Source: Candidatus Omnitrophota bacterium (GTDB lineage: Bacteria; Omnitrophota; Gorgyraeia; Aquiviventales; Aquiviventaceae). Taken from it: a DNA stretch of 64,000 nt. The notes beneath the pieces are model-generated. The model saw nothing but the letters and a program-made list of their open reading frames with translations. It searched no databases and was not told the DNA's origin. Shown piece by piece: positions 1 to 64,000 of this stretch. The position numbers and the translations under genes were made by a program. Numbering within the stretch: position 1 is the first letter of the stretch; each line of letters opens with the position of its first letter. Where the stretch lies: contig JACPSQ010000086.1 of the NCBI GenBank assembly GCA_016193195.1, positions 17,299-81,298 on the forward strand, written 5' to 3'.

Positions 1-115
1 CGCTGCGATACGGTCTCGAGTGATGATCTCACCAGCTCTGTCCATGCCCGTTCACTCGCGCTCTCCCACGCTTCGTGGTCTCATACGCACCCCCAGATGA
101 CGACGAGCCTCGTCC

Positions 116-1882
116 TTGTCGATGACCCGGCAACGTCGTGAGTGGTTGAGCGCGCTGGCGCTCGGCCTGTGGCTCAGCGTTGCCTTGGTGTGGCCGGCGG
201 CGATGATGCCACTGGGAAGAACTCAGCTGCTCTGGCAGCCGCTCCTGGTGATCAGTTTGCTGGTGATGACCTTGAGGCGCGCGCGTCGGATCGGCTGGAA
301 AGCCACCGTCGGCCAATCCCTGCTGCTCTACGTGGTCATGACCCTCGCCGGATGGCTGCCATCGCTTCGGACCATTCTCTCCACGCCGGAATTCCATTAT
401 CCGTCGGCGTATCGATATTACCTCGCCCTCTACGAGACTGGGCTGGCCGCCCTGGTGGGGTTCCTAGCCGGTCGCGCAGCGCTTGGCCGCGACACGTCCT
501 GGTGGCCCGCGGGCCCGTGGAGCCGACCGCTCGTTGTCGCGCCGCTAGTGTTGATGGGGCGGGCGCTGTGGTTCGGCCACTGGCTCAGTCCCTTAATCGG
601 TCTCATGATCGGGCTGGCCGTGGCGGCGCGTCGGCCAGGGCGGCCTGTAAGCGCCGTCTCATCAGAGGCGGTCTGGAAGTCGGTGCCGGCGGGGCTGGTC
701 GTCTTCGCCCTCCTGGCCGTGTGGGCATCCGGAATGTGGTTCTACCTGCAGTTGGGGTTGGAGTTCCCGCAGAATAGCGATGATGGACCGGGTTACTATC
801 GCATCGCCAACGAGATTGCGACGGATCCCAGACGCATCTGGACTCCGCCTGCCATCGAGGACAATATGTTCACGGGCTACCTCGTCCTCATGGGCCTCTG
901 GTTTCGGCTGGTCGGTCCCCACATTCCCCTCTGGTTGATCTGGCAGGGCTTGGCGGCTGGGCTGTTGGCGGTGATGGTGTACCGCCTGGGTCAGGTGGTC
1001 GGCAGTCGGGCCGTCGGGGCCATCGCGGCCATCTTGGTGGTGCTGGATCATGTCATACTCCACCTGATGGCGACCCTGAATATGGAGGTCTTTTTTATCC
1101 CGACCCTCTATGCGGCCCTGTACCTGTGGGCGTCGGTGGACGCCCAGCACCCTGGCCACCTCAGGCGCTGCTTTCTCGCCGGCCTCGTGATGGGAGTGGC
1201 GATGCTCTTTCGCCCTACCACGCTGGTGTTGCCGTTTGCCCTCATCGCCCTGCTGTGCTGCGAACGGCCCAGGCCGTCTGTCCGTCAGATGCGGGCCCAG
1301 GGCCTGCGGCTGTTGACGGGATTCGCGCTGCCGCTGGCGGTGCTGCTGGTGCGCCATCGGCTGGCCTGGGGATGGTGGACGCTCGGGGGCGCGAAGACCA
1401 TTGCCACATCCTGGCGCTGGAATTACGCGTGGAAGATTCAGGGCCAGCATCCTGTGGACATCGGCTTGGGCCCGTGGCTGAAGCTGTTCACCGAGGATCC
1501 CTCGGTGCTCTGGCGCGAGATGATTCCGAACTGGTGGGCGTTCATCCTGCAGTTGTGGACCCATCAAGGGTTCGGCCAGATGGACTTCGTGCGGGGGCTC
1601 AATTATCCAGGGTTCTACCAGGCGGCGCTCAGTGTCATCTTGGCGCTCGGCGTGATCGTCGGGATCGGTGCTGCGGTCCGCAGGCGGGCCAGGCAAGATC
1701 TGGTGACGCTCTTGCTCCCGGCGTACTGTACGATGTTGGCCATCATGTTTTGGGTCGCGAACACCCGGTACCGCGCTCCCCTCATTCCCGCGCTGTATCT
1801 GCTCTGTTGCGCCGGTTTTTCCGCCATCGCTCGCGCCATCCGCTCTCGAGCCAAGGAACCCAGGGTCCTCGTATCCCCCTAG
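116..1882 (+). CDS. Multi-pass membrane GT-C-fold glycosyltransferase (PMT_2 / ArnT-like, GT39/GT83-type)
   Basis: 588 aa with many hydrophobic helices through about residue 400 and a C-terminal soluble part. The overall architecture resembles dolichyl/undecaprenyl-phosphate-sugar-dependent GT-C transferases. The first codon at 116 is TTG; the first ATG is at 122. Confidence 0.5.
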
Positions 1883-1890
1883 GGCGTGGG

Positions 1891-2898
1891 ATGAAAGTCC
1901 TCGTGACAGGAGGGGCGGGGTTTATCGGCTCGCATGTGTGCGATCGGCTCCTCGCGGAGGGCCATGCGGTGCTGTGCGCGGACAATCTGATCACGGGACG
2001 CGAGGTCAACATCGCGCACTTGCGTTCCCGTCCGGCCTTTGAATGGATTCGTCATGACATCAGCAAGCCGCTGGCACTTGGCGGTTCGGTGGATTACGTG
2101 CTGCACTTCGCCTCCCCGGCCAGCCCCGTCGATTATCTCAAGTACCCGATCCAAACGCTGAAGGTTGGCTCGCTGGGGACGCTGAACGCCTTGGGCATCG
2201 CGAAGGCCAAGGGCGCGAAGTTCCTGCTCGCCTCGACGTCAGAGGTCTATGGGGATCCGCAGGTCCATCCCCAGCCGGAAACCTACTGGGGCCATGTCAA
2301 TCCTGTCGGCGTTCGAGGCTGCTACGATGAGAGCAAGCGGTTCGCGGAGGCGCTGACGATGGCGTACTATCGAGAGCACGGCCTGTCGACCCGGATCGTT
2401 CGGATCTTCAACACGTATGGACCTCGGATGCGACTGGACGACGGCCGGGCGATCCCGACCTTCGTTCGCCAGGCTCTGCAGGGCGAGCCGTTGACCGTCT
2501 TTGGCAACGGGAGCCAGACACGGTCGTTCTGCTATGTGGACGATTTGATTGAGGGCATTCGTCGCCTGATGGACCAGCCCCACCATGAACCGCTGAACCT
2601 CGGCAACGACGACGAGCACACCGTGCTGGAATTAGCGCAGAAGGTCCTGGCCTGCGTCCACAGCCCGATGAGCCGCCTTGAGTTCCGCCCCCTGCCGCAG
2701 GATGACCCCAAGCAGCGCAGGCCTGATCTGACCACCGCAAAGACGCTGCTCGGGTGGTCTGCGCGGATCACTCTCGAGGAAGGGCTTGCGAAGACGATCG
2801 CGTGGTTCCGCGAAGAGGCGGCCCGACGACCCGGCTCCGCGCCGGCGAGGACTCAAGCCGCCGGTACACCTCGAGATACCTCCGAATCCCCTCCGTGA
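1891..2898 (+). CDS. UDP-glucuronate decarboxylase (UDP-xylose synthase / ArnA C-terminal-like), extended SDR
   Basis: N-terminal [15 protein letters not shown] Rossmann motif. Downstream [12 protein letters not shown] and YDESKRFAE (YxxxK) with [10 protein letters not shown] are diagnostic of the UXS/ArnA-decarboxylase family. The ATG at 1891 lies inside the longer ORF 1126-2898. Confidence 0.8.
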
Positions 2899-4012
2899 GA
2901 TCGAAGTGCCGTTCCGCGACGCGGCGGCACCGCAGACGGCAGGCGGGATCCGAGAGCAGCCGCCGCACGTCCTCCACGCTGGCCTCGCAGAGGGGCGGCG
3001 TCAACGCCGGCAGCACGACTCCCACCTGATGGTCGCGGACGATCCCTCCGGAGTCTCCGATACCCTCGTTGATGACGACCGGGACTCCGGTGGCCAACAG
3101 CTCCGCGAGCTTCGTGGGAGCGGAGCCGCGCTTCGAGAAACTTGCCTGAATGAAGAACACGCCGAGATCCATCAGCCGCAGGTACGTCGGCATGGCCGCA
3201 AAGTCGGCTTGGGTCACCACGAGCTGTGCATCCGGGATGCCGGCTGCCAGCGCTTCCGTCCGCAGGCGCGCCTGATCTTCCTGCGTGACGCACAGGATGG
3301 TGACCGCCTCAAGTCGTCTGGCCAGCAGAGCGAGGTAGCGCAGGGTCGGCTCGCGGAGGTACCAGTTGCTCAGGGTCCCGACGCGGGCAGGGTCCTTCGG
3401 TCCAGGGACAAAGCGAGCCAGGTCGGCGCAGGTGGGGATGACTTCGATGATGGTCGTTGGGGGGATGGCGTACCCCAGCGAGGCAAACGCCTCCACCCCG
3501 GCCTGGGTCAACGAGACGATGGCGTCCGCCCCTTTGAAGAAGCGCCGTTCCCATCGCTTGGCCAGCCGGTAGACCGCCGAGCCTGGCCGCCAGTGTCCTG
3601 CGTCCACCTTCTCGTCTGCCCAAAACCCCCGCATGTCGAAGACCAGCTTCGTCCTGAAGAGCCGCTTCAGGCAGAGACCGACCACCGAGGCGACATATCC
3701 ACGGGTGTGGATGACGCGGATGCGGCGCCTGGCGCAGACCGCGGCTCCGATGGCGATCCCGCACAGCACATCCCACCCGGTCGCCAGGAAGGACGGCCGC
3801 TTGTGATAGCGCAGCCGGATCCATCGAATGCCGCACGCCTGCAGCCGCGCGGCCATCTCGCGCAGCTTGTCAGGCTCACGGACGTCGCGCCGCTTTTCGT
3901 AGGAGACCAGCGTCAGCTGATGCGCGAGGGCCAAGCCCGTCACGTACGTGACGACTTGGGACTGGCCCAGCGGCTCCAGGAGGCCGTCATAGGACAGATA
4001 GAGCAGTTCCAT
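2768..4012 (-). CDS. Glycosyltransferase, GT4 (GT-B fold, Glycos_transf_1)
   Basis: 414 aa. The N-terminal GT4 domain and the C-terminal [10 protein letters not shown]...GIGDSGG region are typical of retaining GT4 enzymes. Its 3' end overlaps the 3' end of the convergent UXS gene by 131 bp. Confidence 0.7.
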
Positions 4013-4865
4013 CTGGGCGCTGAACGATCGGGGCCAACAACGGGAACGTCTGCACGCGCGTGCGCAGTTCTTGAAACGGTCGGCTGCGAACCAACTCCGC
4101 GCTAAAGTCTCTCCGGAAGTTCCTCCATGCCCGTCGCATGGCGCGGCCGTTCCAGTCCAGCGAGGAGAAGGTCCGACCTCCTGCGACGCGTTCTTGTGGG
4201 ATCCGCGGGGTCTCTCGTCCCGCTGCCAGGGCCTGGACCGCCCGCACGCACAGGTCGTGGGCGTGCGTCATCACCTTCCAATGCAGCTCGGCTAAGCTCT
4301 CCTGACCGGACAGGACCGTCTGCTCGGTTGCCAGGATCGGTCCGCTATCGATGCCTGCATCGAGCCACAGGACGGTGTTGCCGATCAGGTGAAAGGCGCC
4401 TTCGGCCAGGCACCAGTTGGTGCAGTCGGGCCCTCCTTTGACATAGGGGGACAGCCCTGTATGGAGATTGATGATCCCCCCACGGCTCGCAGCCCAGTCG
4501 CGGATCGCCTGGCCGACCAGGTTCGTCCCTGAGACCAGGACCAGCTCCGGGCTGAGGCGATCCAGCCATGCCACGGTCCTGGCATCATTGATATTCGGCA
4601 CCCGTAGCATCGGCACCTCGGGGAAACGTGGCGCCAGTTCGTCAAACCGGCGCTGGACGGCATGCCACGTCTGCGCGAAGGGCCGGCCCGCCAGGCGTCC
4701 TTCGATTCGGTTCAGGAGCCGCCGGGCGTGCCGTGCGGGAGGGTGCGCGGGGATGTTACGCGACAGGACAATTCCTGCGAGCTCGCAGACCGGTCCCACC
4801 TTCCGGCACAGCGCCGCCTGGTTCGGGGCCTCGACCGTCAAGATGGCGAGCCGCATGGCGCCCAC
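3987..4865 (-). CDS. Formyltransferase (Fmt/ArnA N-terminal-like sugar N-formyltransferase)
   Basis: NLHTGLSPYVKGG...GNTVLWLDAGIDSGPILATEQ matches the Formyl_trans_N catalytic core (N-x-H ... D). A C-terminal extension is present, as in Fmt/ArnA. It overlaps the GT4 start by 26 nt. Confidence 0.65.
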   Translation of the reverse strand: MGAMRLAILTVEAPNQAALCRKVGPVCELAGIVLSRNIPAHPPARHARRLLNRIEGRLAGRPFAQTWHAVQRRFDELAPRFPEVPMLRVPNINDARTVAWLDRLSPELVLVSGTNLVGQAIRDWAASRGGIINLHTGLSPYVKGGPDCTNWCLAEGAFHLIGNTVLWLDAGIDSGPILATEQTVLSGQESLAELHWKVMTHAHDLCVRAVQALAAGRETPRIPQERVAGGRTFSSLDWNGRAMRRAWRNFRRDFSAELVRSRPFQELRTRVQTFPLLAPIVQRPDGTALSVL

Positions 4866-5836
4866 CTGGCTCGGTACCCAAGCGCCCGGAATCGCGTCTC
4901 GATTCCGGATTCGCCGTGAATCGTCAGGCGTGGATACACTCCCTCACCCCATCGGGCGAGGCGTTCCTCGACCAGCAGGATGTGCTGCACGCCGGCCTTC
5001 CGCAAGAGGGCAAGCTGCTCCGGACGGTAGCTGCTGTTCGGAAACGCGTAGATGCTCATCGGCATCTGGAGCTGTTGCGCGAAAAAGGCGCGGCAGTTGG
5101 CGAGGTCCTCAAGGAAAAATTCGTTGGTCTCGAACGCCATAGAGTCATGGGAAAAGGCATGGACGCCGATCTCATGCTCCTCGGCCGCTTGGCGCACGTC
5201 CTCCAGGCTCATCATGCGCGTCGTGTGAGCCCCTCCGTCGACTTTCGCCATGACCGCCTTGAGGGCCTCCCAGAGCGGTTCACAGGCCTGGCGAGATCGT
5301 CCTTTGAGAAACCGGGTTAACGCCAGGCCGTAACGCAACTTGTGGTCAGGGTCCTCGCCTCGCAAGCGATCGGCAAACCCTTCCACGCGGATGTCATTGA
5401 TGAGGCGCCGGGGCGCTGTGTTCAGGAAATCCGAAAGCTGGACCGTCCACGGCGGCCGCCCGCTCTGGACGCAGGCGGGGATGATGTTCTGGTTCGCCGG
5501 CAGCCCGTGCTTCTTCAGGAGCGGCATGGCGTACTCGACAAAGTCATAGTAGCCGTCGTCGAAGGAGAGGATCGCGCGTGGACGCTGGCGGTCTGGCGGC
5601 GTCCGGTCTGAGAAGGTGCTGACATGGAAGTGGCGTTTCAGGAACACCACAAGCTCCTCAAACAGCACGGGAGACAACGGAGGCCAGAATGGGTTCGGAT
5701 GCGGTGAAATCCGGTGGAGGTTCAAGACGATCAGCGGGTTCTGCCGGCCGATCCGGTGCAGCAGCCGGCCCTCCATGCCCGCGGCTGCCAGCAGCGTGAA
5801 ATACAGATGCTTCGCCCACGCTCGAGGAATGACCAT
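4838..5836 (-). CDS. Polysaccharide deacetylase family protein (NodB-type; ArnD-like deformylase/deacetylase)
   Basis: AILSFDDGYYDF is the NodB TFDDG motif. His-rich motifs lie downstream. It is the first gene of the minus-strand trio. Confidence 0.7.
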   Translation of the reverse strand: MVIPRAWAKHLYFTLLAAAGMEGRLLHRIGRQNPLIVLNLHRISPHPNPFWPPLSPVLFEELVVFLKRHFHVSTFSDRTPPDRQRPRAILSFDDGYYDFVEYAMPLLKKHGLPANQNIIPACVQSGRPPWTVQLSDFLNTAPRRLINDIRVEGFADRLRGEDPDHKLRYGLALTRFLKGRSRQACEPLWEALKAVMAKVDGGAHTTRMMSLEDVRQAAEEHEIGVHAFSHDSMAFETNEFFLEDLANCRAFFAQQLQMPMSIYAFPNSSYRPEQLALLRKAGVQHILLVEERLARWGEGVYPRLTIHGESGIETRFRALGYRARWAPCGSPS

Positions 5837-5900
5837 CCGAGGTAGTGTAGGGGATGTTCGACAACGGTGTCAAGCGATCCTCCCCCGCTGACATTTTTTG

Positions 5901-5929
5901 TTGACAAACCACCGCAAGCCATCCAAGAT
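5901..5929 (+). promoter_or_regulatory. Candidate sigma70-type promoter for the regulator and the long plus-strand array
   Basis: TTGACA at 5901-5906, a 17-nt spacer, then CAAGAT at 5924-5929. It sits about 70 nt upstream of the ATG at 6001. Confidence 0.35.
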
Positions 5930-5949
5930 GTTCATGGTTTGAACACCTT

Positions 5950-5966
5950 TGTTCACTCGGTGAACA
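5950..5966. promoter_or_regulatory. Perfect palindrome TGTTCAC-TCG-GTGAACA (candidate operator)
   Basis: A 7-3-7 perfect inverted repeat read directly from the sequence. A related half-site, TTGAACA, lies at 5938-5944. It is located between the -10 element and the regulator start codon. Confidence 0.5.
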
Positions 5967-6000
5967 GTTTGCTTTCCTACCTGACTGCTGATTCGCGCTG

Positions 6001-6693
6001 ATGGAACTGAGCACCTACCGGGATATGCACCTCCTCGATGAGGTCACCCGGAATCCCACCGTGACCCAGCGAGAGCTCGCCAAGCGCATCGGGGTCGCCT
6101 TAGGCCTGGCCAACCTGATGCTGCGCCGCCTGACCAAGAAGGGCTACATCAAAATCAGCGGCACGAAGCGCAGCCGCATCCGCTACCTCATTACCCCGCA
6201 AGGCATCCTTGAGAAATCCCGCTTGACCTACGAGTTCGTCCAATATTCCCTCCAACTCTATCATCGCGTCCGCCATTTCTGGCGCGAGCAGCTGGCGACC
6301 ATCGCCCAAACCCCCCAGCGGCGGATCCTGCTCTTCGGCGCTGGCGAGCTGGCCGAGATCGCCTTCCTGACCATTCAGGAAATGGGCTTGGACTTCGTCG
6401 GCGTCGCCCAGGAGGCGGCCGATGAACGACGGTTTCTCGGCTATCCCGTTCAGGACATCCGCACGGTGGCACCGGACCGTTACGATTGGATGCTGGTCAC
6501 GGCCTTGCAGGACGACGGGTTGTCGACTCGCTTGCAGGAGCTGGGCGTGCCGCCGGAGCAGATGATCGTGTTGACCAGGCCAGGGCAGGCCAGGCCGGCC
6601 ATCGAGCGACGCAGCATCGAACAGATGGCCGTGGCCACCACGGCGCCCGTGCCGGTGCCGACGGCTCCCGTTGAAGCGGAGATCGCGGCATGA
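6001..6693 (+). CDS. Winged-helix transcriptional regulator with a C-terminal Rossmann-like domain
   Basis: The N-terminus TQRELAKRIGVALGLANLMLRRLTKKGYIK is an HTH. The C-terminal ILLFGAGELAEIAFL...DFVGV is a nucleotide-binding-like domain. It is the first gene of the plus-strand array. Confidence 0.55.
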   Translation: MELSTYRDMHLLDEVTRNPTVTQRELAKRIGVALGLANLMLRRLTKKGYIKISGTKRSRIRYLITPQGILEKSRLTYEFVQYSLQLYHRVRHFWREQLATIAQTPQRRILLFGAGELAEIAFLTIQEMGLDFVGVAQEAADERRFLGYPVQDIRTVAPDRYDWMLVTALQDDGLSTRLQELGVPPEQMIVLTRPGQARPAIERRSIEQMAVATTAPVPVPTAPVEAEIAA

Positions 6694-7256
6694 AACGCGC
6701 GGTGTTTCTGGATCGGGACGGCGTGCTCAATCAGGCGGTCGTGCGGGACGGCAAGCCATACGCGCCGGCCTCCCTGGAGGAGTTGGCGATCGTGCCCGAT
6801 GCCGCGGAGGCGATCACGACCTTGCGCCAGGCGGGGTTTCTCGCCATTGTCGTGACGAACCAACCCGATGTCGGCCGCGGCCTCCAACGCCGTGAGACGG
6901 TCGAAGCGATGCATCAGCGGCTCCGCGCGCAGCTGCCCATCGATGACATCCGGGTCTGTTATCACCGGGAGGAAGACGCCTGCGCGTGCCGGAAACCGAA
7001 ACCGGGGATGCTGCGCGACGCGGCCCGTGACTGGGATGTGGACCTGAGCCGCTCGATCATGGTGGGGGACCGGTGGCGGGACATCGAGGCGGGCAAAGCG
7101 GCCGGATGCCGCACGATTTTGGTGCGGAGCCCGTGGGCGGAGCAACAGGCCCAGGCTCCCGACGCGGTCGTGGCGTCCCTGCACGAAGCCAGCCGGCTGA
7201 TCCTGTCAGCGTGGATCAGCCGCCGACCCTACGGAGCAGCGCATGCCCAGGCTTGA
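6690..7256 (+). CDS. gmhB: D-glycero-D-manno-heptose 1,7-bisphosphate phosphatase-like HAD phosphatase (GmhB family)
   Basis: AVFLDRDGVLN (DxDGT motif I), VVTNQPDVGRG, and CYHREEDACACRKPKPGML (the GmhB zinc-binding cysteine loop plus KPxPGM). Confidence 0.8.
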   Translation: MKRAVFLDRDGVLNQAVVRDGKPYAPASLEELAIVPDAAEAITTLRQAGFLAIVVTNQPDVGRGLQRRETVEAMHQRLRAQLPIDDIRVCYHREEDACACRKPKPGMLRDAARDWDVDLSRSIMVGDRWRDIEAGKAAGCRTILVRSPWAEQQAQAPDAVVASLHEASRLILSAWISRRPYGAAHAQA

Positions 7257-8007
7257 GGAGTTACGGGTCAAGATCTTTGCGGACGGGGCGGACCTTGCGA
7301 CCATCGCGGAGCTCGCCAAGCATCCCTACATCAGGGGCTTCACAACCAACCCAACCCTGATGCGCAAGGCGGGTGTGCCGGACTACCGCCGGTTTGCTCG
7401 CGAGGTGCTGACGCTGGTGCCAGATCGCCCCGTGTCGTTTGAGGTCTTCTCGGATGATTTCCCCGAGATGGAACAGCAGGCGCTGGAGATCGCCTCGTGG
7501 GGCGACAATGTCTATGTCAAGATTCCGGTGACGAATACGCGCGGGGCGTTTTCCGGCCCGCTCATTAAGCGGCTCTCCGAAGCCGGCGTCAAGCTGAACG
7601 TGACCGCCCTGCTGACGAGCGAGCAGGTGGGCCGCGTCACCGACTGTTTCTCGCCGGGGAGGAGCAGCTTTATCTCGGTGTTCGCGGGACGGATCGCCGA
7701 CACCGGCCGCGACCCCGTGTCCCTCATGGCCGAGTCGCTGCGGCTGATGGCCAGCCGCCCACAGGCCGAGCTGATCTGGGCCAGCCCCCGCGAGCTGCTC
7801 AACGTGATCCAGGCTGACGCCATCGGCTGCCACATCATCACCGCCACCAGCGACATCTTGGCCAAGCTCTCCTTGATCGGGAAGGATCTGTCGGAACTCT
7901 CGTTGGACACGGTGCGGATGTTTCGGCAGGATGCGCTCCAGGCGGGTTTTACGATTGAGCTCAGCCAGGCCGAGGCGGTCGGCTCGGCGGCCGCCGCCCC
8001 GCGATGA
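7243..8007 (+). CDS. Transaldolase / fructose-6-phosphate aldolase family protein
   Basis: KIFADGADL...GFTTNPTL, VYVKIPVT, and the NVTALLT Schiff-base-lysine region are typical of TalC/FSA-type transaldolases. Confidence 0.75.
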   Translation: MPRLEELRVKIFADGADLATIAELAKHPYIRGFTTNPTLMRKAGVPDYRRFAREVLTLVPDRPVSFEVFSDDFPEMEQQALEIASWGDNVYVKIPVTNTRGAFSGPLIKRLSEAGVKLNVTALLTSEQVGRVTDCFSPGRSSFISVFAGRIADTGRDPVSLMAESLRLMASRPQAELIWASPRELLNVIQADAIGCHIITATSDILAKLSLIGKDLSELSLDTVRMFRQDALQAGFTIELSQAEAVGSAAAAPR

Positions 8008-9041
8008 AGCCGCCGTCTCCTCGACCGGTGCTGGTGACGGGCGGCGCCGGCTATGTCGGCTGCGTGCTCGTCCGAAAGCTGCTGGAGGCCGGCTACCCGG
8101 TGACCGTGTATGACCTGATGCTCTTCGGCGATGCGGGGTTGCCCACCCACGCCGCCCTGCGCGTCGTCAAGGGAGACATCCGCGATCTTCCGACGCTTGC
8201 CGCGGCGGTGCGGGGCGCGCACAGCGTGATTCATCTGGCCTGCATTTCCAACGACCCGAGTTTCGAATTGGATCCGGTGCTGGGCAAGTCGATCAACTAC
8301 GACAGCTTTGAGCCGTTGGTGCGGACCTGTAAAGCGGGTGGTGTGCGGCGATTTATCTATGCCTCCACCAGTTCGGTCTATGGGGTCAGCGACGCCCCGG
8401 ACGTCACCGAGGAACACCCCTTGGTGCCCTTGACGGATTACAATAAGTACAAGGGCTTGTGCGAGCCGATCCTCCTGCGCTACCAGTCGCCGGACTTTAC
8501 CACGGTGATCCTTCGGCCCGCCACGGTCTGCGGCCCTTCGCCGCGGATGCGCTTTGATCTGACCGTGAATATCCTCACCAACCATGCCGTGAATCGGCGT
8601 GTCATCACCGTCTTTGGCGGGACGCAGCGACGGCCGAACATCCATATCGAGGACATCGCCGAGCTCTACGTCAAGCTGCTGGAGTACCCGGACGGCTTGA
8701 TTGCCGGGGAGACCTTCAACGCTGGCTACCAGAATCACACCGTCGGCGAATTGGCTCACCTGGTCCGCCAGGTCGTCGAACAAGAGATGCCGCAGCCGGC
8801 ACCCATTCAGATCCAGACCAGCCCAACCGACGATCTCCGTTCCTACCATGTCTCATCCAGAAAAATCGCCGAGCGGCTTGGCTATGTTCCCGCGCGGACT
8901 ATTGAGGACGCCGTTCGCGATCTCTGTCGCGCCTTCACGGCAGGCAGGTTTCCCGACAGCCTGACCGATGAGCGGTACTTCAACGTGAAAGCGGTCAAGC
9001 GGATGACGCCCACCCTGCTCATGGAGCCGGTCGGCTCTTGA
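8004..9041 (+). CDS. NAD-dependent nucleotide-sugar epimerase/dehydratase (extended SDR)
   Basis: [15 protein letters not shown] Rossmann motif, with YASTSSVYG and YNKYKGLCE (YxxxK). Confidence 0.8.
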   Translation: MKPPSPRPVLVTGGAGYVGCVLVRKLLEAGYPVTVYDLMLFGDAGLPTHAALRVVKGDIRDLPTLAAAVRGAHSVIHLACISNDPSFELDPVLGKSINYDSFEPLVRTCKAGGVRRFIYASTSSVYGVSDAPDVTEEHPLVPLTDYNKYKGLCEPILLRYQSPDFTTVILRPATVCGPSPRMRFDLTVNILTNHAVNRRVITVFGGTQRRPNIHIEDIAELYVKLLEYPDGLIAGETFNAGYQNHTVGELAHLVRQVVEQEMPQPAPIQIQTSPTDDLRSYHVSSRKIAERLGYVPARTIEDAVRDLCRAFTAGRFPDSLTDERYFNVKAVKRMTPTLLMEPVGS

Positions 9042-10033
9042 TGCCGCAGCAGGTTGCAGTCGTGACTGGAGGGGCGGGGTTCATCGGCAGCCACATGGTG
9101 GACCTGCTGTTGGACCGCGGCTTCGACGTGCGAGCGATTGACAATCTTGCCTGCGGGCGTCGGGAAAACCTCGCGCACCAGAACGGCCACCCCCGCCCGG
9201 TGTTTGAGGCCCGGGATGTGCGGGACCTGCGTCCCGGCGACCCCTTGTTGGAGGGGGCCGACTATGTCTTCCATTTCGCGGGGATCGGAGACATCGTCCC
9301 GTCGATTGAGCGGCCGACCGAGTACCTGTCCTCCAATGTCATGGGCACGGTCTGCGCCCTCGAGGCGGCCCGGTGGGCGAAGGTGAAGAAGTTCATCTAT
9401 GCCGCCTCCTCCTCCTGCTACGGCCTGGCCACTGAGCTGCCGACCACGGAGCAGGCTCCCATCAGTCCTCAGTATCCCTACGCGCTGAGCAAGTACCTTG
9501 GCGAACAAGCCGTCATGCATTGGGGCAAGGTCTATCAGTTGCCGGTGATCTCCCTGCGCATCTTCAACGCCTATGGCCCGCGCTCGCGCACGACCGGCGC
9601 CTACGGCGCCGTCTTTGGAGTCTTCCTGGCGCAGAAGCTCGCCGGGAAGCCGTTCACGGTAGTAGGCGACGGAACGCAGCGTCGGGATTTCGTCTTTGTA
9701 ACCGATCTGGCAAAGGCGTTTCTACTCGCGGCTGAGTCCGATTGCACGCAAGACATCTTCAACGTCGGGGCTGGCCAGCCGCAGTCAGTGAATCGACTCG
9801 TGGAGCTGTTAGGCGGTGAAGTCGTCCATGTGCCCAAGCGCCCTGGAGAGCCGGATTGCACGTGGGCCGATACGACACGCATCCGGACAATGCTTGGATG
9901 GGTGCCGACGGTGTCGTTTGAAGCAGGCGTCAAGACCATGTTGGGCTCGATTGACGATTGGCGCGCCGCACCGGTGTGGGATGAGACGGCGATTGCAGAG
10001 GCAACGGCATCATGGTTCAAGTATCTGAAATAA
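9038..10033 (+). CDS. NAD-dependent nucleotide-sugar 4-epimerase-like (extended SDR)
   Basis: [23 protein letters not shown] and YALSKYLGE (YxxxK). The start overlaps the preceding stop (ATGA). Confidence 0.8.
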   Translation: MMPQQVAVVTGGAGFIGSHMVDLLLDRGFDVRAIDNLACGRRENLAHQNGHPRPVFEARDVRDLRPGDPLLEGADYVFHFAGIGDIVPSIERPTEYLSSNVMGTVCALEAARWAKVKKFIYAASSSCYGLATELPTTEQAPISPQYPYALSKYLGEQAVMHWGKVYQLPVISLRIFNAYGPRSRTTGAYGAVFGVFLAQKLAGKPFTVVGDGTQRRDFVFVTDLAKAFLLAAESDCTQDIFNVGAGQPQSVNRLVELLGGEVVHVPKRPGEPDCTWADTTRIRTMLGWVPTVSFEAGVKTMLGSIDDWRAAPVWDETAIAEATASWFKYLK

Positions 10034-11721
10034 CCGACGTCCGGTTGGAGAGTTCCCGCCCGGCTGTTGTCCTGGCGCTGCCGCTGAAGCGCGCGTTGGA
10101 GCGGTTGCTCCTGTGCAATCGGATCCGCGAGCTGGCGGACTACCGGATGACACCGGTGACGGTGAAGGATCTGCGCGGCATAGGAGGTCTCTTAGCATTC
10201 CTGGTTCGCGTGGTGGACCCATCCGGTATCCGGGCGCGTCGCTCCGGAGCGATTCAGCTTCTCATGGACGTCTGGATCATCATCACGCTCCGGCTGCTCC
10301 TGTTGTTCCGGAGGCATCGGATCGGGGAAGACCTGCGCTCGACCGTGGGTGTCCTCTGCCGAGCCGTGCTGTTCCGGCACCAGCGCTACGCGGCCCGTCC
10401 AACCACTGAGATGGTGCCGCACGTGCGGTGTTCCGAGAAGGAGGAGCTGTTGATCCGATCCTGCCTGTTGCTGCGCACCATGCAGCGGTACGGGCCATGC
10501 ATTGAATTCCTCATCCAGCGCCTCACCTCCGGGCTACCGGCTGCCGAGACGCGGCGATGGCTCGCCTTCTTCCTGCGTGAGATTGGGGATGACACCGCGG
10601 CTGACGCGTTGCTGACGATGGAGCCCGCGGCATCCGAAGCCACCGTCATCCACCACCTGGAAGTTCCAAAGCCTCCGGCGCAACATGCGCCGAGGCGACT
10701 CAAATACGGCCTGTACGTGATGACGGTGTTCGATTCGGACGTCTTCCGCAGCTCGCTGCTGAGCCTTATGAACAGTGATTACGACGGCCAGATCGTCGTG
10801 GCCGAAGACGGCTACCTTCCAAACAAGGTCTGCGAGGCATTTTGCCGGGAGGTCGGTGTTCCCTATATCAAGAACCCGGAGTGGACGTACACCCAGCCGT
10901 TGGCGAACCTGGCGATTCAGGCGTTTGATGAGGATACCGACATTCTGCTCCAGGCGCCGAACGACGTGCTCTGGCCCCCCCGCTGGTTTGGTCAACTTGA
11001 TGGGGCCTGGAAGCGGGTCTTTGACACTGGAAAGGTTGGTGGACTGACCATGAGTGCTGTGCAATTTGACGCCTCCGTGGAGCCTATGCTCAAAGAGGCG
11101 TTTGTGAGGGGGCGTTATGAAGGCCTGTTGTGGGTCTTAAAAATGCGGGCACAGGTTCACCCCTGGCTGGATTGGTATCGTGAAGCCCTGCCTCACGATG
11201 GGAGCCAGCTGTTTGGGTTGCCCAAGGATCTCTACACCGACGATGTGACCAGGCTCTTGTGGAAAGTTGCCTATGGAGGGGCGGTTTCGACCTTCTCCCG
11301 AACCCTCTGGACGGAAGTCAACAGGGTGCCATCACAGATGCGCGCCAATCTTGATCTGGAACTGGGCTACCAGTGTTGGACAAGCCGACGATGGTTCCTC
11401 GCCGTCAATAACACGCCTCTCATTCATATGATAGGACAGGATAGCCGTCGATTGACCGGCCGTGATAAGGTGCTTAAGGTGCGAGTGAAGGAAATGTTCA
11501 AGCAGGATGACGCGCTCTTCAGACAAAAGTACGGCGAGGACTGGTACCCACCCTATTGGTATTTTTCTGGCGAGAGCTGCATGATTTACCACGACGAGAT
11601 TCTGCGTGCGGTCAACGAGGGACGATTTGACGAGATCGACTTCGTGTTTGATGATTTCGAAGCCCGACGGAAGGGACGGTACTGGGCCTGTTCGCTCCCC
11701 TCGCTTTCACGCTCACAGTGA
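10012..11721 (+). CDS. Hypothetical protein (possible divergent GT-A-like domain)
   Basis: 569-aa ORF with no motif I can assign. The central YGLYVMTVFDSD...IVVAEDGY is faintly GT-A/DxD-like. The true start may be internal (ATG at 10147). Confidence 0.35.
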   Translation: MVQVSEITDVRLESSRPAVVLALPLKRALERLLLCNRIRELADYRMTPVTVKDLRGIGGLLAFLVRVVDPSGIRARRSGAIQLLMDVWIIITLRLLLLFRRHRIGEDLRSTVGVLCRAVLFRHQRYAARPTTEMVPHVRCSEKEELLIRSCLLLRTMQRYGPCIEFLIQRLTSGLPAAETRRWLAFFLREIGDDTAADALLTMEPAASEATVIHHLEVPKPPAQHAPRRLKYGLYVMTVFDSDVFRSSLLSLMNSDYDGQIVVAEDGYLPNKVCEAFCREVGVPYIKNPEWTYTQPLANLAIQAFDEDTDILLQAPNDVLWPPRWFGQLDGAWKRVFDTGKVGGLTMSAVQFDASVEPMLKEAFVRGRYEGLLWVLKMRAQVHPWLDWYREALPHDGSQLFGLPKDLYTDDVTRLLWKVAYGGAVSTFSRTLWTEVNRVPSQMRANLDLELGYQCWTSRRWFLAVNNTPLIHMIGQDSRRLTGRDKVLKVRVKEMFKQDDALFRQKYGEDWYPPYWYFSGESCMIYHDEILRAVNEGRFDEIDFVFDDFEARRKGRYWACSLPSLSRSQ

Positions 11722-11725
11722 ACCG

Positions 11726-13279
11726 ATGCCAGAGCTAACCACTGACGTGCGAACGAGCAGTCGTGAGCTCAAGTGTCTGGAGCTCGATCGATTGGCGGAG
11801 CATCTCGCACGCTTGCGAGGTGAGGGGAAGAAGATTGTCTTGTGTCACGGCGTATTCGACCTCCTCCACATCGGGCACGTTCGATATTTTCAACGCGCCA
11901 AGCAACTGGGTGACGTCCTGGTGGTGACGGTGACCCCCGATCGTTTTGTCAACAAAGGTCCCCAACGACCAGCCTTTTCTGAATCGCTGCGCATAGAAGC
12001 CCTTGCCGCACTGGAATGCGTCGACCATGTCGCCCTGAATCGGTGGCCGATGGCGGTGGAAACCATCCGCTTGCTGCAACCTCATGTCTATGTGAAGGGG
12101 CCGGATTACAAAGACCCTGACAACGATCACACAGGCGGGATTGTCCTTGAGGAGGCTGCTGTCAAATCCGTGAATGGACAGCTGGTGATTACCGATGACA
12201 TCACCTTCAGTGCTTCTCATCTGATCAATCGGCACCTGCCGTTGTTGTCCCAGGAAGCGACGCAGTTCCTTGAGCGTTTTTCATCCCGGTATACCTCAGC
12301 AGAGGTGCTTTGCTACCTGGAACAGGCACGTCCGCTGAAGGTCTTGGTTGTCGGAGAGGCCATCATCGACGAATATCAATACTGTGAATCTATTGGCAAA
12401 TCATCGAAGGAGCCAATGCTCGCCGTCAAGCGTCTTGCCATGGAACGGTTTGCCGGTGGGACCCTTGCGGTGGCCAACCACGTCGCGAACTTTTGCGATC
12501 AGCCGGGGCTCATCACCTTCCTTGGAGTGGATGATCCGAAGGAAACGTTCATTCGAGAGAAGCTGAATCCCAACGTCCAGCCGCGGTTTCTGTATCGGGC
12601 AGGCGCTCCCACGATTGTGAAACGCCGATTCATCGACCAGTATTTCTTTACGAAATTCCTGGAGGTGTATGAGATCAACGACGAGGCTTGGGACCCGCGT
12701 GATCATGACGTCTTGTGTGAGGAGTTGCGTACCCAAGTCCCGAACTACGATGTCGTGCTGGCCGTGGACTTTGGCCACGAGATGTTCAGTCGAGAGGCGA
12801 TTGATCTTGTCTGTGAGAAGGCAAAGTTCCTTGTCGTCAACACGCAGTGTAACGCTGGCAACCTCGGCTACCACTCCATCTCCAAGTATCCACGGGTGGA
12901 CTATGTCTGTCTGGCGGAGAGGGAGCTTCGGCTCGAGATGCGGGATCGTCGAGGGGATCTCAAGTCGTTGATTCAGCAGATTGCCCAGCGGCTTCGGTGT
13001 CCTGTGACGGCCACCCGCGGCGCCTATGGATGCCTCTCCTACAGTGAAAAGGATGGTTTTGTGGAGGTGCCGGCGTTCGCCAATCAGGTGGTGGACCGGA
13101 TGGGCGCCGGGGATACCTTTCTGTCGCTGGCGGCCCTGTGTGTCGCGGCGAAGGCGCCGCTTGAGATCGTCGGGTTCATCGGCAATGTCGCGGGAGCAGA
13201 AGCCGTCGCCACCGTGGGTCACCGCACGTCGATCGAGCGGGCGAGGTTCTTCAAGCACATTGAATCCTTACTCAAGTGA
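11726..13279 (+). CDS. Bifunctional heptose-1-P adenylyl(cytidylyl)transferase / PfkB sugar kinase with REVERSED HldE domain order
   Basis: N-terminal KKIVLCHGVFDLLHIGHVRYFQRAKQLGDVLVVTVTPD is the RfaE domain II (HxGH nucleotidyltransferase). The C-terminus carries the PfkB signature DRMGAGDTFLS. E. coli HldE has kinase first and transferase second. Confidence 0.75.
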   Translation: MPELTTDVRTSSRELKCLELDRLAEHLARLRGEGKKIVLCHGVFDLLHIGHVRYFQRAKQLGDVLVVTVTPDRFVNKGPQRPAFSESLRIEALAALECVDHVALNRWPMAVETIRLLQPHVYVKGPDYKDPDNDHTGGIVLEEAAVKSVNGQLVITDDITFSASHLINRHLPLLSQEATQFLERFSSRYTSAEVLCYLEQARPLKVLVVGEAIIDEYQYCESIGKSSKEPMLAVKRLAMERFAGGTLAVANHVANFCDQPGLITFLGVDDPKETFIREKLNPNVQPRFLYRAGAPTIVKRRFIDQYFFTKFLEVYEINDEAWDPRDHDVLCEELRTQVPNYDVVLAVDFGHEMFSREAIDLVCEKAKFLVVNTQCNAGNLGYHSISKYPRVDYVCLAERELRLEMRDRRGDLKSLIQQIAQRLRCPVTATRGAYGCLSYSEKDGFVEVPAFANQVVDRMGAGDTFLSLAALCVAAKAPLEIVGFIGNVAGAEAVATVGHRTSIERARFFKHIESLLK

Positions 13280-14265
13280 AGAGATACGGCATGACGCCGG
13301 AAGCCCAAAGGATGCGGTGGTTGTATTACAACCTGCTCAGGATTCGTATGGTGGAGGAGACTATTGCGCAACGTTATGCGCAGCAGGAGATGCGTTGCCC
13401 TATCCATCTGTGCATTGGTCAGGAAGCGATCGCGGTCGGAGTCTGCGCCCACCTGGCTCGCGAGGACTACGTGTTGAGCGGGCATCGTTCGCACGGGCAC
13501 TACCTGGCCAAGGGCGGCGATCTCAATGCCATGGTCGCAGAACTCTATGGCAAGGCAACGGGGTGCGCCGGAGGCCGCGGCGGTTCGATGCATTTGATAG
13601 ACCTCTCCGCTGGATTTTTGGGCGCAACCCCGATTGTGGCCGCCTCCATTCCGATCGCCGTGGGGGCGGCGTTAGGGTCGGTCATGCAAAAAGAGCCTCG
13701 AGTGACCGTGATCTTTTTCGGCGACGCAGCCCCGGAGGCCGGGGCGTGTCACGAGAGTCTGAATTTCGCGTTGCTCAAGCGCCTGCCAGTCGTCTTCGTG
13801 TGCGAAAATAACCTGTATTCCGTCTATTCGCCGATGTCGGTTCGTCAACCTGAAGGCAGACCGCTTGCCTCGCTCGCTGCTGGACATGGGATGGCCACGT
13901 ACCGGGGCGACGGCAATGATGTGTTCAGCGTCTCTGCCATCGCGCAGGAGGCCATCCGGCAGGTGAGGGATGGTGGGGGACCGATGTTTCTCGAGTTCAT
14001 GACCTACCGCTGGCGGGAGCACTGCGGCCCCTACTATGACAACGACCTCGGCTACCGAAGCGAGCAGGAATTTCAAGACTGGAAGCAGCGGTGCCCGGTT
14101 GCGCGGTGCCGAGAACGCCTCCTCCGTGAAGGCATCCTCACTAGCCAGGATCACGAAGAGATCGTTCGGACGTTGGAACGCGAGATTGACGCGGCGTTTC
14201 GTTTCGCCAAGGAAAGCCTTTTTCCTGAAGCTCAGGAACTCTTGGAGCACGTGTACGCGCCATGA
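13276..14265 (+). CDS. ThDP-dependent dehydrogenase E1 component, alpha subunit
   Basis: CPIHLCIGQEA...GHRSHGHYLAKG...GGRGGSMH are E1-alpha ThDP-binding motifs. Start is either GTG 13276 or ATG 13291. Confidence 0.8.
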   Translation: MKRYGMTPEAQRMRWLYYNLLRIRMVEETIAQRYAQQEMRCPIHLCIGQEAIAVGVCAHLAREDYVLSGHRSHGHYLAKGGDLNAMVAELYGKATGCAGGRGGSMHLIDLSAGFLGATPIVAASIPIAVGAALGSVMQKEPRVTVIFFGDAAPEAGACHESLNFALLKRLPVVFVCENNLYSVYSPMSVRQPEGRPLASLAAGHGMATYRGDGNDVFSVSAIAQEAIRQVRDGGGPMFLEFMTYRWREHCGPYYDNDLGYRSEQEFQDWKQRCPVARCRERLLREGILTSQDHEEIVRTLEREIDAAFRFAKESLFPEAQELLEHVYAP

Positions 14266-15323
14266 TGAGAGAACTGAAGTTCTACGAAGCGATTCGCGAG
14301 GCGCTCGACCTGTGTCTGGCCAAGGACCCGCGAGTCTACCTGATGGGGCTCGGCGTGCCGGATCCAAAGGGCATCTTTGGGAGCACCCTTGGGCTCCAGC
14401 AACGATACGGCTCATGGCGGGTGATGGATATGCCTACCTCAGAAAACGGGATGACGGGAATTGCCATCGGCTCAGCCCTCAACGGGATGAGGCCGGTGTT
14501 AAGCCACCAGCGTGTGGATTTCTCATTGTTGGCGATGGAGCAGATGGTCAACCAAGCCGCCAAGTGGCGGTACATGTTTGGCGGCAGGCACAGCGTCCCA
14601 GTGGTCATCCGCATGATCATCGGACGCGGATGGGGACAGGGACCACAACACTCCCAGAGCCTTCAGGCGTGGTTCGCCCACATTCCTGGTTTGAAGGTGG
14701 TCATGCCGACCACCCCCTATGACGTGAAAGGTCTCCTCATTTCGAGCATTGAAGATGATAACCCCGTCATCGTGTTGGAGCATCGGTGGCTCTACACCAT
14801 CGTGGGGGAGGTTCCTGAGGGGCTCTACCGTGTGCCGTTAGGGCAAGCCAAGGTGGTACGGGGGGGTCAGGATCTGACGATCGTCGCAACGTCCTACATG
14901 GTGCTCGAAGCGCTTCGGGCCGCGGAACTCTTGGCTGAGCAGGGGATTGCGGCAGAGGTCATCGACGTGCGAAGCCTCAGACCATTGGATGGTCGGGCTA
15001 TTCTCGAGTCGGTGTGCAAGACAGGGCACCTGATCGTTGCAGATGCGGCTTGGACAACCTGCGGGTTCGCGGCGGAGATCGTGGCCTTGGTCTGCGAGCA
15101 TGCGTTCGAGCATCTCAAGCGTCCTCCTCGTCGGGTGACGCTGCCGGACTGTCCTTGTCCGAGCAGCGCGGCATTAGCCAATGACTACTATCCACGGTCC
15201 GTTCATATCGTCGCGGAGGCAAACGCGTTATTAGGGGTGTCCGGCAAGCCGGGTCTGGCTTCGGAGGCGGTATCCTCGGTGCCGCTGGATGTGCCCGATT
15301 TGAACTTCACGGGACCGTTCTGA
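14262..15323 (+). CDS. ThDP-dependent dehydrogenase E1 component, beta subunit (transketolase-like)
   Basis: MGLGVPDPKGIFGSTLGLQQRYG...SENGMTGIAIGSAL is the pyrimidine-binding domain, followed by a C-terminal transketolase_C-like domain. The start is ATGA-coupled to the alpha subunit. Confidence 0.8.
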   Translation: MMRELKFYEAIREALDLCLAKDPRVYLMGLGVPDPKGIFGSTLGLQQRYGSWRVMDMPTSENGMTGIAIGSALNGMRPVLSHQRVDFSLLAMEQMVNQAAKWRYMFGGRHSVPVVIRMIIGRGWGQGPQHSQSLQAWFAHIPGLKVVMPTTPYDVKGLLISSIEDDNPVIVLEHRWLYTIVGEVPEGLYRVPLGQAKVVRGGQDLTIVATSYMVLEALRAAELLAEQGIAAEVIDVRSLRPLDGRAILESVCKTGHLIVADAAWTTCGFAAEIVALVCEHAFEHLKRPPRRVTLPDCPCPSSAALANDYYPRSVHIVAEANALLGVSGKPGLASEAVSSVPLDVPDLNFTGPF

Positions 15324-15324
15324 C

Positions 15325-16401
15325 ATGGCTGATACGCGACGGATCGTCGTCATTGGAAGCAATTCGTTCTCGGGCAGTGACTTCATCGACCTGCTGCTGG
15401 AGGACCCGCGCAACGAAGTGATTGGGATCAGCCGCTCGCCTGAGAAGAGCGCCACCTTCCTTCCCTACAAACGGCGGCAGGGGGCTGCCTTCACGTTCTC
15501 TCAAATAGATGTGAACCGCAACATGTCAGAGCTGGTTCGCCTCCTTGACGACCGGAAGCCCAGCGTTGTGGTCAATTTCGCGGCGCAGAGCGAGGTGGCG
15601 CCGAGTTGGGACTATCCAGAGCAGTGGTTCCAGACCAACGTGGCCTCCCTGGTGGCCCTGGCGAATTACTTGAAAGACCAGTCATGGTGTTGGCGCTATG
15701 TCCACATTTCTTCACCGGAAGTGTATGGGACCTGCGTCGGGCGCGTCCGAGAAGATGCGCCGTTGAATCCCAGTACGCCGTATGCCGCTTCAAAAGCGGC
15801 CGCAGACCTGTTCCTGTTCACTTTGGTCAAGCAGTTCCGGTTTCCTCTCATTATGATCCGCGCCACCAACGTCTACGGGGCTGGCCAGCAGCCATGGAAG
15901 ATCATTCCAAAATCGATGATTTCGCTCAAGCGAGGGCAGACCATCCCCCTGCATGGTGGCGGAGTGGCCGTGAAGTCCTATATCCATATCCGGGACGTGT
16001 CACGCGGCGAGCTGGCTGCGATGGAGATCGGGACTCCGGGCTCGATCTATCACTTGTCTCCGGACCGTGGGTATGCGGTGCGGGAGGTGGTGGAGCGAAT
16101 CTGCGTACTGCTGGGCCGCGACAGGACGGTTACGACTACTGTGGTTGGTGAGCGTCCCGGACAGGATGCCGCGTACGTGATTGATTCCACGCGGGCCCGA
16201 ACCATGCTTGGCTGGGAACCGAAGGTCTCGCTGGACGAAGGATTGGCGGATGTGAAGCAATGGGTCGAGCGGTATTGGGACGTCCTCAAGGACGTTCCGC
16301 TGGAATATCAGCATCAGTCTGAACGCTATGCATTGGTGCCGCTTGAGGAGCGGGAGACGTTGGCGGCATCTGGGTCAGGTGAGCGGGGCGGGCGGCGATG
16401 A
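15325..16401 (+). CDS. NDP-sugar 4,6-dehydratase-like extended SDR
   Basis: IVVIGSNSFSGSDF, HISSPEVYG and YAASKAAAD (YxxxK). It resembles CDP-/GDP-hexose 4,6-dehydratases. Confidence 0.7.
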   Translation: MADTRRIVVIGSNSFSGSDFIDLLLEDPRNEVIGISRSPEKSATFLPYKRRQGAAFTFSQIDVNRNMSELVRLLDDRKPSVVVNFAAQSEVAPSWDYPEQWFQTNVASLVALANYLKDQSWCWRYVHISSPEVYGTCVGRVREDAPLNPSTPYAASKAAADLFLFTLVKQFRFPLIMIRATNVYGAGQQPWKIIPKSMISLKRGQTIPLHGGGVAVKSYIHIRDVSRGELAAMEIGTPGSIYHLSPDRGYAVREVVERICVLLGRDRTVTTTVVGERPGQDAAYVIDSTRARTMLGWEPKVSLDEGLADVKQWVERYWDVLKDVPLEYQHQSERYALVPLEERETLAASGSGERGGRR

Positions 16402-17480
16402 CACAGCCAGTCATGGCGATGGAGGAGGCAGTCCGGCCGCGCATCGCGAAAGCGGCGATTTTGGTGGAACAGAATGCGCCACTCCTCATTGCGGACATCG
16501 AGATCCCGCCGGTGGACGTCGGACAGGTACTCGTGCGGGTCCAGTGCAGCGGGATCTGCGGCAGCCAGCTGAATGAAATCAGCGGCCGTCGAGGGCAGGA
16601 CCGCTTCCTCCCTCACTTGCTGGGCCATGAAGGCGCAGGCCGGGTCGTGGAGGTGGGTCCGGGAGTCCGGAAGATCAAGCCTGGCGACCAGGTGGTGCTG
16701 CATTGGATGGAAGGCTCCGGTATTGAGTCTGCCCCCCCGATATTCCGGCTCGACGGGACCGTGATCAACGCGGGACGGGTGACGACGTTCAGTGAGTACA
16801 CGGTGGTGTCGGAGAACCGCGTCACGCCAATTCCACACGACATCAACCCGGGCGTCGCCTGCCTGCTCGGATGCAGTGTGACCACCGGATTGGGCATTGT
16901 CATTCACGAAGCCAACGTGACACCAGGCCAGTCGCTGGTGGTCTTCGGGGTGGGTGGGATTGGATTGAACGTGGTACAGGGAGCCGACCTGGTGCATGCC
17001 GATCCGATTGTCGCGGTGGACGTAGATGATCGGAAGCTCGTGCAGGCGTGCGCGTTCGGCGCGACCCACACGGTCTCTGTGGCGCAGGCTGAGACAGGGC
17101 TGGAGGCACGGTTGAAGGATCTGACCGAAGGAGCAGGGTTTGATGTCGCAGTGGACACCACAGGGAAGCGGGAGGTGTTTCAGCTCGCCTACCGCGTGAC
17201 CGGTGACGCCGGCAAGACCGTCATGGCCGGTGTGCATGACGCGCAGCAGCCGATCACGATTGACGCCTATCCGCTTCATTTTGGCCGCCGAATTATCGGG
17301 TCGCACGGCGGGGCAACGCAACCGGATTCGGACATCCCTCGCTACCTCCAGCTCTACCGCCGGAAGCGACTGAAATTAGATGAGCAGATTACCCATCGGT
17401 ACAGCCTGGATAACGTCAATGAGGCATTGGAGGCCGTCCGTCGGGGTGAGGCGGTCCGGTGTGTGTTGAAGATGGCATGA
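16398..17480 (+). CDS. Zinc-dependent alcohol dehydrogenase (MDR family)
   Basis: CSGICGSQLNE...GHEGAGRVVEVGPGV is the zinc/ADH signature. GVGGIGLN is the Rossmann GxGxxG. Confidence 0.75.
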   Translation: MTQPVMAMEEAVRPRIAKAAILVEQNAPLLIADIEIPPVDVGQVLVRVQCSGICGSQLNEISGRRGQDRFLPHLLGHEGAGRVVEVGPGVRKIKPGDQVVLHWMEGSGIESAPPIFRLDGTVINAGRVTTFSEYTVVSENRVTPIPHDINPGVACLLGCSVTTGLGIVIHEANVTPGQSLVVFGVGGIGLNVVQGADLVHADPIVAVDVDDRKLVQACAFGATHTVSVAQAETGLEARLKDLTEGAGFDVAVDTTGKREVFQLAYRVTGDAGKTVMAGVHDAQQPITIDAYPLHFGRRIIGSHGGATQPDSDIPRYLQLYRRKRLKLDEQITHRYSLDNVNEALEAVRRGEAVRCVLKMA

Positions 17481-18310
17481 AGGATCTCGACCGTCACTTT
17501 GTTGGTCAGGTCGTGGCTGTGACAGGTGGTGCGCGGGGCATCGGGAGGCGGATTGCCCACGCGTTTGGACAGGAAGGGGCCGCGGTGGTCCTCTGCGACA
17601 TCGATCAGCGGACCGGCGAGGCGGCGAAGGCTGAACTCCGCGACCGGGGTGCGACGGCGGAGTTCCTCCCGACCGATTTAAGTCAGCGCGGTGTGCCTCA
17701 AACGATGGTTCGTCAGATCGTCCAACAATTCGGACGGCTGGATATCTTGATCAATAACGCCCGGTGGACCGTGAAAGCCGGCTTGTTTGAGGAGGATGAG
17801 GAGAGTTGGGAACGCGGGATGGCGGTTTCCCTGCGGGCTCCGTTCTTTGCCGCTCAAGAGGCGATCCGCATGATGGAGAAGACGGGCGGGGGGAGCATTG
17901 TGAATATCAGTTCGGTCTTGGCGTTTGTGACGACCCCATCGGCCTCGGTCTCCTATCATGTGGCCAAAGCCGGACTGGTGCAACTGACGCGGTATCTGGC
18001 GGCCTCTGCCGGAAGGGTGGGGGTTCGGGTCAACGCCATCCTGCCCGGATTCATCGTACAACAGGAGCATTGGGATCGGTATACACAAGACGAGAACCAT
18101 CGCTATCGAGACCTCGCTGAATTTTGCCACCCCCTGCGGCATGTCGGCGGCTCTGACGATGTGGCGCACGCCTGCCTGTTTCTGTGTTCGCCGGAGGCCT
18201 CATTTATCACCGGTCAGTGCCTCATTGTTGACGGAGGATTGACGACGCAGGAACCGTTTGACTTACTGTTCGCGTTCGACCAGCAACGGGGGGAGGCGCC
18301 CTCGTCATGA
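17477..18310 (+). CDS. Short-chain dehydrogenase/reductase (classical SDR)
   Basis: VAVTGGARGIGRRIA, NNA, and YHVAKAGLV (YxxxK). Confidence 0.8.
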   Translation: MKDLDRHFVGQVVAVTGGARGIGRRIAHAFGQEGAAVVLCDIDQRTGEAAKAELRDRGATAEFLPTDLSQRGVPQTMVRQIVQQFGRLDILINNARWTVKAGLFEEDEESWERGMAVSLRAPFFAAQEAIRMMEKTGGGSIVNISSVLAFVTTPSASVSYHVAKAGLVQLTRYLAASAGRVGVRVNAILPGFIVQQEHWDRYTQDENHRYRDLAEFCHPLRHVGGSDDVAHACLFLCSPEASFITGQCLIVDGGLTTQEPFDLLFAFDQQRGEAPSS

Positions 18311-20346
18311 GATCCGTGATCTATTTGGCCGATTTGACGCATACCGGCCCCGTCATCTCTTCGAACGTCCATCCGCTGGCGGCCGGCTTGGTGGGCGCGT
18401 ATGTGGTGGAGCGTTGTCCTAACAGGATCGAGGTCGAGCTGTTCAAGTATCCGCAGGATCTCTCGGCCGCGATGGCACGCCGACGCCCGCGGCTAGTTGG
18501 ATTTTCGAATTATTCCTGGACCTGCAACCTCTCGTACGAGTATGCGCGGCAGATCAAACACGCCTATCCTGAGATCGTGATTGTTTTCGGGGGACCGAAT
18601 TATGGCTTGAGAGAGCAAGAAATGCTGGCCTTTTGGCAGCGGTACCCCCTGATCGACTTCTATCTCGTGAAGGAAGGGGAGCTGCCGATGGTCGAACTGC
18701 TGCACGGCCTTGAGGACTGCGGGTATGACCCCGCGGCGTTGAAGCGCTCCGGCAGATCCCTCCCGAACTGCCACTATCAGTGGCAGGGGACACTGGTGAC
18801 CGGTGAGATCCTCCCCCGCCTCACTGAGCTCGAGCAACTCCCTTCGCCCTACCTCATGGGCCTGATGGACAAATTCTTTGACGGGGTCCTCTCCCCGATG
18901 ATTCACACCACGCGCGGCTGTCCGTTTACCTGCACCTTCTGCAGTGAGGGGGCGACGTATTACAACAAGGTCGCGCAACGTGTCGGCATCGCCGAGGAGC
19001 TCGACTACATTGCCCAGCGGGTGGGCAGCGTGCCTGACCTCTACCTGACGGACGCCAATTTCGGGATGTATCAGCAGGATCGTGAAAAAGCCAAGATCAT
19101 CAGCTCGATTCAGCAGCGATACGGTTGGCCGAAGCGGCTCGTCGTCTCAACAGGGAAGAACCAGAAGGAGCGCGTCATCGAGGTGGCCTCGATGCTCAAT
19201 GGGTCCCTGAACGTGGCCGCGTCCCTCCAATCCACCGACCCCACCGTCCTGCAGAATATTCAACGAGCCAACATCTCCTTGGACGCGCTCAACGTCATGG
19301 CGAAGCAGACCACCGAGACGGGCGCCGATACCTACACCGAACTCATCTTGGGTCTTCCGGGAGACTCCAAACAGGCCCACACCAAATCGTTGCGAGACGT
19401 GGTCGAAGCGGATTTGGGAATCGTGCGGATGTACCAACTGATTATGCTTCCGCAGACCGAGCTGAACACCCCTGAGACCCGCCAGCGGTATGCCATGAAG
19501 ACCAGGTTTCGGATCATGCCTCGATCCTTTGGACGCTACGACCTCCTGGGCAAGGCGATCCTTGCGGTGGAGTCCGAAGAAATCTGTGTGGAGAACAGCA
19601 CCCTGACGTTTGAGGACTACCTCGAGTGTCGGGAGCTGAACCTGACCGTCGAGATCCTCCATAACGGCAGAGTCTTCGTCGAGCTGCAGGGGTTGTGTAA
19701 GTGGCTGGGCTGCTCATGGTTTGATTTCCTCTTGCGCGTGCATCAGCAGCGACGATCCTCCCACGAGGCCCTGAGGCGGTTCTACGAGACCTTCCGTGAG
19801 GAAACCACCAAGCGGTTGTGGGCGACACGAGAGGAGCTGGAGGGGTACGTCAGTCAACACCTTGACGAGCTGCTGGGTCATGAGGAAAGCACCAATGAGA
19901 TGGCGACGTCGAAAGCGATCGCCTTTTTCCAATTGCAGGGGACGCTGCATGACGTTTTGTTTGAGGAGATGACCGCACTCCTCAACGAACGAGGGTGTCT
20001 TGATGAGGTGATGGGAGTGTACATCAGGGAATTGAGAGACTACAGTCAATGTCGAAAGGCCCGGCTGACCGAAGGGCGCGAATACCATGGGAGGTTCCAT
20101 TTTGACTTCCCTGGAATCGGGGAGCATCACTACGCGGTGGACCCTCGGGACTATTTCCTCGAGGGGAGGACTGTTGAGCTGCGGTTCTGTCACAGCGCCA
20201 GGCAGCGCGAGATGATCCAGGGATATCTCCGACAGTATGGCAACACCCTTGACGGGATGGGGAGAATCTTGATGCGTGTCTGGCCGACCACACGTCTCTT
20301 CCGAGAAGTCCTCTGCCAGGAAGAGCACGCGCTGGCAGCCGCGTGA
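18307..20346 (+). CDS. Cobalamin-binding radical SAM enzyme (class B; likely methyltransferase)
   Basis: An N-terminal B12-binding-like region (VGFSNYSW...IVIVFGGPN), then TTRGCPFTCTFCSEG, which is CxxxCxxC. Confidence 0.8.
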   Translation: MRSVIYLADLTHTGPVISSNVHPLAAGLVGAYVVERCPNRIEVELFKYPQDLSAAMARRRPRLVGFSNYSWTCNLSYEYARQIKHAYPEIVIVFGGPNYGLREQEMLAFWQRYPLIDFYLVKEGELPMVELLHGLEDCGYDPAALKRSGRSLPNCHYQWQGTLVTGEILPRLTELEQLPSPYLMGLMDKFFDGVLSPMIHTTRGCPFTCTFCSEGATYYNKVAQRVGIAEELDYIAQRVGSVPDLYLTDANFGMYQQDREKAKIISSIQQRYGWPKRLVVSTGKNQKERVIEVASMLNGSLNVAASLQSTDPTVLQNIQRANISLDALNVMAKQTTETGADTYTELILGLPGDSKQAHTKSLRDVVEADLGIVRMYQLIMLPQTELNTPETRQRYAMKTRFRIMPRSFGRYDLLGKAILAVESEEICVENSTLTFEDYLECRELNLTVEILHNGRVFVELQGLCKWLGCSWFDFLLRVHQQRRSSHEALRRFYETFREETTKRLWATREELEGYVSQHLDELLGHEESTNEMATSKAIAFFQLQGTLHDVLFEEMTALLNERGCLDEVMGVYIRELRDYSQCRKARLTEGREYHGRFHFDFPGIGEHHYAVDPRDYFLEGRTVELRFCHSARQREMIQGYLRQYGNTLDGMGRILMRVWPTTRLFREVLCQEEHALAAA

Positions 20347-21152
20347 GGCCGTGCGGGACGATGGAAGGACGCGTGGCCCTCGTCACCGGGAGCAGCAAAG
20401 GAATCGGCAGGGCCATTGCCCGATCGCTCGCCCGGGGAGGAGCGAAGGTCGTCGTGACGGCGCGGGGCCCTGAGGCACTGGAGCAGGCGGCTCAGGAAGC
20501 CAACGGCTACGGCGGGAACGTGCTGCCGATTGCCGCGGACGCGACAGACCCGAACGCGGTCCGAGCCGTCGTCGAGTCGGCGGTGCGGCACTTCGGTGGG
20601 CTGGACATCTTGGTCAATAACGTGGGAGGCGCCAACCGCATTGCCGAGTTCGCGGAGTTGACGAAGGAGGACTGGATCCACACCTTTGAGCTCAACGTCA
20701 TGACGGTGGTGTACTTTGTCCAAGCGGCCCTTCCCTGGCTCCGAAAATCAGCAGGCGGTCGCATCATCAACATGGCCTCCATTACGGGCGTCGAACCCAG
20801 CCAGCTCGCTCCACACTATGCGGCGAGCAAAGCCGCCATCATTAATCTGAGTAAACATCTCGCGAACCTGTGCGCTCCCAATGGCATCCTCGTCAATGTG
20901 GTCTGTCCCGGTCAGGTGAGCTCCGAGGCCAGGCAGGGGTTGGCCGACTATGTGGCACGGACGCACAACATCCCCCTGGCGGACGCGCGCGTCCGCATCG
21001 ACGCGGAGGGAGCGTCAAGGATTCCTCTTGGCCGACTCGGTGTATGCGAAGACGTGGCTGAACTCGTGTCGTTTCTTGCTTCAGAGAAGGCCGGCTGGAT
21101 CACCGGAGAGTGCTTTCATGTGGACGGAGGAAAACACCGCTCAGCATTCTGA
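20343..21152 (+). CDS. Short-chain dehydrogenase/reductase
   Basis: VALVTGSSKGIGRAIA, NNVG, and YAASKAAII (YxxxK). Confidence 0.8.
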   Translation: MRPCGTMEGRVALVTGSSKGIGRAIARSLARGGAKVVVTARGPEALEQAAQEANGYGGNVLPIAADATDPNAVRAVVESAVRHFGGLDILVNNVGGANRIAEFAELTKEDWIHTFELNVMTVVYFVQAALPWLRKSAGGRIINMASITGVEPSQLAPHYAASKAAIINLSKHLANLCAPNGILVNVVCPGQVSSEARQGLADYVARTHNIPLADARVRIDAEGASRIPLGRLGVCEDVAELVSFLASEKAGWITGECFHVDGGKHRSAF

Positions 21153-22389
21153 GCGGGAGGATCACGTGGAACAGGTGAGCATCGAATCTATCACCCAGCG
21201 GGCGCAGCGCTGCGGCGTCTGCGGGGAGAGACCTGAGGCGGTCCTCGATCTGCCAGGCCTTCCTCTCACAGGTCTCTACGCAAAGGCGTTCAACAACGAG
21301 TCTGTGGCAGGGATCGATCAGCACTTGGCCGTCTGCCCCTCCTGCGGTCACGGGCAACTGGTCTATCAGGTGCGTCCCTCGCTGCTCTACGGCGAGAGCT
21401 ACAGCTTTCGAACCTCGGTGAGCGACACCGCGAAGCAAGGCACCGGCTTTTTTCTCTCGAAACTACGCGAGCTCAGCGCTGACAGGAGCTTTCATCGTGT
21501 CCTGGACGTAGGGTGTAACGATCTCCATCTCCTCCGGCAGCTTGATGGATGGGTGGAGTCACGGGTGGGGATCGATCCGGTATGGAATGCCGATGAGAAG
21601 CGCCAGGCCCAGCCGGATGAACGAGACGCTCGCATCAACGTCATCGGGGCAACAGTGGAGGAGGTCGACCTGCCTCAGGCCTTGGAGGCCCCACCCGATC
21701 TGGTGCTGTGTCGGCACACGCTGGAGCATATCGGGGACCCGCGCGCTGCGCTCTCAAAGTTGTTCGAGGCCTCCACGGAGGATGCCCTTTTTCTCTTCGA
21801 GGTACCTGGCTTCGAGGCCCTCGTCCGCCGGTTGCGATTCGATCACGTGTTCCATCAGCACGTGCAGTATTTTTCACTAAGCTCGTTCCAGAGGCTGCTG
21901 GGGGAGGTCGGCTTCCACTACCGGGCCCATTGGGTGAACTATCACGAGTGGGGAGCCCTGGTGATGGCATTTGTGAAACAGCGTGGAGGGGGACTGCGCC
22001 AGGCCGACGAGGCACCACCCGCGGTGACTCCGGCGTCAGTCCAGGCGGCCTACGAACTCTTCAGACGGCAGATGGCTTCGACGAATGAGGTACTCAGCAC
22101 GTTTGAAGGCACCCGTGTCTACGGCTACGGCGCGGCGGCCATGTTGCCAATCTTAGCCTACCACCTTGGCAACGACCTCTCGCTGCTGACCGCGGTCCTG
22201 GACGATGATCCGACAAAGGATGGGCTGCACTATGGGAACCTGCCGTTGACGATCCGGTCGCCGTCTGGGGTAGCGGATCTCGAGGGCGCCTCGATCTTCC
22301 TGACGGCGCTAGACAACGTGAAGCCCATCCTCACCAAGTTGTTGGCGAGGCGTCCCAAGCACATCATCTATCCACTCCATCTGATCTGA
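21118..22389 (+). CDS. Sugar C-methyltransferase, TylCIII/NovU-like (Zn-ribbon + SAM MTase + C-terminal domain)
   Basis: An N-terminal Cys4 cluster (CGVCG...CPSCGHG), then VLDVGCNDL (SAM motif I) and a long C-terminal domain. This architecture matches NDP-hexose 3-C-methyltransferases. Alternative GTG start at 21166. Confidence 0.65.
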   Translation: MWTEENTAQHSEREDHVEQVSIESITQRAQRCGVCGERPEAVLDLPGLPLTGLYAKAFNNESVAGIDQHLAVCPSCGHGQLVYQVRPSLLYGESYSFRTSVSDTAKQGTGFFLSKLRELSADRSFHRVLDVGCNDLHLLRQLDGWVESRVGIDPVWNADEKRQAQPDERDARINVIGATVEEVDLPQALEAPPDLVLCRHTLEHIGDPRAALSKLFEASTEDALFLFEVPGFEALVRRLRFDHVFHQHVQYFSLSSFQRLLGEVGFHYRAHWVNYHEWGALVMAFVKQRGGGLRQADEAPPAVTPASVQAAYELFRRQMASTNEVLSTFEGTRVYGYGAAAMLPILAYHLGNDLSLLTAVLDDDPTKDGLHYGNLPLTIRSPSGVADLEGASIFLTALDNVKPILTKLLARRPKHIIYPLHLI

Positions 22390-22390
22390 T

Positions 22391-23173
22391 ATGGACCTTG
22401 GCATTCGTGGACGACGGGCATTAGTGACAGGCGCGGGACGCGGCATCGGCCGCTCAATCGCCCTGTGCCTCGCCCGGGAAGGGGTGCGGGTGGTGGTCGT
22501 CTCGCGCCGTGCGAGGGATCTGAACACGCTCGTCGAGGACATGGGGGGAGCCCAGGCAGGGCATCTGAGCGTGCCGTTGGATTTGATGTCGACCGGAGCG
22601 CCCACGAGGTTGATGAAACGGTTGAAGGCGTTGGACGTTAGTCCCATTGACATCGTGATTCATAATCTTGGCGGTACCTTAGAGATCAGCGATCCGTTCT
22701 GCCCCGTCTCGGACTGGCGGAAGGTGTGGCGTTTCAACCTTGAGGTGGCCATCGACTTGAATGTGCGATTGCTCCCCTCGATGCGGCGGCGGCGGTGGGG
22801 ACGGGTGGTGCATATCTCGTCGATTGCCTCCATGGAGAATCACGGGCCGGTGACGTACTGCGCCGTCAAGGCGGCCCTCACCGCCTACGCGAGAAGTTTA
22901 GGTCGTGTGCTGGCCTCTGAAGGGGTGGTCGTGACCGCGGTGCTCCCTGGAGCGATTTTCACCAAAGGCGGCTACTGGGATCTGGCGGCTCAAACGCGTC
23001 CTGATCACGTGAAGCAATACCTGCAAGAGCGCATGGCGAGTCACCGCTTTGGGCAGCCGGACGAAATCGGCAGCGCGGTGGCCTTTCTGTGCTCAGAGCA
23101 GGCGTCCTTCTTCATCGGCTCGATCGTCCCCATCGATGGCGGGCAGGGACGGGGGTATTTCGGGCAGTCATGA
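22391..23173 (+). CDS. Short-chain dehydrogenase/reductase
   Basis: ALVTGAGRGIGRSIA and YCAVKAALTAY. Confidence 0.75.
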   Translation: MDLGIRGRRALVTGAGRGIGRSIALCLAREGVRVVVVSRRARDLNTLVEDMGGAQAGHLSVPLDLMSTGAPTRLMKRLKALDVSPIDIVIHNLGGTLEISDPFCPVSDWRKVWRFNLEVAIDLNVRLLPSMRRRRWGRVVHISSIASMENHGPVTYCAVKAALTAYARSLGRVLASEGVVVTAVLPGAIFTKGGYWDLAAQTRPDHVKQYLQERMASHRFGQPDEIGSAVAFLCSEQASFFIGSIVPIDGGQGRGYFGQS

Positions 23174-23955
23174 TGACGATGATGAATAACGACTTGCGCC
23201 GGAAAATCATCGACGTGGTCTACCGAGGAAAGGATGGGCACATCCCGAGCGCCTTCTCCATCGTGGATATCGTGGCGCTGTTGTATCGCGAATACCTGAA
23301 GGTGGATCCTCGCCATCCTCAGGATCCGAATCGAGATTACTTCATCTTGAGCAAAGGCCACGGGTGCGTTGCGCTCTATGTTGTGCTGGCGGAGCGCGGC
23401 TTCCTCAGCCAGCGCGATCTCGACGCCTTCTGCACGTCAGGCGGTATCCTCGGAGAGCATCCCGACTGCACGAAGGTGCCGGGGGTTGAAGCCTCAACCG
23501 GTTCGCTCGGCCACGGTTTCCCATTTACCGTGGGTCTGGCATTGGGTCTTCGAATCCTCGGCATGACCAACCGGATCTTCGTCCTCGTCGGTGATGGGGA
23601 GTGCCACGAAGGGACGGTGTGGGAAGCGGCCAATGTGGCGAATAATCTTCAGCTTGGCAACCTGTGTGTGATCGTGGATTGGAATGGATCCGCCGCCCAG
23701 CTCATGCCGCGGGACGATCTGCCGGCCAAATGGAGGGCCTTTGGGTGGAAGACCCAGGTCGTTGACGGGCACTCCGCGCCGGAGTTAGGGGCAGCCTTCG
23801 ACCGTATCGTGTTCCAGCCCGCGGGCACGCCGACGGTGGTCATCGCCAGGACGGTGAAGGGCAAGGGGGTCCCCATGCTCGAAGGTCACGGCGTGTGGCA
23901 CCACCGCATTCCGACCGCGGAAGAACACCAACAGATGCGAGAGGTATTGGCCTGA
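23170..23955 (+). CDS. Transketolase, N-terminal (ThDP/PP-binding) subunit
   Basis: GHIPSAFSIVDIVALLY...ILSKGHG...GSLGHGFPFTVGLAL...VLVGDGECHEG are the transketolase ThDP-binding motifs. ATGA-coupled to the upstream gene. Confidence 0.8.
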   Translation: MMTMMNNDLRRKIIDVVYRGKDGHIPSAFSIVDIVALLYREYLKVDPRHPQDPNRDYFILSKGHGCVALYVVLAERGFLSQRDLDAFCTSGGILGEHPDCTKVPGVEASTGSLGHGFPFTVGLALGLRILGMTNRIFVLVGDGECHEGTVWEAANVANNLQLGNLCVIVDWNGSAAQLMPRDDLPAKWRAFGWKTQVVDGHSAPELGAAFDRIVFQPAGTPTVVIARTVKGKGVPMLEGHGVWHHRIPTAEEHQQMREVLA

Positions 23956-24917
23956 TGGGCGGCCCCAACGTGATGCGACAACAATTTGCCAACACCCTGC
24001 TGCAGGTGGGCCAGGAAGATCCCCGACTCGTCGTCCTCGTGGGTGACATCAGCCACTTCATCCTGCAGCCGTTCGCCCAGGCGTGCCCCGGGCGGTACTA
24101 CAACGTGGGCATCTGCGAACCGACCATCCTGAGTATGGCGGCGGGACTGGCAAAGACGGGGTTGTCTCCTGTCGTCCACACGATTGCGCCCTTCATTGTG
24201 GAGCGTTCATTTGAACAAATCAAACTCGACTTCTGCTATCAACAGCTCGGCGGCACGCTGATCACCATTGGGAGCGCCTTTGACTACTCCAATCTCGGGT
24301 GCACCCACCATTGCTACGATGATTTCGCCTTGCTGAAGAGCCTCCCGAACACGCAGATTGTGTACCCCGCCAGCCCCGAGGAGTTTGATGCGCTCTTTCG
24401 CCAGACGTACCGGAGCGGCAAGGTCACCCTGGTTCGCATGCCGTCGCACACGCATGGGCAGATGTTTCGCCATGACGACATCCGCTTCGGCACTGGTGTG
24501 AGACTGACAGACGGCAGCGATCTCACACTGATCGCGATCGGACCCCAACTGCGCCATGCCCTTGCGGCTCGTGATGCCCTGGGCGAGAGGGGGTGGCAGA
24601 CGGACATCCTCTATCTCCACACGATTCACCCGATTGACACGGAACTCATTCGGACCAGTGTCCGCAAGACGCGGCATGTCCTTGTCATCGAGGAGCATAC
24701 CTGGACCGGCGGCGTGGGATCAGAGGTGCTTCGGGCGACACGGGGCATCCCACGTGTGCAGCATGCCTTTCTTCATCTCCCGGAGGCGTTCATTCGGGAC
24801 TATGGATCCTACGAAGAGCACTGTGAACGATTGGGTTTCAGCCGCCACGGCATCATCAAGACCGTCGAGAGGGAATTCAGGGCGAGTCCCGCCCTTGTCG
24901 CAGGGAGCCGAACATGA
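23955..24917 (+). CDS. Transketolase, C-terminal (pyrimidine-binding + C-terminal) subunit
   Basis: A Transket_pyr-like domain plus a C-terminal domain. The start overlaps the stop of the N-terminal subunit (ATGA at 23954-23957). Confidence 0.8.
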   Translation: MGGPNVMRQQFANTLLQVGQEDPRLVVLVGDISHFILQPFAQACPGRYYNVGICEPTILSMAAGLAKTGLSPVVHTIAPFIVERSFEQIKLDFCYQQLGGTLITIGSAFDYSNLGCTHHCYDDFALLKSLPNTQIVYPASPEEFDALFRQTYRSGKVTLVRMPSHTHGQMFRHDDIRFGTGVRLTDGSDLTLIAIGPQLRHALAARDALGERGWQTDILYLHTIHPIDTELIRTSVRKTRHVLVIEEHTWTGGVGSEVLRATRGIPRVQHAFLHLPEAFIRDYGSYEEHCERLGFSRHGIIKTVEREFRASPALVAGSRT

Positions 24918-25615
24918 GTCCGCGAGTGGCGAAAGAGGCGCAGAACCAAGTGCAATTGGACACCTACGAGGGGCAGGGACCGGTCCGGCTCGGACCGTGG
25001 ACCAGCCATATCTGGCGCACCGATCCACGGCACCTCGGATTTCTCTTGGCCAGGTACAAGTTCACGGCCAAGATGCTGACCGGCAAGCGCGCCGTGCTGG
25101 AGATTGGCTGCGGGGATGGATTCGGGATGCCGGTCGTGCTCCAGACCGTTGAGACGATCCACGGCATTGATTTGGAGCCGGCCGTCGTGGAAGATGCGCA
25201 GGCGCGCTTTGCAGAAGAAGGCGAAACGCGATGCACCTTCGCGGTCCACGACATGACCGCCGAGCCGCTCGTGTCCCGATTTGATGCCGCGTATTCGTTG
25301 GATGTCATCGAGCATATCCCGCCGGCCTTGGAGGACCGCTTCCTAGCCAACGTCAGCCGCTCCCTCCGCGAGCACGGGATGTGCATCATGGGAACACCGA
25401 ACGTCGCAGCCAAGGAACATGCCAGCGAGGGGAGTCGAGCCGGTCATATCAACCTCCAGAGCGCCGAGACATTGAGGGACCTGCTGTTTCGCTACTTTCA
25501 CCATGCGTTGATCTTTTCGATGAACGACGAGATCGTGCACACCGGCTTCTCCCCCATGGCGCACTACCTCATCGGGATCGGTATCGAGGTCAACGAGGAG
25601 GCCCTTCGAGGATGA
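24914..25615 (+). CDS. Class I SAM-dependent methyltransferase
   Basis: VLEIGCGDGFG is motif I, and the length fits a small-molecule MTase. Confidence 0.7.
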   Translation: MSPRVAKEAQNQVQLDTYEGQGPVRLGPWTSHIWRTDPRHLGFLLARYKFTAKMLTGKRAVLEIGCGDGFGMPVVLQTVETIHGIDLEPAVVEDAQARFAEEGETRCTFAVHDMTAEPLVSRFDAAYSLDVIEHIPPALEDRFLANVSRSLREHGMCIMGTPNVAAKEHASEGSRAGHINLQSAETLRDLLFRYFHHALIFSMNDEIVHTGFSPMAHYLIGIGIEVNEEALRG

Positions 25616-27207
25616 TTGCCAAGGTGCTGATCGTCGTGCCGCCGCTGGTGAACAAGGACGAGGAGGGTGATGCCGCTCCGGATCGGCCGGATTTCGAGGC
25701 GTACCGGCTGGTGTCTCCGGTGGAGCCGACGAGTGTCGCCGCGGATTTGCTCCATCGGGGGTTTACGGTGAAGCTCTTCGACCTCGGCGCGTACACGACC
25801 GGCCGGTTCGAGCGGTATGAGGCGTACCTGCGAGACGTCCAGCCCGATGCGGTCGTCCTGGTGCAGTCGATCCTCACCTTCGCCACCGCGCAGGACTGGG
25901 ACGGCAAGCGGGTTTTCGAGCTGGCCCGCCACGCGGTGCCCCATGTCCTGACGGTGCTCACAGGCGGCCAGGCGACCAACTATCCCGGCCGCGCCGTGGA
26001 AGCCCGTATCTGCGACTATTCCATCAAGGGGGAAGTGGATTTCGCGGTCGCGGAACTGTTGACGACGCTGAACCAGGGGGGCGATCCCTCCGGTGTCCGC
26101 GGCGTGGCGTTCCGCACGACCTCCGGCGAGGTCTTCGTATCCGAGGGCTATCCGGTCGTCGATGTCTTACAGCTGCGGCTTCCCGCCTACCACGTGCTTG
26201 ATGCCGATCAGCACCTCCAGTATACCCAGACGTTGGAACGCGCCAAGATCCGCTTTCCGGAGAAAAGCCGGCGGTATCGGGACATCATGACCTCGCGCGG
26301 CTGTGTCTTGCGTTGCTCATTCTGCTGCGTCGCCCATCTGCGAGGCGAACGACAGAAATACCGCCGCAAACCGCTCGACCTCGTCATGGCGGAGATCGAG
26401 CAGGCGCTCGAGGGCGGGATCGAGGAGATTCATTTTTTTGACGACCTCTTCGTACAGAACGAGGCGCAGATCCTGGAGTTCACCGATGAGCTGCGCCGCC
26501 GCCGCCTCACCTTCCATTGGTTCGTCGCCCAGGGCCAGCCGTTGTGGCCGCTGACTCGCGATGCGCTGGCGGCGATGAAGGAAACCGGGATGTACCGGAT
26601 CATCTGCCCGCTGGAATCCGGCAGCAATCGGGTGCTGAAGGAAGTGGTGGGTAAGGTCTACTCGAGAGCGGAGCACCACCATAACGTGGTGCGATGGGCC
26701 CACGAGCTGGGCCTCGAGATCATCGGGATGTTCGTCGTCGGGATGCCGGGGGAGAAGCGACACGAGATCTTGGAGACCGTGCGCTTCGCCGAGGCGCACC
26801 CGGAGATCGACTACTCCGTGTTTTCGATCGCCACCCCCATGGTCGGGACGCGCCTCATGCGGCAGGTGATGCGGGAGGGCCGGCTCGATGATCAAGACAA
26901 GATCAACCGGGTCATCAAACGCACGGTGGCGTTGTATGAGACGGAGGAGTTTAAGGCGTATGAGATGGGCGTCATCCGGGCGTTCGACTGGGACCGGATC
27001 AACTTCCCCACCCTGGAGCGCCAGATGAAGTACACCCGCATGGTGGGGATCACGCTCGAGCAACTGGACATCGTGCGGGAATACTCCAAGAAGACGTTCT
27101 ACCGCTTCTTCCCGGATTACGACGGGCCGCTCTCCTTTAAGGAGCTGTACGAGCAGCCAGACCTGTTTAAGGAACTGGAGCCGCTCATCCCATCAACCTT
27201 GTACTGA
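25612..27207 (+). CDS. Cobalamin-binding radical SAM enzyme (class B) #2
   Basis: The N-terminal IAKVLIVVPPL... region is B12-binding-like. SRGCVLRCSFCCV is CxxxCxxC. The ATG at 25612 lies inside the longer ORF 25381-27207. Confidence 0.8.
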   Translation: MIAKVLIVVPPLVNKDEEGDAAPDRPDFEAYRLVSPVEPTSVAADLLHRGFTVKLFDLGAYTTGRFERYEAYLRDVQPDAVVLVQSILTFATAQDWDGKRVFELARHAVPHVLTVLTGGQATNYPGRAVEARICDYSIKGEVDFAVAELLTTLNQGGDPSGVRGVAFRTTSGEVFVSEGYPVVDVLQLRLPAYHVLDADQHLQYTQTLERAKIRFPEKSRRYRDIMTSRGCVLRCSFCCVAHLRGERQKYRRKPLDLVMAEIEQALEGGIEEIHFFDDLFVQNEAQILEFTDELRRRRLTFHWFVAQGQPLWPLTRDALAAMKETGMYRIICPLESGSNRVLKEVVGKVYSRAEHHHNVVRWAHELGLEIIGMFVVGMPGEKRHEILETVRFAEAHPEIDYSVFSIATPMVGTRLMRQVMREGRLDDQDKINRVIKRTVALYETEEFKAYEMGVIRAFDWDRINFPTLERQMKYTRMVGITLEQLDIVREYSKKTFYRFFPDYDGPLSFKELYEQPDLFKELEPLIPSTLY

Positions 27208-28143
27208 ATGCTGCTCATCGTGGGCTCTGGGGGGTTGTTGGGATCGCATGTGGCGGCCTATTTCCTGCAGGCAGGGATGCCGGTGGTCTGCGCCTCGCAC
27301 AAGCCTGGCGCGGACCTCAAACTGGATCTTGCGCAGCCGCTCGGCGACTTCGCCAAGCAGCTGCCGAAGGGGATTACGCACGTGTTTGTATGCAGCAGTA
27401 TCACAAGCCTCGATGCCTGTGCGCGCGACCCGGAGACGACCAGGCGATTCAACGTGACGCACACCATCGCGTTGCTGGAGCAGCTGCTGGCGAAGGGCAT
27501 CCGGCCGATCTTCTGCTCGTCTGACCTCGTCTTCAAGGGGGACCGCGGGAACTATCGCGAAGATGATCCCCGGGAGCCGACAACCGAGTACGGCCGCCAG
27601 AAGCATACGGTGGAGGAATTCCTCCTCGGCCAAGCCCAGAGGTCTCTCATCATCCGGATGAGCAAGCTCTACAGCCTGGCTCCCGACGATCCCTCGCCGA
27701 TCGGGCAGATGCTCACCGCCCTGAAGCGTGGGCAGTGCGTGCGCGGTGCAGACGATCAGACAATCTGTCCCACGTGCGTGGAGGATATCCCGAAGGCGCT
27801 GCATGCCTTGCTGAACCTCCGTGCCACCGGGGTCTACCATGTCGCTTCGTCGCAGCGGGACACGCGCTACACCCTGGCACGGCGCCTGGCGGCTGCCATT
27901 GGACGGGAGAGACTCGTGCAGCGGTGCTCCATCCGAGACTTCACCTTCGTGGAGCCACGGCCAACCGACAATTCGTTGGACGTCAGCAGGTTCCTGTCCG
28001 CGACACCATGTCGATTCACCACGCTCGATGAGCGTCTCCCTGAGATCTTGCGCAGGCGGGGTACCATTGACACGTCAGGAGGACTCGATGGGCAAGGAAA
28101 TCAATCTGCTCGACCGGTACCCGCGCTTCAAACGGCCCCTTGA
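27208..28143 (+). CDS. dTDP-4-dehydrorhamnose reductase-like (RmlD-type) NAD(P)-dependent reductase
   Basis: LLIVGSGGLLGSH, a short (311 aa) extended SDR lacking the 4,6-dehydratase insertions. Confidence 0.6.
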   Translation: MLLIVGSGGLLGSHVAAYFLQAGMPVVCASHKPGADLKLDLAQPLGDFAKQLPKGITHVFVCSSITSLDACARDPETTRRFNVTHTIALLEQLLAKGIRPIFCSSDLVFKGDRGNYREDDPREPTTEYGRQKHTVEEFLLGQAQRSLIIRMSKLYSLAPDDPSPIGQMLTALKRGQCVRGADDQTICPTCVEDIPKALHALLNLRATGVYHVASSQRDTRYTLARRLAAAIGRERLVQRCSIRDFTFVEPRPTDNSLDVSRFLSATPCRFTTLDERLPEILRRRGTIDTSGGLDGQGNQSARPVPALQTAP

Positions 28144-28750
28144 AGCGCGCGCCAGACTGGTGACCGCGGAGCATCGCGCCATTGCGGGGCGGTTTGGAAA
28201 GGAGTATTTCGACGGCGATCGCCTGAACGGCTATGGAGGGTATACGTATCATCCGCGCTTCTGGACGGAGACCGTGAAGCGCTTCCGCGACTACTACAAC
28301 CTCGCAGAGGACGCGGCGGTACTCGATGTCGGGTGCGCCAAGGGGTTTATGATGTACGACTTCAAACAGCTCATGCCGAAGATGGTGATTGCGGGGATTG
28401 ATATTTCGCAGTACGCCTACGATCACGCTATCGAGGATATGAAACCCTATATCCGTGTGGGGGATGCGACGAAGCTACCCTATCCAGATCGCTCATTTGA
28501 CCTCGTGATTTCGATTAATACCATCCATAATCTTCCACTTGAGGAATGCCGACAGGCCCTGCGAGAGATTCAACGGGTCTCCAGAGCCCATGCCTTCATT
28601 ACCGTGGACGCCTGGAGAACGACAGAGGAACGAGAGCGCCTCACCCAGTGGATCTTGACGGCGAAGACCTATATGGCGGTCGAGGATTGGCAACGGCTCT
28701 TTGCTGGAGTCGGCTATACCGGTGATTACTACTGGTTTATCGCCGAGTGA
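28088..28750 (+). CDS. SAM-dependent methyltransferase
   Basis: VLDVGCAKGF is motif I. The ATG at 28088 lies inside ORF 27821-28750. Confidence 0.6.
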   Translation: MGKEINLLDRYPRFKRPLEARARLVTAEHRAIAGRFGKEYFDGDRLNGYGGYTYHPRFWTETVKRFRDYYNLAEDAAVLDVGCAKGFMMYDFKQLMPKMVIAGIDISQYAYDHAIEDMKPYIRVGDATKLPYPDRSFDLVISINTIHNLPLEECRQALREIQRVSRAHAFITVDAWRTTEERERLTQWILTAKTYMAVEDWQRLFAGVGYTGDYYWFIAE

Positions 28751-28754
28751 CGCG

Positions 28755-30311
28755 ATGACCGTGCGTCCTGAAGAACGGGGTTATCAGAGGAAGATCAAGA
28801 GCCGGGAGGAGCTTCGCCAGATTATTGGTCCACGTCCACGTCCACGGAAGGTGATCATGTGTCATGGGACGTTTGATCTGGTCCATCCAGGCCACATCCG
28901 CCATCTCATGTACGCCAAAAGCAAGGCAGACATCTTGATCACCAGCTTGACCTGTGATGCCCATATCGCGAAGGCCAATTTTCGCCCCTTTGTCCCACAA
29001 GATTTACGGGCGATGAACCTCGCCGCGCTTGAAGTCGTCGATTACGTCATGGTGGATGAGAACCCCACCCCGATTGACACTATCGCCTTCTTGCAACCCG
29101 ATTTCTTCGCGAAAGGGTACGAGTACTCGAAAGATGGTCTCCATCCCAAGACTCGCGAAGAGCTCAAAGTGTTAGAGTCATACGGTGGAGAGCTCATTTT
29201 TACGCCCGGTGACATCGTCTATTCTTCCTCACTCCTTCTTGAGTCCGGACCACCGAAACTCTCTGCAGAAAAACTGGTGACCCTGATGGAGTCAGAGGGG
29301 ATTACGTTCGACGGTCTCCGTAAGGCGCTGGACGACTTTGACAGAATTCGAGTCCACGTGCTCGGCGACACCATTGTCGACTCGCATACGTACTGCAGTC
29401 TGATTGGCGCGACGGCAAAGACCCCGACCTTCAGTGTGAAATATGAACGAAAGGTTGATTTTGTCGGCGGAGCGGGTGTCGTCGCCAAGCATCTTCGGAA
29501 AACGGGGGCTGCGGTCACGCTGTCCACCGTGTTGGGCGAAGATCCCCTCAAAGATTTTGTCCTGAACGATCTCGCGACCAGCGGGGTCGAGTGTGGACCA
29601 TGTGTTGATCACACCAGACCGACCACACAAAAGAACGTATTTATCGCGGATGGGTACCGGATGCTAAAGGTGGATCGACTCGACAACCGTCCAATTTCTG
29701 ACAAGACACTTGAACAGCTCTGCGATTCGCTGACGTCCTCACACGTCGATGCGGTGCTCTTCAGTGATTTTCGCCACGGGATCTTTAGCTCTCAAACGAT
29801 TCCTCATCTAACCTCGGCGATCCCAGGAGGCATATTCCGAGCAGCGGATAGTCAAGTCGCGAGTCGCTGGGGCAATATCCTGGAGTTTCAAGGATTCGAT
29901 CTCATCACCCCCAATGAGCGGGAAGCGCGATTCGCCTTAGGAGATCAGGATTCTGTCATTCGCCCACTGGCCTACACCCTCTACATGAAAGCGAAGTGCA
30001 AGGTCCTCATGCTCAAACTGGGGGATCGGGGATTGGTGACGTACAGGGCGCCCAGCGAGGATGTTCGTTCCTTCTTCACGATTGATAGTTTTGCAGAGCG
30101 GGTGGTTGATCCAGTGGGAGCTGGCGATGCCCTCCTGGCGTATGCCACCCTGGCGCTGGTCGCCACGCAGTCCCCCGTGATTGCCTCAATCCTTGGGGCC
30201 ATGGCTGCCGCGGTGGCTTGTGAGCACGAAGGGAATCTTCCCGTTTCCCTTGAGCAGATTCTTGAGAAACTCCAAGCCGTCGAACGCCAGGTTCGCTACG
30301 AGTACGTCTAG
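28755..30311 (+). CDS. Second reversed-order HldE-like bifunctional nucleotidyltransferase / PfkB kinase
   Basis: N-terminal KVIMCHGTFDLVHPGHIRHL is the HxGH nucleotidyltransferase motif. The C-terminus carries DPVGAGDALLA (PfkB). It is a paralog of 11726-13279. Confidence 0.75.
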   Translation: MTVRPEERGYQRKIKSREELRQIIGPRPRPRKVIMCHGTFDLVHPGHIRHLMYAKSKADILITSLTCDAHIAKANFRPFVPQDLRAMNLAALEVVDYVMVDENPTPIDTIAFLQPDFFAKGYEYSKDGLHPKTREELKVLESYGGELIFTPGDIVYSSSLLLESGPPKLSAEKLVTLMESEGITFDGLRKALDDFDRIRVHVLGDTIVDSHTYCSLIGATAKTPTFSVKYERKVDFVGGAGVVAKHLRKTGAAVTLSTVLGEDPLKDFVLNDLATSGVECGPCVDHTRPTTQKNVFIADGYRMLKVDRLDNRPISDKTLEQLCDSLTSSHVDAVLFSDFRHGIFSSQTIPHLTSAIPGGIFRAADSQVASRWGNILEFQGFDLITPNEREARFALGDQDSVIRPLAYTLYMKAKCKVLMLKLGDRGLVTYRAPSEDVRSFFTIDSFAERVVDPVGAGDALLAYATLALVATQSPVIASILGAMAAAVACEHEGNLPVSLEQILEKLQAVERQVRYEYV

Positions 30312-30312
30312 C

Positions 30313-31245
30313 ATGGCGATGAGAATCGTGGTTATCGGACTTGGCGTCCAAGGGCGCAAGCGCATGGCCGTCGCGAAGGATGAGGTCGTGGCGACCGTTG
30401 ACCCTGTGGTTGAGGAGGCGACCTTCCACGCGATTGAAGAGGTGCCGCTGGACTCATTCGATGCGGCGCTGGTTTGCACACCTGATCACACCAAGGCGGG
30501 CCTCTTGCGGTATCTCCTGTCCCATCGCAAGCATGTCCTGGTCGAGAAGCCGTTGGTGTCCGCTGACGTCGAGACGTTGCGGGAGTTCGAGACACTGGCA
30601 CGCGAGAGCTACGTGGCCTGCTACACGGCCTACAACCATCGGTTTGAGCCGCATATCGTGCGGATGAAGGCGCTTCTCGATGCCGGGACGCTTGGGCCGC
30701 TCTATCTCGTGCGAGGCTTCTACGGCAACGGGACGGCGCGCGATGTCCGGAGCTCCCTCTGGCGAGACCAAGGGCGCGGGGTGTTGTCGGATCTCGGCTC
30801 GCATCTGTTGGACATTGGCTTGTTTCTGTTCGGTGAGATCGATGGCAAGTTTGAGTTATGGAGCGCGAATCGGTTTGAGAATGAGGCCTTTGATCACGTG
30901 CTGTTTGGGGTGACCGGCAGGCCGGTGATGGAGTGGGAGGGAACATTCGTTGCCTGGCGCAATACGTTTACGCTCGATGTGTTCGGCGAACGGGGCAGTG
31001 CGCATATCCATGGGCTCTGCAAGTGGGGCCCAAGCCGCTTCATCCTTCGGCATCGAGTCTTGCCCAGCGGGCGACCCTCAGAACACGTGGACACGTTGGA
31101 GCAAGCCGATCCCACCTGGGCCTTGGAATATGCCTATTTCAAGCAATTGTGCCGAAGCGGAGGGACCAACCTGGAGAACGATATCTGGATTGCGGCGGTG
31201 TTGCACGGACTGGATCGTGCGATCGGACACGAGGTGCCGGCATGA
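30313..31245 (+). CDS. Gfo/Idh/MocA family NAD(P)-dependent oxidoreductase
   Basis: MRIVVIGLGVQGRKR Rossmann motif, with a GFM_C-like C-terminal domain. Confidence 0.75.
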   Translation: MAMRIVVIGLGVQGRKRMAVAKDEVVATVDPVVEEATFHAIEEVPLDSFDAALVCTPDHTKAGLLRYLLSHRKHVLVEKPLVSADVETLREFETLARESYVACYTAYNHRFEPHIVRMKALLDAGTLGPLYLVRGFYGNGTARDVRSSLWRDQGRGVLSDLGSHLLDIGLFLFGEIDGKFELWSANRFENEAFDHVLFGVTGRPVMEWEGTFVAWRNTFTLDVFGERGSAHIHGLCKWGPSRFILRHRVLPSGRPSEHVDTLEQADPTWALEYAYFKQLCRSGGTNLENDIWIAAVLHGLDRAIGHEVPA

Positions 31246-32543
31246 TCGGATTTGCCGGGCTCTCGCACCTGGGGATTGTTTCCAGCATCGTCGCCGCCTC
31301 AAAAGGCCATGACGTCGTCGCCTTTGATCCTGACGTCACGCGATGTGAAGCGCTTCGGCGAGGGCAGTTGCCGGTGGTGGAGCCTGGTCTCCAGGAGTTG
31401 CTGGCATCCGCCCGACCACGGATTCGGTTTACCAGCGATCCTCAAGCCCTTGCCGCATGCGCCGTGGTGATCTGTGCGGAGGATGTGCCCACGAGCGTGG
31501 ACAACACAAGCGAGTTTGGGCCCATCAACCGGCTGTTAGATACCGTCGAACAACAAGCCGCTCCAGGAATGAGCGTGGTCGTGCTGAGCCAGGTGCCGCC
31601 TGGATTCACCAGACAGTTGGCACGGAGATGGGCTGATCGGCGTCTGGAGGTGTTCTATCAGGCCGAGACCTTGATTTTCGGTCAGGCTGTGGAGCGGGCG
31701 CTCTCTCCGGAGCGGATGATTGTCGGCTGCGCAAGACCGCAACAGGCGCTTCCGGAGGCGTATGCGAACCTGCTGGCCAGTTTCAGCTGCCCGATTCTGC
31801 CGATGCGCTATGAAAGCGCTGAACTGGCCAAGATTGCCATCAACATGTTTCTCGTCTCGTCGGTCTCGACTACGAACATACTGGCGGAGTTGTGCGAGGC
31901 GATTGGGGCGGATTGGTCGGAGATCATCCCCGCGCTGCGATTGGATGCGCGCATCGGGCCGCGGGCCTATGTCACTCCGGGGCTTGGTCTGTCGGGAGGC
32001 AATCTCGAACGGGACCTCTCGACTTTCAGTCGCTTGGCTCAGGCGGCCGGAACAGATGCCCGGATGGTCGAGGCCTGGTTGGTCAATAGCGCGCACCGAC
32101 AGGGCTGGGTGTTGACGACGCTCGCCCGCGAGGTCTTGTCCTGTCAGACGGATCCCATGATTGCGGTCTGGGGCCTGGCCTATAAACCGCATACCCACTC
32201 CACGAAAAACTCCCCGGCACTGGCGTTGTTGGAAACCTTATCCGGCTCCGGCATCCGGGTGCAGGCCTACGATCCGGCCATCCGGCTCACGCGTCCAGAC
32301 TGGCCTCGGTTCACCCAGGTGTCCACGCCGCTGGAGGCATGTGGGGAAGCGGACGCCTTGGCGATTCTGACGTCTTGGCCGGAGTTTGCATCGGTGGATC
32401 TGACACGCGTCGCTCGGATCATGAGAGGCCGTCTGGTCATTGATCCATTGGGGATGCTGGACCCGGCAGGCTGTCAGGAGACCGGCCTGCGGCAGCGGCG
32501 CCTGGGAGTGCCGACATTGACGGAGGACCCCGTCCTATGCTGA
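31242..32543 (+). CDS. Nucleotide-sugar 6-dehydrogenase (UDP-glucose/GDP-mannose dehydrogenase family)
   Basis: MIGFAGLSHLGIV at the N-terminus and the central and C-terminal UDPG_MGDP_dh domains. ATGA-coupled. Confidence 0.75.
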   Translation: MIGFAGLSHLGIVSSIVAASKGHDVVAFDPDVTRCEALRRGQLPVVEPGLQELLASARPRIRFTSDPQALAACAVVICAEDVPTSVDNTSEFGPINRLLDTVEQQAAPGMSVVVLSQVPPGFTRQLARRWADRRLEVFYQAETLIFGQAVERALSPERMIVGCARPQQALPEAYANLLASFSCPILPMRYESAELAKIAINMFLVSSVSTTNILAELCEAIGADWSEIIPALRLDARIGPRAYVTPGLGLSGGNLERDLSTFSRLAQAAGTDARMVEAWLVNSAHRQGWVLTTLAREVLSCQTDPMIAVWGLAYKPHTHSTKNSPALALLETLSGSGIRVQAYDPAIRLTRPDWPRFTQVSTPLEACGEADALAILTSWPEFASVDLTRVARIMRGRLVIDPLGMLDPAGCQETGLRQRRLGVPTLTEDPVLC

Positions 32544-33454
32544 CCCACGCGTCGGAGGCGCCAAGCAGGCCGCGTCGAGTCGTGGTGCTTGGGGCGTCAG
32601 GGTTCGTCGGGGCGGACCTGATCGAGCATTTGCGAGGGCATGAGGTGCCGACACTGCCGCTGTCTTCCGCTGACGTGGATCTTCGCCAGGCTGAATCGGT
32701 GGAGCGGTTGGTACAGCTCGTCGACGAGGGGGACAGCCTCGTCATCGTGTCAGCCCTGACGCCTGACAAAGGCAAGGATGTCAAGACCTTCATGGCCAAT
32801 CTGACCATGGGAGCCCATGTGAGCGCGTTCCTCAGTCGCGTCCGGCTGGCCCAGGTGGTCTATGTCAGCTCCGACAGCGTGTATGATGATCAGGCCTCGC
32901 TCATCGACGAGACCACGCGGTGTGCTCCACAGACCTTCCACGGCCTCATGCATCTGGCTCGAGAGCGCATGGTGACTTCGGCCCTCCAGCCGTTGAAGAC
33001 GCCGTTGCTGATTATCCGCCCATCCCTGTTGTATGGGGCCCGTGATTCCCACAACGGCTACGGGCCGAATCGATTTCTGCGCTCAGCCAGGGAAGAGGCG
33101 CGCATTGAGCTGTTTGGCCAGGGTGAGGAAACGCGCGACCACGTCTATATCAAGGACTTGAGCCGATTGATCGGCCTCGGGTTGCTGCATGGGAGCCAGG
33201 GCGTGCTCAATGTCGCGACTGGACAGTCTGTGTCCTTCCGGAAAGTGGCTGAGCTGGTGGCCTCCATGGCTGACCACCCGGTTTGGATCGAGTGCCGACC
33301 ACGGACAGGCCCGATCAGCCATCGGCATTTTGATATCAAGACCCTCCTCAGCCGATTTCCGACGTTCCGCCTGACCCCGTTGCAGGAAGGCCTGGCCGAC
33401 ACGCTGCGGCAGATGAAGGCTTCTGCTGAAAAAACCATGCCGATCGCGGTCTGA
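32537..33454 (+). CDS. NAD-dependent epimerase/dehydratase family protein
   Basis: VVVLGASGFVGADL and YVSSDSVYD. Confidence 0.7.
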   Translation: MLTHASEAPSRPRRVVVLGASGFVGADLIEHLRGHEVPTLPLSSADVDLRQAESVERLVQLVDEGDSLVIVSALTPDKGKDVKTFMANLTMGAHVSAFLSRVRLAQVVYVSSDSVYDDQASLIDETTRCAPQTFHGLMHLARERMVTSALQPLKTPLLIIRPSLLYGARDSHNGYGPNRFLRSAREEARIELFGQGEETRDHVYIKDLSRLIGLGLLHGSQGVLNVATGQSVSFRKVAELVASMADHPVWIECRPRTGPISHRHFDIKTLLSRFPTFRLTPLQEGLADTLRQMKASAEKTMPIAV

Positions 33455-33457
33455 ACG

Positions 33458-34312
33458 ATGAGCACGACGCCACCAGAAGTTATGGCCGTTCCCCAGGCCG
33501 CCAGACGATTCGATGTGGAGGACTCGAAGCACCGGTGTGTTCGGTTCCGGAAACGCATCCTTGAAATCTCCCAGACCGTGACGGCATTGCACATCGGCGG
33601 GTCGTTTTCCTGCTTGGAGATGCTCGACACGATCTATTTCGGCCTGATGCGTCGAGACGGCCCCTCGCCTGATACGTTCATCCTGTCCAAGGGGCATGGA
33701 TCGATGGCGCAGTATGTGGTGTTGGAAGAGCTCGGGATCCTCTCGCGAGCAGACCTGGCGTTGTACTCTAAACCCGGCGGACGGATCGCCACCCATCCTG
33801 ACTATGGGACCCCGGGGATCGAAGCCTCGACCGGCTCACTTGGCCATGGCCTCGGGATGGCGCTCGGGATGGCCTTGGCGGATAAGGTCGCCGGCATCGA
33901 CCGTCATGTGTACGTGGTGATGAGCGATGGGGAAATGCAAGAAGGGTCAGTCTGGGAAGCCATGATGCTGGCGCCATCGCTGAAGCTCACCAACCTCATC
34001 GCCTTTCTCGATCTCAATGATTTTCAGTCTCTCGGCCAGACGAGCAAGATCCTTCCCAACTTTTATCCCGTGCGCGACAAGGTGACCGCCTTTGGGTGGG
34101 AGGCGGCTGAGGTGAATGGGCATGATGCCCAGGCGGTCTATCAGGCTGTCCAAGCTCGGAAAGGGTCGGTGCCCTTTCTGCTGATTGGACGAACCGTCAA
34201 GGGCAAGGGCGTCAGTTACATGGAACACGTTCCCATGTGGCACTACCGCTCTCCCTCGCCTGAGGAATATCAGCGGGCCCTGCAGGAATTGGATGGTGGT
34301 GAACTACGATGA
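33458..34312 (+). CDS. Transketolase, N-terminal subunit (second pair)
   Basis: GGSFSCLEMLDTIYF...ILSKGHG...GSLGHGLGMALGMAL...VVMSDGEMQEG. Confidence 0.8.
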   Translation: MSTTPPEVMAVPQAARRFDVEDSKHRCVRFRKRILEISQTVTALHIGGSFSCLEMLDTIYFGLMRRDGPSPDTFILSKGHGSMAQYVVLEELGILSRADLALYSKPGGRIATHPDYGTPGIEASTGSLGHGLGMALGMALADKVAGIDRHVYVVMSDGEMQEGSVWEAMMLAPSLKLTNLIAFLDLNDFQSLGQTSKILPNFYPVRDKVTAFGWEAAEVNGHDAQAVYQAVQARKGSVPFLLIGRTVKGKGVSYMEHVPMWHYRSPSPEEYQRALQELDGGELR

Positions 34313-35223
34313 GGGACGCGTTTGCGCGGGCGCTCTATCAGTTCGCCAAGCAGGATCCGAGGATCTTCATCATCGTCGCGGACATCTCTCCGGCCGGGAG
34401 CATGGCCCAGTTTCGGACGGAATTTCCAGAGCGCTTCGTCAACGTGGGCGTGGCGGAACAAAGCATGATCGGGATGTGCGCCGGACTGGCCATGCGGGGA
34501 TGCCGCCCGTTTGCCTACACGATCGCGACGTTTTCCATCTATCGGCCGTTCGAGTATGTGAGGGATGACCTCTGCTACCAGAACCTTCCGGTGACGGTGG
34601 TGGGCATCGGCGGCGGGGTGGCCTATTCGACGCTTGGGGGGACTCACCATGCGCAGGAAGACATTGCCATGATGTCGGCGTTGCCCAATATGTCGATCGT
34701 GGCCCCGTGCGATCCTCGAGAGACCGAAGCCGCTGTCGGGGCATGTGTTCGCCACGGTGGGCCGGTCTACCTGCGGTTGGGCAAGGCCGGTGAGCCCGAC
34801 CTGACGGCCAACGCCCTGGAGCCATTTCAATTCGGGAAACTTCGTCTCCTGAAGGAAGGGTCGGACGTCTGCCTCCTATCCTATGGGCCCATGACGGCTC
34901 TGGCGTTTGAGGTGGCTGCTCGCCTTGAAGCTGAGGGGTGTTCGGTTGCGGTGATGACCTGCCCCACACTCAAGCCGTTAGATACGGAGGGCCTCGTGCG
35001 GGTGCTGCGCCGATTCCACACTGTCGTCGTGGTCGAAGAGCATTCTGAACGCGGCGGCCTGGCTGTCCAAGTGAAGGCGCTGGCATGGGAGTCTGGGGCG
35101 AGCTGTCGCCTGGAGACCTTCAGCTTGAAGGATGCCTTCATCCATTTCTTCGGGACTCAACGCCAGATGTGGGGGGAGCATGGCCTCACCGCGGATGCCA
35201 TTTACACAAGGATTCGGGCATGA
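34309..35223 (+). CDS. Transketolase, C-terminal subunit (second pair)
   Basis: A pyrimidine-binding and C-terminal domain, ATGA-coupled to 33458-34312. Confidence 0.8.
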   Translation: MRDAFARALYQFAKQDPRIFIIVADISPAGSMAQFRTEFPERFVNVGVAEQSMIGMCAGLAMRGCRPFAYTIATFSIYRPFEYVRDDLCYQNLPVTVVGIGGGVAYSTLGGTHHAQEDIAMMSALPNMSIVAPCDPRETEAAVGACVRHGGPVYLRLGKAGEPDLTANALEPFQFGKLRLLKEGSDVCLLSYGPMTALAFEVAARLEAEGCSVAVMTCPTLKPLDTEGLVRVLRRFHTVVVVEEHSERGGLAVQVKALAWESGASCRLETFSLKDAFIHFFGTQRQMWGEHGLTADAIYTRIRA

Positions 35224-36188
35224 GGATGCCAGCGGAGCCAGTCATGCTGACACCTGAGCGCACTGGTCACGTCAACCGTCAGTTGCCGCAGGTCGCGGGT
35301 AACACCGCGGACTCGTCGATGGCGGCTCAGAACCTGATCCTCGTGGGCAAGCGCAGCTATATTGGGGGATATTTGGCGCGGTTCGCTGAAGCGAGGGGGG
35401 CGCGAGTGACCGCCCTGTCGTCTGACGATTGCAACTTTCTGCAGTGGCACGAGGTCGAACGGTTCTTCCGTTCCTTGGCAGAGGACCCCTACACGATCGT
35501 CTTTTTAGCGGTGGTGAACAAGCCCATCGCGACATCATACCAGTCCTTTCTCGAGAACACGCGGATCGTCAAACATCTCATCGATGGCCACACGCTCGCG
35601 CCTGTGAACGCCATCGTGTATTTCAGCTCCATGGACGTGTATGGGAGGCATCCTCGGCTTCCGATCACCGAGGAATCGCCTCTGGAGCCTGATACATGGT
35701 ATGCGCTGGCGAGACAGGTCTCGGAGTGGATGCTGCACTCTTCTGGGGAAGTCCGCTGCCCGGTCACGATCATCCGTGTCACCGCCGCCTATGGTCCTGC
35801 CCCCAATGACCCCAGCGTCATTGGCCGGATGGTGAGAGGCATCCAGGAGCAGGGGCAGGTGGTCATTCACGGATCCGGGACAACACGACGGGATTACGTC
35901 TATGTTGGGGATCTCTGTCGGCTGGTCGAGGCGGCCATCCCGTTGCGGTACAACGGCGTCTTGAATACCGCCACAGGCACATGTCGGAGCATCAACGAAA
36001 TTGCCCAGATGGTCGGACGGGTCTTGGAACGGCCGTTTGAGATCGTGCATGAGGCGGTCAATCCGGCCCGGGAATTTGACGCGGTCTTTGATATCACGAA
36101 ATTGCGAACGCTCTTACCGTCGTTCCAATTCAGCGAGATGGAGGTCGGAGTGCGCAGTTATCTCACAGAAGGTGGACGTATACGATGA
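35220..36188 (+). CDS. NAD-dependent epimerase/dehydratase family protein
   Basis: ILVGKRSYIGGYL Rossmann-like motif and YALARQ (YxxxR/K-like). ATGA-coupled. Confidence 0.65.
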   Translation: MRMPAEPVMLTPERTGHVNRQLPQVAGNTADSSMAAQNLILVGKRSYIGGYLARFAEARGARVTALSSDDCNFLQWHEVERFFRSLAEDPYTIVFLAVVNKPIATSYQSFLENTRIVKHLIDGHTLAPVNAIVYFSSMDVYGRHPRLPITEESPLEPDTWYALARQVSEWMLHSSGEVRCPVTIIRVTAAYGPAPNDPSVIGRMVRGIQEQGQVVIHGSGTTRRDYVYVGDLCRLVEAAIPLRYNGVLNTATGTCRSINEIAQMVGRVLERPFEIVHEAVNPAREFDAVFDITKLRTLLPSFQFSEMEVGVRSYLTEGGRIR

Positions 36189-37309
36189 CGACCGTTCTCG
36201 TCATCGGCGGGGGATTCGCCGGCTGCTGCGCGGCACACCTGTTGTCGAAGAAGGGATGGAAGGTCACGTTGGCCGAGACGGCTCCGTTTCTTGGCGGCGG
36301 CTGCAAGACCTTTTTCTACGGCGGCCACCCCTACACCTATGGCCCGCGTCACTTCTTGACACAGGATGAGCGGCTCTTCGATTTCCTCAACCAGTACGTG
36401 CCGATGCGCCGCATTCCGGGTCATGAGTTTTTGACCTACGTCGAGCGGGACCCTGGATTTTATCACTTCCCGATTCATCGAGATGACGTCGCGCTCATGC
36501 CGGACGCTCAACAGGTCGAGCAAGAGCTGGGCCAGCTCAACGGGGTAGAGGGCGCCCACAACCTGGAGGAATACTGGATTCGCTCGGTCGGCCCCACCCT
36601 CTACAGCAAGTTTATCGACGGCTATTCCCGCAAGATGTGGCAGATCTCGTCGAACACCGAGATCGACGACTTTGCCTTTTCGCCCAAGGGGGTGGCGTTG
36701 AAGACCGGGCCGACCAAGGCAGCCTGGACCGAAGCCGTCTCCGCCTATCCGCTGAAGATCAACGGCTATGACGACTATTTCGACATCGCCACCCGCGATA
36801 CCACGGTGTACTTGCGCACCAAAATCGAGGCCTACGACATTGCGCATTCGCGCGTGAAGATCAACGGGGAATGGCACACCTACGATGTCATTGTGAGCAC
36901 GACATCGCCTGAAGTCCTCTTGAACGGCGTCTTCGGGCCGTTGCGCTGGATCGGCCGCGACTTTTTGAAGATCGTGCTGCCGATCGAGCATGCCTTTCCG
37001 GAGCACGTGTACTTTCTGTACTACGCGAATCAGGAGCCGTTTACGAGAATCGTCGAATACAAAAAATTCTACCAGTACCAGGCGCCGACCACGTTGTTGG
37101 GGCTTGAAATCCCGTCCTTCAGCAATAAGCTCTATCCCTACCCAGTCAAGAAAGACCAAGCGATCGCGCAGCGATACTTGGACGCGTTGCCGGAGAACGT
37201 CTTCTCGATTGGACGGGCCGGATCGTACCGCTACATCGATGTCGATGACATCATCGCCCAATGCTTCGAGATGGCAGCCAAGCTGGATATCCCCGTTCCG
37301 CAGGTGTGA
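36185..37309 (+). CDS. glf: UDP-galactopyranose mutase-like FAD enzyme
   Basis: VLVIGGGFAGCCAAHLL FAD-binding motif. The size (374 aa) and conserved blocks fit Glf. Confidence 0.7.
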   Translation: MTTVLVIGGGFAGCCAAHLLSKKGWKVTLAETAPFLGGGCKTFFYGGHPYTYGPRHFLTQDERLFDFLNQYVPMRRIPGHEFLTYVERDPGFYHFPIHRDDVALMPDAQQVEQELGQLNGVEGAHNLEEYWIRSVGPTLYSKFIDGYSRKMWQISSNTEIDDFAFSPKGVALKTGPTKAAWTEAVSAYPLKINGYDDYFDIATRDTTVYLRTKIEAYDIAHSRVKINGEWHTYDVIVSTTSPEVLLNGVFGPLRWIGRDFLKIVLPIEHAFPEHVYFLYYANQEPFTRIVEYKKFYQYQAPTTLLGLEIPSFSNKLYPYPVKKDQAIAQRYLDALPENVFSIGRAGSYRYIDVDDIIAQCFEMAAKLDIPVPQV

Positions 37310-37319
37310 AAGGAGACCC

Positions 37320-38165
37320 ATGAAGTCGAGTGCGACAGAACCTCTCGTCATTGAGACATTCCTGACGCCTGAGGATCAGGCGTTGGACGAAGAGTTCCTA
37401 CGGCAAGGGTATGTGGTGCGAGACGTCGATCAACCGGACGTCCTCGATGGCATCCGCCACGGCGTCGTGGAGATCGCGTGCGAGCTGCTCGGCATCGACC
37501 TGCCCAAGGATGACGGCGAATTCCTTAACTCCATCCACACCCGCGTCACGGTTCAAAAGCTGAATGAATTCCGGGTGGCCATCTACAACGAGCTCAACAG
37601 CCGCTCCTGGTTCCGGCCAAGCTATTTCGCGCTCGGCAAAAGCACGCTCGAAAGCCTGGTGGGCAACGAGCTGGCGATGCAGAACCGCATTAATCTCTCC
37701 ATCCAGACGCCTCATGACGAAAGCTCGGTGCTTGAAATCCACAGCGATACGTTTGATTCGGAGACGCCGTTCCAGGTCGTCCAGTGGCTGCCGCTGGTGG
37801 ACGTCTATGAGACCAAATCGATGTTTCTCCTCCCACCTGAAGACAACCAGAAGGCGTTTCGGACGCTGAGGCGGCGGTTGGAAGAAGGGGGACCGGTACG
37901 GTTGTTCCAGGAGGTTCAGGATCGACTGGTCTGGCTCCGCGTGCCCTATGGCAAGGTTCTCGTCTTCACTCCCAATCTACTCCACGGCAATACCGTCAAC
38001 CGCGTGCCGGAGACCCGGTGGTCCTTCAATGGGCGGTTCAAAGGATTGTTCACACCGTACGGCGGCCCTGCGAAACACCTGGGCAGCTACTATCTGCCGA
38101 TCACGACGCGCACGGTCAGCCGCGTCGGCATGGCCTACCGGCCGCCGGAGGGCTTCAATGGATGA
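37320..38165 (+). CDS. Putative Fe(II)/2-oxoglutarate-dependent oxygenase (PhyH-like; 'sporadic carbohydrate cluster' type)
   Basis: A candidate HxD (EIHSDTFD) and a distal His (LLHGNTVN) spaced as in PhyH-type dioxygenases. The assignment is tentative. Confidence 0.4.
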   Translation: MKSSATEPLVIETFLTPEDQALDEEFLRQGYVVRDVDQPDVLDGIRHGVVEIACELLGIDLPKDDGEFLNSIHTRVTVQKLNEFRVAIYNELNSRSWFRPSYFALGKSTLESLVGNELAMQNRINLSIQTPHDESSVLEIHSDTFDSETPFQVVQWLPLVDVYETKSMFLLPPEDNQKAFRTLRRRLEEGGPVRLFQEVQDRLVWLRVPYGKVLVFTPNLLHGNTVNRVPETRWSFNGRFKGLFTPYGGPAKHLGSYYLPITTRTVSRVGMAYRPPEGFNG

Positions 38166-38601
38166 GGTCGCGGACGTCTCCCCACGGCGTGGCTATCGCG
38201 GCTACTGCACCAACGCGGAGTTTGGTGGCCACCGGATCCCGGTGCCGGTTCAGAATCTCATGCTTCGGGACTATGCACGGCGCAGGAATCTGTTCTTCAA
38301 ACTTTCCATCAACGAGCTACAGTTTCCCAACTGCTATCTGCAGTTAATGGGTTTGCTGACCCAGCTGCCGACATTGGAAGGTGTCATGATGTGCAGCCTA
38401 TTGATGCTCCCCAAGGATCCTGCCATGCGGCAGACCATTTACCGGGACTTTCTCGCGCACGGCGCCTCGCTGCATTTCGTGATGGAGAACCTGGTGATTC
38501 GCGCCGCCGAAGATATCGAGCAAGTGGAAGAAATCCTGGCGATCCGGAACGCGCTGCCGGCGTGCCCGAGTGCTATTCCGGAGGCCGTGGTGCGCGCATG
38601 A
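38158..38601 (+). CDS. Hypothetical protein (possibly LIC12192-like sporadic carbohydrate-cluster protein)
   Basis: A 147-aa product translationally overlapping the preceding gene (ATGGATGA). No recognisable catalytic motif. Confidence 0.3.
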   Translation: MDEVADVSPRRGYRGYCTNAEFGGHRIPVPVQNLMLRDYARRRNLFFKLSINELQFPNCYLQLMGLLTQLPTLEGVMMCSLLMLPKDPAMRQTIYRDFLAHGASLHFVMENLVIRAAEDIEQVEEILAIRNALPACPSAIPEAVVRA

Positions 38602-38686
38602 CGTGGTTCGGACTGCATCTGCTGTACGAGAATATTTTTCTCAATGGGAGGAGGGCTTTCTCACTTGCCGTGAGGAGTGACGATTC

Positions 38687-39793
38687 ATGCAGCGGACAAT
38701 GAATCGAAGGGCCAAGAGCATGAAGAGTGTTGCTTCGGAGAGGATCAAGACCGTGTCGTCCCGGAGCCCCGCAACGACCATCGTATTCGACGCGGGAGTC
38801 CGTTATGGCATGCATCCGCGCTGGCGAGAGTTTCGTGGGGAAATGATGTACTACGGCTTCGACCCGGACGTCAATGAAGTCACTCGCTTGAAGCGAGTCA
38901 ATGCCTTGCCCAACATCAGCTTTATCCCGATGGCGTTAGCGGCTCAGTCGGGCGCCAAAACGCTGCGTCTGTACAAGCACAGAGGCTACTCGTCATTCTT
39001 TGAGTTGGATCCTCAGTACGGGAGGGTGGCGCATTACCGCCCTGGCGAGGGCGCGTTGGAGCAGACCGTCGAGGTTGAAGCGACCACCGTGGACGAGTTT
39101 GCAAAGCGGGAACGCGTTGAGGTTGACTTCATGAAAGTCGACGTGGAGGGTGCTGAATTGGACGTGCTGCGCGGCGCCATTGAGCAATTAGGCCGCTCAG
39201 TCAAGGGCGTGCGCATTTCGGTCTGGTTTACTGAAGGGTTCAAAGGTGGAGCCTTGTTTCCCGACGTGCACCGCTTCCTTCTGGAGCACGGATTTTTTCT
39301 GGTCAACCTTGACTATGCAGGACGGGGATATCCGGTTCATCCATGCGTGGGCAACCCGGATCGTCTACAACCGGACCACGACCGATATGGAGTCCTCTCA
39401 GCCTGTGAAGCCGTGTACCTCAAGCAGGGGAACATGTTGGACCAGACATGTCGTACATCGACGGACGCCCGCGGGCTGGCTCATTTGAAGTACGCGTATT
39501 TTTGCTTCCTCAACGATGCGCCGGATGTCGCGTTAAATAGTCTGTTGGATTTCGCTCGTCGGCCGAGCGAGTACTCAGACTCGGTGAAAGCGACGAAGCT
39601 CTATCAGCAGGTGCGGCTGACGACCCTGCGGTATCTCGGTCGATGGCGCACGAATCCGACGGATCATAACTGGAAGCTTGCACAGGATACCGCGCAAGAG
39701 TTGTTCGGGCTCCAGCTTGAGGCGGGACATAAATATTGGGAGTTGGCGCAGGAGCTGGAATGCGCAACGCGGGATGGGTCACCATGCTCTTAA
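38687..39793 (+). CDS. FkbM-family methyltransferase
   Basis: TIVFDAGVRYG plus VDFMKVDVEGAELDVLRGA, the FkbM hallmark pair. Confidence 0.65.
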   Translation: MQRTMNRRAKSMKSVASERIKTVSSRSPATTIVFDAGVRYGMHPRWREFRGEMMYYGFDPDVNEVTRLKRVNALPNISFIPMALAAQSGAKTLRLYKHRGYSSFFELDPQYGRVAHYRPGEGALEQTVEVEATTVDEFAKRERVEVDFMKVDVEGAELDVLRGAIEQLGRSVKGVRISVWFTEGFKGGALFPDVHRFLLEHGFFLVNLDYAGRGYPVHPCVGNPDRLQPDHDRYGVLSACEAVYLKQGNMLDQTCRTSTDARGLAHLKYAYFCFLNDAPDVALNSLLDFARRPSEYSDSVKATKLYQQVRLTTLRYLGRWRTNPTDHNWKLAQDTAQELFGLQLEAGHKYWELAQELECATRDGSPCS

Positions 39794-41019
39794 GTGAAGA
39801 AGAGGGGTTCGAGCGGTTGTATGGGTCGCTCTATCGCCAGGCGTTGCAGGAGGCGCAGCAGTATGTGGCGCATCCTGATCGACTGAGAGCCGACATCGAG
39901 CGCGACCGCCAGCAGCGCGGTCCCGTCCGGACGTTGTCGACGCCGGCCGCGGACCCCTACGCCTATCGCCTGACCCTGTACCGCGGATTTGTCCGGTTCC
40001 CTGAACGGTTGTGGAACTATTGCATTGCGCAGCATGAGCCAAAGGCGGTGACCCGATCCTTTCTTCCCACCCTCATGGACATCGAGCCCAACAGCCGATG
40101 CAATTTCCGATGCGTGATGTGCCAGGTGTCCGAGTGGCCCAACGGCACACGGACTGACGACATGACCGTTGAAGAGTTGAAGGCATTCATTGAAACCCAG
40201 CCTGGGCTGACGGAGGTCAAGCTCCACGGCATGGGGGAGCCGTTGTTGCACCCCCACTACATTGAGATGGTCAGATACTTGGTTGAGCGGGATCTGTGGG
40301 TGCGGACGAATACGAACGGATCCGTGTTGCATGCCCGGGACAACTACCGGAGGCTCATTGAGGCGGGGATCGGCGAAATCCAGACGTCGGTTGATGGGGC
40401 GACCAAGGAGGTCTTTGAGGCGATCCGTCGGCAGTCCAATTTCGAGCAAGTGGTGCACAACTTGACGTTGCTCAACGAGTACGCGAACCGCCAGGATCGA
40501 CCCTACACGCGCATGTGGGTCGTCGTACAGGAGTACAACCGCCATCAGATCTTCGAGTTCGTGGAGCTGGCGAAACGCATCGGATGTCGGCGGCTGACGT
40601 TTTCCTTGACGCTGAACGATTGGGGGCAGGAGGTATGGCACGACAAGAATGCCAAGATCCAGTCGCTGGACTTCTCCGAAGAGGAACAAGGCCGGCTCCT
40701 TGACATCGTTGCCAGGGATGGCATCGAGATTACCGTCTGGCGGCAGGCCACGAAATACTCCACCGCCAGCCCAGAGACCTTATGCCCGTGGGTGTTCAGC
40801 CGGCCGTACATCAGCTGCGATGAGCGGGTGGTGCCGTGCTCCATGATCGCCAATCCAGACGTCTTTGAGCTGGGGGACGCGAGGGACTTTGTCAACGTGT
40901 GGAACGGCCCGGCCTACCAAGCGTTCCGTCGGCTGCATCTGGAAGGCCGCATTCCTCGGCATTGCCGGCTCTGTTACAAAGAGTCATTGGTGTCAACAGA
41001 CGCACGTGTGGCTGCTTAG
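39784..41019 (+). CDS. Radical SAM enzyme with C-terminal SPASM/twitch-like Cys cluster
   Basis: NSRCNFRCVMCQV is CxxxCxxC. C-terminal cysteines CPWV...SCDERVVPC...HCRLC are present. Confidence 0.75.
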   Translation: MLLSEEEGFERLYGSLYRQALQEAQQYVAHPDRLRADIERDRQQRGPVRTLSTPAADPYAYRLTLYRGFVRFPERLWNYCIAQHEPKAVTRSFLPTLMDIEPNSRCNFRCVMCQVSEWPNGTRTDDMTVEELKAFIETQPGLTEVKLHGMGEPLLHPHYIEMVRYLVERDLWVRTNTNGSVLHARDNYRRLIEAGIGEIQTSVDGATKEVFEAIRRQSNFEQVVHNLTLLNEYANRQDRPYTRMWVVVQEYNRHQIFEFVELAKRIGCRRLTFSLTLNDWGQEVWHDKNAKIQSLDFSEEEQGRLLDIVARDGIEITVWRQATKYSTASPETLCPWVFSRPYISCDERVVPCSMIANPDVFELGDARDFVNVWNGPAYQAFRRLHLEGRIPRHCRLCYKESLVSTDARVAA

Positions 41020-41022
41020 ACC

Positions 41023-41529
41023 ATGGAAATGCGGGTGAGTGTCCGGGAAATAGGACGAGAGGACCGTGTCGCTCTCTGGGAATGGCGGCAGGATCCTATT
41101 ACTCGCGCACTGTTTCCATGCGACCCGGCGATCACGTACGAACGCCATCGGCGCTGGTTTGATTGCGCCATGACTGCGGGGGATGTGGTGTGGTGCGTAG
41201 GGCTTGTGGAGACACTGCGCATTGGCTGCGTGCGGTTTGATCAGATGAACCCAACCGAGTACCACGTCAGCCTGTTTCTGAAACCGCCGTATTGCGGCAA
41301 AGGGTATGGACGAGTCTTCCTGCAAGCAGCCATCGAATTCTTGAAGGCGCGACGTCCGATCCGGAAGCTCGTGGCGCAGGTGAAGAACGCGAATCCGGCA
41401 TCGGGAACGCTCTTTCAGGAAGCGGGTTTTTCTATCGCGAACGAAGGGCACCATCTCCGTTGTGAGTTGATGTGCGACGTGCCATCGTCGGCCATGCACG
41501 GAGTGACAGTGGCATCAGGAGAGGCGTGA
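41023..41529 (+). CDS. GNAT-family N-acetyltransferase (PseH-like)
   Basis: 168 aa. WEWRQDPITRALF resembles the PseH WRNDxxVR motif, and a GNAT core follows. Confidence 0.55.
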   Translation: MEMRVSVREIGREDRVALWEWRQDPITRALFPCDPAITYERHRRWFDCAMTAGDVVWCVGLVETLRIGCVRFDQMNPTEYHVSLFLKPPYCGKGYGRVFLQAAIEFLKARRPIRKLVAQVKNANPASGTLFQEAGFSIANEGHHLRCELMCDVPSSAMHGVTVASGEA

Positions 41530-41535
41530 CACCTC

Positions 41536-42204
41536 ATGACGATTCTCATCCTCGGTCCTCGCCAGCGCAACCAACCCCTGATCGAGTTTCTCACGCAGCG
41601 GCGGCATCAGGTCCAGGTCACCACCGAACCCGTGACGTTGGAATGGTTGAGAGAGCAACGGATCGACTTTATGATCAGCTTCGGATACGCCCCGATCCTC
41701 AAGCCCCCGATTACCACGGCATACCGACGGCGGATCATCAACGTCCATCCAGCGTATCTGCCGGAGGGGAGGGGCATCTACACGAATTTCTGGAGTTTTC
41801 TAGAAGGCCGGCCGAAAGGCGTCTCTCTTCATTTCATTGACGATGAGGGGATTGACAGTGGCGACATCATTGTCCGACGACTCCTTCCGCTGGGGAAGGA
41901 CGAGACCGTGAGGACGAGCCATGCGCTATTGGATCGTGCCGTCATCGAGCTCTTCTGTGAGGTGTGGGAGCAGATCGAACGGGGAACCTGCCAGGCGGTC
42001 AGCCAAGAGGAGTGCGACGGCATTCCTCGATACCGTAACCGCTGTCAGTCTGAACGGTTGATGGAGCTATTCCCGCAACGATGGGACACGCCGGTTTCAA
42101 CCGTGGAAGCGGTTGGCGCAGAGTTGTTTCTTGCCGACGCCTTTTGGCAGCGATACGACCGTGAACTCCAGACCGTCACGAGCAAGGCCGCGAGTTCAGT
42201 GTAG
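41536..42204 (+). CDS. Formyltransferase (PurN/Fmt N-domain-like sugar N-formyltransferase)
   Basis: INVHPAYLPEGRG...GVSLHFIDDEGIDSGDII matches the Formyl_trans_N N-x-H ... D core. Confidence 0.7.
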   Translation: MTILILGPRQRNQPLIEFLTQRRHQVQVTTEPVTLEWLREQRIDFMISFGYAPILKPPITTAYRRRIINVHPAYLPEGRGIYTNFWSFLEGRPKGVSLHFIDDEGIDSGDIIVRRLLPLGKDETVRTSHALLDRAVIELFCEVWEQIERGTCQAVSQEECDGIPRYRNRCQSERLMELFPQRWDTPVSTVEAVGAELFLADAFWQRYDRELQTVTSKAASSV

Positions 42205-42217
42205 GGGGGTGGACGTC

Positions 42218-43438
42218 ATGGCAACGCTCACGACCACGTCTCAGTTAGCCATTCATGGCGGGAAGCCGGTCCGTAAGAAGCCGATGCCGTGGCGCCAGGC
42301 GTTCGGTCCTGACGAGATCGCCTCGGTCATGTCAGCGATCGACTACTACCAGGCGAGGCGGGAAGACCCCCTCCATCAAGGGCATTTTGAACAGATGTTT
42401 TGTCAGGCCTTTGCCGAGTTCATGGGAGGCGGCTATACCGACGCTGTGGCAACGGGGACCGGCGCGATCTACGTCGCGTTGGCGGCGCTGGATCTGCCCA
42501 AAGGCAGCGAAGTCATCATTTCGCCGGTCACGGCGAGTAGCCCGTTGAGCTGTCTCATCCTGCAAGGATTCATCCCGGTTGTCGCCGACAGCCGGCCGGA
42601 CAGTTTCAATATGGGCGTCGAGCAATTCCTCGATCGGGTGACCACAAGGACGTCGGCGGTGCTGGCCGTCCACTTGGGGGGCGAGCCGCTCGAGATCGAC
42701 CGCCTGGCGGCTGAGGCATTCCGCCGCGGCATCAAAGTCCTGGAAGACTGCAGCCAAGCCCCCGGGGCGGTCTGGAAGGGCCGACGGGTCGGATCGTTTG
42801 GCGAGATTGCGGCCCTGTCAACGATGTATCGGAAGAACCTGATCTCGGGCAGCAGCGGCGGGCTTGTCTTCACGCGGGATCGCGAGCGCTACCAGCGGGC
42901 CCTGGCGCACGCGGATCACGGCAAGCCCGCCTGGCGCGAGGATCTCAACCTGAAGGATCCCAGGCATGCGCTCTTTCCCGCGCTGAATTTCAACACCGAT
43001 GAGCTCTCTTGCGCGATCGCCCTAGCGTCGCTTCGGCGCCTCCAGGAGACGATTGACAAGCGGCTGGCGTTTCTCGAGCGTTTCATCAGCGAGCTGCAGG
43101 CGATGTCGCGCGCCTGCCGGCCCTCTGTTTTTCACCGCGGGTTCTCTCCGTTTTTCTTTCCTGTCTTCGTTGAGGCGGACAAGCTCACCTGTTCCAAAGT
43201 CGAGTTCGCGCAAGCCGTTCAAGCGGAAGGCATCGGTCTCGATCCTGAGTATGGCTGCGTGGTCCGGTCTTGGACGTGGGCCCTGCCGTATCTCTCGGAC
43301 AACTTTGAAACCGTCAACGCCCTGTCCATGCGTGATCGGTCGTTCAATGTGTTTTTGAACGAGCAGTATGGGGACGAGGAGGTTCGAGATATCGTTGCTG
43401 CCATTGTGAAGGTGGAACGGCACTACGCCAAGGACTGA
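42218..43438 (+). CDS. DegT/DnrJ/EryC1/StrS-family PLP-dependent sugar aminotransferase
   Basis: The fold-type I sugar aminotransferase pattern, with the PLP-lysine region around SFGEIAALSTMYRKNL. Confidence 0.8.
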   Translation: MATLTTTSQLAIHGGKPVRKKPMPWRQAFGPDEIASVMSAIDYYQARREDPLHQGHFEQMFCQAFAEFMGGGYTDAVATGTGAIYVALAALDLPKGSEVIISPVTASSPLSCLILQGFIPVVADSRPDSFNMGVEQFLDRVTTRTSAVLAVHLGGEPLEIDRLAAEAFRRGIKVLEDCSQAPGAVWKGRRVGSFGEIAALSTMYRKNLISGSSGGLVFTRDRERYQRALAHADHGKPAWREDLNLKDPRHALFPALNFNTDELSCAIALASLRRLQETIDKRLAFLERFISELQAMSRACRPSVFHRGFSPFFFPVFVEADKLTCSKVEFAQAVQAEGIGLDPEYGCVVRSWTWALPYLSDNFETVNALSMRDRSFNVFLNEQYGDEEVRDIVAAIVKVERHYAKD

Positions 43439-43454
43439 GACGCAACCACCGGAC

Positions 43455-44846
43455 ATGATGATGAGAGCGAGGAGACGGTCGATCTATCGTGACGTGACGG
43501 TGAAAGTGCCATCGGATCCCACGGCCGCACGGCTCCCCCGCTGGCGGCGGGGTCTTCTGGCCCTCCGGGACGGCAGGCCGCGTGATCGGATGGTGCTGTT
43601 GATTGTGTATGTCATGAGACTCCTCACAGACGCGATCGTGAGTCTCGTGAAAACGCTCGTCTTCAACAAGGCGTTTCTGCGGGGCTGGATCTGGGTGTTG
43701 AAGGGGCGGGTGGAATTCTTCGGGTACAGCAGCTCGATCGGCGACATGGCGCTGTCGGTAGAGTACTATCTCCTCCGCAAGCGCGAGCTGAAGAGCCGCC
43801 TCATCAGCGTGTATTTAGTCAACAAACCATCCCTCGCCAATTACTACTTCGCGACATTGCAAGCCGACGCGTTTGGGTCGCGCCGCGTCCTCTTTGTCCT
43901 CAACCGATTCCTCTGCCGGGTGCTCGAGCCGCTCGAACACCCGTTGTTCTTTGCGCCGCAAACCCACATCGACTCCCGCTATCCGTCCGGGTACAGCGCG
44001 CTCATCTCCCGGTACAATGTTCATCTCGAGCGGCGGGTGCCGGCGTCAGACCGGTGCTTGGCGCGCGAATGGATGGAGACGCTAGGCCTCCCGCGAGACG
44101 CCAACTTTGTGACGGTCCATGTGCGGGAGGCAGGGTTTAAGGCGCACTTCCACACCGATGGGCACAACACGTTTCGAGACGCAGACATCGCCACGTACCT
44201 CCCCGCCATCCGGTACTTGATTCAGCAGGGGTTCTGGGTGATCCGGATGGGAGAATCAACCGTCAAACCGCTTCCCGCAATGGATCGCGCGATCGATTAT
44301 GCGAGGTCCCCCTTGAAGTCTGATTTCTTAGATGTCGTCTTGCTGGCAGAGTGTGAGTTGCTCATTGGGTCTGCCTCCGGGCTCGCCATGGTGGCGGATG
44401 TGTTCAATAAGCCGCAGCTCTTTGCCAACGGCATTGTGATCTATGGCTTGCCCTATCGGCCGTCGGCGTTGTGGATCCCCAAGCTCATCTGGAGCCATCC
44501 CGAACACCGATATCTCACGTTGGCTGAAATCATTGAACGGGGGATCGGAGAGTTTCACCGTACCCAGGATTATACGGCCGCAGGTCTTGAGGTCCACGAT
44601 AACTCGGCTGAGGAGATTCTTGAAGCCACGCAGGAACTGGACCAGCGCACTCGCGGTCAGTTCTCCTCTTCACCGGAGATTCGAGCGATCCAGCAAGCGG
44701 CGCAGCGGCTGCTTCCTCTGCATTATTTGTCTCACGGCACACAGGCTGTCCTGTGCGCAAGTTTCATCAGGCGGCATCCGGAGCTCTGCCCAGCTCCGCA
44801 GTCCTCCGCACCGCTGGCGATGCCGCTTGCGGTGGATTCCCGATGA
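43455..44846 (+). CDS. Hypothetical protein, possible GT-B-like glycosyltransferase
   Basis: 463 aa. The C-terminal GFWVIRMGE...LIGSASGLAMVADVFNKPQLFAN resembles GT-B C-terminal nucleotide-binding halves. No firm family assignment. Confidence 0.3.
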   Translation: MMMRARRRSIYRDVTVKVPSDPTAARLPRWRRGLLALRDGRPRDRMVLLIVYVMRLLTDAIVSLVKTLVFNKAFLRGWIWVLKGRVEFFGYSSSIGDMALSVEYYLLRKRELKSRLISVYLVNKPSLANYYFATLQADAFGSRRVLFVLNRFLCRVLEPLEHPLFFAPQTHIDSRYPSGYSALISRYNVHLERRVPASDRCLAREWMETLGLPRDANFVTVHVREAGFKAHFHTDGHNTFRDADIATYLPAIRYLIQQGFWVIRMGESTVKPLPAMDRAIDYARSPLKSDFLDVVLLAECELLIGSASGLAMVADVFNKPQLFANGIVIYGLPYRPSALWIPKLIWSHPEHRYLTLAEIIERGIGEFHRTQDYTAAGLEVHDNSAEEILEATQELDQRTRGQFSSSPEIRAIQQAAQRLLPLHYLSHGTQAVLCASFIRRHPELCPAPQSSAPLAMPLAVDSR

Positions 44847-46627
44847 AGATCTTCCGTGTACTCGTTGAAGTACTCTTTGACATGCTGGATGGAAGGCTGC
44901 GCTGGCTATTGGTTCGCGATACGCTGCTCGTGATCGTCGAGGGTGTCCTCGTCGCCGTCGCCCTGATGACGGTGGCCCCCGTCATCGATATGTTCGTGTC
45001 GGCGTCCCAGCAGAGTAGCCCACTCAGCACCCGCCTGACCGCATTCATGCAGATGCTGAGGTTGCCCGTGTCTCTGGAAGGGCTGCTGGTGGTGTTCCTC
45101 GCGATGCAAATCATCAAGAGCGGCTTCTCGGTCATGACACGGTATTGCATGCTGCAGACGCGCTATGCGACCCAAGAGTCTCTCATGATGGGGACCTTCA
45201 AGGATTTCGTCAGAGCGCAGTGGGCCTTCTTCAGCGAGCAACAGCAGGGCGTGCTCCGGAATACGCTGTCTCATGAAGTGCAGGCCGTGGCGACGGCTGT
45301 CTGGGTCACGATGCTCATGTGCGCGAACTTCACGCAGATCGTGTTGTATGTCTTGCTATCGATGTATGTCTCGTGGCAGGTGACGCTCATCAGCGTGGTG
45401 GCAGCCGCGGCATGCGCCGTGCCCTTTCTCTTATTCGGCAAACTCAGCTATCGTCTTGGACACATCAGCCTTGACGCACTCAATCGGGTGAGCTCCGTGA
45501 TCCATGAGAGTTTCGGAATGGCGAAACTCATTTTAGGGTTTTCGAGTCAGCGAAAGAGTGTTGAGAGGCTCGGGCGGTCGGTAGAAACTTACTGTCGATC
45601 GGCTCATCGCTCTCAAGCCCTTCAGTCGGCCACGCCGTATGTGTATGAGCCGTTGGGGGTCGTGGTGTTGGTGATTACAGCGCTTGTCGGTCGATCCTTC
45701 GAGGTTCCTCTTGCAGAGCTGGCGATTGTCTTCTGGGCACTGCGCAATTGCCTTCCACTGCTGAGTGGGACGATCGTCTTACGAAACGCGTTGCTCAACG
45801 CGATTCCCAGTTACGAGCAGGTCCGGCAGCTTCGACAACGGGCACAGGTGCTCCGCCAGCCTTCGGGGGCCCTTCCGTTCAAGGGCTTGGTGCGCGGCAT
45901 AACCTTTGAGCGAGTCTCCTTTGCCTACCCGGGGCATCCTCCAGTATTGAAGGAGATCACGATCACCATTCCGAAAGGCGGCATGGTGGCGTTGGCGGGG
46001 GAGTCCGGCGTCGGCAAGTCGACCCTGATTGATCTGTTGATGGGGTTCTATCGCCCGACAGCCGGCCAGATCACCATCGATGGCATCCCGCTCGAACAGC
46101 TGGATATTGCCTCGTATCGGGGACGAATCGGGTATGTCCCACAGGACAGCGCGTTGTTCAACGCCACCATCCTGGAGAACCTGCGCTGGGCCAAGGAGGA
46201 TGCGACGGACGAGGAGATTCGAGAAGCCTGTCGACAGGCCAACGCGGACGAGTTTATTGAGCGCTTCCCCAATGGCTACCACACCGAGGTGGGAGAGCGC
46301 GGCGTACGCCTCTCCGGAGGCCAGTGTCAACGCGTAGCCCTGGCCAGGGCGATCCTGCGCAAGCCGGAGCTCCTGATTTTGGACGAAGCGACCAGCTCAC
46401 TGGACACGCAGTCGGAGCGTCTGATTCAGCAGGCCATTGAGGCTGTGGCCAAGGAGACCACGGTGGTCGTGATCGCCCACCGGCTCTCCACCATCGTGAA
46501 CGCCGATATGATTTACGTCTTGCAGGACGGGTGGATCGTCGAGGAAGGGACCTATCAAACGTTGATGCAGCGGCACGGGCCTTTCAGCCGGATGACGCAA
46601 TTGCAGGTGCTCGAACCGGTGGCGTAA
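44843..46627 (+). CDS. ABC exporter, fused permease-ATPase (MsbA/PglK-type)
   Basis: Six N-terminal TM helices, Walker A GESGVGKST, signature LSGGQCQRVALARA, and Walker B LILDEATSSLD. Confidence 0.85.
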   Translation: MKIFRVLVEVLFDMLDGRLRWLLVRDTLLVIVEGVLVAVALMTVAPVIDMFVSASQQSSPLSTRLTAFMQMLRLPVSLEGLLVVFLAMQIIKSGFSVMTRYCMLQTRYATQESLMMGTFKDFVRAQWAFFSEQQQGVLRNTLSHEVQAVATAVWVTMLMCANFTQIVLYVLLSMYVSWQVTLISVVAAAACAVPFLLFGKLSYRLGHISLDALNRVSSVIHESFGMAKLILGFSSQRKSVERLGRSVETYCRSAHRSQALQSATPYVYEPLGVVVLVITALVGRSFEVPLAELAIVFWALRNCLPLLSGTIVLRNALLNAIPSYEQVRQLRQRAQVLRQPSGALPFKGLVRGITFERVSFAYPGHPPVLKEITITIPKGGMVALAGESGVGKSTLIDLLMGFYRPTAGQITIDGIPLEQLDIASYRGRIGYVPQDSALFNATILENLRWAKEDATDEEIREACRQANADEFIERFPNGYHTEVGERGVRLSGGQCQRVALARAILRKPELLILDEATSSLDTQSERLIQQAIEAVAKETTVVVIAHRLSTIVNADMIYVLQDGWIVEEGTYQTLMQRHGPFSRMTQLQVLEPVA

Positions 46628-47218
46628 ATGGACGAGCAGCGGTGGCTGGCGAGCTATTTCGAGCAGTACCGTCCCATGCTCTTTCAGGAGGCGATCCTTG
46701 AGCAGCTTGTGGAACTCAAGAGGCTCTTGATCGCCGCCCGGGAGGCGGGCAAGAAGGCGGTCTTCGCCGGCAACGGCGGCAGCGCCGCGATCGCCAGCCA
46801 CTGCGCGGTGGATTTCACGAAGAATGCCGGGATCCGTTGCGTCAATTTCAACGAGGCGGACCTGATCACCTGTTTCGCGAACGACTACGGCTACGAGCGC
46901 TGGTTGGAGAAAGCGCTGGGGTTCTATGCCGATCCCGGCGATGTCGTCATCCTCATCAGCTCAAGCGGGCAATCCAAGAACATGGTCAATGCCGCCCTCT
47001 ACGCGGCGGCGAGAAGACTTGCCGTCGTGACCTTCACTGGGTTTTCCTCGGATAACCCGCTGCGTGCATTGGGACGACTGAACTACTGGGTGGACAGCCG
47101 CGCCTACAACGTGGTTGAGATGACGCATCAGATTTGGTTGTTGGCGGTGTGCGATCTCATCATCGGGGCGGCGGAATATCCGGCCTCACGCGCCGAGTCC
47201 GGCGCGGTGGCGGTGTGA
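46628..47218 (+). CDS. SIS-domain sugar-phosphate isomerase (GmhA / PtmF-like)
   Basis: VFAGNGGSAAIASHCAVDF and ILISSSGQSKN are GmhA-family motifs. Confidence 0.75.
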   Translation: MDEQRWLASYFEQYRPMLFQEAILEQLVELKRLLIAAREAGKKAVFAGNGGSAAIASHCAVDFTKNAGIRCVNFNEADLITCFANDYGYERWLEKALGFYADPGDVVILISSSGQSKNMVNAALYAAARRLAVVTFTGFSSDNPLRALGRLNYWVDSRAYNVVEMTHQIWLLAVCDLIIGAAEYPASRAESGAVAV

Positions 47219-47228
47219 GCGGCGGACG

Positions 47229-47993
47229 ATGCTGAAGCTGGCGGTGGCGAAGGACGAGCTGGTGAGCTACGTGAGCCGGCAGCTCAATCACCTCTTCCCG
47301 GACGGCCGCGCGGCGCGCCGGGCGGCGCTGGCGCCGTCCGTCGAGGAAGCGCTGGCGCGCGTGGAGCGCGGGTTTTCCTCGATCCGGATGAAGTACTACA
47401 GCGATGGCGCGGGGGGAGCCCTGTTCGATCCTCTGCACACGGATCAGTACGCGGCGTTCTTGTATCTCCTGAGCCATGCGATCTACCGGGCGGGGGGTGA
47501 CCTGAGGGTGGCCGCCAAGGTGTACGCGCTCAACAAAGCGCTCCACGCGCTGGACGTCTACTACGAGGTCGAGCTGCCGGAGATTTTCGTCTTTCATCAT
47601 CCGGTGGGAACCGTCCTGGGCCGCGGGCGGTACGCCAACTACCTCTTCGTCCATCAGGGGTGCACGGTGGGCTCGGATATCAACGACCGCTACCCGGCCC
47701 TCGGGGAAGGGATCATCATGTATACGGGCAGCGCGGTCTTCGGGAACTGTGCCGTGGGGAGCAACTGCTGGCTCTCCGCCGGGACGCAGGTGCTGGAGAC
47801 CGATGTGCCCTCCGGCACGGTGGTCTTCGGACGATCGCCGGATCTGGTCATCAAGCCGACCCGGCGCGACGTGATCAAGGACGTGTTCGGCGCGCTTCCC
47901 GCAAGGCCGGACCGGCTGGAGAGCCGCGCGCGGCGCGGATCGGACGCCGGCGCACAACGGCGGGGCCTTCTCCTTCAAAGGACCCGGGCATGA
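47229..47993 (+). CDS. Hexapeptide-repeat (left-handed beta-helix) acyltransferase
   Basis: C-terminal hexapeptide repeats (GCTVGSD...GNCAVGSNCWL) with a CysE-like N-terminal helical domain. Confidence 0.6.
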   Translation: MLKLAVAKDELVSYVSRQLNHLFPDGRAARRAALAPSVEEALARVERGFSSIRMKYYSDGAGGALFDPLHTDQYAAFLYLLSHAIYRAGGDLRVAAKVYALNKALHALDVYYEVELPEIFVFHHPVGTVLGRGRYANYLFVHQGCTVGSDINDRYPALGEGIIMYTGSAVFGNCAVGSNCWLSAGTQVLETDVPSGTVVFGRSPDLVIKPTRRDVIKDVFGALPARPDRLESRARRGSDAGAQRRGLLLQRTRA

Positions 47994-49045
47994 CGTCCAC
48001 GGTGAGCCGGGCCGCGAAGCGACCCGAGCGGGTGACGGAGGGGATTGAGGCGTCGCGGAACGAGACCGCGCTCGTGGCGGTCATCGGAACCGGCAGCGCT
48101 GGCATGCATCATGTGGAGGCCCTGAGGGCGCTGGGGACGGTGACGCCTGTGGCGGTTCCGATACGTCCCGAGCGGGTTGAGGCGTTGGGGCGCGCCGGGT
48201 ACTCGACGGCGGCTCACGTCGCAGAGGCTTATCGAATGGGCGCGCGCCGGTGCGTCATCGCCACGGACTCCGGCCGGCATGCGGACGATGCGATGGCGGC
48301 CATGGACCACGGCTTGGACGTGCTGATCGAGAAGCCGTTGGCCCTCGACGCGCGTCAGGCGCGCGGTGTGCTTGAACGAGCGGCCGGCACGGACCGCCGG
48401 GCTTTCGTCGGGTGCGTCCTGCGCTTCTCGGAATCGTTGCAGCGCTTTCGCCAGTGGCTCCCGGACATCGGCGGCGTGCATGCGGTCCGGGTCGCCTGCC
48501 AGTCGTATCTGCCGGAGTGGCGGCCGGCCCGGCCGTACCGCGAATCCTACTCCGCCAGAGCCGACGAAGGCGGCGTCCTGCGGGACCTGATCCATGAGAT
48601 CGACCTCGCCGGGTGGATGTTCGGGTGGCCTCGGAGGGTGTCGGCGACCGTCCGCAACCTGGGGCGGTTGGGGATCGCGAGCGAGGAGCTCGCGCAGCTC
48701 ACGTGGGAGGCTCCCGGCGGGGCGCTGGTGTCGGTGACGCTGGATTACCTAAGCCGGCCATCTTCTCGAAGCATCACGGCGTACGGCCAGCAGGGCACCC
48801 TCGAATGGGACGGTCTGGCGCAGCGGGTGACCCTCATGCGGGGTGGGGCGCCGGCGCGCCAATCCACCTCTTCCCAGGCGCGCGAGGAGCTGTTCCTCTC
48901 GCAGGCCCAGGCGTTCATGGACGCGTGTGATGGGCGGACGGATGCCCGGCTGGCCACCGGCGAGGAGGGCCTGAACGCGCTGGCGGTTTGTGACGCGGCC
49001 CGACGGGCCGAGCACTCCCGGCGGGAAGAGCCCGTGGAGGCCTGA
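47990..49045 (+). CDS. Gfo/Idh/MocA family oxidoreductase
   Basis: ALVAVIGTGSAGMHH Rossmann motif. ATGA-coupled. Confidence 0.75.
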   Translation: MTSTVSRAAKRPERVTEGIEASRNETALVAVIGTGSAGMHHVEALRALGTVTPVAVPIRPERVEALGRAGYSTAAHVAEAYRMGARRCVIATDSGRHADDAMAAMDHGLDVLIEKPLALDARQARGVLERAAGTDRRAFVGCVLRFSESLQRFRQWLPDIGGVHAVRVACQSYLPEWRPARPYRESYSARADEGGVLRDLIHEIDLAGWMFGWPRRVSATVRNLGRLGIASEELAQLTWEAPGGALVSVTLDYLSRPSSRSITAYGQQGTLEWDGLAQRVTLMRGGAPARQSTSSQAREELFLSQAQAFMDACDGRTDARLATGEEGLNALAVCDAARRAEHSRREEPVEA

Positions 49046-49809
49046 TGGGCGGCGCGGAACGCGTCCTTGCGGTGATCCCGGCGCGCGGCGGCTCCAAGGG
49101 GCTGCCGGGAAAAAACGTGCGGCTGTTTGCGGGGCTGCCGCTGATCGCCCATTCGATCCGGTGCGCCAAGATGTGCTCCCAGATCGACCGGTGCGTCGTC
49201 TCGACTGACTCGGCTGACATCGCCGCCGTGGCGCGCCAGCATGGCGGCGAGGCGCCGTTCCTGCGTCCGCCGGAGCTTGCGCGCGATGAGAGCCCGATCT
49301 GGCCGGTGCTCCAGCACGCCCTGGGAGCGGTTGAGGAGTCCGAGCGAGCAGCCTACGCGTTCGTCGTGCTGCTCGATCCGACGTCGCCGTCGCGGGAGCC
49401 CTCAGATGTGGCGGAGGCCCTGCGCCGCCTGCGCGCGACCCCAGCAGCCGACGGCATCATCGGCGTCTCGCGACCCGAGTTCAATCCGATCTGGCACTGC
49501 GTGGTCGAGCGCACGGGGTGGATGGCGGACCTGATCGAGGCCGGCGCCCGCTATGAGCGCCGGCAAGACGTCCCGACGGTCTATCGCATCAACGGCTCGC
49601 TCTATCTGTGGCGGGCGGAGTTTGTGCGCCGATGCGAGCAGCCTTGGCGCCGCAGCGGCCGGCATCTCCTGTACGAAATCCCCGAGGCCCGCGCCATGTC
49701 CATCGATACCGTTGAGGAATTTGGGCGCGCGGAGACCCTGGTGAACGCCGGGCTGATCCGGCTGCCGTGGCTCGATGGGAGTTTGGTCAGGCCGGCGGGG
49801 GTGGCATGA
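49045..49809 (+). CDS. CMP-nonulosonic acid synthetase (acylneuraminate cytidylyltransferase family; NeuA/LegF/PtmB-like)
   Basis: VIPARGGSKGLPGKNV, the CTP_transf_3 signature. Confidence 0.8.
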   Translation: MGGAERVLAVIPARGGSKGLPGKNVRLFAGLPLIAHSIRCAKMCSQIDRCVVSTDSADIAAVARQHGGEAPFLRPPELARDESPIWPVLQHALGAVEESERAAYAFVVLLDPTSPSREPSDVAEALRRLRATPAADGIIGVSRPEFNPIWHCVVERTGWMADLIEAGARYERRQDVPTVYRINGSLYLWRAEFVRRCEQPWRRSGRHLLYEIPEARAMSIDTVEEFGRAETLVNAGLIRLPWLDGSLVRPAGVA

Positions 49810-50651
49810 CCCGGCTCCGGGAGCGCGCCACGAGGGCCCCGGCGGCCAAGGGATCGCTCGGCCGGCTCATGGATCTCTCCAGCCGGCGGGCGCTGGTCAC
49901 CGGCGGGGCGGGGCATATCGGCTTCGTCGTGGCCGAGTCGCTGGTCGAGCTGGGCGCCAAGGTGGCCCTGTTGGATGTCGAGGCCGACGCCTGCCGGCAG
50001 CGCCTCGCGCAGCTCTCGCGGCGGCGGGCGGACAGCGCCGTGGCGGTGCCGTGCGATCTCCTTGATGAGGCCTCCACGCGCCGCGCGGTCCAGGCCGCCG
50101 CGGCCCAGTGGGGAGGCTTGGAGATCCTGGTCCACTGCGCCGGGTATGTCGGCACGACGAAGGTGGACGGCTGGGCGGTCCCGTTCGGCGCGCAGACCGT
50201 CAAGGCGTGGGACGCGGCCATGCGGGTGAATGTCACCTCGGCGTTCGTCATGGTCCAGGAGGCCAAGGAGGCCCTTGCACAATCCGGGCATGGCTCGGTG
50301 ATCTTCCTCTCCTCGATCTACGGGGTGGTGGGCCCTGACCCGCGCCTCTATGCGGAATCCGAATTGGCCAACCCTGCAGGTTATGGGACCTCCAAAGGCG
50401 GGCTGTTGCAGCTCATGCGGTATCTGGCGACGACGCTGGCCCCGCGGGTTCGCGTGAACGCGGTCTCGCCTGGCGGCGTCTGGCGCCACCAGCCGGAGGC
50501 GTTCGTCCAGCGGTATCTGGCGCGCACCCCGTTGGGCCGGATGGCCACTGAGGAAGATGTGAAGGGCGCGGTGGCCTATCTGGCCAGCGACCTCTCTGCG
50601 TACGTGACAGGGCACAACCTGGTCGTCGACGGGGGGTGGACGGCATGGTGA
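49806..50651 (+). CDS. Short-chain dehydrogenase/reductase (PtmA-like context)
   Basis: ALVTGGAGHIGF and YGTSKGGLL (YxxxK). Confidence 0.75.
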   Translation: MTRLRERATRAPAAKGSLGRLMDLSSRRALVTGGAGHIGFVVAESLVELGAKVALLDVEADACRQRLAQLSRRRADSAVAVPCDLLDEASTRRAVQAAAAQWGGLEILVHCAGYVGTTKVDGWAVPFGAQTVKAWDAAMRVNVTSAFVMVQEAKEALAQSGHGSVIFLSSIYGVVGPDPRLYAESELANPAGYGTSKGGLLQLMRYLATTLAPRVRVNAVSPGGVWRHQPEAFVQRYLARTPLGRMATEEDVKGAVAYLASDLSAYVTGHNLVVDGGWTAW

Positions 50652-51697
50652 GGGCCGTGATGATCGCCGGTCACCGGCTGGGAGCCGAATCCCCCTGCTT
50701 CATCGTGGCGGAGGCCGGCGTCAACCACAACGGCGATCTTAGGACGGCCCGGCGACTGGTGGACGTCGCGGTTGAGGCGCGGGCCGATGCCGTGAAGTTT
50801 CAGACGTTCAAGGCTGAGCGGCTCGCGACGGCGGCGGCGCCGAAGGCCCGCTACCAGCGCCGGACGCCGAAGGATGCCGAATCTCAGCTTGAGATGCTCA
50901 GGCGGCTTGAGCTCTCGCCCCAGGCGCACCGGGCGCTGGCGGACTACTGCCGCAGGCGCACGATCCTGTTTCTCTCGAGCCCGTTCGATGAGGAGAGCGT
51001 GGAGGCGCTTGCCCGTCTCGAGGTACCCGCCTTCAAGATCGCCTCAGGGGAGCTGACGAATCTCCCCCTGCTCGAGCGGATCGCGCGCACCGGCCGGCCA
51101 GTCATCCTGTCGACGGGGATGTCGACGCTGGAGGAGGTCCACGCGGCCGTGCGGGCCTTGCGCGGCGCCGGCACCACGCAGGTGGTGCTGCTGCACTGCG
51201 TCAGCAGCTACCCTGCCAGGGCCGCGGATGCGAATCTGCGGGCCATGGCCACGCTGGCGAGGGCCTTCCGGGTGCCGGTGGGCTACTCGGACCATACGCC
51301 GGGCGTGGAAGTGGCGCTCGCAGCGGTGGCGCTGGGGGCGTGCCTCATCGAGAAGCACGTTACGCTTGATCGCGCCCTCCCCGGACCAGATCACCGGGCG
51401 TCGCTTGAGCCGCAGGAATTCGCGGCGCTGGTTCGCGGCATCCGGACGGTCGAGCTGGCGATGGGCGACGGGCGCAAGCACCCCGCCCCCGGCGAGATCC
51501 AGATGGCGGCTGTGGCGCGCAGGAGCTTGGTGGCGGCTCAGGATGTCCGGGCCGGCACGCGGTTCACCGAGGCGCTCATCGCGATCAAGCGTCCGGGGAC
51601 GGGACTCACGCCCGCCCTGAGGCCGCGCCTGGTCGGGCGCGTCGCCAAGGCGGATATTGCGGTAGGGACACCCCTGACGTGGGAGATGGTCGCATGA
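50636..51697 (+). CDS. neuB: Nonulosonic acid synthase (NeuB/LegI/PseI family)
   Basis: FIVAEAGVNHNGD...AVKFQTF, the NeuB TIM-barrel signature, with a C-terminal SAF/antifreeze-like domain. Confidence 0.85.
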   Translation: MDGMVRAVMIAGHRLGAESPCFIVAEAGVNHNGDLRTARRLVDVAVEARADAVKFQTFKAERLATAAAPKARYQRRTPKDAESQLEMLRRLELSPQAHRALADYCRRRTILFLSSPFDEESVEALARLEVPAFKIASGELTNLPLLERIARTGRPVILSTGMSTLEEVHAAVRALRGAGTTQVVLLHCVSSYPARAADANLRAMATLARAFRVPVGYSDHTPGVEVALAAVALGACLIEKHVTLDRALPGPDHRASLEPQEFAALVRGIRTVELAMGDGRKHPAPGEIQMAAVARRSLVAAQDVRAGTRFTEALIAIKRPGTGLTPALRPRLVGRVAKADIAVGTPLTWEMVA

Positions 51698-51713
51698 AAG
51701 GAGGCAGGCGCGG

Positions 51714-51917
51714 ATGCCCAAGTTTCTGAAAGGGAACTACCGGTTGCCGAAAGGCAAGGCCACACTAGCAAGGAAACAGGCGCGCAAGGATCTGACCCAG
51801 CAATTCGAGGAACGCGCGCTGGCGAAGCTGGGAGGAAGCCTCTGCTTCGTCATGAAGAAAGGGACGTTCGTCTGGACCGACGAGGCTGATGAAGGCGCTC
51901 GCCAAGCATCTGGTTGA
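51714..51917 (+). CDS. Small basic hypothetical protein (67 aa)
   Basis: A strong Shine-Dalgarno (AAAGGAGG, 51697-51704) lies 9 nt upstream of the ATG. The N-terminus is Lys/Arg-rich. No known domain. Confidence 0.3.
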   Translation: MPKFLKGNYRLPKGKATLARKQARKDLTQQFEERALAKLGGSLCFVMKKGTFVWTDEADEGARQASG

Positions 51918-52914
51918 CCGCATGGACCGGCTGACCGCCGCACGGTCAGTCGAGGCGGCGGTCAAGAACGTCCAGGCCAATCAGCCCTACATCCGTCTGA
52001 CGATTGCGGATCTGGCCGCGCAGGCGCGCCGGTCTCCTCCGGACTCGGCGGTCGTCATCGGGGCCGGCCCGAGCCTGCACCGCCGCAACCCCGTCGCCCA
52101 GCTCCTCGAGAGCGGCTATGAGGGCGCGGTGGTCGCCGCCGACGGCGCGCTGGGCTATTGCTTGCGCAACGGCTTGGTGCCGGAGTACGTCGTCACCTTG
52201 GACCCGCACCCGGCGCGGGTCTGCCGGTGGTTCGGAGATCCGGAGCTCGAGTCCCGGCGGGACGGGGACGACTACTTCCGGCGGCAGGACTTGGATCCCT
52301 ATTTGGGAGTGGAGGAGTTCAAGCGGAATCGAGCGTTGATCGAGCTGGTCAACCGTCACGGTCCCTCCATCAAGGCGATCATCTGCACCAGCGTGGCCTC
52401 CAACGTGACCAAGCGGTGCGTGGAGTCGGGGATGGAGCTCTACTGGTGGAACCCGCTGGTGGATGACGTCGAGCAGCCCAAGAGCCTGACCCGCCGGCTC
52501 CACCGCCTGAACGGCGCCCCGTGCATGGTCAGCGGCGGGAATGTGGGGGCCTCGGCGTGGGTGGCCGCCAGCCAGGTGCTGGGCGCTCGGGAGATCGCCG
52601 TCACGGGGATGGACTTCAGCTACCCGCCGGGGACGCCGATGGAGAAGACGCAGTACTTTAAAGAGCTGGTGGAGCTCTTTGGCAAGCGCGCCCACGACGC
52701 CTTGATTGTGGTTAGGAATCCGCATCTCAACGAAACGTGGTTGACGGATCCGGCGTACTACTGGTACCGCGAGACGTTCCTCCGGCTGGCCGCCCAGGCC
52801 GAGGCGGTCACGTACAACTGCACCGAAGGCGGGATCCTGTTCGGCAAGGCGGTCCGGTGGACGTCCTTGCGGGCCTTCCTGGCGGCCCGGCGCGCGGCCG
52901 AAGCGGTCCATTGA
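51889..52914 (+). CDS. DUF115 / MptE-like (Maf-type) domain protein, candidate nonulosonic-acid transferase
   Basis: VVIGAGPSL and the conserved acidic blocks are typical of the MAF_flag10/DUF115 domain. Confidence 0.45.
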   Translation: MKALAKHLVDRMDRLTAARSVEAAVKNVQANQPYIRLTIADLAAQARRSPPDSAVVIGAGPSLHRRNPVAQLLESGYEGAVVAADGALGYCLRNGLVPEYVVTLDPHPARVCRWFGDPELESRRDGDDYFRRQDLDPYLGVEEFKRNRALIELVNRHGPSIKAIICTSVASNVTKRCVESGMELYWWNPLVDDVEQPKSLTRRLHRLNGAPCMVSGGNVGASAWVAASQVLGAREIAVTGMDFSYPPGTPMEKTQYFKELVELFGKRAHDALIVVRNPHLNETWLTDPAYYWYRETFLRLAAQAEAVTYNCTEGGILFGKAVRWTSLRAFLAARRAAEAVH

Positions 52915-52917
52915 GCC

Positions 52918-54522
52918 ATGGCGAAAATCCTCTTCATCAATCCGGTGATTCGCGAAGAAGACGATCCCAAGCACGTGCCCTACGGGATCGCGCTCTTGGC
53001 GGCCCTTGCCATCCAGAAGGGCCACAAAGTTCAGGTCTACGACGCCAATGGCTGGCGGCTGGGCGATGAAGCCTTGCGCGAGGCGATCGAGGCGGATGAG
53101 TGGGACGTGATCGCCTCCGGGTGCATCACCACCGGCTACGGGTCGCTGAAAAAGATCGTCCAGTGTGCCAAGCAGTATGCGCCGCGCGCGGTGGTGGTGG
53201 TCGGCGGCGGGGTGCTGACCAGCATGCCCTTTGAGATCATGACGTTCCTTCCCCAGGTCGACGTCGGGATCGTGGGCGAGGCCTTCGTGACGTTGCTCGA
53301 GCTGCTGGAGCGGATCGATCGCCGCGAGCGGGATTGGTCGGCGGTCAAGGGCGTGATCTATCGGGCGGCATCCGGCGAGCTGCAGCTGACGGAGATCCGT
53401 CCCCTCATCGGCCGCGAGGCGCTCGATCAGCTGCCGTATCCCGCCTGGGAGCTGTTCCCGCTGGAGCTCTACTGGAAACACAGCCAGCTGCTCTACAGCG
53501 AGGAAGCATTCACGTCGAAGCGCCGCCTGGACATCAACGCCAGCTACGGGTGCTCTTTGATCTGCCGGTTCTGTTTTCATCTGGGGATCACGGGGGACCT
53601 GAACTATACCAACGCCCCCGGCGGCAAGCGGGATGTGGAATTCACCTACAAGCGGGAGATTCGATGGCACAGCGCCGAGTATGTGGTGCGCATGGTCCGA
53701 TACATGCGGGATCGATTCGGCGTGGACTTCGTGCTCTTCCTCGATGAGAACCTCATGACGATGAACTCCTACAGCCACTGGACGTGGCTGCCTGAAGTGG
53801 CCAAGGCCTGGATCGACGCGGGCTTGCAGCCAAGCTGCCGGCGGGAGAAGAGACCCCATGATACGAAGTGTCGTGGAGTACACTGGGGCGGGACAAGCCA
53901 CGCGACCCTCGTGCGCAAGGATTTGTTGAAGATCCTCTTCGACTCCGGGTGCAGCCAGCTCCTGTATGGGTATGAGTCATTTTCCGACCGCATCCTCCGA
54001 AACGTCGGCAAGGGCACCACCGCAGCGCTCAATGAGCGCTCGCTCAAGTGGACGATCGAGGCCGGCATCCGGCCGATCCCCAATCAGATCATCGGCTTTC
54101 CCGATGAGTTTTTCGACAGCATCCGGGACAGCGTCCGCGCCTGGGAGCGCATGGGGATTGTGGTGAAGCCGTTCTTCGCCACTCCCTACCCGGGCTCCGA
54201 GTGGTATTACACCTACAAGGATCGGATCTTGGAGCAATACAACGGAGACCTGGAAGCGTTCCTGCTGGATCTAGGCGATGCCACGAAGATTACCGCGGTC
54301 ATCAGCGAAAATTTCAACGCCGTGGAGCTGCTCGGCCTGCGCGAGCTCATGGTCAACCGTGACCTCAAGCACATCGATGAGTACGAGCGTCTGTGGCGAA
54401 GCCGGCACGGCGAGCCGTTCATTCCCGATTTTCGACGGTTTCCACGCGTCCAAGCCAAAGACCTCAGGGTCTTACAAACGCAGACGCCATCGCAACCGGT
54501 GGTCGAGGAAGTCACAGCATGA
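52918..54522 (+). CDS. Cobalamin-binding radical SAM enzyme (class B) #3
   Basis: An N-terminal B12-binding-like domain (AKILFINP...VVVVGGGV). SYGCSLICRFCFH is CxxxCxxC. Confidence 0.8.
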   Translation: MAKILFINPVIREEDDPKHVPYGIALLAALAIQKGHKVQVYDANGWRLGDEALREAIEADEWDVIASGCITTGYGSLKKIVQCAKQYAPRAVVVVGGGVLTSMPFEIMTFLPQVDVGIVGEAFVTLLELLERIDRRERDWSAVKGVIYRAASGELQLTEIRPLIGREALDQLPYPAWELFPLELYWKHSQLLYSEEAFTSKRRLDINASYGCSLICRFCFHLGITGDLNYTNAPGGKRDVEFTYKREIRWHSAEYVVRMVRYMRDRFGVDFVLFLDENLMTMNSYSHWTWLPEVAKAWIDAGLQPSCRREKRPHDTKCRGVHWGGTSHATLVRKDLLKILFDSGCSQLLYGYESFSDRILRNVGKGTTAALNERSLKWTIEAGIRPIPNQIIGFPDEFFDSIRDSVRAWERMGIVVKPFFATPYPGSEWYYTYKDRILEQYNGDLEAFLLDLGDATKITAVISENFNAVELLGLRELMVNRDLKHIDEYERLWRSRHGEPFIPDFRRFPRVQAKDLRVLQTQTPSQPVVEEVTA

Positions 54523-55718
54523 GAACGATTGGTGTCGTGACGGTCAACCGGTCGGATTACGGCATCTCCCTGCCGATCCTCCGGCGAATCCAGCAAGAAC
54601 CTGAACTGGCCCTCCACCTGATTGTCGCTGGGGCGCATCTGTCACCGGAGTTCGGGCTGACCGTCACGGCCATCGAGGCCGACGGGTTTCACATAGGCGA
54701 CCGGGTGGAGATGTTGGTGTCGTCAGACACGCCGGAGGGGATTGTGAAATCGATGGGCCTGGGCCTGATCGGGTTTGCGCAGAGCTTCACTCGCCGGCGG
54801 CCCGATATGGTGGTCGTCGTGGCGGATCGCTTTGAGATGCATGCCGCAGCCTTGGCCGCGCTGCCGCTGAAGATCCCCCTCGCGCATGTCCACGGGGGAG
54901 AGCTGAGCCAAGGCGCCATGGATGATGCGCTGCGGCATTCGATCACGAAACTCAGTCACCTCCATTTTGTCTCGACGAAAGAAGCGGCTCATCGCGTCCG
55001 GCAGATGGGGGAGGAGGCCTGGCGTGTGGTTGTGTCTGGCGCGCCCAGCCTTGATCATGTGCGCACGATCCCTCGCCTGTCAATCCAGGAATTGGAAGCC
55101 CGCGTTGGGATGCGTTTGGGGCAGGCGCCGCTGCTGGTGACCTATCATCCCGTGACGCTGGAGTATGAGCAAACCGAATGGCAGATCGGCGAACTGCTGG
55201 CGGCGCTGCAGGCGATCACGCGCCCCATGGTGTTCACGCTTCCCAACCCCGATACCAGCAGCCGAGTGATCCGTCGTATGATCGAGGCCTTTCTCGAGCG
55301 ACAGCCACACGCCAGGCTCGTGGAGAATTTTGGCACTCAGGGCTACTTGAGCATCATGGGCTATGCGGCCGCGATGGTCGGCAACTCCTCCAGCGGAATC
55401 ATCGAGGCACCATCCTTTGAGCTGCCGGTGGTCAACATCGGCACGAGGCAGGAGGGGCGGGTCAGGGCCGACAACGTGATTGATGTGAACTGCGCTCGGG
55501 CCGACATCGCTCAGGGCATCGTTCGAGCGCTTGCTCCGACATTCCGTGCGCGTCTGCGAGGGCTCCACAATCCTTACGGGCAGGGCGATGCGGCTGAGAT
55601 CATCGTTGGGCGGCTCAAGGACATTCCGTTGGATGCGCGGCTTATCCGAAAACGATTCATCGATCAGCCAGGCCAGGCGGATGCGGCCGACCCACAGGCA
55701 AGCCTCTATGCCCGTTGA
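54519..55718 (+). CDS. UDP-/GDP-N-acetylhexosamine 2-epimerase (hydrolysing), NeuC/LegG-like
   Basis: GDRFEMHAAALAALPLKIPLAHVHGGE, the Epimerase_2 core. ATGA-coupled. Confidence 0.8.
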   Translation: MRTIGVVTVNRSDYGISLPILRRIQQEPELALHLIVAGAHLSPEFGLTVTAIEADGFHIGDRVEMLVSSDTPEGIVKSMGLGLIGFAQSFTRRRPDMVVVVADRFEMHAAALAALPLKIPLAHVHGGELSQGAMDDALRHSITKLSHLHFVSTKEAAHRVRQMGEEAWRVVVSGAPSLDHVRTIPRLSIQELEARVGMRLGQAPLLVTYHPVTLEYEQTEWQIGELLAALQAITRPMVFTLPNPDTSSRVIRRMIEAFLERQPHARLVENFGTQGYLSIMGYAAAMVGNSSSGIIEAPSFELPVVNIGTRQEGRVRADNVIDVNCARADIAQGIVRALAPTFRARLRGLHNPYGQGDAAEIIVGRLKDIPLDARLIRKRFIDQPGQADAADPQASLYAR

Positions 55719-56403
55719 CGTGCCGACGTGCGTGATCCTTGGCGGGGGCGGCCATGCGCGCGTGCTCATCGATTGCTTGCGCGCGAGCGAGGTCGCGCTT
55801 CCTTATGCGGTGCTGGATGCGGATCGATCGTTGTGGGGACGTGAGGTGCTCGGCGTGCCGGTTCGGGGTGGAGATGGCTTGCTTCCCGACTTGCTGCGAG
55901 AGGGCATTCGGCATTTTGTCGTTGGGGTGGGCGGGATCGGCGACAACGAACCACGCCGCCGGTTATTTGAGCGGGCCCGGCGACAAGGGCTGACGCCGCT
56001 GCGCGTGTGCCATCCGTCAGCGATGTGTTCGCCGTCGGCGGTCATTGGGCAGGGCACCGTCGTCTTCCCGCACGCGGTGGTCAATACCGGCGCGCGCCTC
56101 GGAGTCAATGTCATCGTGAACACCTCGGCGGTCATCGAGCACGACTGCGTCGTCGGCGACCATGTTCATGTGGCGACCGGAGCTGTGCTCTGCAGCACGG
56201 TGCATGTGGGCGTGCTGGCTCACATCGGTGCAGGGGCTGTCGTGCGGCAATGTCTGACGATTGGTGAAGGAGCCGTGGTAGGCGCTGGCGCTGCGGTTGT
56301 CAGGGACGTTCCTGCTGGCGTCACGGTGTTTGGAGTTCCGGCTGAGCCCGCCGATTCGATCCTCGGTGGAGTGGAAGACCTGCGGCGGGAGAATCTGGGA
56401 TGA
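55708..56403 (+). CDS. NeuD/PglD-family sugar N/O-acetyltransferase (hexapeptide)
   Basis: An N-terminal ILGGGGHARVLID Rossmann-like motif plus C-terminal hexapeptide repeats. Confidence 0.7.
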   Translation: MPVDVPTCVILGGGGHARVLIDCLRASEVALPYAVLDADRSLWGREVLGVPVRGGDGLLPDLLREGIRHFVVGVGGIGDNEPRRRLFERARRQGLTPLRVCHPSAMCSPSAVIGQGTVVFPHAVVNTGARLGVNVIVNTSAVIEHDCVVGDHVHVATGAVLCSTVHVGVLAHIGAGAVVRQCLTIGEGAVVGAGAAVVRDVPAGVTVFGVPAEPADSILGGVEDLRRENLG

Positions 56404-57269
56404 GCATTCGCATCATTCCGCGGCTGGATATCAAGGGTCCAAACCTGGTCAAGGGCATCCACTTGGAGGGGCTGCGCGTCCTGGGAAAACCCGAGCGGTT
56501 CGCCAGGTCCTACTACGAGCAGGGGGCTGATGAGCTCCTCTACATGGATGTGGTGGCGAGTCTCTATGGGCGCAACAGCCTGCTGGAGATCGTGCGGCGA
56601 ACGGCGCAGGAGATCTTTATCCCGCTGACCGTGGGAGGCGGCTTGAGGAGCCTTGAGGACATCATGGCCGTCTTGCGGGCCGGCGCTGACAAGGTCTCGC
56701 TCAACACCGCCGCGGTTGGCAACCCTGAGTTCATCCGGACGGCCTCGCGGCGGTTCGGGTCTTCCACCATCGTGGTCTCGATCGAGGCGATCCGGCAACC
56801 CGACGGGCGCTACCAGGCCTACACGGACAACGGGCGCCAGACGACCGGGCTGGATGCGGTGCAGTGGGCCATCCAAGCCGCCGAGCTGGGGGCCGGAGAG
56901 CTCCTGGTGACGTCGATTGACCGCGAAGGCACCGGCAAGGGGTTCGATCTTGAGCTGACGCGGCGAATCGCCGAGTCGGTGCCGATTCCTGTCATCGCCT
57001 GCGGAGGGGCGGGAACCGTGGAACACGTGGTGGAGGTCATCCGCGAGGGCCGGGCGGATGCCGTGTGCCTGGCTTCGATGTTGCACTACGCCTTCATCCG
57101 TGACGACCCCGGCACGGACGATTTTTCTACGGAGGGCAACACGGAATACCTGAAGACGCGCGGCAAGCTCTCGAGGATCCACGAGGCGAAGTTGCCCCAG
57201 ATCAAGGCGGCGCTGCCGGCGCGGGGCGTCCCGTGCCGCCCGGCCGCGGAAGCCGCTGTCCATGTCTGA
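56400..57269 (+). CDS. Imidazole-glycerol-phosphate synthase cyclase-like subunit (HisF paralog, WbuZ/PseA-system)
   Basis: RIIPRLDIKGPNLVKG...VGGGL... is the HisF fold. Confidence 0.8.
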   Translation: MSIRIIPRLDIKGPNLVKGIHLEGLRVLGKPERFARSYYEQGADELLYMDVVASLYGRNSLLEIVRRTAQEIFIPLTVGGGLRSLEDIMAVLRAGADKVSLNTAAVGNPEFIRTASRRFGSSTIVVSIEAIRQPDGRYQAYTDNGRQTTGLDAVQWAIQAAELGAGELLVTSIDREGTGKGFDLELTRRIAESVPIPVIACGGAGTVEHVVEVIREGRADAVCLASMLHYAFIRDDPGTDDFSTEGNTEYLKTRGKLSRIHEAKLPQIKAALPARGVPCRPAAEAAVHV

Positions 57270-57951
57270 GACCAAGCCGACGCGTGTGGCGATCGTGGAC
57301 TACGGAATGGGGAATCTATTCAGCGTCCAGCAGGCGTGCGCGCAGGCGGGGCTGGCCGCCGCGGTCACGGCGGAGCCGCAGACGGTGCTGGAGACGGATG
57401 CCGTGATCCTGCCCGGCGTGGGTGCATTCGGCGACGCCATGGCCGAGCTGACCCGTCGGGATCTCGTCGTCCCGCTGCGGGACGCCGTCGCCTCCGGCAA
57501 GCCGCTCCTAGGTATCTGCCTCGGGATGCAACTGCTGATGAGCGAGAGTCACGAGTTCGGACGACACCGAGGCCTGAACATCATCGAAGGTGAGGTGGTG
57601 CGCCTCCCGGTCAGCGCGGAGGAGCCGCCGCGGAGGGTCAAGGTACCTGAAGTGGGCTGGAATCCGGTGTGGCCTGTTCGGGAGGACGCGTGGGTGGGGA
57701 GCTTGCTGGAGGGTATCCCGGCGGGTGCGTGCATGTATTTTGTCCACTCCTACTACGTTCGTCCTGTGGATGCTACGCTAATCCTCTCCACGACGACCTA
57801 TGGACCGATCACCTATTGCTCGAGTCTGCAGTTTGGAAACGTCTTCGGCTGTCAGTTTCACCCTGAGCGGAGCGGCCCGGCGGGGTTGAAGATCTACCGG
57901 AATCTGGCCACCAGGCTGGGACGGCTGTATGCGGAGGTTGAGCGGTCATGA
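57262..57951 (+). CDS. Glutamine amidotransferase subunit (HisH paralog, WbuY-like)
   Basis: VAIVDYGMGNLFS...LPGVGAFG...GICLGMQLL is a class I GATase. Confidence 0.8.
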   Translation: MSETKPTRVAIVDYGMGNLFSVQQACAQAGLAAAVTAEPQTVLETDAVILPGVGAFGDAMAELTRRDLVVPLRDAVASGKPLLGICLGMQLLMSESHEFGRHRGLNIIEGEVVRLPVSAEEPPRRVKVPEVGWNPVWPVREDAWVGSLLEGIPAGACMYFVHSYYVRPVDATLILSTTTYGPITYCSSLQFGNVFGCQFHPERSGPAGLKIYRNLATRLGRLYAEVERS

Positions 57952-59180
57952 GCCTTGCGACGGCAGCGGGGAGGGAGGAGGCGCTCGAGTCGAAGTACGG
58001 GCTGCCACGCCAGGTCGTGTTCTGCAGGCGATGTGTCATGTCGAATCAGCGTCCCTGTTCTTCAATCGAATTCCTCCACACGAACACCCACAAGCATCGG
58101 CACCTCCACATTGATGAAGCAGGCGTCTGCGATGCCTGCCGGATGGCTGGGCAAAAAGAGCAGATTGACTGGAACCAGCGCGAGCAGGAGCTGCGGCAAC
58201 TCCTCGACCAGCACCGCCGGAGCGATGGAGAGTACGACTGCCTCGTGCCGGGCAGCGGTGGGAAGGACAGCTGCTATGCGGCGCACATCTTGAAGTACCG
58301 CTACGGCATGCACCCACTGACCGTGACGTGGCCCCCAGGCCTCTACACCGACATCGGCTTGAAGAACTTCCATAGCTGGATCACCGTGGGGGCGTTCGAC
58401 AACGTGACCTTCAGGCCCAATGGCCGCGTTCATGCGCTGTTAACCCGCCTCTCGATTGAGAACCTTCTCAACCCGTTCCAGACGTTCGTCCTCGGCCAGA
58501 AGAACCTTGCGCCGAAGGTGACGATGCGCTACGGGATCAAGCTGATCTTCTACGGCGAGAACGAGGCGGAGTACGGCAACCCGATCGCAGACAACACCAG
58601 CTCCCTGCGTGATCGGGCCTACTACGCGTTCAACGATCTCTCGCGGGTCCACCTCGGGGGCGTGTCGGTGCCGGAGTTGCGGGAGCGCTACGGCCTGACG
58701 CTCAACGATCTGCTGCCCTATCTGCCGGCGGACCCTCTCGAGCTTGAGCGCTCAGGGATTGAGGTGCGGTACCTCGGCTACTACCTGAAGTGGACGCCGC
58801 AGGAAGCCTACTACTACGCCGTCGAGCACTGTGGCTTTGAGGCGAATCCCTTTCGGACGGAAGGCACGTACAGCAAGTACAACAGCCTTGACGACAAGGC
58901 GGACGGGCTCCACTACTACACGGCCTACATCAAGTTCGGGCTTGGACGGGCCAGCTCCGACGCCTCGCAGGAGATCCGCAACAAGCACCTCACGCGCGAG
59001 GAGGGGGTCGCCCTTGTGCGCCGGTTCGACGGGGAATTTCCGGAGCGCTATTTCCGCGAAGTAATGGAGTCTATTGGGATGGCGCCGGAGCAGTTCCTCG
59101 AGTTGTGCGACGAATTTCGCTCACCCCATCTGTGGCGGAAGGAGGGTAACACATGGCAGCTTCGCCACCAGGTCTCCTAG
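57948..59180 (+). CDS. N-acetyl sugar amidotransferase (WbuX/WbpG/PseA-like, PP-loop)
   Basis: An N-terminal Cys-rich region (CRRCVMSN...GVCDACR) and the PP-loop LVPGSGGKDSCYAAH. Confidence 0.8.
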   Translation: MSLATAAGREEALESKYGLPRQVVFCRRCVMSNQRPCSSIEFLHTNTHKHRHLHIDEAGVCDACRMAGQKEQIDWNQREQELRQLLDQHRRSDGEYDCLVPGSGGKDSCYAAHILKYRYGMHPLTVTWPPGLYTDIGLKNFHSWITVGAFDNVTFRPNGRVHALLTRLSIENLLNPFQTFVLGQKNLAPKVTMRYGIKLIFYGENEAEYGNPIADNTSSLRDRAYYAFNDLSRVHLGGVSVPELRERYGLTLNDLLPYLPADPLELERSGIEVRYLGYYLKWTPQEAYYYAVEHCGFEANPFRTEGTYSKYNSLDDKADGLHYYTAYIKFGLGRASSDASQEIRNKHLTREEGVALVRRFDGEFPERYFREVMESIGMAPEQFLELCDEFRSPHLWRKEGNTWQLRHQVS

Positions 59181-59204
59181 CAGGCTGCGGAAATACTCGG
59201 CTCA

Positions 59205-59313
59205 CACCACAGATGACACAGAATGTCCACAGAAGCACAGAGCATTGCTCGTCGAGAACCCCTCTGTGGCTCTGTGGCGTTTCTGTGGTTTTGTGGTGTC
59301 ATCTGGGGTTTTT
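59205..59313 (+). terminator. Long imperfect hairpin followed by a T-run (candidate intrinsic terminator / structured RNA)
   Basis: CACCACAGATGACACAG (59205-59221) pairs with TGTGGTGTCATCTGGGG (59293-59308). An inner stem CCACAGAAGCACAGAG pairs with CTCTGTGGCTCTGTGG. TTTTT follows at 59309-59313. Confidence 0.45.
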
Positions 59314-59341
59314 CAGCACCCTGCTAGACTAACACCGTGCG

Positions 59342-60430
59342 ATGCACACGGACCTGACGACGTTCTGCGTCAAGGCCACGGACCCGCTCCGGGCGGTCGT
59401 GGCCCAGATGGATCGCAATCGCCTGGGCATCGCCCTGGTCATCGATGAAGCGCGGCGGCTGGTTGGCGCGGTCACCGATGGGGACGTCCGCCGTGCGATC
59501 CTGAGCCGGTTGGAGTTCGAGCGGCCTGTTGAAACCCTGCTGGCCCGGAAGGCGGGAACCGCCCATGCGAAGCCGATCACAGCGCGCCAAGGTGCCGATC
59601 GGCAGACGCTGCTCAACGTGCTGCAACAGCATCGGATTCTGCACCTGCCCCTCGTGGATGAACAGCAGCACGTCGTAGGACTGGTGACGCTGGATGAGTT
59701 TGTGCCGGAGAAGGCGTTGCCGATTCAAGCGGTGGTGATGGCGGGGGGGAAGGGGAGCCGCCTGCATCCCCTGACCAACGAGTTGCCCAAGCCGATGTTG
59801 CGGGTGGGCGACCGGCCGGTGTTGGAGATCATCATCGGGCAGTTGCGCGAAGCCGGCATCCGCCAGGTCAAGGTGACGACGCACCATAAGACGGAGAAAA
59901 TCGCCGGGCATTTCGGTGACGGGAATCGTTTTGGGGTGGAGCTCTCCTATGTGGAAGAAGATCATCCCCTGGGCACGGTCGGCGGGCTGGGCCTCTTGGA
60001 GGTTCCAAAAGAGACGACCCTGGTGATCAACGGCGACATCCTGACACGAGTGGATTTCCGGGCGATGCTCCTCTACCACCGAGAGCACCAGGCCGATCTG
60101 ACCGTCGCCGTCCGTCAATACGATGTGAGGGTCCCCTACGGGGTCGTCGAATGTGAGGGGCCAAACGTGCGCAAGATCAGCGAGAAACCCGCCCTCATCT
60201 TGTTTATCAACGCGGGGGTCTATCTGCTTGAACCGGCTGTCTACCAGTATATCCCGAACGGCCAGCGCCTTGACATGACTGACCTGATCCAGCGGCTCCT
60301 CAGCGAGGGGCGAAGCGTCGTGAGCTTTCCGATCCGGGAGTATTGGCTTGATATCGGGCAACGTGAAGACTACGAGCAGGCGCAGGCCGACGTCAAGGAG
60401 TGGGCCGTGGCCAAGCAGGTGACAGGATGA
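59342..60430 (+). CDS. CBS-pair + sugar-1-phosphate nucleotidyltransferase (PtmE-like)
   Basis: N-terminal tandem CBS motifs. AVVMAGGKGSRLHPLTNELPKPML is the NTP_transferase G-loop. Confidence 0.75.
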   Translation: MHTDLTTFCVKATDPLRAVVAQMDRNRLGIALVIDEARRLVGAVTDGDVRRAILSRLEFERPVETLLARKAGTAHAKPITARQGADRQTLLNVLQQHRILHLPLVDEQQHVVGLVTLDEFVPEKALPIQAVVMAGGKGSRLHPLTNELPKPMLRVGDRPVLEIIIGQLREAGIRQVKVTTHHKTEKIAGHFGDGNRFGVELSYVEEDHPLGTVGGLGLLEVPKETTLVINGDILTRVDFRAMLLYHREHQADLTVAVRQYDVRVPYGVVECEGPNVRKISEKPALILFINAGVYLLEPAVYQYIPNGQRLDMTDLIQRLLSEGRSVVSFPIREYWLDIGQREDYEQAQADVKEWAVAKQVTG

Positions 60431-61413
60431 GTCTGTGGACAGGCAAGGCGGTGCTGGTTACGGGAGCGGGTGGATTCATCGGCAGCCACCTGGCCGAGCG
60501 GCTGGTCGAGCTAGGCGCCTACGTCAAGGCCCTGGTCCGCTATCGCTCCAACGGTTCATGGGGTTGGCTGGATCAGATACCGGCGAGAGAGGCAGTTGAG
60601 GTTATTGCAGGCGACCTCTGCGATCGAGAGAGCGTCAGGCAAGCCCTGAAAGGCGCGCAGGTAGTCTTCCACCTCGCCGCGTTCATCGCCATCCCGTATT
60701 CGTACCAGGTCCCCGAGACCTTCGTCCTGGTTAACATCGGGGGGACGCTGAACCTCCTGCAGGCCGCGCGCGACTACGGGGTGGAGCGATTCATCCACAC
60801 CTCCACCAGCGAGGTGTACGGGACCGCCCGCAACGTGCCGATTGACGAATCCCACCCGCTCCAGGCCCAATCACCCTATGCGGCGTCCAAGATCGCCACG
60901 GACAAACTGGTCGAATCCTTCCATCTGTCCTTCGATCTGCCCACCGTGACGGTGCGGCCGTTTAATACGTTTGGCCCCCGACAGTCGGCTCGTGCGATTG
61001 TGCCGACGATCATCACGCAGTGCTTGACCGACACGACCGTGCGCGTCGGCAACCTGACGCCGACCCGTGATATGAATTACGTGAGCGACATCGTCCAGGG
61101 GTTTGTGCGAGCGGCCGAATGTCCCGAAGCGATTGGCCGGACCTTCAACCTCGGCTCAGGGCGCGAAACCAGCATGGCTGATCTCGTGGGCTTGATCGCC
61201 GCCCTGATGGGCAAGTCGCCGGCGATGGCGGTGGAAGACAGCCGGATCCGTCCGGCCCACAGTGAAGTGGAGCGGCTGGTCGCCGACAGCACCGCCGCTC
61301 GAGCGGTCCTGGGATGGGAACCGATCGTGTCGCTTGAAGAAGGGATCCGACTCACGTTCGAGTGGATTCAGGAGCATCTGGATGCCTACCGTCCGGGCAT
61401 GTACGTCCTCTGA
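60427..61413 (+). CDS. NAD-dependent nucleotide-sugar epimerase/dehydratase (LegB/PseB-like candidate)
   Basis: VLVTGAGGFIGSH, HTSTSEVYG and YAASKIATD (YxxxK). ATGA-coupled. Confidence 0.8.
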   Translation: MSLWTGKAVLVTGAGGFIGSHLAERLVELGAYVKALVRYRSNGSWGWLDQIPAREAVEVIAGDLCDRESVRQALKGAQVVFHLAAFIAIPYSYQVPETFVLVNIGGTLNLLQAARDYGVERFIHTSTSEVYGTARNVPIDESHPLQAQSPYAASKIATDKLVESFHLSFDLPTVTVRPFNTFGPRQSARAIVPTIITQCLTDTTVRVGNLTPTRDMNYVSDIVQGFVRAAECPEAIGRTFNLGSGRETSMADLVGLIAALMGKSPAMAVEDSRIRPAHSEVERLVADSTAARAVLGWEPIVSLEEGIRLTFEWIQEHLDAYRPGMYVL

Positions 61414-62632
61414 GCCTCGGGAGGGTACGAAGGGGCGGTGGATTCCGCTGAGCGAGCCGCATCTCGCCGGCAACGAGTGGAGGTATCTCAAGGAGTGCCT
61501 GGACAGCGGCTGGATCTCATCGGCCGGGCCGTTTGTGGAGCGGTTTGAGCAAGCGTTTACCACATACATCAGGGACGGCCGACCGGGAACCCCTGCCGTC
61601 GGAGTCGTCAACGGCACCGCAGGTTTGCATGTAGCACTGCGCGCCGCGCTGGTACAGCCTGATGATGAAGTGCTGGTGCCAACGCTGACCTTTATTGCGC
61701 CGGTCAACGCGATCCGTTATTGCCAGGCGCATCCGGTCTTCATCGATGCGGATCCGCTGACGTGGCAGATTGACGTGAAGCAGGTGGAAGCATTTCTCGA
61801 ACGCGAGTGCGAGGTGAGGCCGGATGTTCCGGGCCCGGGCGTATCGACCAAGACATGTTGGAACAAGCGGACAAAGCGGTGCGTGCGGGCGATCATCCCG
61901 GTACACCTGCTGGGTTTGGCTTGCGATATGGAGCCGCTGATGGCGCTGGCCAGGCGATACCATTTGCGCGTTGTTGAGGACGCCTGCGAAGCGATCGGAG
62001 TGCGTTATGGTCCTTTTCATGTTGGCACACGGGGCCACCTGGGGGTCTTTAGCTTTAACGGGAATAAGACGCTGACGTGCGGCGGCGGGGGGATGGTGGT
62101 GGCGCGCAAGCCATACGCCGACTATGTGCGATACCTGACGACCCAGGCGCGGGATGGTTCGCGGGAATATTATCATCAGGAAATTGGCTACAACTATCGG
62201 CTGACGAACCTGCACGCGGCGATTGGCTTGGCGCAACTGGAGCAGGCGGAGCGGTTGCTGGCGCGCAAACGAGCCATCGCCGCGGCGTACGAACAGGCCC
62301 TGCGCGACGTCGACGGGATCACGCTGATGCCGGCGCCTCCGCACACCGAGCCTGGCTATTGGCTGTACACCATCCTCCTGAGGGAAGGCACGACGGTGGC
62401 TCAGCGCAACGCCGTGCTGGATCGGTTGGCCGCGGAAGATATCGAGGCGCGGCCGTTGTGGCAACCAATCCACACGCAGCCGCCCTACCAGGGCTGCCAA
62501 CGCGCCGGCTCGATGACGGTGGCCAACGACGTGTACGAGCGGGCCGTGAGCCTCCCAAGCAGCGTCGGATTGAACATGGTGGAGCTTGAGCGGTGCGTTG
62601 AGGTCGTTCGCCGGCTTCTTGCAGGAGCATGA
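61382..62632 (+). CDS. DegT/DnrJ/EryC1-family sugar aminotransferase
   Basis: WIPLSEPHLAGNEWRYLKECLDSGWISS is the canonical DegT N-terminus. The only in-frame start upstream is ATG 61382, which overlaps the previous gene by 32 nt. Confidence 0.8.
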   Translation: MPTVRACTSSEPREGTKGRWIPLSEPHLAGNEWRYLKECLDSGWISSAGPFVERFEQAFTTYIRDGRPGTPAVGVVNGTAGLHVALRAALVQPDDEVLVPTLTFIAPVNAIRYCQAHPVFIDADPLTWQIDVKQVEAFLERECEVRPDVPGPGVSTKTCWNKRTKRCVRAIIPVHLLGLACDMEPLMALARRYHLRVVEDACEAIGVRYGPFHVGTRGHLGVFSFNGNKTLTCGGGGMVVARKPYADYVRYLTTQARDGSREYYHQEIGYNYRLTNLHAAIGLAQLEQAERLLARKRAIAAAYEQALRDVDGITLMPAPPHTEPGYWLYTILLREGTTVAQRNAVLDRLAAEDIEARPLWQPIHTQPPYQGCQRAGSMTVANDVYERAVSLPSSVGLNMVELERCVEVVRRLLAGA

Positions 62633-62732
62633 CAGCCTTCATTGAGCGTTTGACCCTGCTTTTTCTCTGGTGAGGCAACGCAACGCCGCGAATTTTTGAT
62701 CAGCACGCGTGCCATATTCTTGGTGTAACCGC

Positions 62733-63710
62733 ATGAAGGTATTCATCAATCCCGAAAGGTCAAAACGGGTGATTACAACAATAGCGATCGGCGACGATTA
62801 CTACAACCCATGGAAAAAATACGCATTCCCGACATGGAAGAAATATTGTGAGCGGTACGGTCTGGGGTTGATTGTGTTCGATGCTGACTTGATTCCAAAG
62901 GACAGCAAAATATGGAAAAAGCCAACCTGGCAGAAGTTGCTTATTGGCAATGCGTTGAAGCGTACGTTGCCGGCCGTGACCGAGGTTTGCTACCTCGATA
63001 GCGACACCTTGATTAACTACACGGCTCCGAATGTGTTTGATGTCTATATCCCTGGAACCATCGGGTTGGTATCTTCACTGAAAAACTTGCCCTATTCCCT
63101 GGAAGAGGTATTACGGCGCATCGCATTTTTCAGACACAATTGTTATGATCAACGTTACCCCCTAGATTCCGCGTTATTCATTTCCGTGGAGCGTTATTAT
63201 CAGTTTCATGGGCTGGCGCCTCAAGCCGACATTGCATGTATGGGGATGTTTCTATTCAATGTGAGCGATCACGCGGAGTTGATGGGAGACTGGTTTTCTA
63301 AATACGACCGGCAGGTACAATCAATGTCGGGGGGCGGTGAAGGAGCCCATCTGAACTACGAGATGCAAAGTTGGGGAAACATTTGTTGGCTTGATTACAA
63401 ATTTCAGGCGATATGGACTTATGAAATGGCTTGGAAGTATCCATTTTTATATGATTTCGGTCGAAGAAAGAAGGCGTTGATCAGAGAATGTATCGAGGCG
63501 TCGCTTTTTACAAATTATTTCTTACATTTTGCCGGTTCTTGGTATGAGAACGATATGTGGCAGGTGGGTGGGGTGCTTGTGGATCTACGCCAAAGAAAGA
63601 AATTCGAGGATTTCAGTGAATATGTAAGACGTCCTGTATCTGGCGAACCAGTGGGAATAATAAAGCCAAAGAAAACTGACCGTCTCCTGAGGCGGCGCCG
63701 GCCCAATTAA
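62733..63710 (+). CDS. Low-GC putative GT-A-fold glycosyltransferase (DxD; GT8 / Nucleotid_trans-like)
   Basis: VCYLDSDTL (DxD) and LHFAGSWYEN. GC content is visibly lower (about 45%) than the rest of the window. Alternative upstream ATG at 62709. Confidence 0.5.
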   Translation: MKVFINPERSKRVITTIAIGDDYYNPWKKYAFPTWKKYCERYGLGLIVFDADLIPKDSKIWKKPTWQKLLIGNALKRTLPAVTEVCYLDSDTLINYTAPNVFDVYIPGTIGLVSSLKNLPYSLEEVLRRIAFFRHNCYDQRYPLDSALFISVERYYQFHGLAPQADIACMGMFLFNVSDHAELMGDWFSKYDRQVQSMSGGGEGAHLNYEMQSWGNICWLDYKFQAIWTYEMAWKYPFLYDFGRRKKALIRECIEASLFTNYFLHFAGSWYENDMWQVGGVLVDLRQRKKFEDFSEYVRRPVSGEPVGIIKPKKTDRLLRRRRPN

Positions 63711-63737
63711 GGTAGAAAGTACAATAGGCTTATGCAC

Positions 63738-63766
63738 TTGACGCCGGTACCCCCCACCGGTAGTAT
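63738..63766 (+). promoter_or_regulatory. Candidate sigma70 promoter for the transposase
   Basis: TTGACG, then a 17-nt palindromic spacer CCGGTACCCCCCACCGG, then TAGTAT. It ends 9 nt before the ATG at 63775. Confidence 0.4.
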
Positions 63767-63774
63767 CGGCGGGG

Positions 63775-63999
63775 ATGGACGACTACCCGAGGACGTTGAT
63801 GGAATTCGAGCGGCGCTTCTCCACCGAGGACGCCTGTCGGGCGTACCTGGTCCAGCTGCGCTGGCCTGATGGGATCTAGTGTCCCCGCTGCCATCAGCGG
63901 AAGGCATGGGCCATCACGCGTGGCCGGTACGAATGCGCACGGTGTGGCTTCCACATCTTCGTGTTGGCCGGCACGATCTTTCAAGATACGAAGCAGCCG
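63775..63999 (+). pseudogene. IS1595-family (ISXO2-like) transposase N-terminal Zn-ribbon domain with an in-frame TAG; truncated by window end
   Basis: MDDYPRTLMEFERRFSTEDACRAYLVQLRWPDGI, then TAG at 63877-63879, then CPRCHQRKAWAITRGRYECARCGFHIFVLAGTIFQDTKQP continuing in the same frame. This is the conserved IS1595 N-terminus. Confidence 0.6.
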
Positions 64000-64000
64000 C

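Follow-up and report, generated by a model that had tools for sequence, protein, structure and literature searches.

The gene array described here, on a MAG contig of an uncultivated Omnitrophota bacterium, is probably a cell-surface glycan biosynthesis island built from recurrent cassettes, with the roles proposed below for cassettes A and B, a middle block and a right-hand block. Judging from gene content, its most likely products are NDP-activated heptose-like sugars, C-branched and C-methylated, plus Leg5Am7Ac. Within the window (the whole 64,000-nt stretch of DNA that was analysed), ~57 intact, tightly packed genes occupy positions 6001-63710 (57 kb), all on the + strand. Gene junctions are predominantly 4-nt overlaps; four gaps exceed 20 nt, one of which houses a 67-codon ORF, and GC varies along the array from 0.54 to 0.71. 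Gene families were assigned by Pfam and NCBIfam models. Every enzyme class named in an earlier sequence-only reading was recovered at its place, on the + strand and in intact ORFs, but the SDR/epimerase/dehydrogenase genes, put there at 'about 12', number 15 (11 SDR-type genes, a Zn-ADH, two GFO oxidoreductases and one NDP-sugar dehydrogenase). Two DegT aminotransferases and GNAT, formyltransferase-like, PglD-like and LbH acyltransferases are also present. That reading favoured a pathway to one or more hyper-modified sugars. Branched, C-methylated sugars do appear to be the best chemical reading of the cassettes, but judged by its genes the array combines at least four cassettes, all of them seen separately elsewhere, into a mosaic and is not a single exotic pathway; several sugars are likelier than 'one hyper-modified sugar'.

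The boundaries of the array are marked by the following genes:
6001..6693, + strand: g1, HTH/MarR-type regulator, first gene (Pfam HTH_24/MarR)
62733..63710, + strand: g56, 325 aa, low GC, last gene, no family match

The regulator is similar to the EPS-associated MarR family, with a score below cut-off (TIGR04176 MarR_EPS, 66 bits, cut-off 88), and the related locus L100 is likewise headed by an HTH_24 gene. The one-directional cluster does not close at 62632, as had been proposed, but continues to 63710, ending at an IS1595 remnant 3′ of g56 (Zn_ribbon_IS1595 fragment, 63775-63879); in L012 and L013, a DDE_Tnp_IS1595 gene follows downstream. PMT_2 GT-C, UXS-like, formyltransferase-like and deacetylase genes give the flank an Arn-like character.

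Cassette A (6.7-28.7 kb) begins with precursor and core genes and continues with further SDRs:
6690-7256, + strand: g2, HAD-IIIA phosphatase, GmhB-like (NF006506 heptose-1,7-bisphosphate phosphatase, 136 bits, cut-off 178; TIGR01656, 142 against 84)
7243-8007, + strand: g3, short-type transaldolase (TIGR02134, 337 bits, cut-off 282)
8004..10033, + strand: g4 and g5, extended SDRs with epimerase/reductase-type motifs, conserved core (Pfam Epimerase/GDP_Man_Dehyd)
10012..11721, + strand: g6, 569 aa, family not recognisable
11726..13279, + strand: g7, HldE-like bifunctional protein in reversed order, N-terminal nucleotidyltransferase and C-terminal PfkB kinase (Pfam CTP_transf_like, PfkB)
15325..17480, + strand: g10, dTDP-glucose 4,6-dehydratase-like SDR (TIGR01181, 188 bits, cut-off 365), and g11, Zn-dependent alcohol dehydrogenase
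within 17459..21152, + strand: g12 and g14, classical SDRs (Pfam), g14 with acetoin/butanediol-dehydrogenase-like matches
within 21118..23173, + strand: g16, classical SDR
within 24914..28750, + strand: g21, RmlD-like 4-ketoreductase (Pfam)

Cassette A is also found in other phyla, with a reversed-order HldE-like gene, three extended SDRs, E1 alpha/beta, Zn-ADH, SDRs, B12 radical-SAM and methyltransferase genes. Orthologues of g4/g5 (57-67% identity) flank HldE-like genes in L008, L009, L014, L028 and L096, those of g10 (~60% identical) occur in L008, L009 and L014, and the order g12-g13-g14 is preserved in L014, L016, L019 and L020. The Chlamydiae MAG locus L014 holds counterparts of g5, g7, g4, g8, g9, g10, g12, g13, g14, g22 and g11 at 43-64% identity. 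For g6, Pfam, NCBIfam and PDB gave no match, and the gene is not kept in related loci. More than 6,000 homologues of g7 exist, the top 120 sharing 60-67% identity with it. Among PDB entries, its domains best match 4E84 (the heptose-7-P kinase HldA) and 5X9Q (a putative cytidylyltransferase); against rfaE models it stays under cut-off (domain II 102 bits, domain I 93 bits). g7, g23, the SIS protein (g40) and the HAD protein all fall below curated cut-offs of ADP-heptose models; the sugar could be something other than a heptose. In L008 and L101 an SIS gene comes directly 3′ of an HldE-like gene, and in L096 it is close downstream; near several g7 homologues (L009, L014, L102) there is none. The transaldolase, which passes its equivalog model and comes after SIS in L096, may just supply or build the ketose-phosphate precursor. 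The top PDB matches of g10 are RmlB-type dehydratases, but by sequence inspection it has SPE in place of RmlB's TDE, so dehydratase activity is not assured.

Three sets of ThDP genes are present in the array:
13276..15323, + strand: g8/g9, stand-alone E1 alpha/beta ThDP enzyme (Pfam E1_dh; Transket_pyr and Transketolase_C)
23170..24917, + strand: g17 and g18, split transketolase-like pair 1, non-canonical (Pfam)
33458-35223, + strand: g27 and g28, split transketolase-like pair 2, non-canonical (Pfam)

The genes for the proposed 'nine C-C bond-forming activities' are all there, but these activities are family-level predictions only, and both transketolases are non-canonical. The ThDP and radical-SAM genes have intact ORFs, and all their motifs are intact. 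The E1 enzyme (PDH E1 alpha, 297 bits against 394; E1 beta, 316 against 321) has the ThDP motif GDA...NN, and no E2 or E3 gene accompanies it here or in any related ThDP/g7-type locus. Its orthologues adjoin HldE-like genes in L014, L018, L028, L101 and L102, also L015 and L020. In co-occurrence tallies drawn from few long loci, ThDP genes adjoin g7-type genes in five of six independent outside contexts (E1 alpha/beta in L014, L018, L101 and L102, split transketolase in L009, none in L008), and of the seven metagenome loci that carry a g13 orthologue and measure 6 kb or more, only two have E1 alpha/beta. Orthologues of g11 adjoin split transketolases in L009, L021 and L024. Both transketolase-like pairs keep cofactor and catalytic residues (H26, H66, H100, D155, N185, E411 and H473 in pair 1) and are without phosphosugar-binding His461, Asp469 and Arg520 (H461->G, D469->L and R520->S in pair 1, with S385->F; pair 2 is alike except for R520->K and S385->A). 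In contrast, the validated split transketolase 6YAJ has the His and Asp. On these residues, both pairs are unlikely to be pentose-phosphate enzymes.

These residues bear on a reading of the array as adjacent ordinary pathways, in which independent conventional sugars (ADP/NDP-heptose, uronic acid, amino sugar, Leg) would enter one heteropolysaccharide, the transaldolase and two split transketolases would boost sedoheptulose-7-P for two heptose pathways, and E1 and radical-SAM enzymes would act on non-sugar substrates, e.g. acyl decorations. Two HldE-like genes, the SIS and GmhB-like HAD genes and the transaldolase fit such a scheme, as do the GC mosaic, the separate occurrence of every cassette elsewhere, the wholly conventional Leg part and the existence of genuine metabolic split transketolases (6YAJ). 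Yet we consider it rather unlikely, because the phosphosugar-binding residues are missing from both pairs, E1 is without E2 or E3, a TcaB9-like sugar C-methyltransferase lies within the same block, and the transketolase and E1 genes lie in among NDP-sugar SDRs, with synteny across phyla, which is unexpected for precursor supply.

Alternatively, the ThDP enzymes could be chain builders: E1 alpha/beta (DXS-like, with pyruvate as donor), the transketolase-like proteins and transaldolase would make C8 to C10, possibly 1-deoxy, ketose phosphates, to be activated by SIS, HldE-like and HAD proteins. In lincomycin biosynthesis, a GDP-octose is built in a comparable way by LmbR, LmbN, LmbP, LmbK and LmbO. 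A dedicated transaldolase adjoining HAD (window) or SIS (L096), E1 alpha/beta directly 3′ of the HldE-like gene in L102, a full set of kinase, phosphatase, isomerase and nucleotidyltransferase genes, and the sub-cut-off matches to HldE, GmhA and GmhB models, which fit a non-heptose substrate, are consistent with chain building. But phosphosugar acceptors require the phosphate-binding residues missing here, characterised E1 alpha/beta sugar enzymes use NDP-keto sugars (PMC12247030), and the dehydratase-like and ketoreductase-like SDRs conserved beside E1 fit keto-sugar branching; we regard chain building as distinctly improbable.

Putative methyl-transfer genes include three B12-binding radical-SAM genes and several for SAM-dependent enzymes:
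18307-20346, + strand: g13, B12-binding radical-SAM, 679 aa (Pfam; KedN5-family C-methyltransferase model, 148 bits, cut-off 700; motif CPFTCTFC)
25612-27207, + strand: g20, B12-binding radical-SAM 2 (HpnJ model, 124 bits, far under cut-off; motif CVLRCSFC)
52918-54522, + strand: g47, B12-binding radical-SAM 3 (Pfam; motif CSLICRFC)
21118-22389, + strand: g15, NDP-sugar 3-C-methyltransferase homologue, TylCIII/TcaB9 type (Pfam Methyltransf_13, Zn domain, and Methyltransf_23)
from 24914, + strand: g19, SAM methyltransferase (Pfam)
28088-28750, + strand: g22, SAM methyltransferase (Pfam)

CxxxCxxC is present in all three B12-binding proteins, which are strongly divergent (the sole mutual match is g20-g47, 22% identity) and whose scores against named methylase families come to only 10-25% of the respective cut-offs; this class includes members with non-methylating chemistry. 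Homologues of g13 number 1,606 in many phyla. Alignments of g15 to the solved sugar 3-C-methyltransferases MtmC, TcaB9 and KijD1 (PDB 4RV9, which is MtmC, 3NDI and 5T64) span its full length, with E values of 3e-19 to 1e-14; PF08484 was not detected in it. Orthologues of g19/g22 (41-59% identity) occur in L008, L009, L014 and L020.

Cassette B (28.7-37.3 kb) and the middle block comprise:
28755..33454, + strand: g23, HldE-like 2; g24, GFO oxidoreductase; g25, NDP-sugar 6-dehydrogenase (TIGR03026, 228 bits against 190); g26, SDR (Pfam, NCBIfam)
35220-36188, + strand: g29, SDR (Pfam)
within 33458..37309, + strand: g30, UDP-galactopyranose-mutase-like flavoenzyme (TIGR00031, 91 bits against 304)
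37320-38165, + strand: g31, 2OG-Fe(II) oxygenase (TIGR04324, 297 bits against 150)
within 37320..38601, + strand: g32, LIC12192-family protein (TIGR04323, 140 bits against 55)
from 38687, + strand: g33, FkbM methyltransferase (Pfam)
39784-41019, + strand: g34, SPASM/twitch radical-SAM (Pfam, NCBIfam; motif CNFRCVMC)
within 38687..43438, + strand: g35, GNAT, PseH-like, and g36, formyltransferase-like (Pfam, NCBIfam)
42218-43438, + strand: g37, DegT aminotransferase (Pfam, NCBIfam)
within 43455..46627, + strand: g38, TIGR04372-family glycosyltransferase (203 bits against 45)
44843-46627, + strand: g39, fused ABC exporter of MsbA/PglK-type architecture (Pfam ABC_membrane, ABC_tran)
46628..47218, + strand: g40, SIS-domain sugar-phosphate isomerase, GmhA-like (Pfam SIS_2; GmhA models, 54-64 bits, under cut-off)

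g23 and g7 are 30% identical. L096 holds g5-like, g23, g24 and g25 genes in the same order (43-63% identity), and g4-like, g5-like, g23 and g24 genes recur in L028; a second HldE-like cassette is found elsewhere with SIS, transaldolase and NeuB. g31 and g32 are a pair from Haft's 'sporadic carbohydrate cluster' genes.

The right-hand block includes a legionaminic acid set (47.2-62.6 kb) and an embedded unit:
within 47229..51697, + strand: g41, LbH acetyltransferase (GlmU-like role); g42, GFO oxidoreductase (PtmF-like); g43, CMP-sugar synthetase (LegF-like); g44, SDR (PtmA-like) (Pfam, NCBIfam)
50636-51697, + strand: g45, NeuB/LegI (TIGR03569, 460 bits, cut-off 400)
51714..51917, + strand: 67-codon ORF with GGAGG ribosome-binding site, overlapping the g46 start
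from 51889, + strand: g46, MptE-like/DUF115 protein (Pfam)
within 54519..62632, + strand: LegG (hydrolysing 2-epimerase), LegH (PglD-like), PtmE (CBS and NTP transferase), LegB and LegC (curated models; gene starts adopted from L011)
56400-59180, + strand: acetamidino trio of WbuZ/HisF-like, HisH and WbuX amidotransferase (curated models)

By homology, this region carries the whole of the characterised GDP-route set for CMP-legionaminic acid, together with the WbuX/HisH/WbuZ trio. Bits against cut-offs in its second part are 440/236 (TIGR03568), 211/161 (TIGR03570), 271/300 (TIGR03572), 338/203 (TIGR03573), 427/475 (TIGR04180) and 428/420 (TIGR04181). About a quarter of the array is thus a characterised pathway in which NeuB, counted earlier among the nine C-C bond-forming activities, is an ordinary member. 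Flagellin had also been suggested as an acceptor; nothing in the window points there. g46 is not demonstrably a Maf protein (Maf 5MU5 match 0.005, MptE 6e-10).

Overlooked previously, the small ORF, DUF115 protein and B12 radical-SAM form a conserved unit inside the Leg set. Small-ORF homologues with the pattern FLKGNY...AL.KLGGS..FV.K...W lie directly 5′ of DUF115/radical-SAM genes in L096, L097, L099 and L100, the g47 unit adjoins NeuB in five of five loci, and the best 120 g47 homologues are 62-84% identical and come from several phyla. Pfam gave no match for the 67-aa protein. In L096, g38 and g39 homologues adjoin this unit; the locus combines ABC exporter, small ORF, DUF115, B12 radical-SAM, TIGR04372 glycosyltransferase and HldE-like genes, and also holds GFO, NDP-sugar dehydrogenase, SIS, transaldolase and NeuB.

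The island might instead make a secreted specialised metabolite (e.g. aminoglycoside- or nucleoside-like) or a glycopeptide, or the 67-aa protein could be a precursor glycosylated by DUF115, methylated by the B12 radical-SAM enzyme and ABC-exported. E1 alpha/beta, split-gene transketolases, TcaB9-like and class-B radical-SAM enzymes typify the antibiotic sugar pathways of actinomycetes (PMC12247030); the MarR regulator, the fused exporter, a scarcity of recognisable glycosyltransferases relative to the number of sugar pathways, RiPP C-methyltransferase models as top named matches of g47, and the small ORF consistently adjoining g47-type genes point the same way. However, aglycone, PKS, NRPS and cyclitol genes are absent from the island, acetamidino CMP-Leg is typical of surface glycans, the flank is Arn-like, relatives' loci adjoin Wzx or Wzm/Wzt-type transporters, RiPP model scores are ~10% of cut-offs, and leader or core features are not recognisable in the small protein. 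A secreted product is therefore very unlikely.

The surface-glycan reading draws on recurrence. The ThDP and B12 radical-SAM genes are no chance neighbours: they accompany the same nucleotide-sugar genes in Chlamydiota, Elusimicrobiota, Leptospira and other Omnitrophota, and also on metagenome contigs that are unassigned, which argues that they have real sugar-modification roles. Since accessory genes vary among loci, the product here is not readable from relatives. We propose that in cassette A a ketose phosphate (sedoheptulose-7-P, or a longer one via transaldolase) would be isomerised by SIS; the reversed HldE-like enzyme would add phosphate and nucleotide, and the GmhB-like phosphatase would trim an intermediate, to give an NDP-heptose-like sugar. 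The three conserved extended SDRs would convert it to a keto/deoxy intermediate. AviB1/B2 and KbDH-type enzymes offer an analogy for the next step: E1 alpha/beta could add a two-carbon acetyl branch from pyruvate to the ketone, the branch being reduced by classical SDRs or Zn-ADH. The TcaB9-like enzyme would C-methylate adjacent to the keto group, B12 radical-SAM enzymes may methylate unactivated carbons, and SAM methyltransferases would act on O or N. The split transketolase-like enzymes might use a non-phosphorylated acceptor, e.g. a keto NDP-sugar, for the transfer of a hydroxyacetyl unit. Cassette B would yield a second HldE-activated sugar, oxidised by GFO and NDP-sugar dehydrogenase and possibly ring-contracted (UGM-like), and the middle block would provide an N-acylated amino sugar, the TIGR04372 glycosyltransferase and the ABC exporter. 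The right-hand block is predicted, from homology above or near curated cut-offs, to make CMP-5-acetamidino-7-acetamido-legionaminic acid via the characterised GDP-GlcNAc route, and the small protein/DUF115/B12 radical-SAM unit may further modify or transfer its product.

The island thus appears part ordinary (legionaminic acid pathway) and part new enzymology (uncharacterised, widely recurring cassettes). That known clusters do not combine these genes holds for the characterised literature searched, but among metagenomes L096 repeats much of the combination. The first part of the Leg set agrees in gene composition with the Leg region of P. shigelloides (PMC4481668, Table 5). Keto-sugar branching in antibiotic pathways is known for E1 alpha/beta, whose characterised sugar substrates are NDP-keto sugars (PMC12247030), and has been proposed for split-gene transketolases (PMC12247030; PMC4753412).

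Annotation with a mechanical ORF list, Pfam scans of about 60 ORFs and NCBIfam scans with curated cut-offs revealed approximately 57 genes, all on the + strand, spanning positions 6001–63710. Neighbouring genes mostly overlap by 4 nt at their stop and start codons, and gaps of more than 20 nt occur at only four places. These scans bore out the enzyme inventory of the sequence-only reading. We also considered that the ThDP or radical-SAM genes might be pseudogenes. Motif inspection found CxxxCxxC complete in every radical-SAM gene and the ThDP motif GDG/GDA...N(N) complete in the E1 alpha gene and the first split transketolase (TK) pair; in the second pair the Mg-binding Asp and Asn are present in the alignment, and no gene looks degraded. 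No Rfam families (cobalamin, TPP and SAM riboswitches included) or tRNA genes were detected within the window. Two genes, g6 and g56, and a 67-codon small ORF gave no Pfam, NCBIfam or PDB match, relaxed thresholds included. The same sequence was also assembled from SRR121134xx metagenomes.

At its right end the array is followed by traces of an insertion sequence:
62733–63710, + strand: g56, the final array gene, a low-GC orphan (GC about 0.54 versus 0.58–0.71 elsewhere)
63775–63879: stop-interrupted zinc-ribbon fragment of an IS1595 transposase remnant after g56, with a DDE gene further on

Logan contigs retrieved with the gene at the 3' end were short and stopped at this IS1595 element, where short-read assemblies break. 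The coincidence of the low-GC orphan, the transposase and the assembly break at 62733–64000 suggests that g56 and the IS1595 remnant form a mobile-element boundary of the island. GC content is also uneven inside the array, 0.69–0.71 near the LegF, PtmA and LegI genes (48000–52000) and 0.55 near the second HldE-like gene (28000–30000), which fits an array built from cassettes of differing histories. In the left flank (116–5836), which resembles an Arn-type lipid A/glycan modification set, a GT-C membrane protein of the PMT_2 family is accompanied by a UXS/ArnA-like decarboxylase (1891–2898); GT4, formyltransferase-like and polysaccharide deacetylase genes lie on the − strand.

The array is a mosaic containing a textbook legionaminic acid (Leg) pathway. 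Judged by homology, the block at 47.2–62.6 kb encodes the GDP-GlcNAc route to CMP-legionaminic acid, with all enzymes but PgmL, for which no gene was found in the window. Its core enzymes match curated models as follows:
LegI/NeuB: TIGR03569, 460 bits (cut-off 400)
LegG, hydrolysing 2-epimerase: TIGR03568, 440 bits (cut-off 236)
LegH, PglD/NeuD-type N-acetyltransferase: TIGR03570, 211 bits (cut-off 161)
LegC aminotransferase: TIGR04181, 428 bits (cut-off 420)
LegB 4,6-dehydratase: TIGR04180, 427 bits (cut-off 475), slightly under, yet far the best match

A LegF-like CMP-sugar synthetase (CTP_transf_3; 137 bits with the PseF model, cut-off 206) is accompanied by supply genes: a PtmE-type CBS plus NTP_transferase protein, a PtmF-type GFO oxidoreductase, a PtmA-type SDR and a GlmU-like LbH acetyltransferase. 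Table 5 of PMC4481668 lists this gene set for Plesiomonas, Vibrio and Campylobacter. Homology gives the product class, within which Leg, 4-epi-Leg and 8-epi-Leg are indistinguishable by sequence. NeuB, previously counted among the C-C bond-forming activities, is thus an ordinary member of the Leg pathway. The 'amidotransferase trio' corresponds to a known system, WbuX/HisH/WbuZ, for acetamidino groups: WbuX reaches 338 bits with TIGR03573 (cut-off 203), the second gene encodes a HisH-like class I GATase, and the WbuZ/HisF-like protein scores 271 bits with TIGR03572 (cut-off 300). A syntenic trio with 52–68% identity is present in one outside locus (L072). Flagellin had been proposed as a target of the glycan; flagellin, flagellar and Maf genes are absent from the window, and no flagellin link is visible there.

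The Leg block also contains a three-gene unit that had gone unnoted, consisting of the small ORF (missing from the earlier gene list), the DUF115/MptE-like gene g46 and the B12 radical-SAM gene g47. The small ORF encodes a conserved protein of 65–85 aa with the motif M..FLKGNY...AL.KLGGS..FV.K...W, found at:
51714–51917, + strand: window
8781–8987: metagenome contig L096
8807–9004: outside locus L097
9730–9951: Chloroflexota MAG locus L099
8693–8950: outside locus L100

It precedes the g47-type gene in all five loci, standing immediately before the DUF115 or B12 radical-SAM gene, with which it overlaps; the DUF115/MptE-like protein is encoded in four of the five. Nonulosonic-acid genes stand beside the g47-type gene in the window and in 4/4 outside loci. 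Of roughly 1,450 homologues of g47, the best 120 are unusually conserved at 62–84% identity, with Omnitrophota, Rokubacteria, Chloroflexota/Dehalococcoidia and Elusimicrobia among the named sources. We also considered g46 as a Maf flagellin glycosyltransferase. The single sequence gave no Maf match, and a family profile that matched MptE at 6e-10 gave 5MU5 an E-value of 0.005 across just 57 positions. Because the profile favours archaeal MptE and the 5MU5 match is short and weak, g46 cannot be filed as Maf. A single-sequence AlphaFold2 model of g46 had a pLDDT of 37, too low for fold comparison. In the Chloroflexota locus (JAYZWH010000070, 8948–11611) a NusG-family paralogue of 207 aa directly precedes the small ORF, B12 radical-SAM, NeuB and NeuC genes, an arrangement that may point to control of the operon by RfaH-like antitermination.

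Outside the Leg block, two cassettes, A (6.7–28.7 kb) and B (28.7–37.3 kb), each carry an HldE-like gene. That of cassette A is:
11726–13279, + strand: g7, nucleotidyltransferase domain first and PfkB kinase domain second, related to HldE, HldA and HldC

The cassette B copy, g23, is 30% identical to g7. Assignment of either as an ADP-heptose HldE equivalog was rejected: the domain order is reversed and all scores fall far under the NCBIfam cut-offs (148 and 141 bits versus 521 for the full model NF008454; 93–132 versus 345 and 87–102 versus 181.5 for the domain models). The homology of g7 to heptose enzymes is real, with PDB matches to 4E84 and 5X9Q and HldA as the best match of its kinase domain. 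Two further proteins are related to heptose-pathway families and score below cut-off, namely the SIS protein g40 (GmhA models, 54–64 bits versus 209–320) and the HAD protein g2 (NF006506, 136 bits versus 178).

More than 6,000 homologues of g7 were found; the best 120 are 60–67% identical, and the named sources include Omnitrophota, Elusimicrobia and Acidobacteria. Across six independent g7 contexts a constant core of g5, g7, g4 and the SDR gene g10 is kept at about 60% identity, and five of the six include a ThDP enzyme gene (E1 alpha/beta in L014, L018, L101 and L102; split TK with Zn-ADH in L009; none in L008). The Chlamydiae MAG locus L014 repeats g5, g7, g4, g8, g9, g10, g12, g13, g14, g22 and g11 at 43–64% identity. 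Together with its GFO and NDP-sugar dehydrogenase neighbours, g23 recurs in L096 and L028. In L096, SIS, transaldolase and NeuB genes come after the g23-type gene, and before it lie genes for an ABC exporter, the small ORF, a DUF115 protein, a g47-type radical-SAM enzyme and a TIGR04372 glycosyltransferase. Since L096 repeats the window's linkage between cassettes, that linkage is itself recurrent. The sequence-only reading had held that known clusters do not combine such genes; comparable combinations turn up again in metagenomes.

Several outside loci showed peculiarities of their own. Besides E1 alpha/beta, L014 (14682–16490) and the Leptospira MAG locus L015 (1809–3581) encode an AHAS/YerE-type ThDP enzyme, placing two distinct ThDP carboligase families within one sugar cluster. 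At 5809–9162 of L014 (JACOUC010000035) the g10 orthologue seems split into three pieces around an inserted DUF1016/YhcG-type nuclease gene, and the same cluster has another YhcG-like gene farther on. In L102, a g7-type locus, NeuB (385–1446) is followed by a 932-aa fusion of AMP-binding (adenylating) and aminotransferase domains (1419–4217), through which nonulosonic acids might acquire uncommon N-acyl groups.

The ThDP genes of cassette A include the pair g8/g9, with E1_dh and Transket_pyr/Transketolase_C domains, the ThDP motif GDA...NN and SDRs as conserved neighbours. Their best curated models are the PDH E1 alpha and beta subunits, with scores slightly below cut-off, and no E2 or E3 genes were found in the window, L014, L015, L101 or L102. 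A 2025 review describes keto-sugar branching as known for YerE-like enzymes (LPS) and for E1 alpha/beta enzymes of the alpha-KADH2 type (antibiotics), with branching by split-gene TKs only proposed (miharamycin/amipurimycin) and 13 TKs predicted, all in streptomycetes (PMC12247030; see also PMC4753412). By its alpha-KADH2 architecture, g8/g9 is a candidate keto-sugar branching enzyme.

Alignment of the TK pairs g17/g18 (cassette A) and g27/g28 (cassette B) to E. coli TktA gave the following picture (TktA numbering):
H26, H66, H100, D155, N185, E411, H473 (cofactor and catalysis): kept in both pairs
R358 (phosphate binding): kept in both pairs, the sole phosphate-binding residue retained
S385 (phosphate binding): F in g17/g18, A in g27/g28
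H461 (phosphate binding): G in both pairs
R520 (phosphate binding): S in g17/g18, K in g27/g28
D469 (invariant, reads the acceptor C2-OH): L in both pairs

The split TK of Carboxydothermus hydrogenoformans (6YAJ), which is solved and biochemically active, keeps the His and Asp in this motif (...THAGLTVGEDGASHQ versus ...TIGSAFDYSNLGCTHH in g18). Given the replaced residues, the TK-like pairs are probably ThDP carboligases with a different acceptor and unlikely to be pentose-phosphate enzymes. This bears on a conventional explanation, according to which the array joins already-characterised pathways that are merely adjacent, and TK and transaldolase supply sedoheptulose-7-P. Such a description does apply to the 47.2–62.6 kb quarter, where curated models identify CMP-Leg genes; the other cassettes are uncharacterised yet recurrent. 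As the residue analysis against TktA and 6YAJ lowers the weight of TK as a supplier, and synteny weakens the proposal as well, we consider this explanation unlikely. A lincomycin-like logic, in which the ThDP enzymes build long ketose phosphates, has to be set beside the same residues, catalytic ones kept and phosphate-binding ones mostly replaced; we regard it as decidedly improbable. By their synteny the ThDP and radical-SAM genes belong to the sugar cassettes as a genuine, conserved part, and these cassettes are best read as making branched or methylated sugars. To that extent the earlier proposal of a branched/methylated sugar pathway stands; as an account of the whole array it gives way to the mosaic with its Leg pathway.

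Class B cobalamin radical-SAM methyltransferases acting on sugars and small molecules form a family that includes GenK, Fom3 and KedN5. The three B12 radical-SAM proteins of the array (g13, g20 and g47) have PF02310 N-terminal to a PF04055 core with CxxxCxxC, and are mutually unrelated paralogues at the sequence level. Named models reach 85–148 bits against cut-offs of 578–750, KedN5 being the best for g13; methyl transfer, as opposed to other B12 radical-SAM chemistry, is a putative activity of these enzymes. There are roughly 1,600 homologues of g13. Its orthologues (at least 45% identity) retain the order SDR-rSAM-SDR, often near E1 alpha/beta, and in many metagenome loci remoter relatives (28–40%) adjoin either NeuB or CMP-synthetase genes or a split TK. 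A scan of the genome collection with g13 returned three distant relatives only (32–39% identity). In the putative TylCIII/TcaB9-type C-methyltransferase g15, PF08421 and PF13489 were detected and PF08484 was absent at E ≤1e-5; residues 28–391 of 422 align to 4RV9, 3NDI and 5T64 at E 3e-19 to 1e-14 (phmmer). The searchable literature described no function for the conserved cassettes or for the small-ORF/DUF115/rSAM unit. It also yielded nothing relevant linking transketolase or cobalamin radical-SAM enzymes to legionaminic/nonulosonic acid, nucleotide-sugar or heptose O-antigen loci, nor anything on Omnitrophota legionaminic acid or a Leptospira rfb transketolase.

We propose that in cassette A the SIS, HldE-like and HAD proteins would activate a sugar that is heptose-like, or of greater chain length and made with transaldolase, from which SDRs would produce a keto/deoxy NDP-sugar. 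E1 alpha/beta may then attach an acetyl branch with pyruvate as donor, and the TK-like enzymes a hydroxyacetyl branch, the branches being reduced by SDRs or Zn-ADH. C-methylation would fall to the TcaB9-like enzyme and the B12 radical-SAMs, and O-/N-methylation to the SAM methyltransferases. Cassette B might yield a second HldE-activated sugar, which is oxidised, and the middle block an N-acyl amino sugar. CMP-Leg5Am7Ac would be the product of the right block and be processed further by the small-protein/DUF115/rSAM unit. The MsbA/PglK-like ABC exporter, together with the small number of glycosyltransferases, suggests either a short glycan linked to lipid or a decoration carried on protein or lipid. 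That the island makes a secreted metabolite or glycopeptide, a reading to be weighed on this same exporter and these few glycosyltransferases, seems very improbable.

Taken more widely, and tentatively, the window may display two uncharacterised, phylum-spanning systems, an HldE-like branched-sugar route and a three-part unit for nonulosonic acids. In the former, an NDP-sugar from HldE-like activation would gain a C-branch or a longer chain through E1 alpha/beta and phosphate-blind split TKs and then be C-methylated by B12 radical-SAM, so that antibiotic-style higher-carbon branched-sugar chemistry would serve envelope building in Omnitrophota, Chlamydiota, Elusimicrobiota and Leptospira. In the latter, the 67-aa protein, DUF115 and B12 radical-SAM would newly modify or transfer legionaminic acid. 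If true, E1 alpha/beta- and TK-type carboligases, until now tied to actinomycete antibiotics, would be common envelope-sugar tools in uncultivated and host-associated phyla, and cobalamin radical-SAMs would be routine in tailoring bacterial surface glycans, nonulosonic acids included. The chemical space of bacterial glycans would grow accordingly (antigens, phage receptors, immune ligands such as heptose metabolites), with new biocatalysts toward tertiary-alcohol and C-methyl sugars. Already at present the conserved cassettes are defined, have many orthologues and are open to expression and assay.

Overall, the array is a variant built from known kinds and not categorically new. Compared with the GDP-GlcNAc route to CMP-Leg (C. 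jejuni LegB/C/H/G/I/F and PtmA/E/F; P. shigelloides; V. fischeri), the window has the same genes, PgmL excepted, in one block, most scoring above or near cut-offs. In contrast to known CMP-Leg clusters, it places a small ORF, DUF115 and B12 radical-SAM between LegI and LegG, and its block is embedded in a 57-kb array beside unrelated sugar cassettes. With the ADP-/GDP-heptose pathways (GmhA, HldE or HldA/HldC, GmhB) and with the tailoring of 6-deoxyheptose in C. jejuni and Burkholderia it shares genes of kinase, nucleotidyltransferase, SIS isomerase and HAD phosphatase type, after which come SDRs of 4,6-dehydratase-like and epimerase/reductase types. It differs from them in having two paralogous HldE-like copies with reversed domains, a dedicated transaldolase, and a systematic association of the HldE-like genes with ThDP and B12 radical-SAM genes.

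Like YerE, AviB1/B2, aldgamycin, KbDH and split-gene TK systems, the window combines E1 alpha/beta without E2/E3 and split TK-like pairs with neighbouring dehydratase-/ketoreductase-like SDRs and a sugar C-methyltransferase. Unlike the antibiotic branching enzymes, these candidates come from Omnitrophota, Chlamydiota, Elusimicrobiota and Leptospira, where they lie in clusters of surface-glycan type and are coupled to HldE-like activation rather than to dTDP/CDP-hexose genes. The B12 radical-SAMs share the domain layout of the GenK/Fom3/KedN5 class, whereas their named-family scores are very low, the three copies are unrelated, and the g47 type is always found with the conserved small protein, usually with DUF115, inside nonulosonic-acid clusters. 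Finally, Haft's 'sporadic carbohydrate cluster' is represented by the overlapping pair g31/g32 (g31, TIGR04324 2OG-Fe(II) oxygenase, 297 bits versus 150; g32, TIGR04323 LIC12192 family, 140 versus 55) and the TIGR04372 glycosyltransferases by g38, all well above cut-offs; these families are named yet uncharacterised, and g31/g32 here sit between cassette B and the N-acyl amino-sugar set.

Follow-up and report, generated by a model that had tools for sequence, protein, structure and literature searches.

A transaldolase-containing gene cassette of many bacterial phyla is predicted to build nucleotide-activated seven- or eight-carbon sugars for surface glycans

The sugar of the lincosamide antibiotics is made by a GDP-octose pathway (LmbR, LmbN, LmbP, LmbK, LmbO, LmbM, LmbL, LmbZ/CcbZ and LmbS/CcbS), whose genes form a compact, tightly overlapping lmbRSOPZNML sub-cluster together with lmbK (PMC4351081, PMC7014725, PMC12945683), and in which LmbM, LmbL and LmbZ function as epimerase, dehydrogenase and NAD(P) oxidoreductase, respectively (PMC4351081, PMC12945683). 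Nucleotide-activated heptoses are made by two routes, via GmhA, HldE and GmhB to ADP-heptose and via GmhA, HddA, GmhB and HddC to GDP-heptose. Sedoheptulose-7-phosphate, the substrate of GmhA, is already made by transketolase, and we know of no described heptose cluster that contains a transaldolase. We take LmbL to belong to the UGDH family and LmbZ to the Gfo family. The PDB holds no entries for LmbR, LmbK, LmbL, LmbM or CcbZ, and our comparisons with the lincosamide enzymes are made by class description.

An earlier note on the DNA analysed here (a 64 kb stretch from an Omnitrophota MAG, hereafter the window) had drawn a parallel between this octose pathway and a group of genes around a coupled phosphatase-transaldolase pair. 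The glycan-operon context is seen both in the window and in the 80 species loci with which we compared it. The genes of the window that bear on the question are the following.

6001-6693, plus strand: MarR/EPS-type winged-helix regulator (HTH_24 and MarR matches)
6690-7256, plus strand: GmhB-like HAD-IIIA sugar-bisphosphate phosphatase (HAD), LmbK/GmhB class, 188 aa, with a GmhB-type CxH...CxC loop
7243-8007, plus strand: transaldolase (TAL) of the TIGR02134 type, cassette clade, 254 aa
8004-9041, plus strand: SDR1, NAD-dependent epimerase-like (Pfam Epimerase, 1.3e-36; STSSVYG ... YNKYK)
9038-10033, plus strand: SDR2, GalE-like 4-epimerase homologue, candidate LmbM class (Pfam Epimerase, 4.7e-58)
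11726-13279 (refined start), plus strand: NTK_A, cytidylyltransferase-like domain N-terminal to a PfkB kinase (PF01467 and PF00294)
28755-30311, plus strand: NTK_B, cassette-type nucleotidyltransferase-kinase (PF01467 and PF00294)
30313-31245, plus strand: Gfo/Idh/MocA oxidoreductase (GFO), candidate LmbZ class (Pfam matches)
31242-32543, plus strand: nucleotide-sugar-dehydrogenase homologue without the catalytic Cys, candidate LmbL class (three UDPG_MGDP_dh domains)
32537-33454, plus strand: EPI3, RmlD/epimerase-family SDR, last cassette gene (Pfam Epimerase and RmlD_sub_bind)
42113-43438, plus strand: DegT-family aminotransferase (PF01041, 1e-55)
46628-47218, plus strand: SIS-domain isomerase, GmhA-like but divergent (SIS_2, 3e-12)

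The coupling of the phosphatase and transaldolase genes was confirmed. The 3' end of the HAD gene and the 5' end of the transaldolase gene share 14 nt, the transaldolase ATG is preceded at a distance of 6 nt by GGAG (7233-7236), and this start codon is supported by homologues that align from residue 1. The HAD gene lies directly upstream of the transaldolase gene in 55/72 independent species loci, a recurrence which argues that the adjacency is more than chance. On the other side, the transaldolase stop codon overlaps the start of SDR1 (ATGA, 8004-8007). The top NCBIfam matches of the HAD protein are TIGR01656 (145 bits) and the GmhB model NF006506 (140 bits, cut-off 178), and its nearest solved structures in the PDB are the GmhB enzymes 3l8h and 4pnh. 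The regulator, which shares an ATGA overlap with the HAD gene and scores 68 bits with TIGR04176, under the cut-off of 88, sits where relatives have a SIS gene; a 39% homologue was found further upstream in locus L009.

The transaldolase passes TIGR02134 (340 bits versus a cut-off of 281.95) and Pfam TAL_FSA PF00923 (137.7 bits versus 27; E 6.5e-40), and does not reach the cut-off of the FSA/TalC model TIGR00875 (84 bits versus 245.95). It keeps the Lys/Glu/Phe signature of transaldolases (K93, E67 and F147) and not the Gln and Tyr of FSA, which E. coli FsaA carries at the two distinguishing positions. Residues D14, N36, E67, K93, T121, F147, R150, S181 and R183 show little or no variation among 87 cassette sequences, and N119 is also conserved; their catalytic and phosphate-binding roles are assigned after the Thermoplasma acidophilum structures. 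The nearest PDB entry is 1vpx (E 9e-21). The protein, which had been described as belonging to the transaldolase/FSA family, is therefore a genuine transaldolase rather than an FSA/TalC enzyme, and dihydroxyacetone transfer activity is predicted.

We compared 80 species-level (GTDB) genome loci from more than 15 phyla, 72 of them being used for gene-order counts. The order SIS-HAD-TAL was found in 51 of the 72, and a sugar kinase and a nucleotidyltransferase are encoded near the transaldolase in 65/80; the genes for transaldolase, SIS isomerase, anomeric kinase, GmhB-like phosphatase and nucleotidyltransferase are contiguous in relatives, and all of these classes are present in the window. Two types of cassette share SIS-HAD-TAL, GFO and the Cys-less dehydrogenase homologue, with activation by a nucleotidyltransferase-PfkB protein in type A and by a GHMP kinase plus an NTP_transferase in type B. 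Complete type B cassettes occur in cultured Rhizobium jaguaris and Lawsonia intracellularis, the latter a pig pathogen; in locus L173, the type B cassette comprises nine genes at 4838-12717. The cassettes lie in loci of surface-glycan type with glycosyltransferases, GtrA and ABC transporters, which also contain ThDP enzymes, methyltransferases and radical SAM enzymes. When loci were ascertained via the GHMP kinase, the transaldolase was present in 2/2 (a small sample); via the dehydrogenase homologue, it was present in 11/19 loci with enough flank and absent within ~10 kb in 8/19. Altogether, the product of the cassette in many phyla is predicted to be a nucleotide-activated sugar of seven or eight carbons that goes into a surface glycan.

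Gene fusions in the cassette were of the kinds HAD-TAL, TAL-SIS and SIS-TAL, and P0090, P0123, P0127, P0141 and P0143 encode a HAD joined to the transaldolase. Of the cassette units, the HAD-TAL pair varies least, and a second HAD is seen in some loci (L048, L076); in addition, a Streptomyces plasmid unrelated to the lincosamide genes pairs a TIGR02134-family member with a different HAD, HxpB. These arrangements would fit a transaldolase that is dedicated but differs in acceptor or role, either using hexose-6-phosphate or arabinose-5-phosphate, with a C9 ketose or an epimeric C8 ketose as product, or forming with the HAD a free ketose that is later re-activated, and transaldolases are generally known to take a range of aldose phosphates. 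Such a role is unlikely, however, as it has no precedent, the TAL-SIS fusions suggest that the ketose phosphate is directly isomerised, and the kinase and nucleotidyltransferase content fits a heptose/octose scheme.

In a neighbour-joining tree, the transaldolase of the window falls in the type A cassette clade. The cassette transaldolases form a clade apart from stand-alone relatives in Lactobacillus, Treponema, Staphylococcus and Streptomyces, which lie in catabolic or isolated gene contexts, and members of the cassette are 54-72% identical to the window protein versus 48-50% for stand-alone members. An ordinary pentose-phosphate transaldolase that merely happens to lie inside a glycan locus would agree with the passing TIGR02134 score, with the NCBI name 'transaldolase' and with our finding no second transaldolase in the 64 kb window. 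This is very improbable and strongly disfavoured, given the translational coupling on both sides, the SIS-HAD-TAL synteny in more than 15 phyla together with the fusions, the separate clade, and the finding of no pentose-phosphate genes near the cassette in loci whose genes were called, and we agree with the earlier note that the gene is no stray housekeeping gene.

In the window, the conserved cassette is broken into two blocks, 6690-10033 and 28755-33454. In the first, SDR1 has syntenic homologues (56-76%) that follow the transaldolase in type A loci, and SDR2, whose best PDB matches are UDP-hexose 4-epimerases, has syntenic homologues of 64-76%. The second opens with NTK_B, whose homologues in type A loci (58-74%) lie directly 3' of SDR2 in relatives. 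The GFO gene begins 1 nt past the NTK_B stop codon and always follows NTK_B in type A loci, where the position of EPI3, probably a keto-reductase, after the dehydrogenase homologue is also conserved. NTK_A, which is 30% identical to NTK_B and has a 61% homologue adjoining a SIS gene in locus L004, is predicted to be a second activation enzyme. Both domains of the 'HldE-like' enzymes noted before are indeed present, but in the reverse order to HldE, and the scores are far under the HldE cut-offs (for NTK_A, 102 bits versus 181.5 for rfaE domain II and 93 bits versus 345 for domain I). The fused nucleotidyltransferase-PfkB enzyme probably gives a β-linked ADP or CDP sugar. The link of the DegT aminotransferase to the cassette is weak; it is a possible LmbS-class partner, and DegT genes follow EPI3 in locus L009.

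A SIS isomerase partner had also been proposed, and the window does encode one SIS protein. Its gene, the only one of its kind, lies 39 kb downstream beside a nonulosonic-acid sub-cluster and belongs to a different subtype from the cassette-type SIS that normally precedes HAD-TAL, which is absent from the 64 kb window. The window SIS scores 61-64 bits with GmhA models (cut-offs 209-320), shares 42% identity with the SIS encoded beside the NTK_A homologue in L004, and keeps an ISSSGQS phosphate loop with Asp at position 65 and Asp in place of His180. The cassette SIS of relatives scores 43-49 bits (GmhA cut-off 209) and differs from GmhA by a Glu65 to Asp exchange and a lengthened phosphate loop (SVGGG plus six residues), while His180 is kept. 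Neither therefore matches in full the Glu65/His180 pair and ISTSGNS loop of GmhA; the roles of Glu65 and His180 are those in the E. coli enzyme.

The type B enzymes gave a similar picture, with 174 bits for the GHMP kinase versus an HddA cut-off of 600, and a nucleotidyltransferase that matches MurU best and HddC fourth, at 89 bits versus the HddC cut-off of 300. An equivalog-level match to canonical NDP-heptose enzymes was reached by none of the window HAD, NTK and SIS proteins or the SIS, GHMP kinase and nucleotidyltransferase of relatives. The best named matches nevertheless are GmhA, GmhB, HddA and HldE for the SIS, HAD, GHMP kinase and nucleotidyltransferase-kinase, and JGI annotates the type B kinase as a heptose-7-phosphate kinase. 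These names are in line with a dedicated supply of sedoheptulose-7-phosphate from fructose-6-phosphate and erythrose-4-phosphate for an NDP-heptose, in the manner of the ManA/ManB duplicates of O-antigen clusters; the SIS, kinase, HAD and nucleotidyltransferase would then yield ADP/CDP- or GDP-heptose, to be modified by the SDR, GFO and dehydrogenase-like enzymes. Such a supply is a real possibility. It invokes the canonical transaldolase reaction, the product of which is the GmhA substrate, and it agrees with an active site that is the same as in stand-alone family members: the two groups do not differ at any first-shell residue and we found no specificity signature, so that the active-site comparison is uninformative. 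Bacterial glycans often contain heptoses, fusions of supply enzymes to pathway enzymes are generally known (e.g., PMI-GMP), and the Omnitrophota host may have a reduced central metabolism. Against it, the transaldolase is kept in Rhizobium and Burkholderiales carriers, which are generally known to have a full pentose-phosphate pathway and in which transketolase supplies sedoheptulose-7-phosphate. Moreover, all four heptose-type enzymes score far under their equivalog cut-offs, the cassette SIS has its phosphate loop remodelled, and GFO and the Cys-less dehydrogenase homologue have no evident role on the two-carbon side chain of a heptose. Cluster-encoded split transketolases, considered as a private source of sedoheptulose-7-phosphate, are unlikely to serve as such, being found in 6/80 loci only; the place that they occupy behind the cassette is elsewhere taken by E1 alpha/beta.

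The dehydrogenase homologue matches UDP-glucose dehydrogenases of the PDB (E 2e-46). In the window and in type A loci, GGNLERD replaces the GGSCFPKD motif (Cys to Asn), and in type B loci the sequence is GGTLARD (Cys to Thr), whereas in the motif alignment canonical dehydrogenase paralogues within the same loci retain the Cys. Lacking the nucleophilic Cys, the homologue is not expected to oxidise its substrate by four electrons to a uronic acid, and a WbpA/WbpB-type uronic-acid route formed by GFO and the dehydrogenase was dismissed for the cassette copies. The GalE-like SDRs, the Cys-less dehydrogenase homologue and GFO are conserved in the cassette and, by class description, are candidates for the LmbM, LmbL and LmbZ classes.

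We tentatively favour, at slightly less than an even chance, a transaldolase that forms octulose-8-phosphate, as the pathway-dedicated entry step of a cassette for a nucleotide-activated higher-carbon sugar of a cell-surface glycan, over one that supplies sedoheptulose-7-phosphate. The transaldolase would transfer a dihydroxyacetone unit from fructose-6-phosphate (or sedoheptulose-7-phosphate) to ribose-5-phosphate, the presumed acceptor, and the SIS isomerase would convert the resulting octulose-8-phosphate to octose-8-phosphate. The PfkB half of the nucleotidyltransferase-kinase may then phosphorylate C1, the GmhB-like HAD remove the terminal phosphate and the nucleotidyltransferase half yield the NDP-octose, presumably in this order. 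Two GalE-like SDRs could epimerise the NDP-octose, the Gfo/Idh/MocA enzyme and the Cys-less dehydrogenase homologue might carry out an LmbZ/LmbL-type 6,8-dehydration, and the RmlD-like reductase (or DegT aminotransferase) would complete an 8-deoxy (or 6-amino-6,8-dideoxy) octose, possibly decorated further by the ThDP enzymes, methyltransferases and radical SAM enzymes of the loci. All of this tailoring chemistry is inferred, whereas the families of the enzymes, their catalytic residues, the gene order, the fusions and the missing catalytic Cys were observed.

The octose route is favoured because the lincosamide pathway uses, by class description, the same enzymes (PMC4351081, PMC12945683, PMC7014725), because the module is conserved, with fusions, a distinct transaldolase clade, an altered SIS and sub-cut-off heptose scores, and because transketolase already makes sedoheptulose-7-phosphate and described heptose clusters are not known to carry a transaldolase. 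It is weakened by the sameness of the catalytic and phosphate-binding residues in cassette and stand-alone transaldolases, by best named matches that are heptose enzymes, by the founders of TIGR02134, which we take to be presumed housekeeping, pentose-phosphate transaldolases of Staphylococcus and Coxiella, and by 8/19 dehydrogenase-ascertained loci and the window, which lack the transaldolase (within ~10 kb) and the cassette-type SIS, respectively. A further weakness is that, to our knowledge, no aldo-octose made by a transaldolase route has been reported in surface glycans; our literature searches found nothing relevant on a transaldolase linked with gmhA/gmhB or on octose-containing glycans. 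Erwiniose and caryophyllose, considered as transaldolase-built glycan octoses or decoses, were ruled out, as they are ThDP-dependent acyl-branched hexoses (PMC9306805).

A wider reading, slightly less probable than that of the entry step, is that in more than 15 phyla surface glycans receive nucleotide-activated aldo-octoses from this cassette, with a transaldolase-built octulose-8-phosphate leading through LmbL/LmbZ-type 6,8-dehydration to 8-deoxy or 6-amino-6,8-dideoxy octoses, and that the lincosamide sugar pathway descends from the cassette as its ancestor in primary metabolism. Should an octose be the product, bacterial envelopes would commonly be built with a class of sugar known only from lincosamide antibiotics, and we would have an explanation of where the lincomycin sugar pathway came from; if it is a heptose, the cassette would represent an undescribed form of the heptose pathway with a transaldolase start, remodelled enzymes and a Cys-less dehydrogenase homologue. 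Current pipelines annotate the cassette genes as 'transaldolase', 'galactokinase' or 'heptose kinase'. The choice between C7 and C8 can be answered with recombinant enzymes or in R. jaguaris CCGE525 and L. intracellularis, two carriers that are in culture.

Compared with known systems, the transaldolase shares the class I aldolase TIM-barrel signature and catalytic residues of the small decameric or Staphylococcus-type transaldolases (T. maritima 1VPX, T. acidophilum 3S0C), but unlike stand-alone TIGR02134 enzymes the cassette members lie within glycan operons or form a single protein with a HAD or SIS domain. The dehydrogenase homologue shares the three-domain architecture and the Lys, Asn and Asp residues of UDP-glucose/GDP-mannose 6-dehydrogenases, from which it differs by the Asn or Thr in place of the nucleophilic Cys. 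The NDP-heptose pathways have the same four activities and folds as the cassette, and the top named HMM matches are heptose enzymes for 4/5 cassette proteins, with MurU for the type B nucleotidyltransferase. In contrast, the GmhB-like phosphatase is well below, and the other enzymes far below, the heptose equivalog cut-offs, and the cassette has a linked transaldolase, in which it departs from the described heptose clusters. The octose parallel drawn in the earlier note stands as a match of enzyme classes, widened in relatives by the GalE-like SDRs, GFO and the Cys-less dehydrogenase homologue; lincosamide producers were not among the 120 best matches to an actinobacterial transaldolase-family seed. 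By class description, cassette and lincosamide pathway have in common a transaldolase, an anomeric kinase, a nucleotidyltransferase, a SIS isomerase and a GmhB-like phosphatase, and the cassette has candidate counterparts of the SDR epimerase, the sugar-nucleotide 'dehydrogenase', the NAD(P) oxidoreductase and the aminotransferase, in whose place it often has a reductase. The cassette lies in surface-glycan loci, whereas the lincosamide genes belong to an antibiotic cluster, and the fused nucleotidyltransferase-PfkB enzyme of the window differs from lincosamide activation, to which the GHMP kinase and NTP_transferase of type B provide the parallel of LmbP and LmbO.

The window, on an 82 kb contig of a Candidatus Omnitrophota MAG, covers a long glycan locus on the plus strand, in which the earlier note had described a transaldolase translationally coupled to a GmhB-type phosphatase (HAD). 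Profile matches, with TIGR02134 above its cut-off, and overlaps at both ends of the transaldolase gene confirmed this observation: 14 nt are shared with the HAD gene, a GGAG lies 6 nt 5' of the transaldolase ATG, and the stop is shared with the start of the next gene (ATGA at 8004-8007).

Genes of the window referred to in the text
6001-6693, plus strand: MarR/EPS-type regulator, directly 5' of the HAD gene
6690-7256, plus strand: HAD-IIIA phosphatase, GmhB-type CxH...CxC loop, 188 aa (TIGR01656 145 bits; GmhB NF006506 140 bits, cut-off 178)
7243-8007, plus strand: transaldolase MBI3011636.1, 254 aa (Pfam TAL_FSA E 6.5e-40; NCBIfam TIGR02134 'transaldolase' 340 bits, cut-off 282)
8004-9041, plus strand: SDR1, GalE-like SDR
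9038-10033, plus strand: SDR2, GalE-like SDR
10012-11721: 569-aa protein without Pfam or NCBIfam match
11726-13279: NTK_A, cytidylyltransferase-PfkB fusion
28755-30311: NTK_B, nucleotidyltransferase-PfkB fusion, first gene of a tightly packed block
30313-31245: Gfo/Idh/MocA oxidoreductase (GFO), same block
31242-32543: UDP-glucose-dehydrogenase homologue, same block
32537-33454: EPI3, RmlD/epimerase SDR, end of the block
46628-47218: SIS, the sole SIS gene of the window, adjoining a nonulosonic-acid sub-cluster (NeuB, CMP-transferase, NeuC-like gene)

The FSA/TalC model gives the transaldolase just 84 bits, and its nearest solved structures are small transaldolases, from Thermotoga (1vpx, E 9e-21) and from Thermoplasma; those nearest to the HAD protein are the GmhB enzymes 3l8h and 4pnh. 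All ten residues that we take to form the active site of the small transaldolase structures (Asp6, Asn28, Glu60, Lys86, Asn108, Thr110, Phe132, Arg135, Ser167, Arg169) were found in the window protein, and each is kept in at least 86 of 87 cassette-type sequences. At the two positions by which aldolases and transaldolases can be told apart, E. coli FSA carries Gln and Tyr. Judged by its sequence, the protein is thus predicted to be a true transaldolase.

Thousands of database homologues, from many phyla, are about 70% identical to this protein. Scanning GTDB with a single genome for each species gave 80 loci (60-72% identity) from Acidobacteriota, Planctomycetota, Chloroflexota, Nitrospirota, Elusimicrobia, Omnitrophota, Bipolaricaulota, Cyanobacteria, Firmicutes, Spirochaetes and several proteobacterial classes, onto which we placed the proteins of the window and of one relative. 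Among the 72 loci with enough flank, HAD lies directly 5' of the transaldolase (TAL) in 55 and the order SIS-HAD-TAL holds in 51; a kinase and a nucleotidyltransferase occur within 10 kb of the transaldolase in 65 of all 80. There are two recurrent architectures: type A, to which the window belongs, reads SIS-HAD-TAL-SDR1-SDR2-NTK-GFO-dehydrogenase homologue-EPI3, and type B reads SDR-dehydrogenase homologue-SDR-GFO-GHMP kinase-NTP_transferase-SIS-HAD-TAL. A Rhizobium jaguaris chromid and a Lawsonia intracellularis plasmid each carry type B in complete form. Database proteins include HAD-TAL (P0090, P0123, P0127, P0141, P0143), TAL-SIS (P0132) and SIS-TAL (P0134) fusions. The triad also appears inverted as one unit, which marks SIS-HAD-TAL as a movable module. 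Loci found via other cassette genes likewise carried the transaldolase: both of those reached from the GHMP kinase, and 11 of the 19 that were reached from the dehydrogenase homologue and had 7.5 kb or more of upstream sequence. Across its 120 best protein clusters, among them members from several species of Rhizobium and from a Burkholderiales MAG, the type B GHMP kinase (L173 9190-10173; P0395-P0514) shows 89% identity or more, and is therefore unusually conserved or recently spread by horizontal transfer. Upstream of two type B cassettes lie a methyltransferase, a GtrA-family protein and a large unannotated protein (L179 3200-5333, with a GT2 glycosyltransferase; L180 3717-4871), which is the logic of periplasmic polyprenyl-phosphate-linked glycosylation.

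In the window, some 19 kb of tailoring genes separate the two parts of the type A cassette, 6690-10033 and 28755-33454. Following NTK_A are E1 alpha/beta, a 4,6-dehydratase-like SDR, Zn-ADH and more SDRs, then two B12 radical SAM enzymes, a C-methyltransferase, a split transketolase and an RmlD-like SDR; no cassette-type SIS occurs within the window. Of the genes that the earlier note had grouped together, HAD and transaldolase do adjoin, but the set including SIS and the HldE-like proteins extends over 40 kb. The HldE-like proteins have their domains in reversed order and score far under the HldE cut-offs (93-102 bits; cut-offs 181-345).

Several neighbouring features were also recorded. The homologue of the 569-aa protein in the relative L004 (36%) gives a weak GT2 signal. 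A legionaminic/pseudaminic-like sub-cluster (46628-61413) holds SIS, GFO, CMP-transferase, SDR, NeuB, an MptE-like protein, a B12 radical SAM enzyme, NeuC-like 2-epimerase, PglD-like acetyltransferase, a HisF/HisH-like pair, a 410-aa protein without assigned family and a PtmE-like CBS-NTP_transferase. Three B12-binding and one SPASM radical SAM enzymes (18307-20346, 25381-27207, 52918-54522, 39736-41019) and a Methyltransf_13/14 C-methyltransferase (20950-22389) in one glycan locus suggest heavy sugar C-methylation. E1 alpha/beta and two split transketolase pairs lie at 13276-15323, 23089-24917 and 33458-35223, and relatives (L004, L007, L030, L044, L060, L084) have one or the other at one position 3' of the cassette; this interchange speaks for a sugar nucleotide being branched or extended by C2 units in ThDP-dependent reactions, not for pentose-phosphate metabolism.

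Cassette transaldolases group in a single clade of a neighbour-joining tree built without bootstrap, and types A and B are largely separate within this clade. Stand-alone members fall outside it (48-50% identical to the window protein versus 54-72% for cassette members): in Lactobacillus crispatus with a LacI regulator on one side and a PTS operon on the other, in Treponema saccharophilum and Staphylococcus aureus alone, and on a Streptomyces sp. 3211 plasmid (L090 10676-13427; 50% identity) with an HxpB HAD phosphatase. That last pairing differs from the cassette HAD-TAL; D-arabinono-1,4-lactone oxidase lies on the other side and an MFS transporter adjoins. Two family members (P0163, P0224) are extended at the N-terminus by about 190 aa that resemble a GIY-YIG homing-endonuclease domain; these proteins may be of phage origin. 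Conserved synteny, fusions and the separate clade agree with the earlier expectation that no housekeeping transaldolase belongs in a glycan operon; given also the stand-alone contexts, the loci found via other cassette genes and the movable triad, an ordinary housekeeping enzyme is very unlikely.

Most of the best named matches of cassette proteins are heptose enzymes, yet the scores stay below cut-off: cassette SIS 43-49 bits against GmhA (cut-off 209), window SIS 61-64 against GmhA models (209-320), HAD 131-140 against GmhB (178), GHMP kinase 174 against HddA (600) and nucleotidyltransferase 89 against HddC (300). Compared with GmhA, the cassette SIS has Asp in place of Glu65, a longer phosphate loop (SVGGG plus six residues for ISTSGNS) and a five-residue deletion around Arg69. 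It forms a distinct subfamily (L009 8841-9461, L081 8825-9469 and 67 other loci); the window SIS is of another subtype, common to L004. By these comparisons, cassette proteins are akin to heptose enzymes, yet not orthologous.

In contrast to sedoheptulose-7-P, normally supplied by transketolase, octulose-8-P requires a dedicated transaldolase. To our knowledge, described heptose clusters lack a transaldolase, and our literature searches gave no counter-example. A transaldolase-built octose route is our tentative reading, at a little under an even chance, with the fact that we know of no aldo-octoses in surface glycans counting against it. Dedicated supply of sedoheptulose-7-P for an NDP-heptose is a somewhat weaker but serious possibility: the ten active-site residues are identical in stand-alone relatives and so give no hint of an altered acceptor, the best named matches point to heptose, JGI annotates the type B kinase as heptose-7-P kinase, and supply enzymes do occur embedded in glycan clusters and as fusions with pathway enzymes. 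Another acceptor or role is improbable. Erwiniose, called an 'octose', and caryophyllose, a decose, were rejected as surface-glycan precedents, being acyl-branched hexoses made by ThDP enzymes.

The dehydrogenase homologue (window 31242-32543; L173 5754-7109; L091 11782-13086) has lost its nucleophilic Cys in every cassette, reading GGNLERD (Asn) in type A and GGTLARD (Thr) in type B, while canonical paralogues within those loci retain it (GGSCFPKD or GGHCIP); a uronic acid product is therefore not expected. GFO adjoins it directly in type A, whereas an SDR gene lies between in type B. In lincosamide biosynthesis, the UGDH-family protein LmbL and the Gfo/Idh/MocA protein LmbZ jointly carry out a 6,8-dehydration, for which a three-carbon side chain is required. 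That pathway comprises LmbR transaldolase, LmbN isomerase, LmbP kinase, LmbK phosphatase, LmbO nucleotidyltransferase, LmbM epimerase, LmbL dehydrogenase, LmbZ NAD(P) oxidoreductase and LmbS aminotransferase, encoded in a compact lmbRSOPZNML sub-cluster with lmbK alongside (PMC4351081, PMC7014725, PMC12945683). Our literature searches found no description of the cassette. Its content fits these Lmb assignments class for class, with candidates for the LmbM, LmbL and LmbZ classes, a likeness at the level of enzyme classes, by their descriptions. Since relatives carry the whole set contiguously, the lincosamide parallel stands on firmer ground than it did from the window by itself, while the octose itself we infer, and the earlier interpretation is in this sense partly supported. 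The cassette is a variant within the known heptose/octose nucleotide-sugar scheme.

Follow-up and report, generated by a model that had tools for sequence, protein, structure and literature searches.

Two proteins, here called A and B, are encoded in the stretch of Omnitrophota DNA that we analysed (the window, 64,000 nucleotides), and both carry the two domain families of HldE in reversed order. We consider it about 65% probable that A and B represent a permuted branch of the HldE superfamily, distinct, widespread and uncharacterised as a layout, which performs HldE-type sugar activation and serves two different sugar-remodelling cassettes.

Domain organization of the two paralogs

In both proteins, an HxGH nucleotidyltransferase domain occupies the N-terminus and a PfkB kinase domain with a GAGD motif the C-terminus (Table 1). 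Pfam placed CTP_transf_like at residues 40–130 of A (E 2.4e-14) and 36–136 of B (E 1.4e-10), and PfkB at residues 205–504 (E 3.2e-20) and 232–493 (E 3.6e-22), respectively. Gathering thresholds were passed for both the cytidylyltransferase-like superfamily (PF01467, threshold 21 bits; A 54.1 and B 41.9 bits) and the PfkB carbohydrate kinase family (PF00294, threshold 25.8 bits; A 73.1 and B 79.5 bits). With Escherichia coli HldE as the canonical reference, BLASTP alignments were crossed: residues 22–129 of A matched residues 329–436 of HldE (43% identity), residues 206–501 of A matched residues 13–302 (24% identity), and B behaved likewise. Neither protein therefore has the HldE order of an N-terminal PfkB and a C-terminal nucleotidyltransferase domain. 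These domain matches and alignments are much stronger than chance. A previous sequence-only reading had proposed this layout for both ORFs, and its opposition to canonical HldE/RfaE; both ORFs lie at exactly the positions it gave, and the Pfam coordinates bear out the former and, together with the crossed alignments, the latter.

A and B are 30% identical over 477 residues (E 6e-51), with an alignment that is collinear from end to end, and, like them, their homologues are 507–522 residues long. Start and stop codons of both genes are closely coupled with those of adjoining genes, the stop codon of the upstream gene lying 5 nt before the ATG in each case.

Table 1. Location in the window of A, B, their domains and associated genes
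Feature	Position (nt)	Strand	Remarks
HAD-IIIA phosphatase, GmhB-like	6690..7256	+	B-type cassette; Pfam, NCBIfam, synteny
Transaldolase, TIGR02134 type	7243..8007	+	Upstream member of B-type cassette; 340 bits (cut-off 282)
Extended SDR, GalE-like	8004..9041	+	Elsewhere flanks A-type and B-type genes (31/32 B, 25/41 A loci)
Extended SDR, GalE/RmlB/LegB-like	9038..10033	+	In other loci usually directly upstream of B
A (MBI3011640.1), 517 aa	11726..13279	+	HldE-like, reversed order
A, nucleotidyltransferase domain	about 11765–12235	+	aa 14–170
A, PfkB kinase domain	about 12317–13237	+	aa 198–504
ThDP-dependent E1 alpha	13276..14265	+	Start overlaps stop codon of A
ThDP-dependent E1 beta	14262..15323	+	Pairs with E1 alpha
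B (MBI3011656.1), 518 aa	28755..30311	+	HldE-like, reversed order
B, nucleotidyltransferase domain	about 28779–29240	+	aa 9–162
B, PfkB kinase domain	about 29325–30284	+	aa 191–510
Gfo/Idh/MocA oxidoreductase	30313..31245	+	Start 2 nt past stop codon of B
UDP-glucose/GDP-mannose dehydrogenase (UGDH)-family protein	31242..32543	+	Catalytic Cys replaced by Asn; in 41/42 B loci
SDR	32537..33454	+	Downstream part of B-type cassette
Split transketolase	33458..34312 + 34309..35223	+	Downstream part of B-type cassette
GmhA-like SIS isomerase	46628..47218	+	Orthologue of SIS gene adjoining A-type genes elsewhere

Relationship to HldE, HldA and HldC

The models of the HldE family were the best matches of both proteins, all of them below their curated cut-offs. 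The NCBIfam HldE equivalog NF008454 (cut-off 521 bits) gave 148.3 bits for A and 140.1 bits for B, each as two separate stretches. Among kinase models, rfaE_dom_I (TIGR02198) ranked first by about 60–100 bits (A 93.5 and B 131.9 bits, cut-off 345; next best 29–35 bits), and rfaE_dom_II (TIGR02199) was the top nucleotidyltransferase model (A 102.4 and B 87.0 bits, cut-off 181.5), with the TagD model at 33–44 bits. The nucleotidyltransferase domains also match TagD-type and ethanolamine-phosphate cytidylyltransferases. By sequence, the nearest solved relatives of the two halves are HldC (5x9q) and HldA (4e84).

The catalytic motifs are intact, namely HxGH in the nucleotidyltransferase and the GG lid and the GAGD catalytic Asp in the kinase, and do not vary among the 59 A-type and 38 B-type sequences compared. 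The residues conserved throughout these 97 sequences are H48xG50H51, R81P82, K124GxxY128, G244G245 and G460AGD463. The Asn of the PfkB NxxE motif is absent from the A family.

The AF2 model of A (pLDDT 88, pTM 0.78) predicts a ribokinase-like fold for the kinase domain, for which Foldseek returned HldA as the top match (E 1.4e-20; target-normalised TM-score 0.82), other PfkB kinases being found at about 1e-15. The same search gave no two-domain match in the PDB, with query-normalised TM-scores of at most 0.52.

Distribution and divergence of the two families

Motifs specific to the two families match no fewer than 592 species genomes and no fewer than 544 metagenome contigs, and relatives number in the thousands. 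The idea that the reversed order is rare, implicit in the sequence-only reading, has to be abandoned: environmental bacteria carry the layout very commonly, and databases already list it under automatic names such as "rfaE bifunctional protein", "ADP-heptose synthase" and "PfkB family carbohydrate kinase". That reading had also considered that the arrangement might be common and already characterised as an ordinary ADP-heptose synthase. Common it is; as to its characterisation, full-text searches of the literature turned up no biochemical study of this arrangement or of its cassette. Both proteins miss the HldE equivalog cut-offs by far.

Orthologues of A share 60–67% identity and those of B 70–79%. 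Because the two proteins are only 30% identical to each other, yet each has orthologues 60–79% identical across phyla, A and B constitute distinct orthologous groups. A recent duplication was considered and rejected, given this divergence, the separate orthologues and the separate synteny, and the two copies, rightly described as divergent in the sequence-only reading, are old paralogs. Relatives were found in Chloroflexi, Dehalococcoidia, Saccharibacteria, Parcubacteria and Nanoarchaeota, all of which, to our knowledge, lack LPS.

Conserved gene neighbourhoods

The conserved cassette around A comprises an SDR, A itself, a GmhA-like SIS isomerase, a further SDR and a two-subunit ThDP enzyme. 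Among 41 A-type loci, the ThDP enzyme was present in 31, the SIS gene in 25 and the two SDR types in 25 and 26, and a HAD phosphatase was linked in only 5. This cassette also occurs in the cultured Azospirillum oryzae and Solidesulfovibrio carbinolicus. The orthologues there are WP_149200362.1 in strain KACC 14407 of the former and WP_129356083.1 in strain DSM 3852 of the latter. In the window, the SIS gene lies 33 kb downstream of A, and its product scores 61–64 bits with the gmhA models, under the cut-off. Genes of both the GmhA type and the GmhB type are thus linked to the paralogs here, the SIS gene beginning at 46628 and the HAD gene at 6690. The HAD protein scored 145 bits with TIGR01656, above the cut-off, and 140 bits with NF006506, below the cut-off of 178.

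Around B, the conserved cassette consists of SIS, a GmhB-like HAD, transaldolase, two SDRs, B, a Gfo-type oxidoreductase and a UGDH-like protein lacking the catalytic Cys. Across the 32 loci in which 5 kb or more of upstream DNA was available, each of the two SDR types was found in 31, the transaldolase in 21, SIS in 17 and the GmhB-like HAD in 15. In 55 of 61 loci the gene next to B on the upstream side encodes the GalE/RmlB/LegB-like SDR, the Gfo gene lies directly downstream in all 54 loci, and a ThDP enzyme was present in 18 of the 24 loci that extend 8 kb or more downstream. No B-type SIS gene was found within the 64-kb window. In the UGDH-like protein, an Asn occupies the position of the Ugd GGYC cysteine in 46/46 homologues; it therefore lacks the usual thioester route to uronic acid, and a role as a uronic-acid-forming dehydrogenase was rejected. 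These differing conserved neighbourhoods fit different substrates or pathways for A and B, in line with the two sugar-phosphate substrates that the sequence-only reading had suggested from the two divergent copies.

Proposed function and alternative explanations

Most probably, A and B both carry out HldE-type chemistry, in which a heptose or a higher sugar undergoes anomeric phosphorylation and nucleotidyl transfer. The C-terminal PfkB domain would phosphorylate the anomeric hydroxyl of an aldose phosphate, the product of the GmhA-like SIS isomerase (heptose 7-phosphate or a longer homologue); the GmhB-like HAD phosphatase would then take off the distal phosphate, and the N-terminal HxGH domain would convert the sugar 1-phosphate and an NTP into an NDP-sugar. 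We infer that this product is remodelled by adjacent SDR, ThDP-dependent, radical-SAM, methyl- and aminotransferase enzymes and destined for a surface glycan. Under this proposal, A and B would be ancient paralogs belonging to two cassettes, nested by chance in one operon of this genome and feeding two separate modified-sugar pathways. Since the kinase halves are only 24–26% identical to that of E. coli HldE, a different phosphoryl acceptor is possible; as to the choice between adenylyl and cytidylyl transfer, we agree with the sequence-only reading that the sequence gives no reading of the nucleotide. The rarity of HAD in A-type loci, the missing NxxE Asn in the A family, the lack of a B-type SIS in the window and the distance from the HldE cut-off (148 and 140 against 521 bits) count against the proposal.

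One alternative is that A and B are HldE with its halves swapped, the second copy being redundant. The source annotations ("ADP-heptose synthase", "rfaE bifunctional protein"), the GmhA-like and GmhB-like genes in the cluster and the ranking of HldA and HldC as top structural relatives all agree with it, but we regard it as unlikely, considering that both proteins miss the HldE, rfaE_dom_I and rfaE_dom_II equivalog cut-offs, that A and B constitute two orthologous groups, and that the genes sit in NDP-sugar-remodelling cassettes instead of adjoining heptosyltransferase genes, with relatives in the five lineages that we believe to lack LPS. It is more improbable still that A and B make a CDP-linked polyol or ketose, in which case the PfkB domain, like most kinases of its family, would act on a primary hydroxyl, and the nucleotidyltransferase would act like a glycerol-3-phosphate cytidylyltransferase. 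The similarity to TagD-type and ethanolamine-phosphate cytidylyltransferases and the missing HAD linkage in most A-type loci are in keeping with such a reaction; however, the TagD model falls well short of the 87–102 bits of rfaE_dom_II, the RP and KGxDY motifs are common to A, B and HldE, the best structural match of the A kinase is HldA, and the neighbouring GalE/RmlB-type extended SDRs and UGDH-family protein belong to families whose substrates are anomeric NDP-sugars.

A narrower form of the main explanation, which we put forward tentatively, is that the sugar activated by B, and perhaps also by A, is an octose and not a heptose. Octulose 8-phosphate, made by the dedicated transaldolase from ribose 5-phosphate, would pass through SIS, B and HAD to become an NDP-octose, and its side chain would then be dehydrated by the Gfo-type and Cys-less UGDH-like enzymes, in the manner of the GDP-octose route to lincosamides. 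In that route, the roles are those of a transaldolase (LmbR), isomerase (LmbN), kinase/nucleotidyltransferase (LmbP/LmbO), phosphatase (LmbK), epimerase (LmbM), dehydrogenase (LmbL), oxidoreductase (LmbZ) and aminotransferase (LmbS) (PMC4351081, PMC12945683). Each of the activities of LmbR, LmbN, LmbP plus LmbO and LmbK has its gene in the B cassette, which also parallels LmbM, LmbL and LmbZ and, in some loci, LmbS; the invariant Cys-to-Asn replacement, which bars the thioester route, points the same way. Supplying sedoheptulose 7-phosphate would nonetheless be an equally good role for the transaldolase, LmbP and LmbO belong to enzyme families other than the PfkB/HxGH fusion, and pairs of Gfo- and UGDH-family enzymes are also known from the WbpB/WbpA type of pathway. 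LmbL and LmbZ, which have no similar entry in the PDB, would correspond to the UGDH-like and Gfo-type proteins, the comparison being one of activity lists.

Implications

The automatic labels of ADP-heptose synthase or PfkB kinase obscure the existence of two groups, separated by deep divergence and each very widely distributed, with conserved sugar-remodelling cassettes. If the function we infer is correct, A and B proteins would be handy markers for gene clusters of unusual heptose- or octose-derived sugars, and such clusters occur in Acidobacteria, Verrucomicrobia, Planctomycetes, Omnitrophota, Chloroflexi, candidate-phyla-radiation bacteria and others. NDP-heptoses are innate-immune agonists, and the nucleotide used by A and B, once established, would widen the catalogue of their producers. 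Speculatively, the permuted proteins could be the entry enzymes of two widespread, uncharacterised pathways by which many uncultured phyla would make NDP-sugars that are higher-carbon or C-branched: by analogy with lincosamide biosynthesis, the B cassette would yield an NDP-octose with a dehydrated side chain, the A cassette would pass an NDP-heptose to ThDP-dependent two-carbon branching or extension, and the nucleotide of A or of B might not be ATP. We hold this combination to be doubtful; if true, lincosamide-type side-chain dehydration would be far commoner in nature than the antibiotic pathway suggests.

Comparison with known systems

A and B contain both domain families of HldE, each half being closest to the matching half of HldE, HldA or HldC. 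Compared with E. coli HldE, identity is 35–44% for the nucleotidyltransferase halves, higher than for the kinase halves, and the motifs HxGH, RP, KGxDY, GG and GAGD are common to all, as is the linkage to GmhA-like and GmhB-like genes. Unlike HldE, however, A and B have an invariant CHG preceding FDLLHxGH, [FY]S[SA]S where HldE has GxSTT and about 25 additional residues following KGxDY, and they sit inside sugar-remodelling cassettes. Burkholderia HldA and HldC (4e84 and 5x9q), the best solved relatives of the halves and, for the kinase, also by fold, are separate proteins, whereas A and B are fused. The layout of A and B would arise if an hldC-like gene became fused to an hldA-like gene situated downstream of it. 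On the main explanation, the reversed order reflects a separate gene-fusion history and is no sign of different chemistry, and its interest is evolutionary, not mechanistic.

The lincosamide GDP-octose pathway combines in one operon the same list of activities as the B cassette. The B cassette differs in that its kinase and nucleotidyltransferase come from other families and are fused, in its hosts, which are environmental Gram-negative and candidate phyla, and in an extra ThDP-dependent step.

Among NDP-heptose biosynthetic enzymes (HBEs), the published classes of heptose nucleotidyltransferase (HENase) are a lone nucleotidyltransferase, kinase/nucleotidyltransferase and isomerase/kinase/nucleotidyltransferase (Tang et al., summarised in PMC11573728 and PMC11461863). 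The order nucleotidyltransferase/kinase is missing from these listed classes, and the position at which Arg confers NTP promiscuity is Phe or Tyr in the A and B families. The published classes follow the same overall four-activity logic of isomerase, kinase, phosphatase and nucleotidyltransferase that we propose for A and B.

Domain organization and family assignment

The two reversed-order paralogues of the window, ORFs A and B, belong to a large branch of the HldE superfamily, automatically annotated and apparently uncharacterized, in which two subfamilies are conserved. The ORFs lie precisely where the sequence-only reading had placed them, and the order it described, opposite to that of the ADP-heptose synthase HldE (kinase half N-terminal, nucleotidyltransferase half C-terminal), is borne out by the Pfam coordinates and by crossed BLASTP alignments to E. 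coli K-12 HldE (L088:5321-6754, minus strand). Residues 22-129 of A match HldE residues 329-436 (43% identity) and residues 206-501 match 13-302 (24%), and B shows the same crossed pattern, with 35% identity in the N-terminal part and 24% in the C-terminal part. A and B align collinearly, end to end (30% identity over 477 residues, E 6e-51). Long ORFs overlapping A in other frames distribute G+C over codon positions as non-coding frames of high-G+C DNA do, and we take them to be artefacts; the G+C content of the window is 61%.

The top NCBIfam models are those of HldE, namely rfaE_dom_II (102 bits for A, 87 for B) and rfaE_dom_I (93 and 132 bits), with the runner-up kinase model at just 29-35 bits, and all these scores fall far under the curated cut-offs of 181.5, 345 and 521 bits. 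A and B are HldE-like, yet not HldE equivalogs. Among solved structures, the nucleotidyltransferase half comes closest in sequence to HldC (5x9q) and the kinase half to HldA (4e84). The structure predicted for A by AlphaFold from 97 sequences (pLDDT 88, pTM 0.78) matched HldA in Foldseek with E 1.4e-20, followed by other PfkB kinases at about 1e-15, and no chain spanning both domains was found among the solved structures searched.

Across 59 A-type and 38 B-type sequences, the orthologous groups of A and B, the motifs H48-x-G50-H51, G244-G245 and G460-A-G-D463 are invariant, as is a His in "CHG" shortly ahead of FDLLHxGH in the nucleotidyltransferase half. Given these motifs and the best-scoring models, both proteins look catalytically competent. 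In the PfkB NxxE motif, 38/38 B-type sequences keep the Asn and 59/59 A-type sequences have Ala, Thr or Ser instead. Where HldE has G-x-S-T-T in the nucleotidyltransferase, the A and B families have [FY]-S-[SA]-S, so that the position at which an Arg confers NTP promiscuity, according to two commentaries (PMC11573728, PMC11461863), holds an aromatic residue.

Distribution of the reversed layout

The exact database matches of A (MBI3011640.1) and B (MBI3011656.1) are both encoded on one 82-kb contig belonging to a Candidatus Omnitrophota MAG. For each query, more than 6,000 of the 8,000 candidates scored were significant matches, and the best 120 in each case (60-67% identity to A, 69-79% to B) all have PF01467,PF00294 as their Pfam string. 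Source records name them, among others, "rfaE bifunctional protein", "PfkB family carbohydrate kinase", "adenylyltransferase/cytidyltransferase family protein" and "ADP-heptose synthase". In species-representative genomes, peptide patterns that are specific to the family (CHG[VT]FDL[LV]H and similar) and absent from E. coli HldE detected at least 592 relatives. The best 80 of these are all full-length and reversed, and their record titles include Chloroflexi, Verrucomicrobia, Planctomycetes, Nitrospirales, Desulfobacterota, Elusimicrobia, Bdellovibrionota, Alpha- and Gammaproteobacteria (with Legionellaceae and Coxiellaceae), Saccharibacteria, Parcubacteria and Nanoarchaeota, as well as the cultured Terasakiella sp. 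PR1 and Paramagnetospirillum caucaseum SO-1. B-specific patterns occurred on at least 544 metagenome contigs. Cultured bacteria also carry full-length A-type genes on two complete plasmids, pDCAR1 of Solidesulfovibrio carbinolicus and one of Azospirillum oryzae; PGAP labels the gene "PfkB family carbohydrate kinase".

The match counts and automatic names indicate that the layout is common and already in databases; its abundance in species-representative genomes and metagenome contigs rules out the rarity implied earlier. The sequence-only reading had also considered that the layout might be both common and characterized as ADP-heptose synthase. Only the former held: full-text literature searches found no study of the layout or its cassettes, which is weak evidence given that most subscription-journal papers fall outside their coverage. 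A recent cross-kingdom survey of NDP-heptose enzymes, as discussed in the commentaries (PMC11573728, PMC11461863), distinguishes heptose nucleotidyltransferases standing alone, fused behind a kinase, or fused behind an isomerase and a kinase, three classes that do not include the reversed order of A and B.

Gene neighbourhoods

Neighbourhoods were compared by tblastn of window proteins against 83 A-type and 82 B-type loci. The B-type neighbourhoods are strikingly uniform, in the order SIS, HAD, transaldolase, SDR, SDR, B, Gfo, UGDH-like, (NUDIX), SDR, ThDP enzyme, methyltransferase. A Gfo/Idh/MocA oxidoreductase directly follows B in 54/54 loci and is itself followed by a UGDH-family gene in 41/42; the SDR_9038 type directly precedes B in 55/61, and 18/24 have a two-subunit ThDP enzyme on the downstream side. 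Among the 32 loci whose upstream sequence extends for at least 5 kb, 31 have both SDR types, 21 a transaldolase, 17 a B-specific SIS isomerase and 15 a GmhB-like HAD phosphatase. In 22/82 B-type loci (e.g. L002 14950-15402, L084 9923-10432) the UGDH-like gene is followed by one for a NUDIX hydrolase, which might cleave off the nucleotide handle; the A-type locus of Azospirillum has such a gene as well, and the window has none.

The common A order is SDR, A, SIS, SDR, ThDP enzyme, methyltransferase, Zn-alcohol dehydrogenase. Of the 41 loci that extend for 5 kb or more to each side, 31 have a ThDP enzyme (E1 alpha/beta or split transketolase), 25 have one SDR type and 26 the other, 25 have a GmhA-like SIS and just 5 have HAD; tblastn found transaldolase and Gfo in 0/41. 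The S. carbinolicus A-type gene adjoins NeuB-family and pseF genes.

In the window, closely packed plus-strand genes form one long series from about 6000 to 62600, and the B cassette is split by about 18.7 kb between B and an SDR gene that adjoin each other in 55/61 other loci; an A-type cassette appears nested inside a B-type operon, with the A-type SIS far downstream of A. The three two-subunit ThDP enzymes in one operon suggest repeated two-carbon transfer onto sugars.

Features of the window
Position	Strand	Feature
6001-10033		B cassette, upstream part: MarR, HAD, transaldolase, two SDRs
9038-10033		SDR gene (SDR_9038 type)
10012-28750	+	Stretch between the two parts of the B cassette: unknown gene, A, E1 alpha/beta, dehydratase, Zn-ADH, SDRs, two B12-radical-SAM genes, C-methyltransferase, split transketolase, methyltransferases
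10012-11721	+	569-aa ORF directly upstream of A; no Pfam match, no homologue in 165 related loci examined
11726-13279	+	A, 517 aa; CTP_transf_like 40-130, PfkB 205-504
11735-12235; 12401-13258	-	ORFs overlapping A
13026-13811	+	ORF overlapping A
about 12914-12916		Residue 397 of A, replacing NxxE Asn
13276-15323; 23089-24917; 33458-35223	+	Two-subunit ThDP-dependent enzymes (one E1 alpha/beta pair, two split transketolases)
18307-20346; 25381-27207; 52918-54522	+	B12-binding radical-SAM proteins
28755-35223		B cassette, downstream part: B, Gfo, UGDH-like gene, SDR, split transketolase
28755-30311	+	B, 518 aa; CTP_transf_like 36-136, PfkB 232-493
31242-32543	+	UDP-glucose/GDP-mannose dehydrogenase-family (UGDH-like) protein; Asn at Ugd catalytic Cys (GGYC -> GGN)
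36990-38165; 37948-38601	+	ORFs without Pfam match; pair recurs beside A-type cassettes in L054, L058, L079, L082 (33-45% identity)
39736-41019	+	Radical-SAM/SPASM protein
46628		A-type SIS
47660-62632	+	Module resembling nonulosonic-acid (legionaminic-acid-type) biosynthesis: Gfo, CMP-sugar synthetase (CTP_transf_3), SDR, NeuB, MptE-like (Maf-type) protein, NeuC-type 2-epimerase, PglD-like acetyltransferase, HisF/HisH-like pair, CBS-NTP_transferase, dehydratase, DegT aminotransferase

Proposed function and comparison with known pathways

The HldE route combines an isomerase, an anomeric kinase, a 7-phosphatase and a nucleotidyltransferase. The B cassette encodes all four activities together and the A cassette all except the phosphatase, and the flanking extended SDRs and the UGDH-family protein are members of families that act on NDP-sugars. 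We therefore infer, with a probability of about 0.65, that A and B would each convert an aldose phosphate to an NDP-sugar through HldE-type chemistry, their products feeding two different tailoring pathways. Most simply, the domain order reflects a separate fusion event with the nucleotidyltransferase gene upstream of the kinase gene, and no mechanistic consequence is evident. Local alignment scores of A against B (235 and 245), above those of either against HldE (153-187), would fit a single fusion followed by an old duplication. The sequence-only reading was reasonable overall and had seen the feature correctly. Interest is moderate and lies chiefly in the conserved cassettes that A- and B-type proteins mark; the cultured carriers make the question of function testable.

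That A and B are plain ADP-heptose synthases of the LPS core seems unlikely, as they fail the equivalog thresholds, form two separate orthologous groups, sit among tailoring enzymes and have relatives in lineages without LPS (Chloroflexi, Saccharibacteria, Parcubacteria and Nanoarchaeota). A CDP-polyol or other non-anomeric product is more improbable still, considering that the similarity to rfaE_dom_II is much stronger than to TagD and that the neighbours are of NDP-sugar type.

For the B product, an NDP-octose made in parallel to the lincomycin route can be proposed tentatively. With ordinary sedoheptulose 7-phosphate as the precursor, the dedicated transaldolase of the B cassette would be superfluous. 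The UGDH-like protein favours an octose in that Asn stands in for the catalytic Cys, both in the window copy and in 45/45 homologues from B-type loci; it cannot form a uronic acid via the usual thioester and is thus unlikely to be a uronic-acid-forming enzyme, and plain dehydrogenation, as by LmbL, would fit. LmbL is presumably a UGDH-family enzyme and LmbZ a Gfo-family one. In the lincomycin pathway, the transaldolase LmbR makes octulose 8-phosphate, LmbN isomerises, LmbP phosphorylates, LmbK dephosphorylates and LmbO yields GDP-octose, which LmbM, LmbL, LmbZ and LmbS epimerise, 6,8-dehydrate and transaminate (PMC4351081 table 2, PMC12945683). Compared by activities alone, the B cassette presents the same list, which also speaks for an octose.
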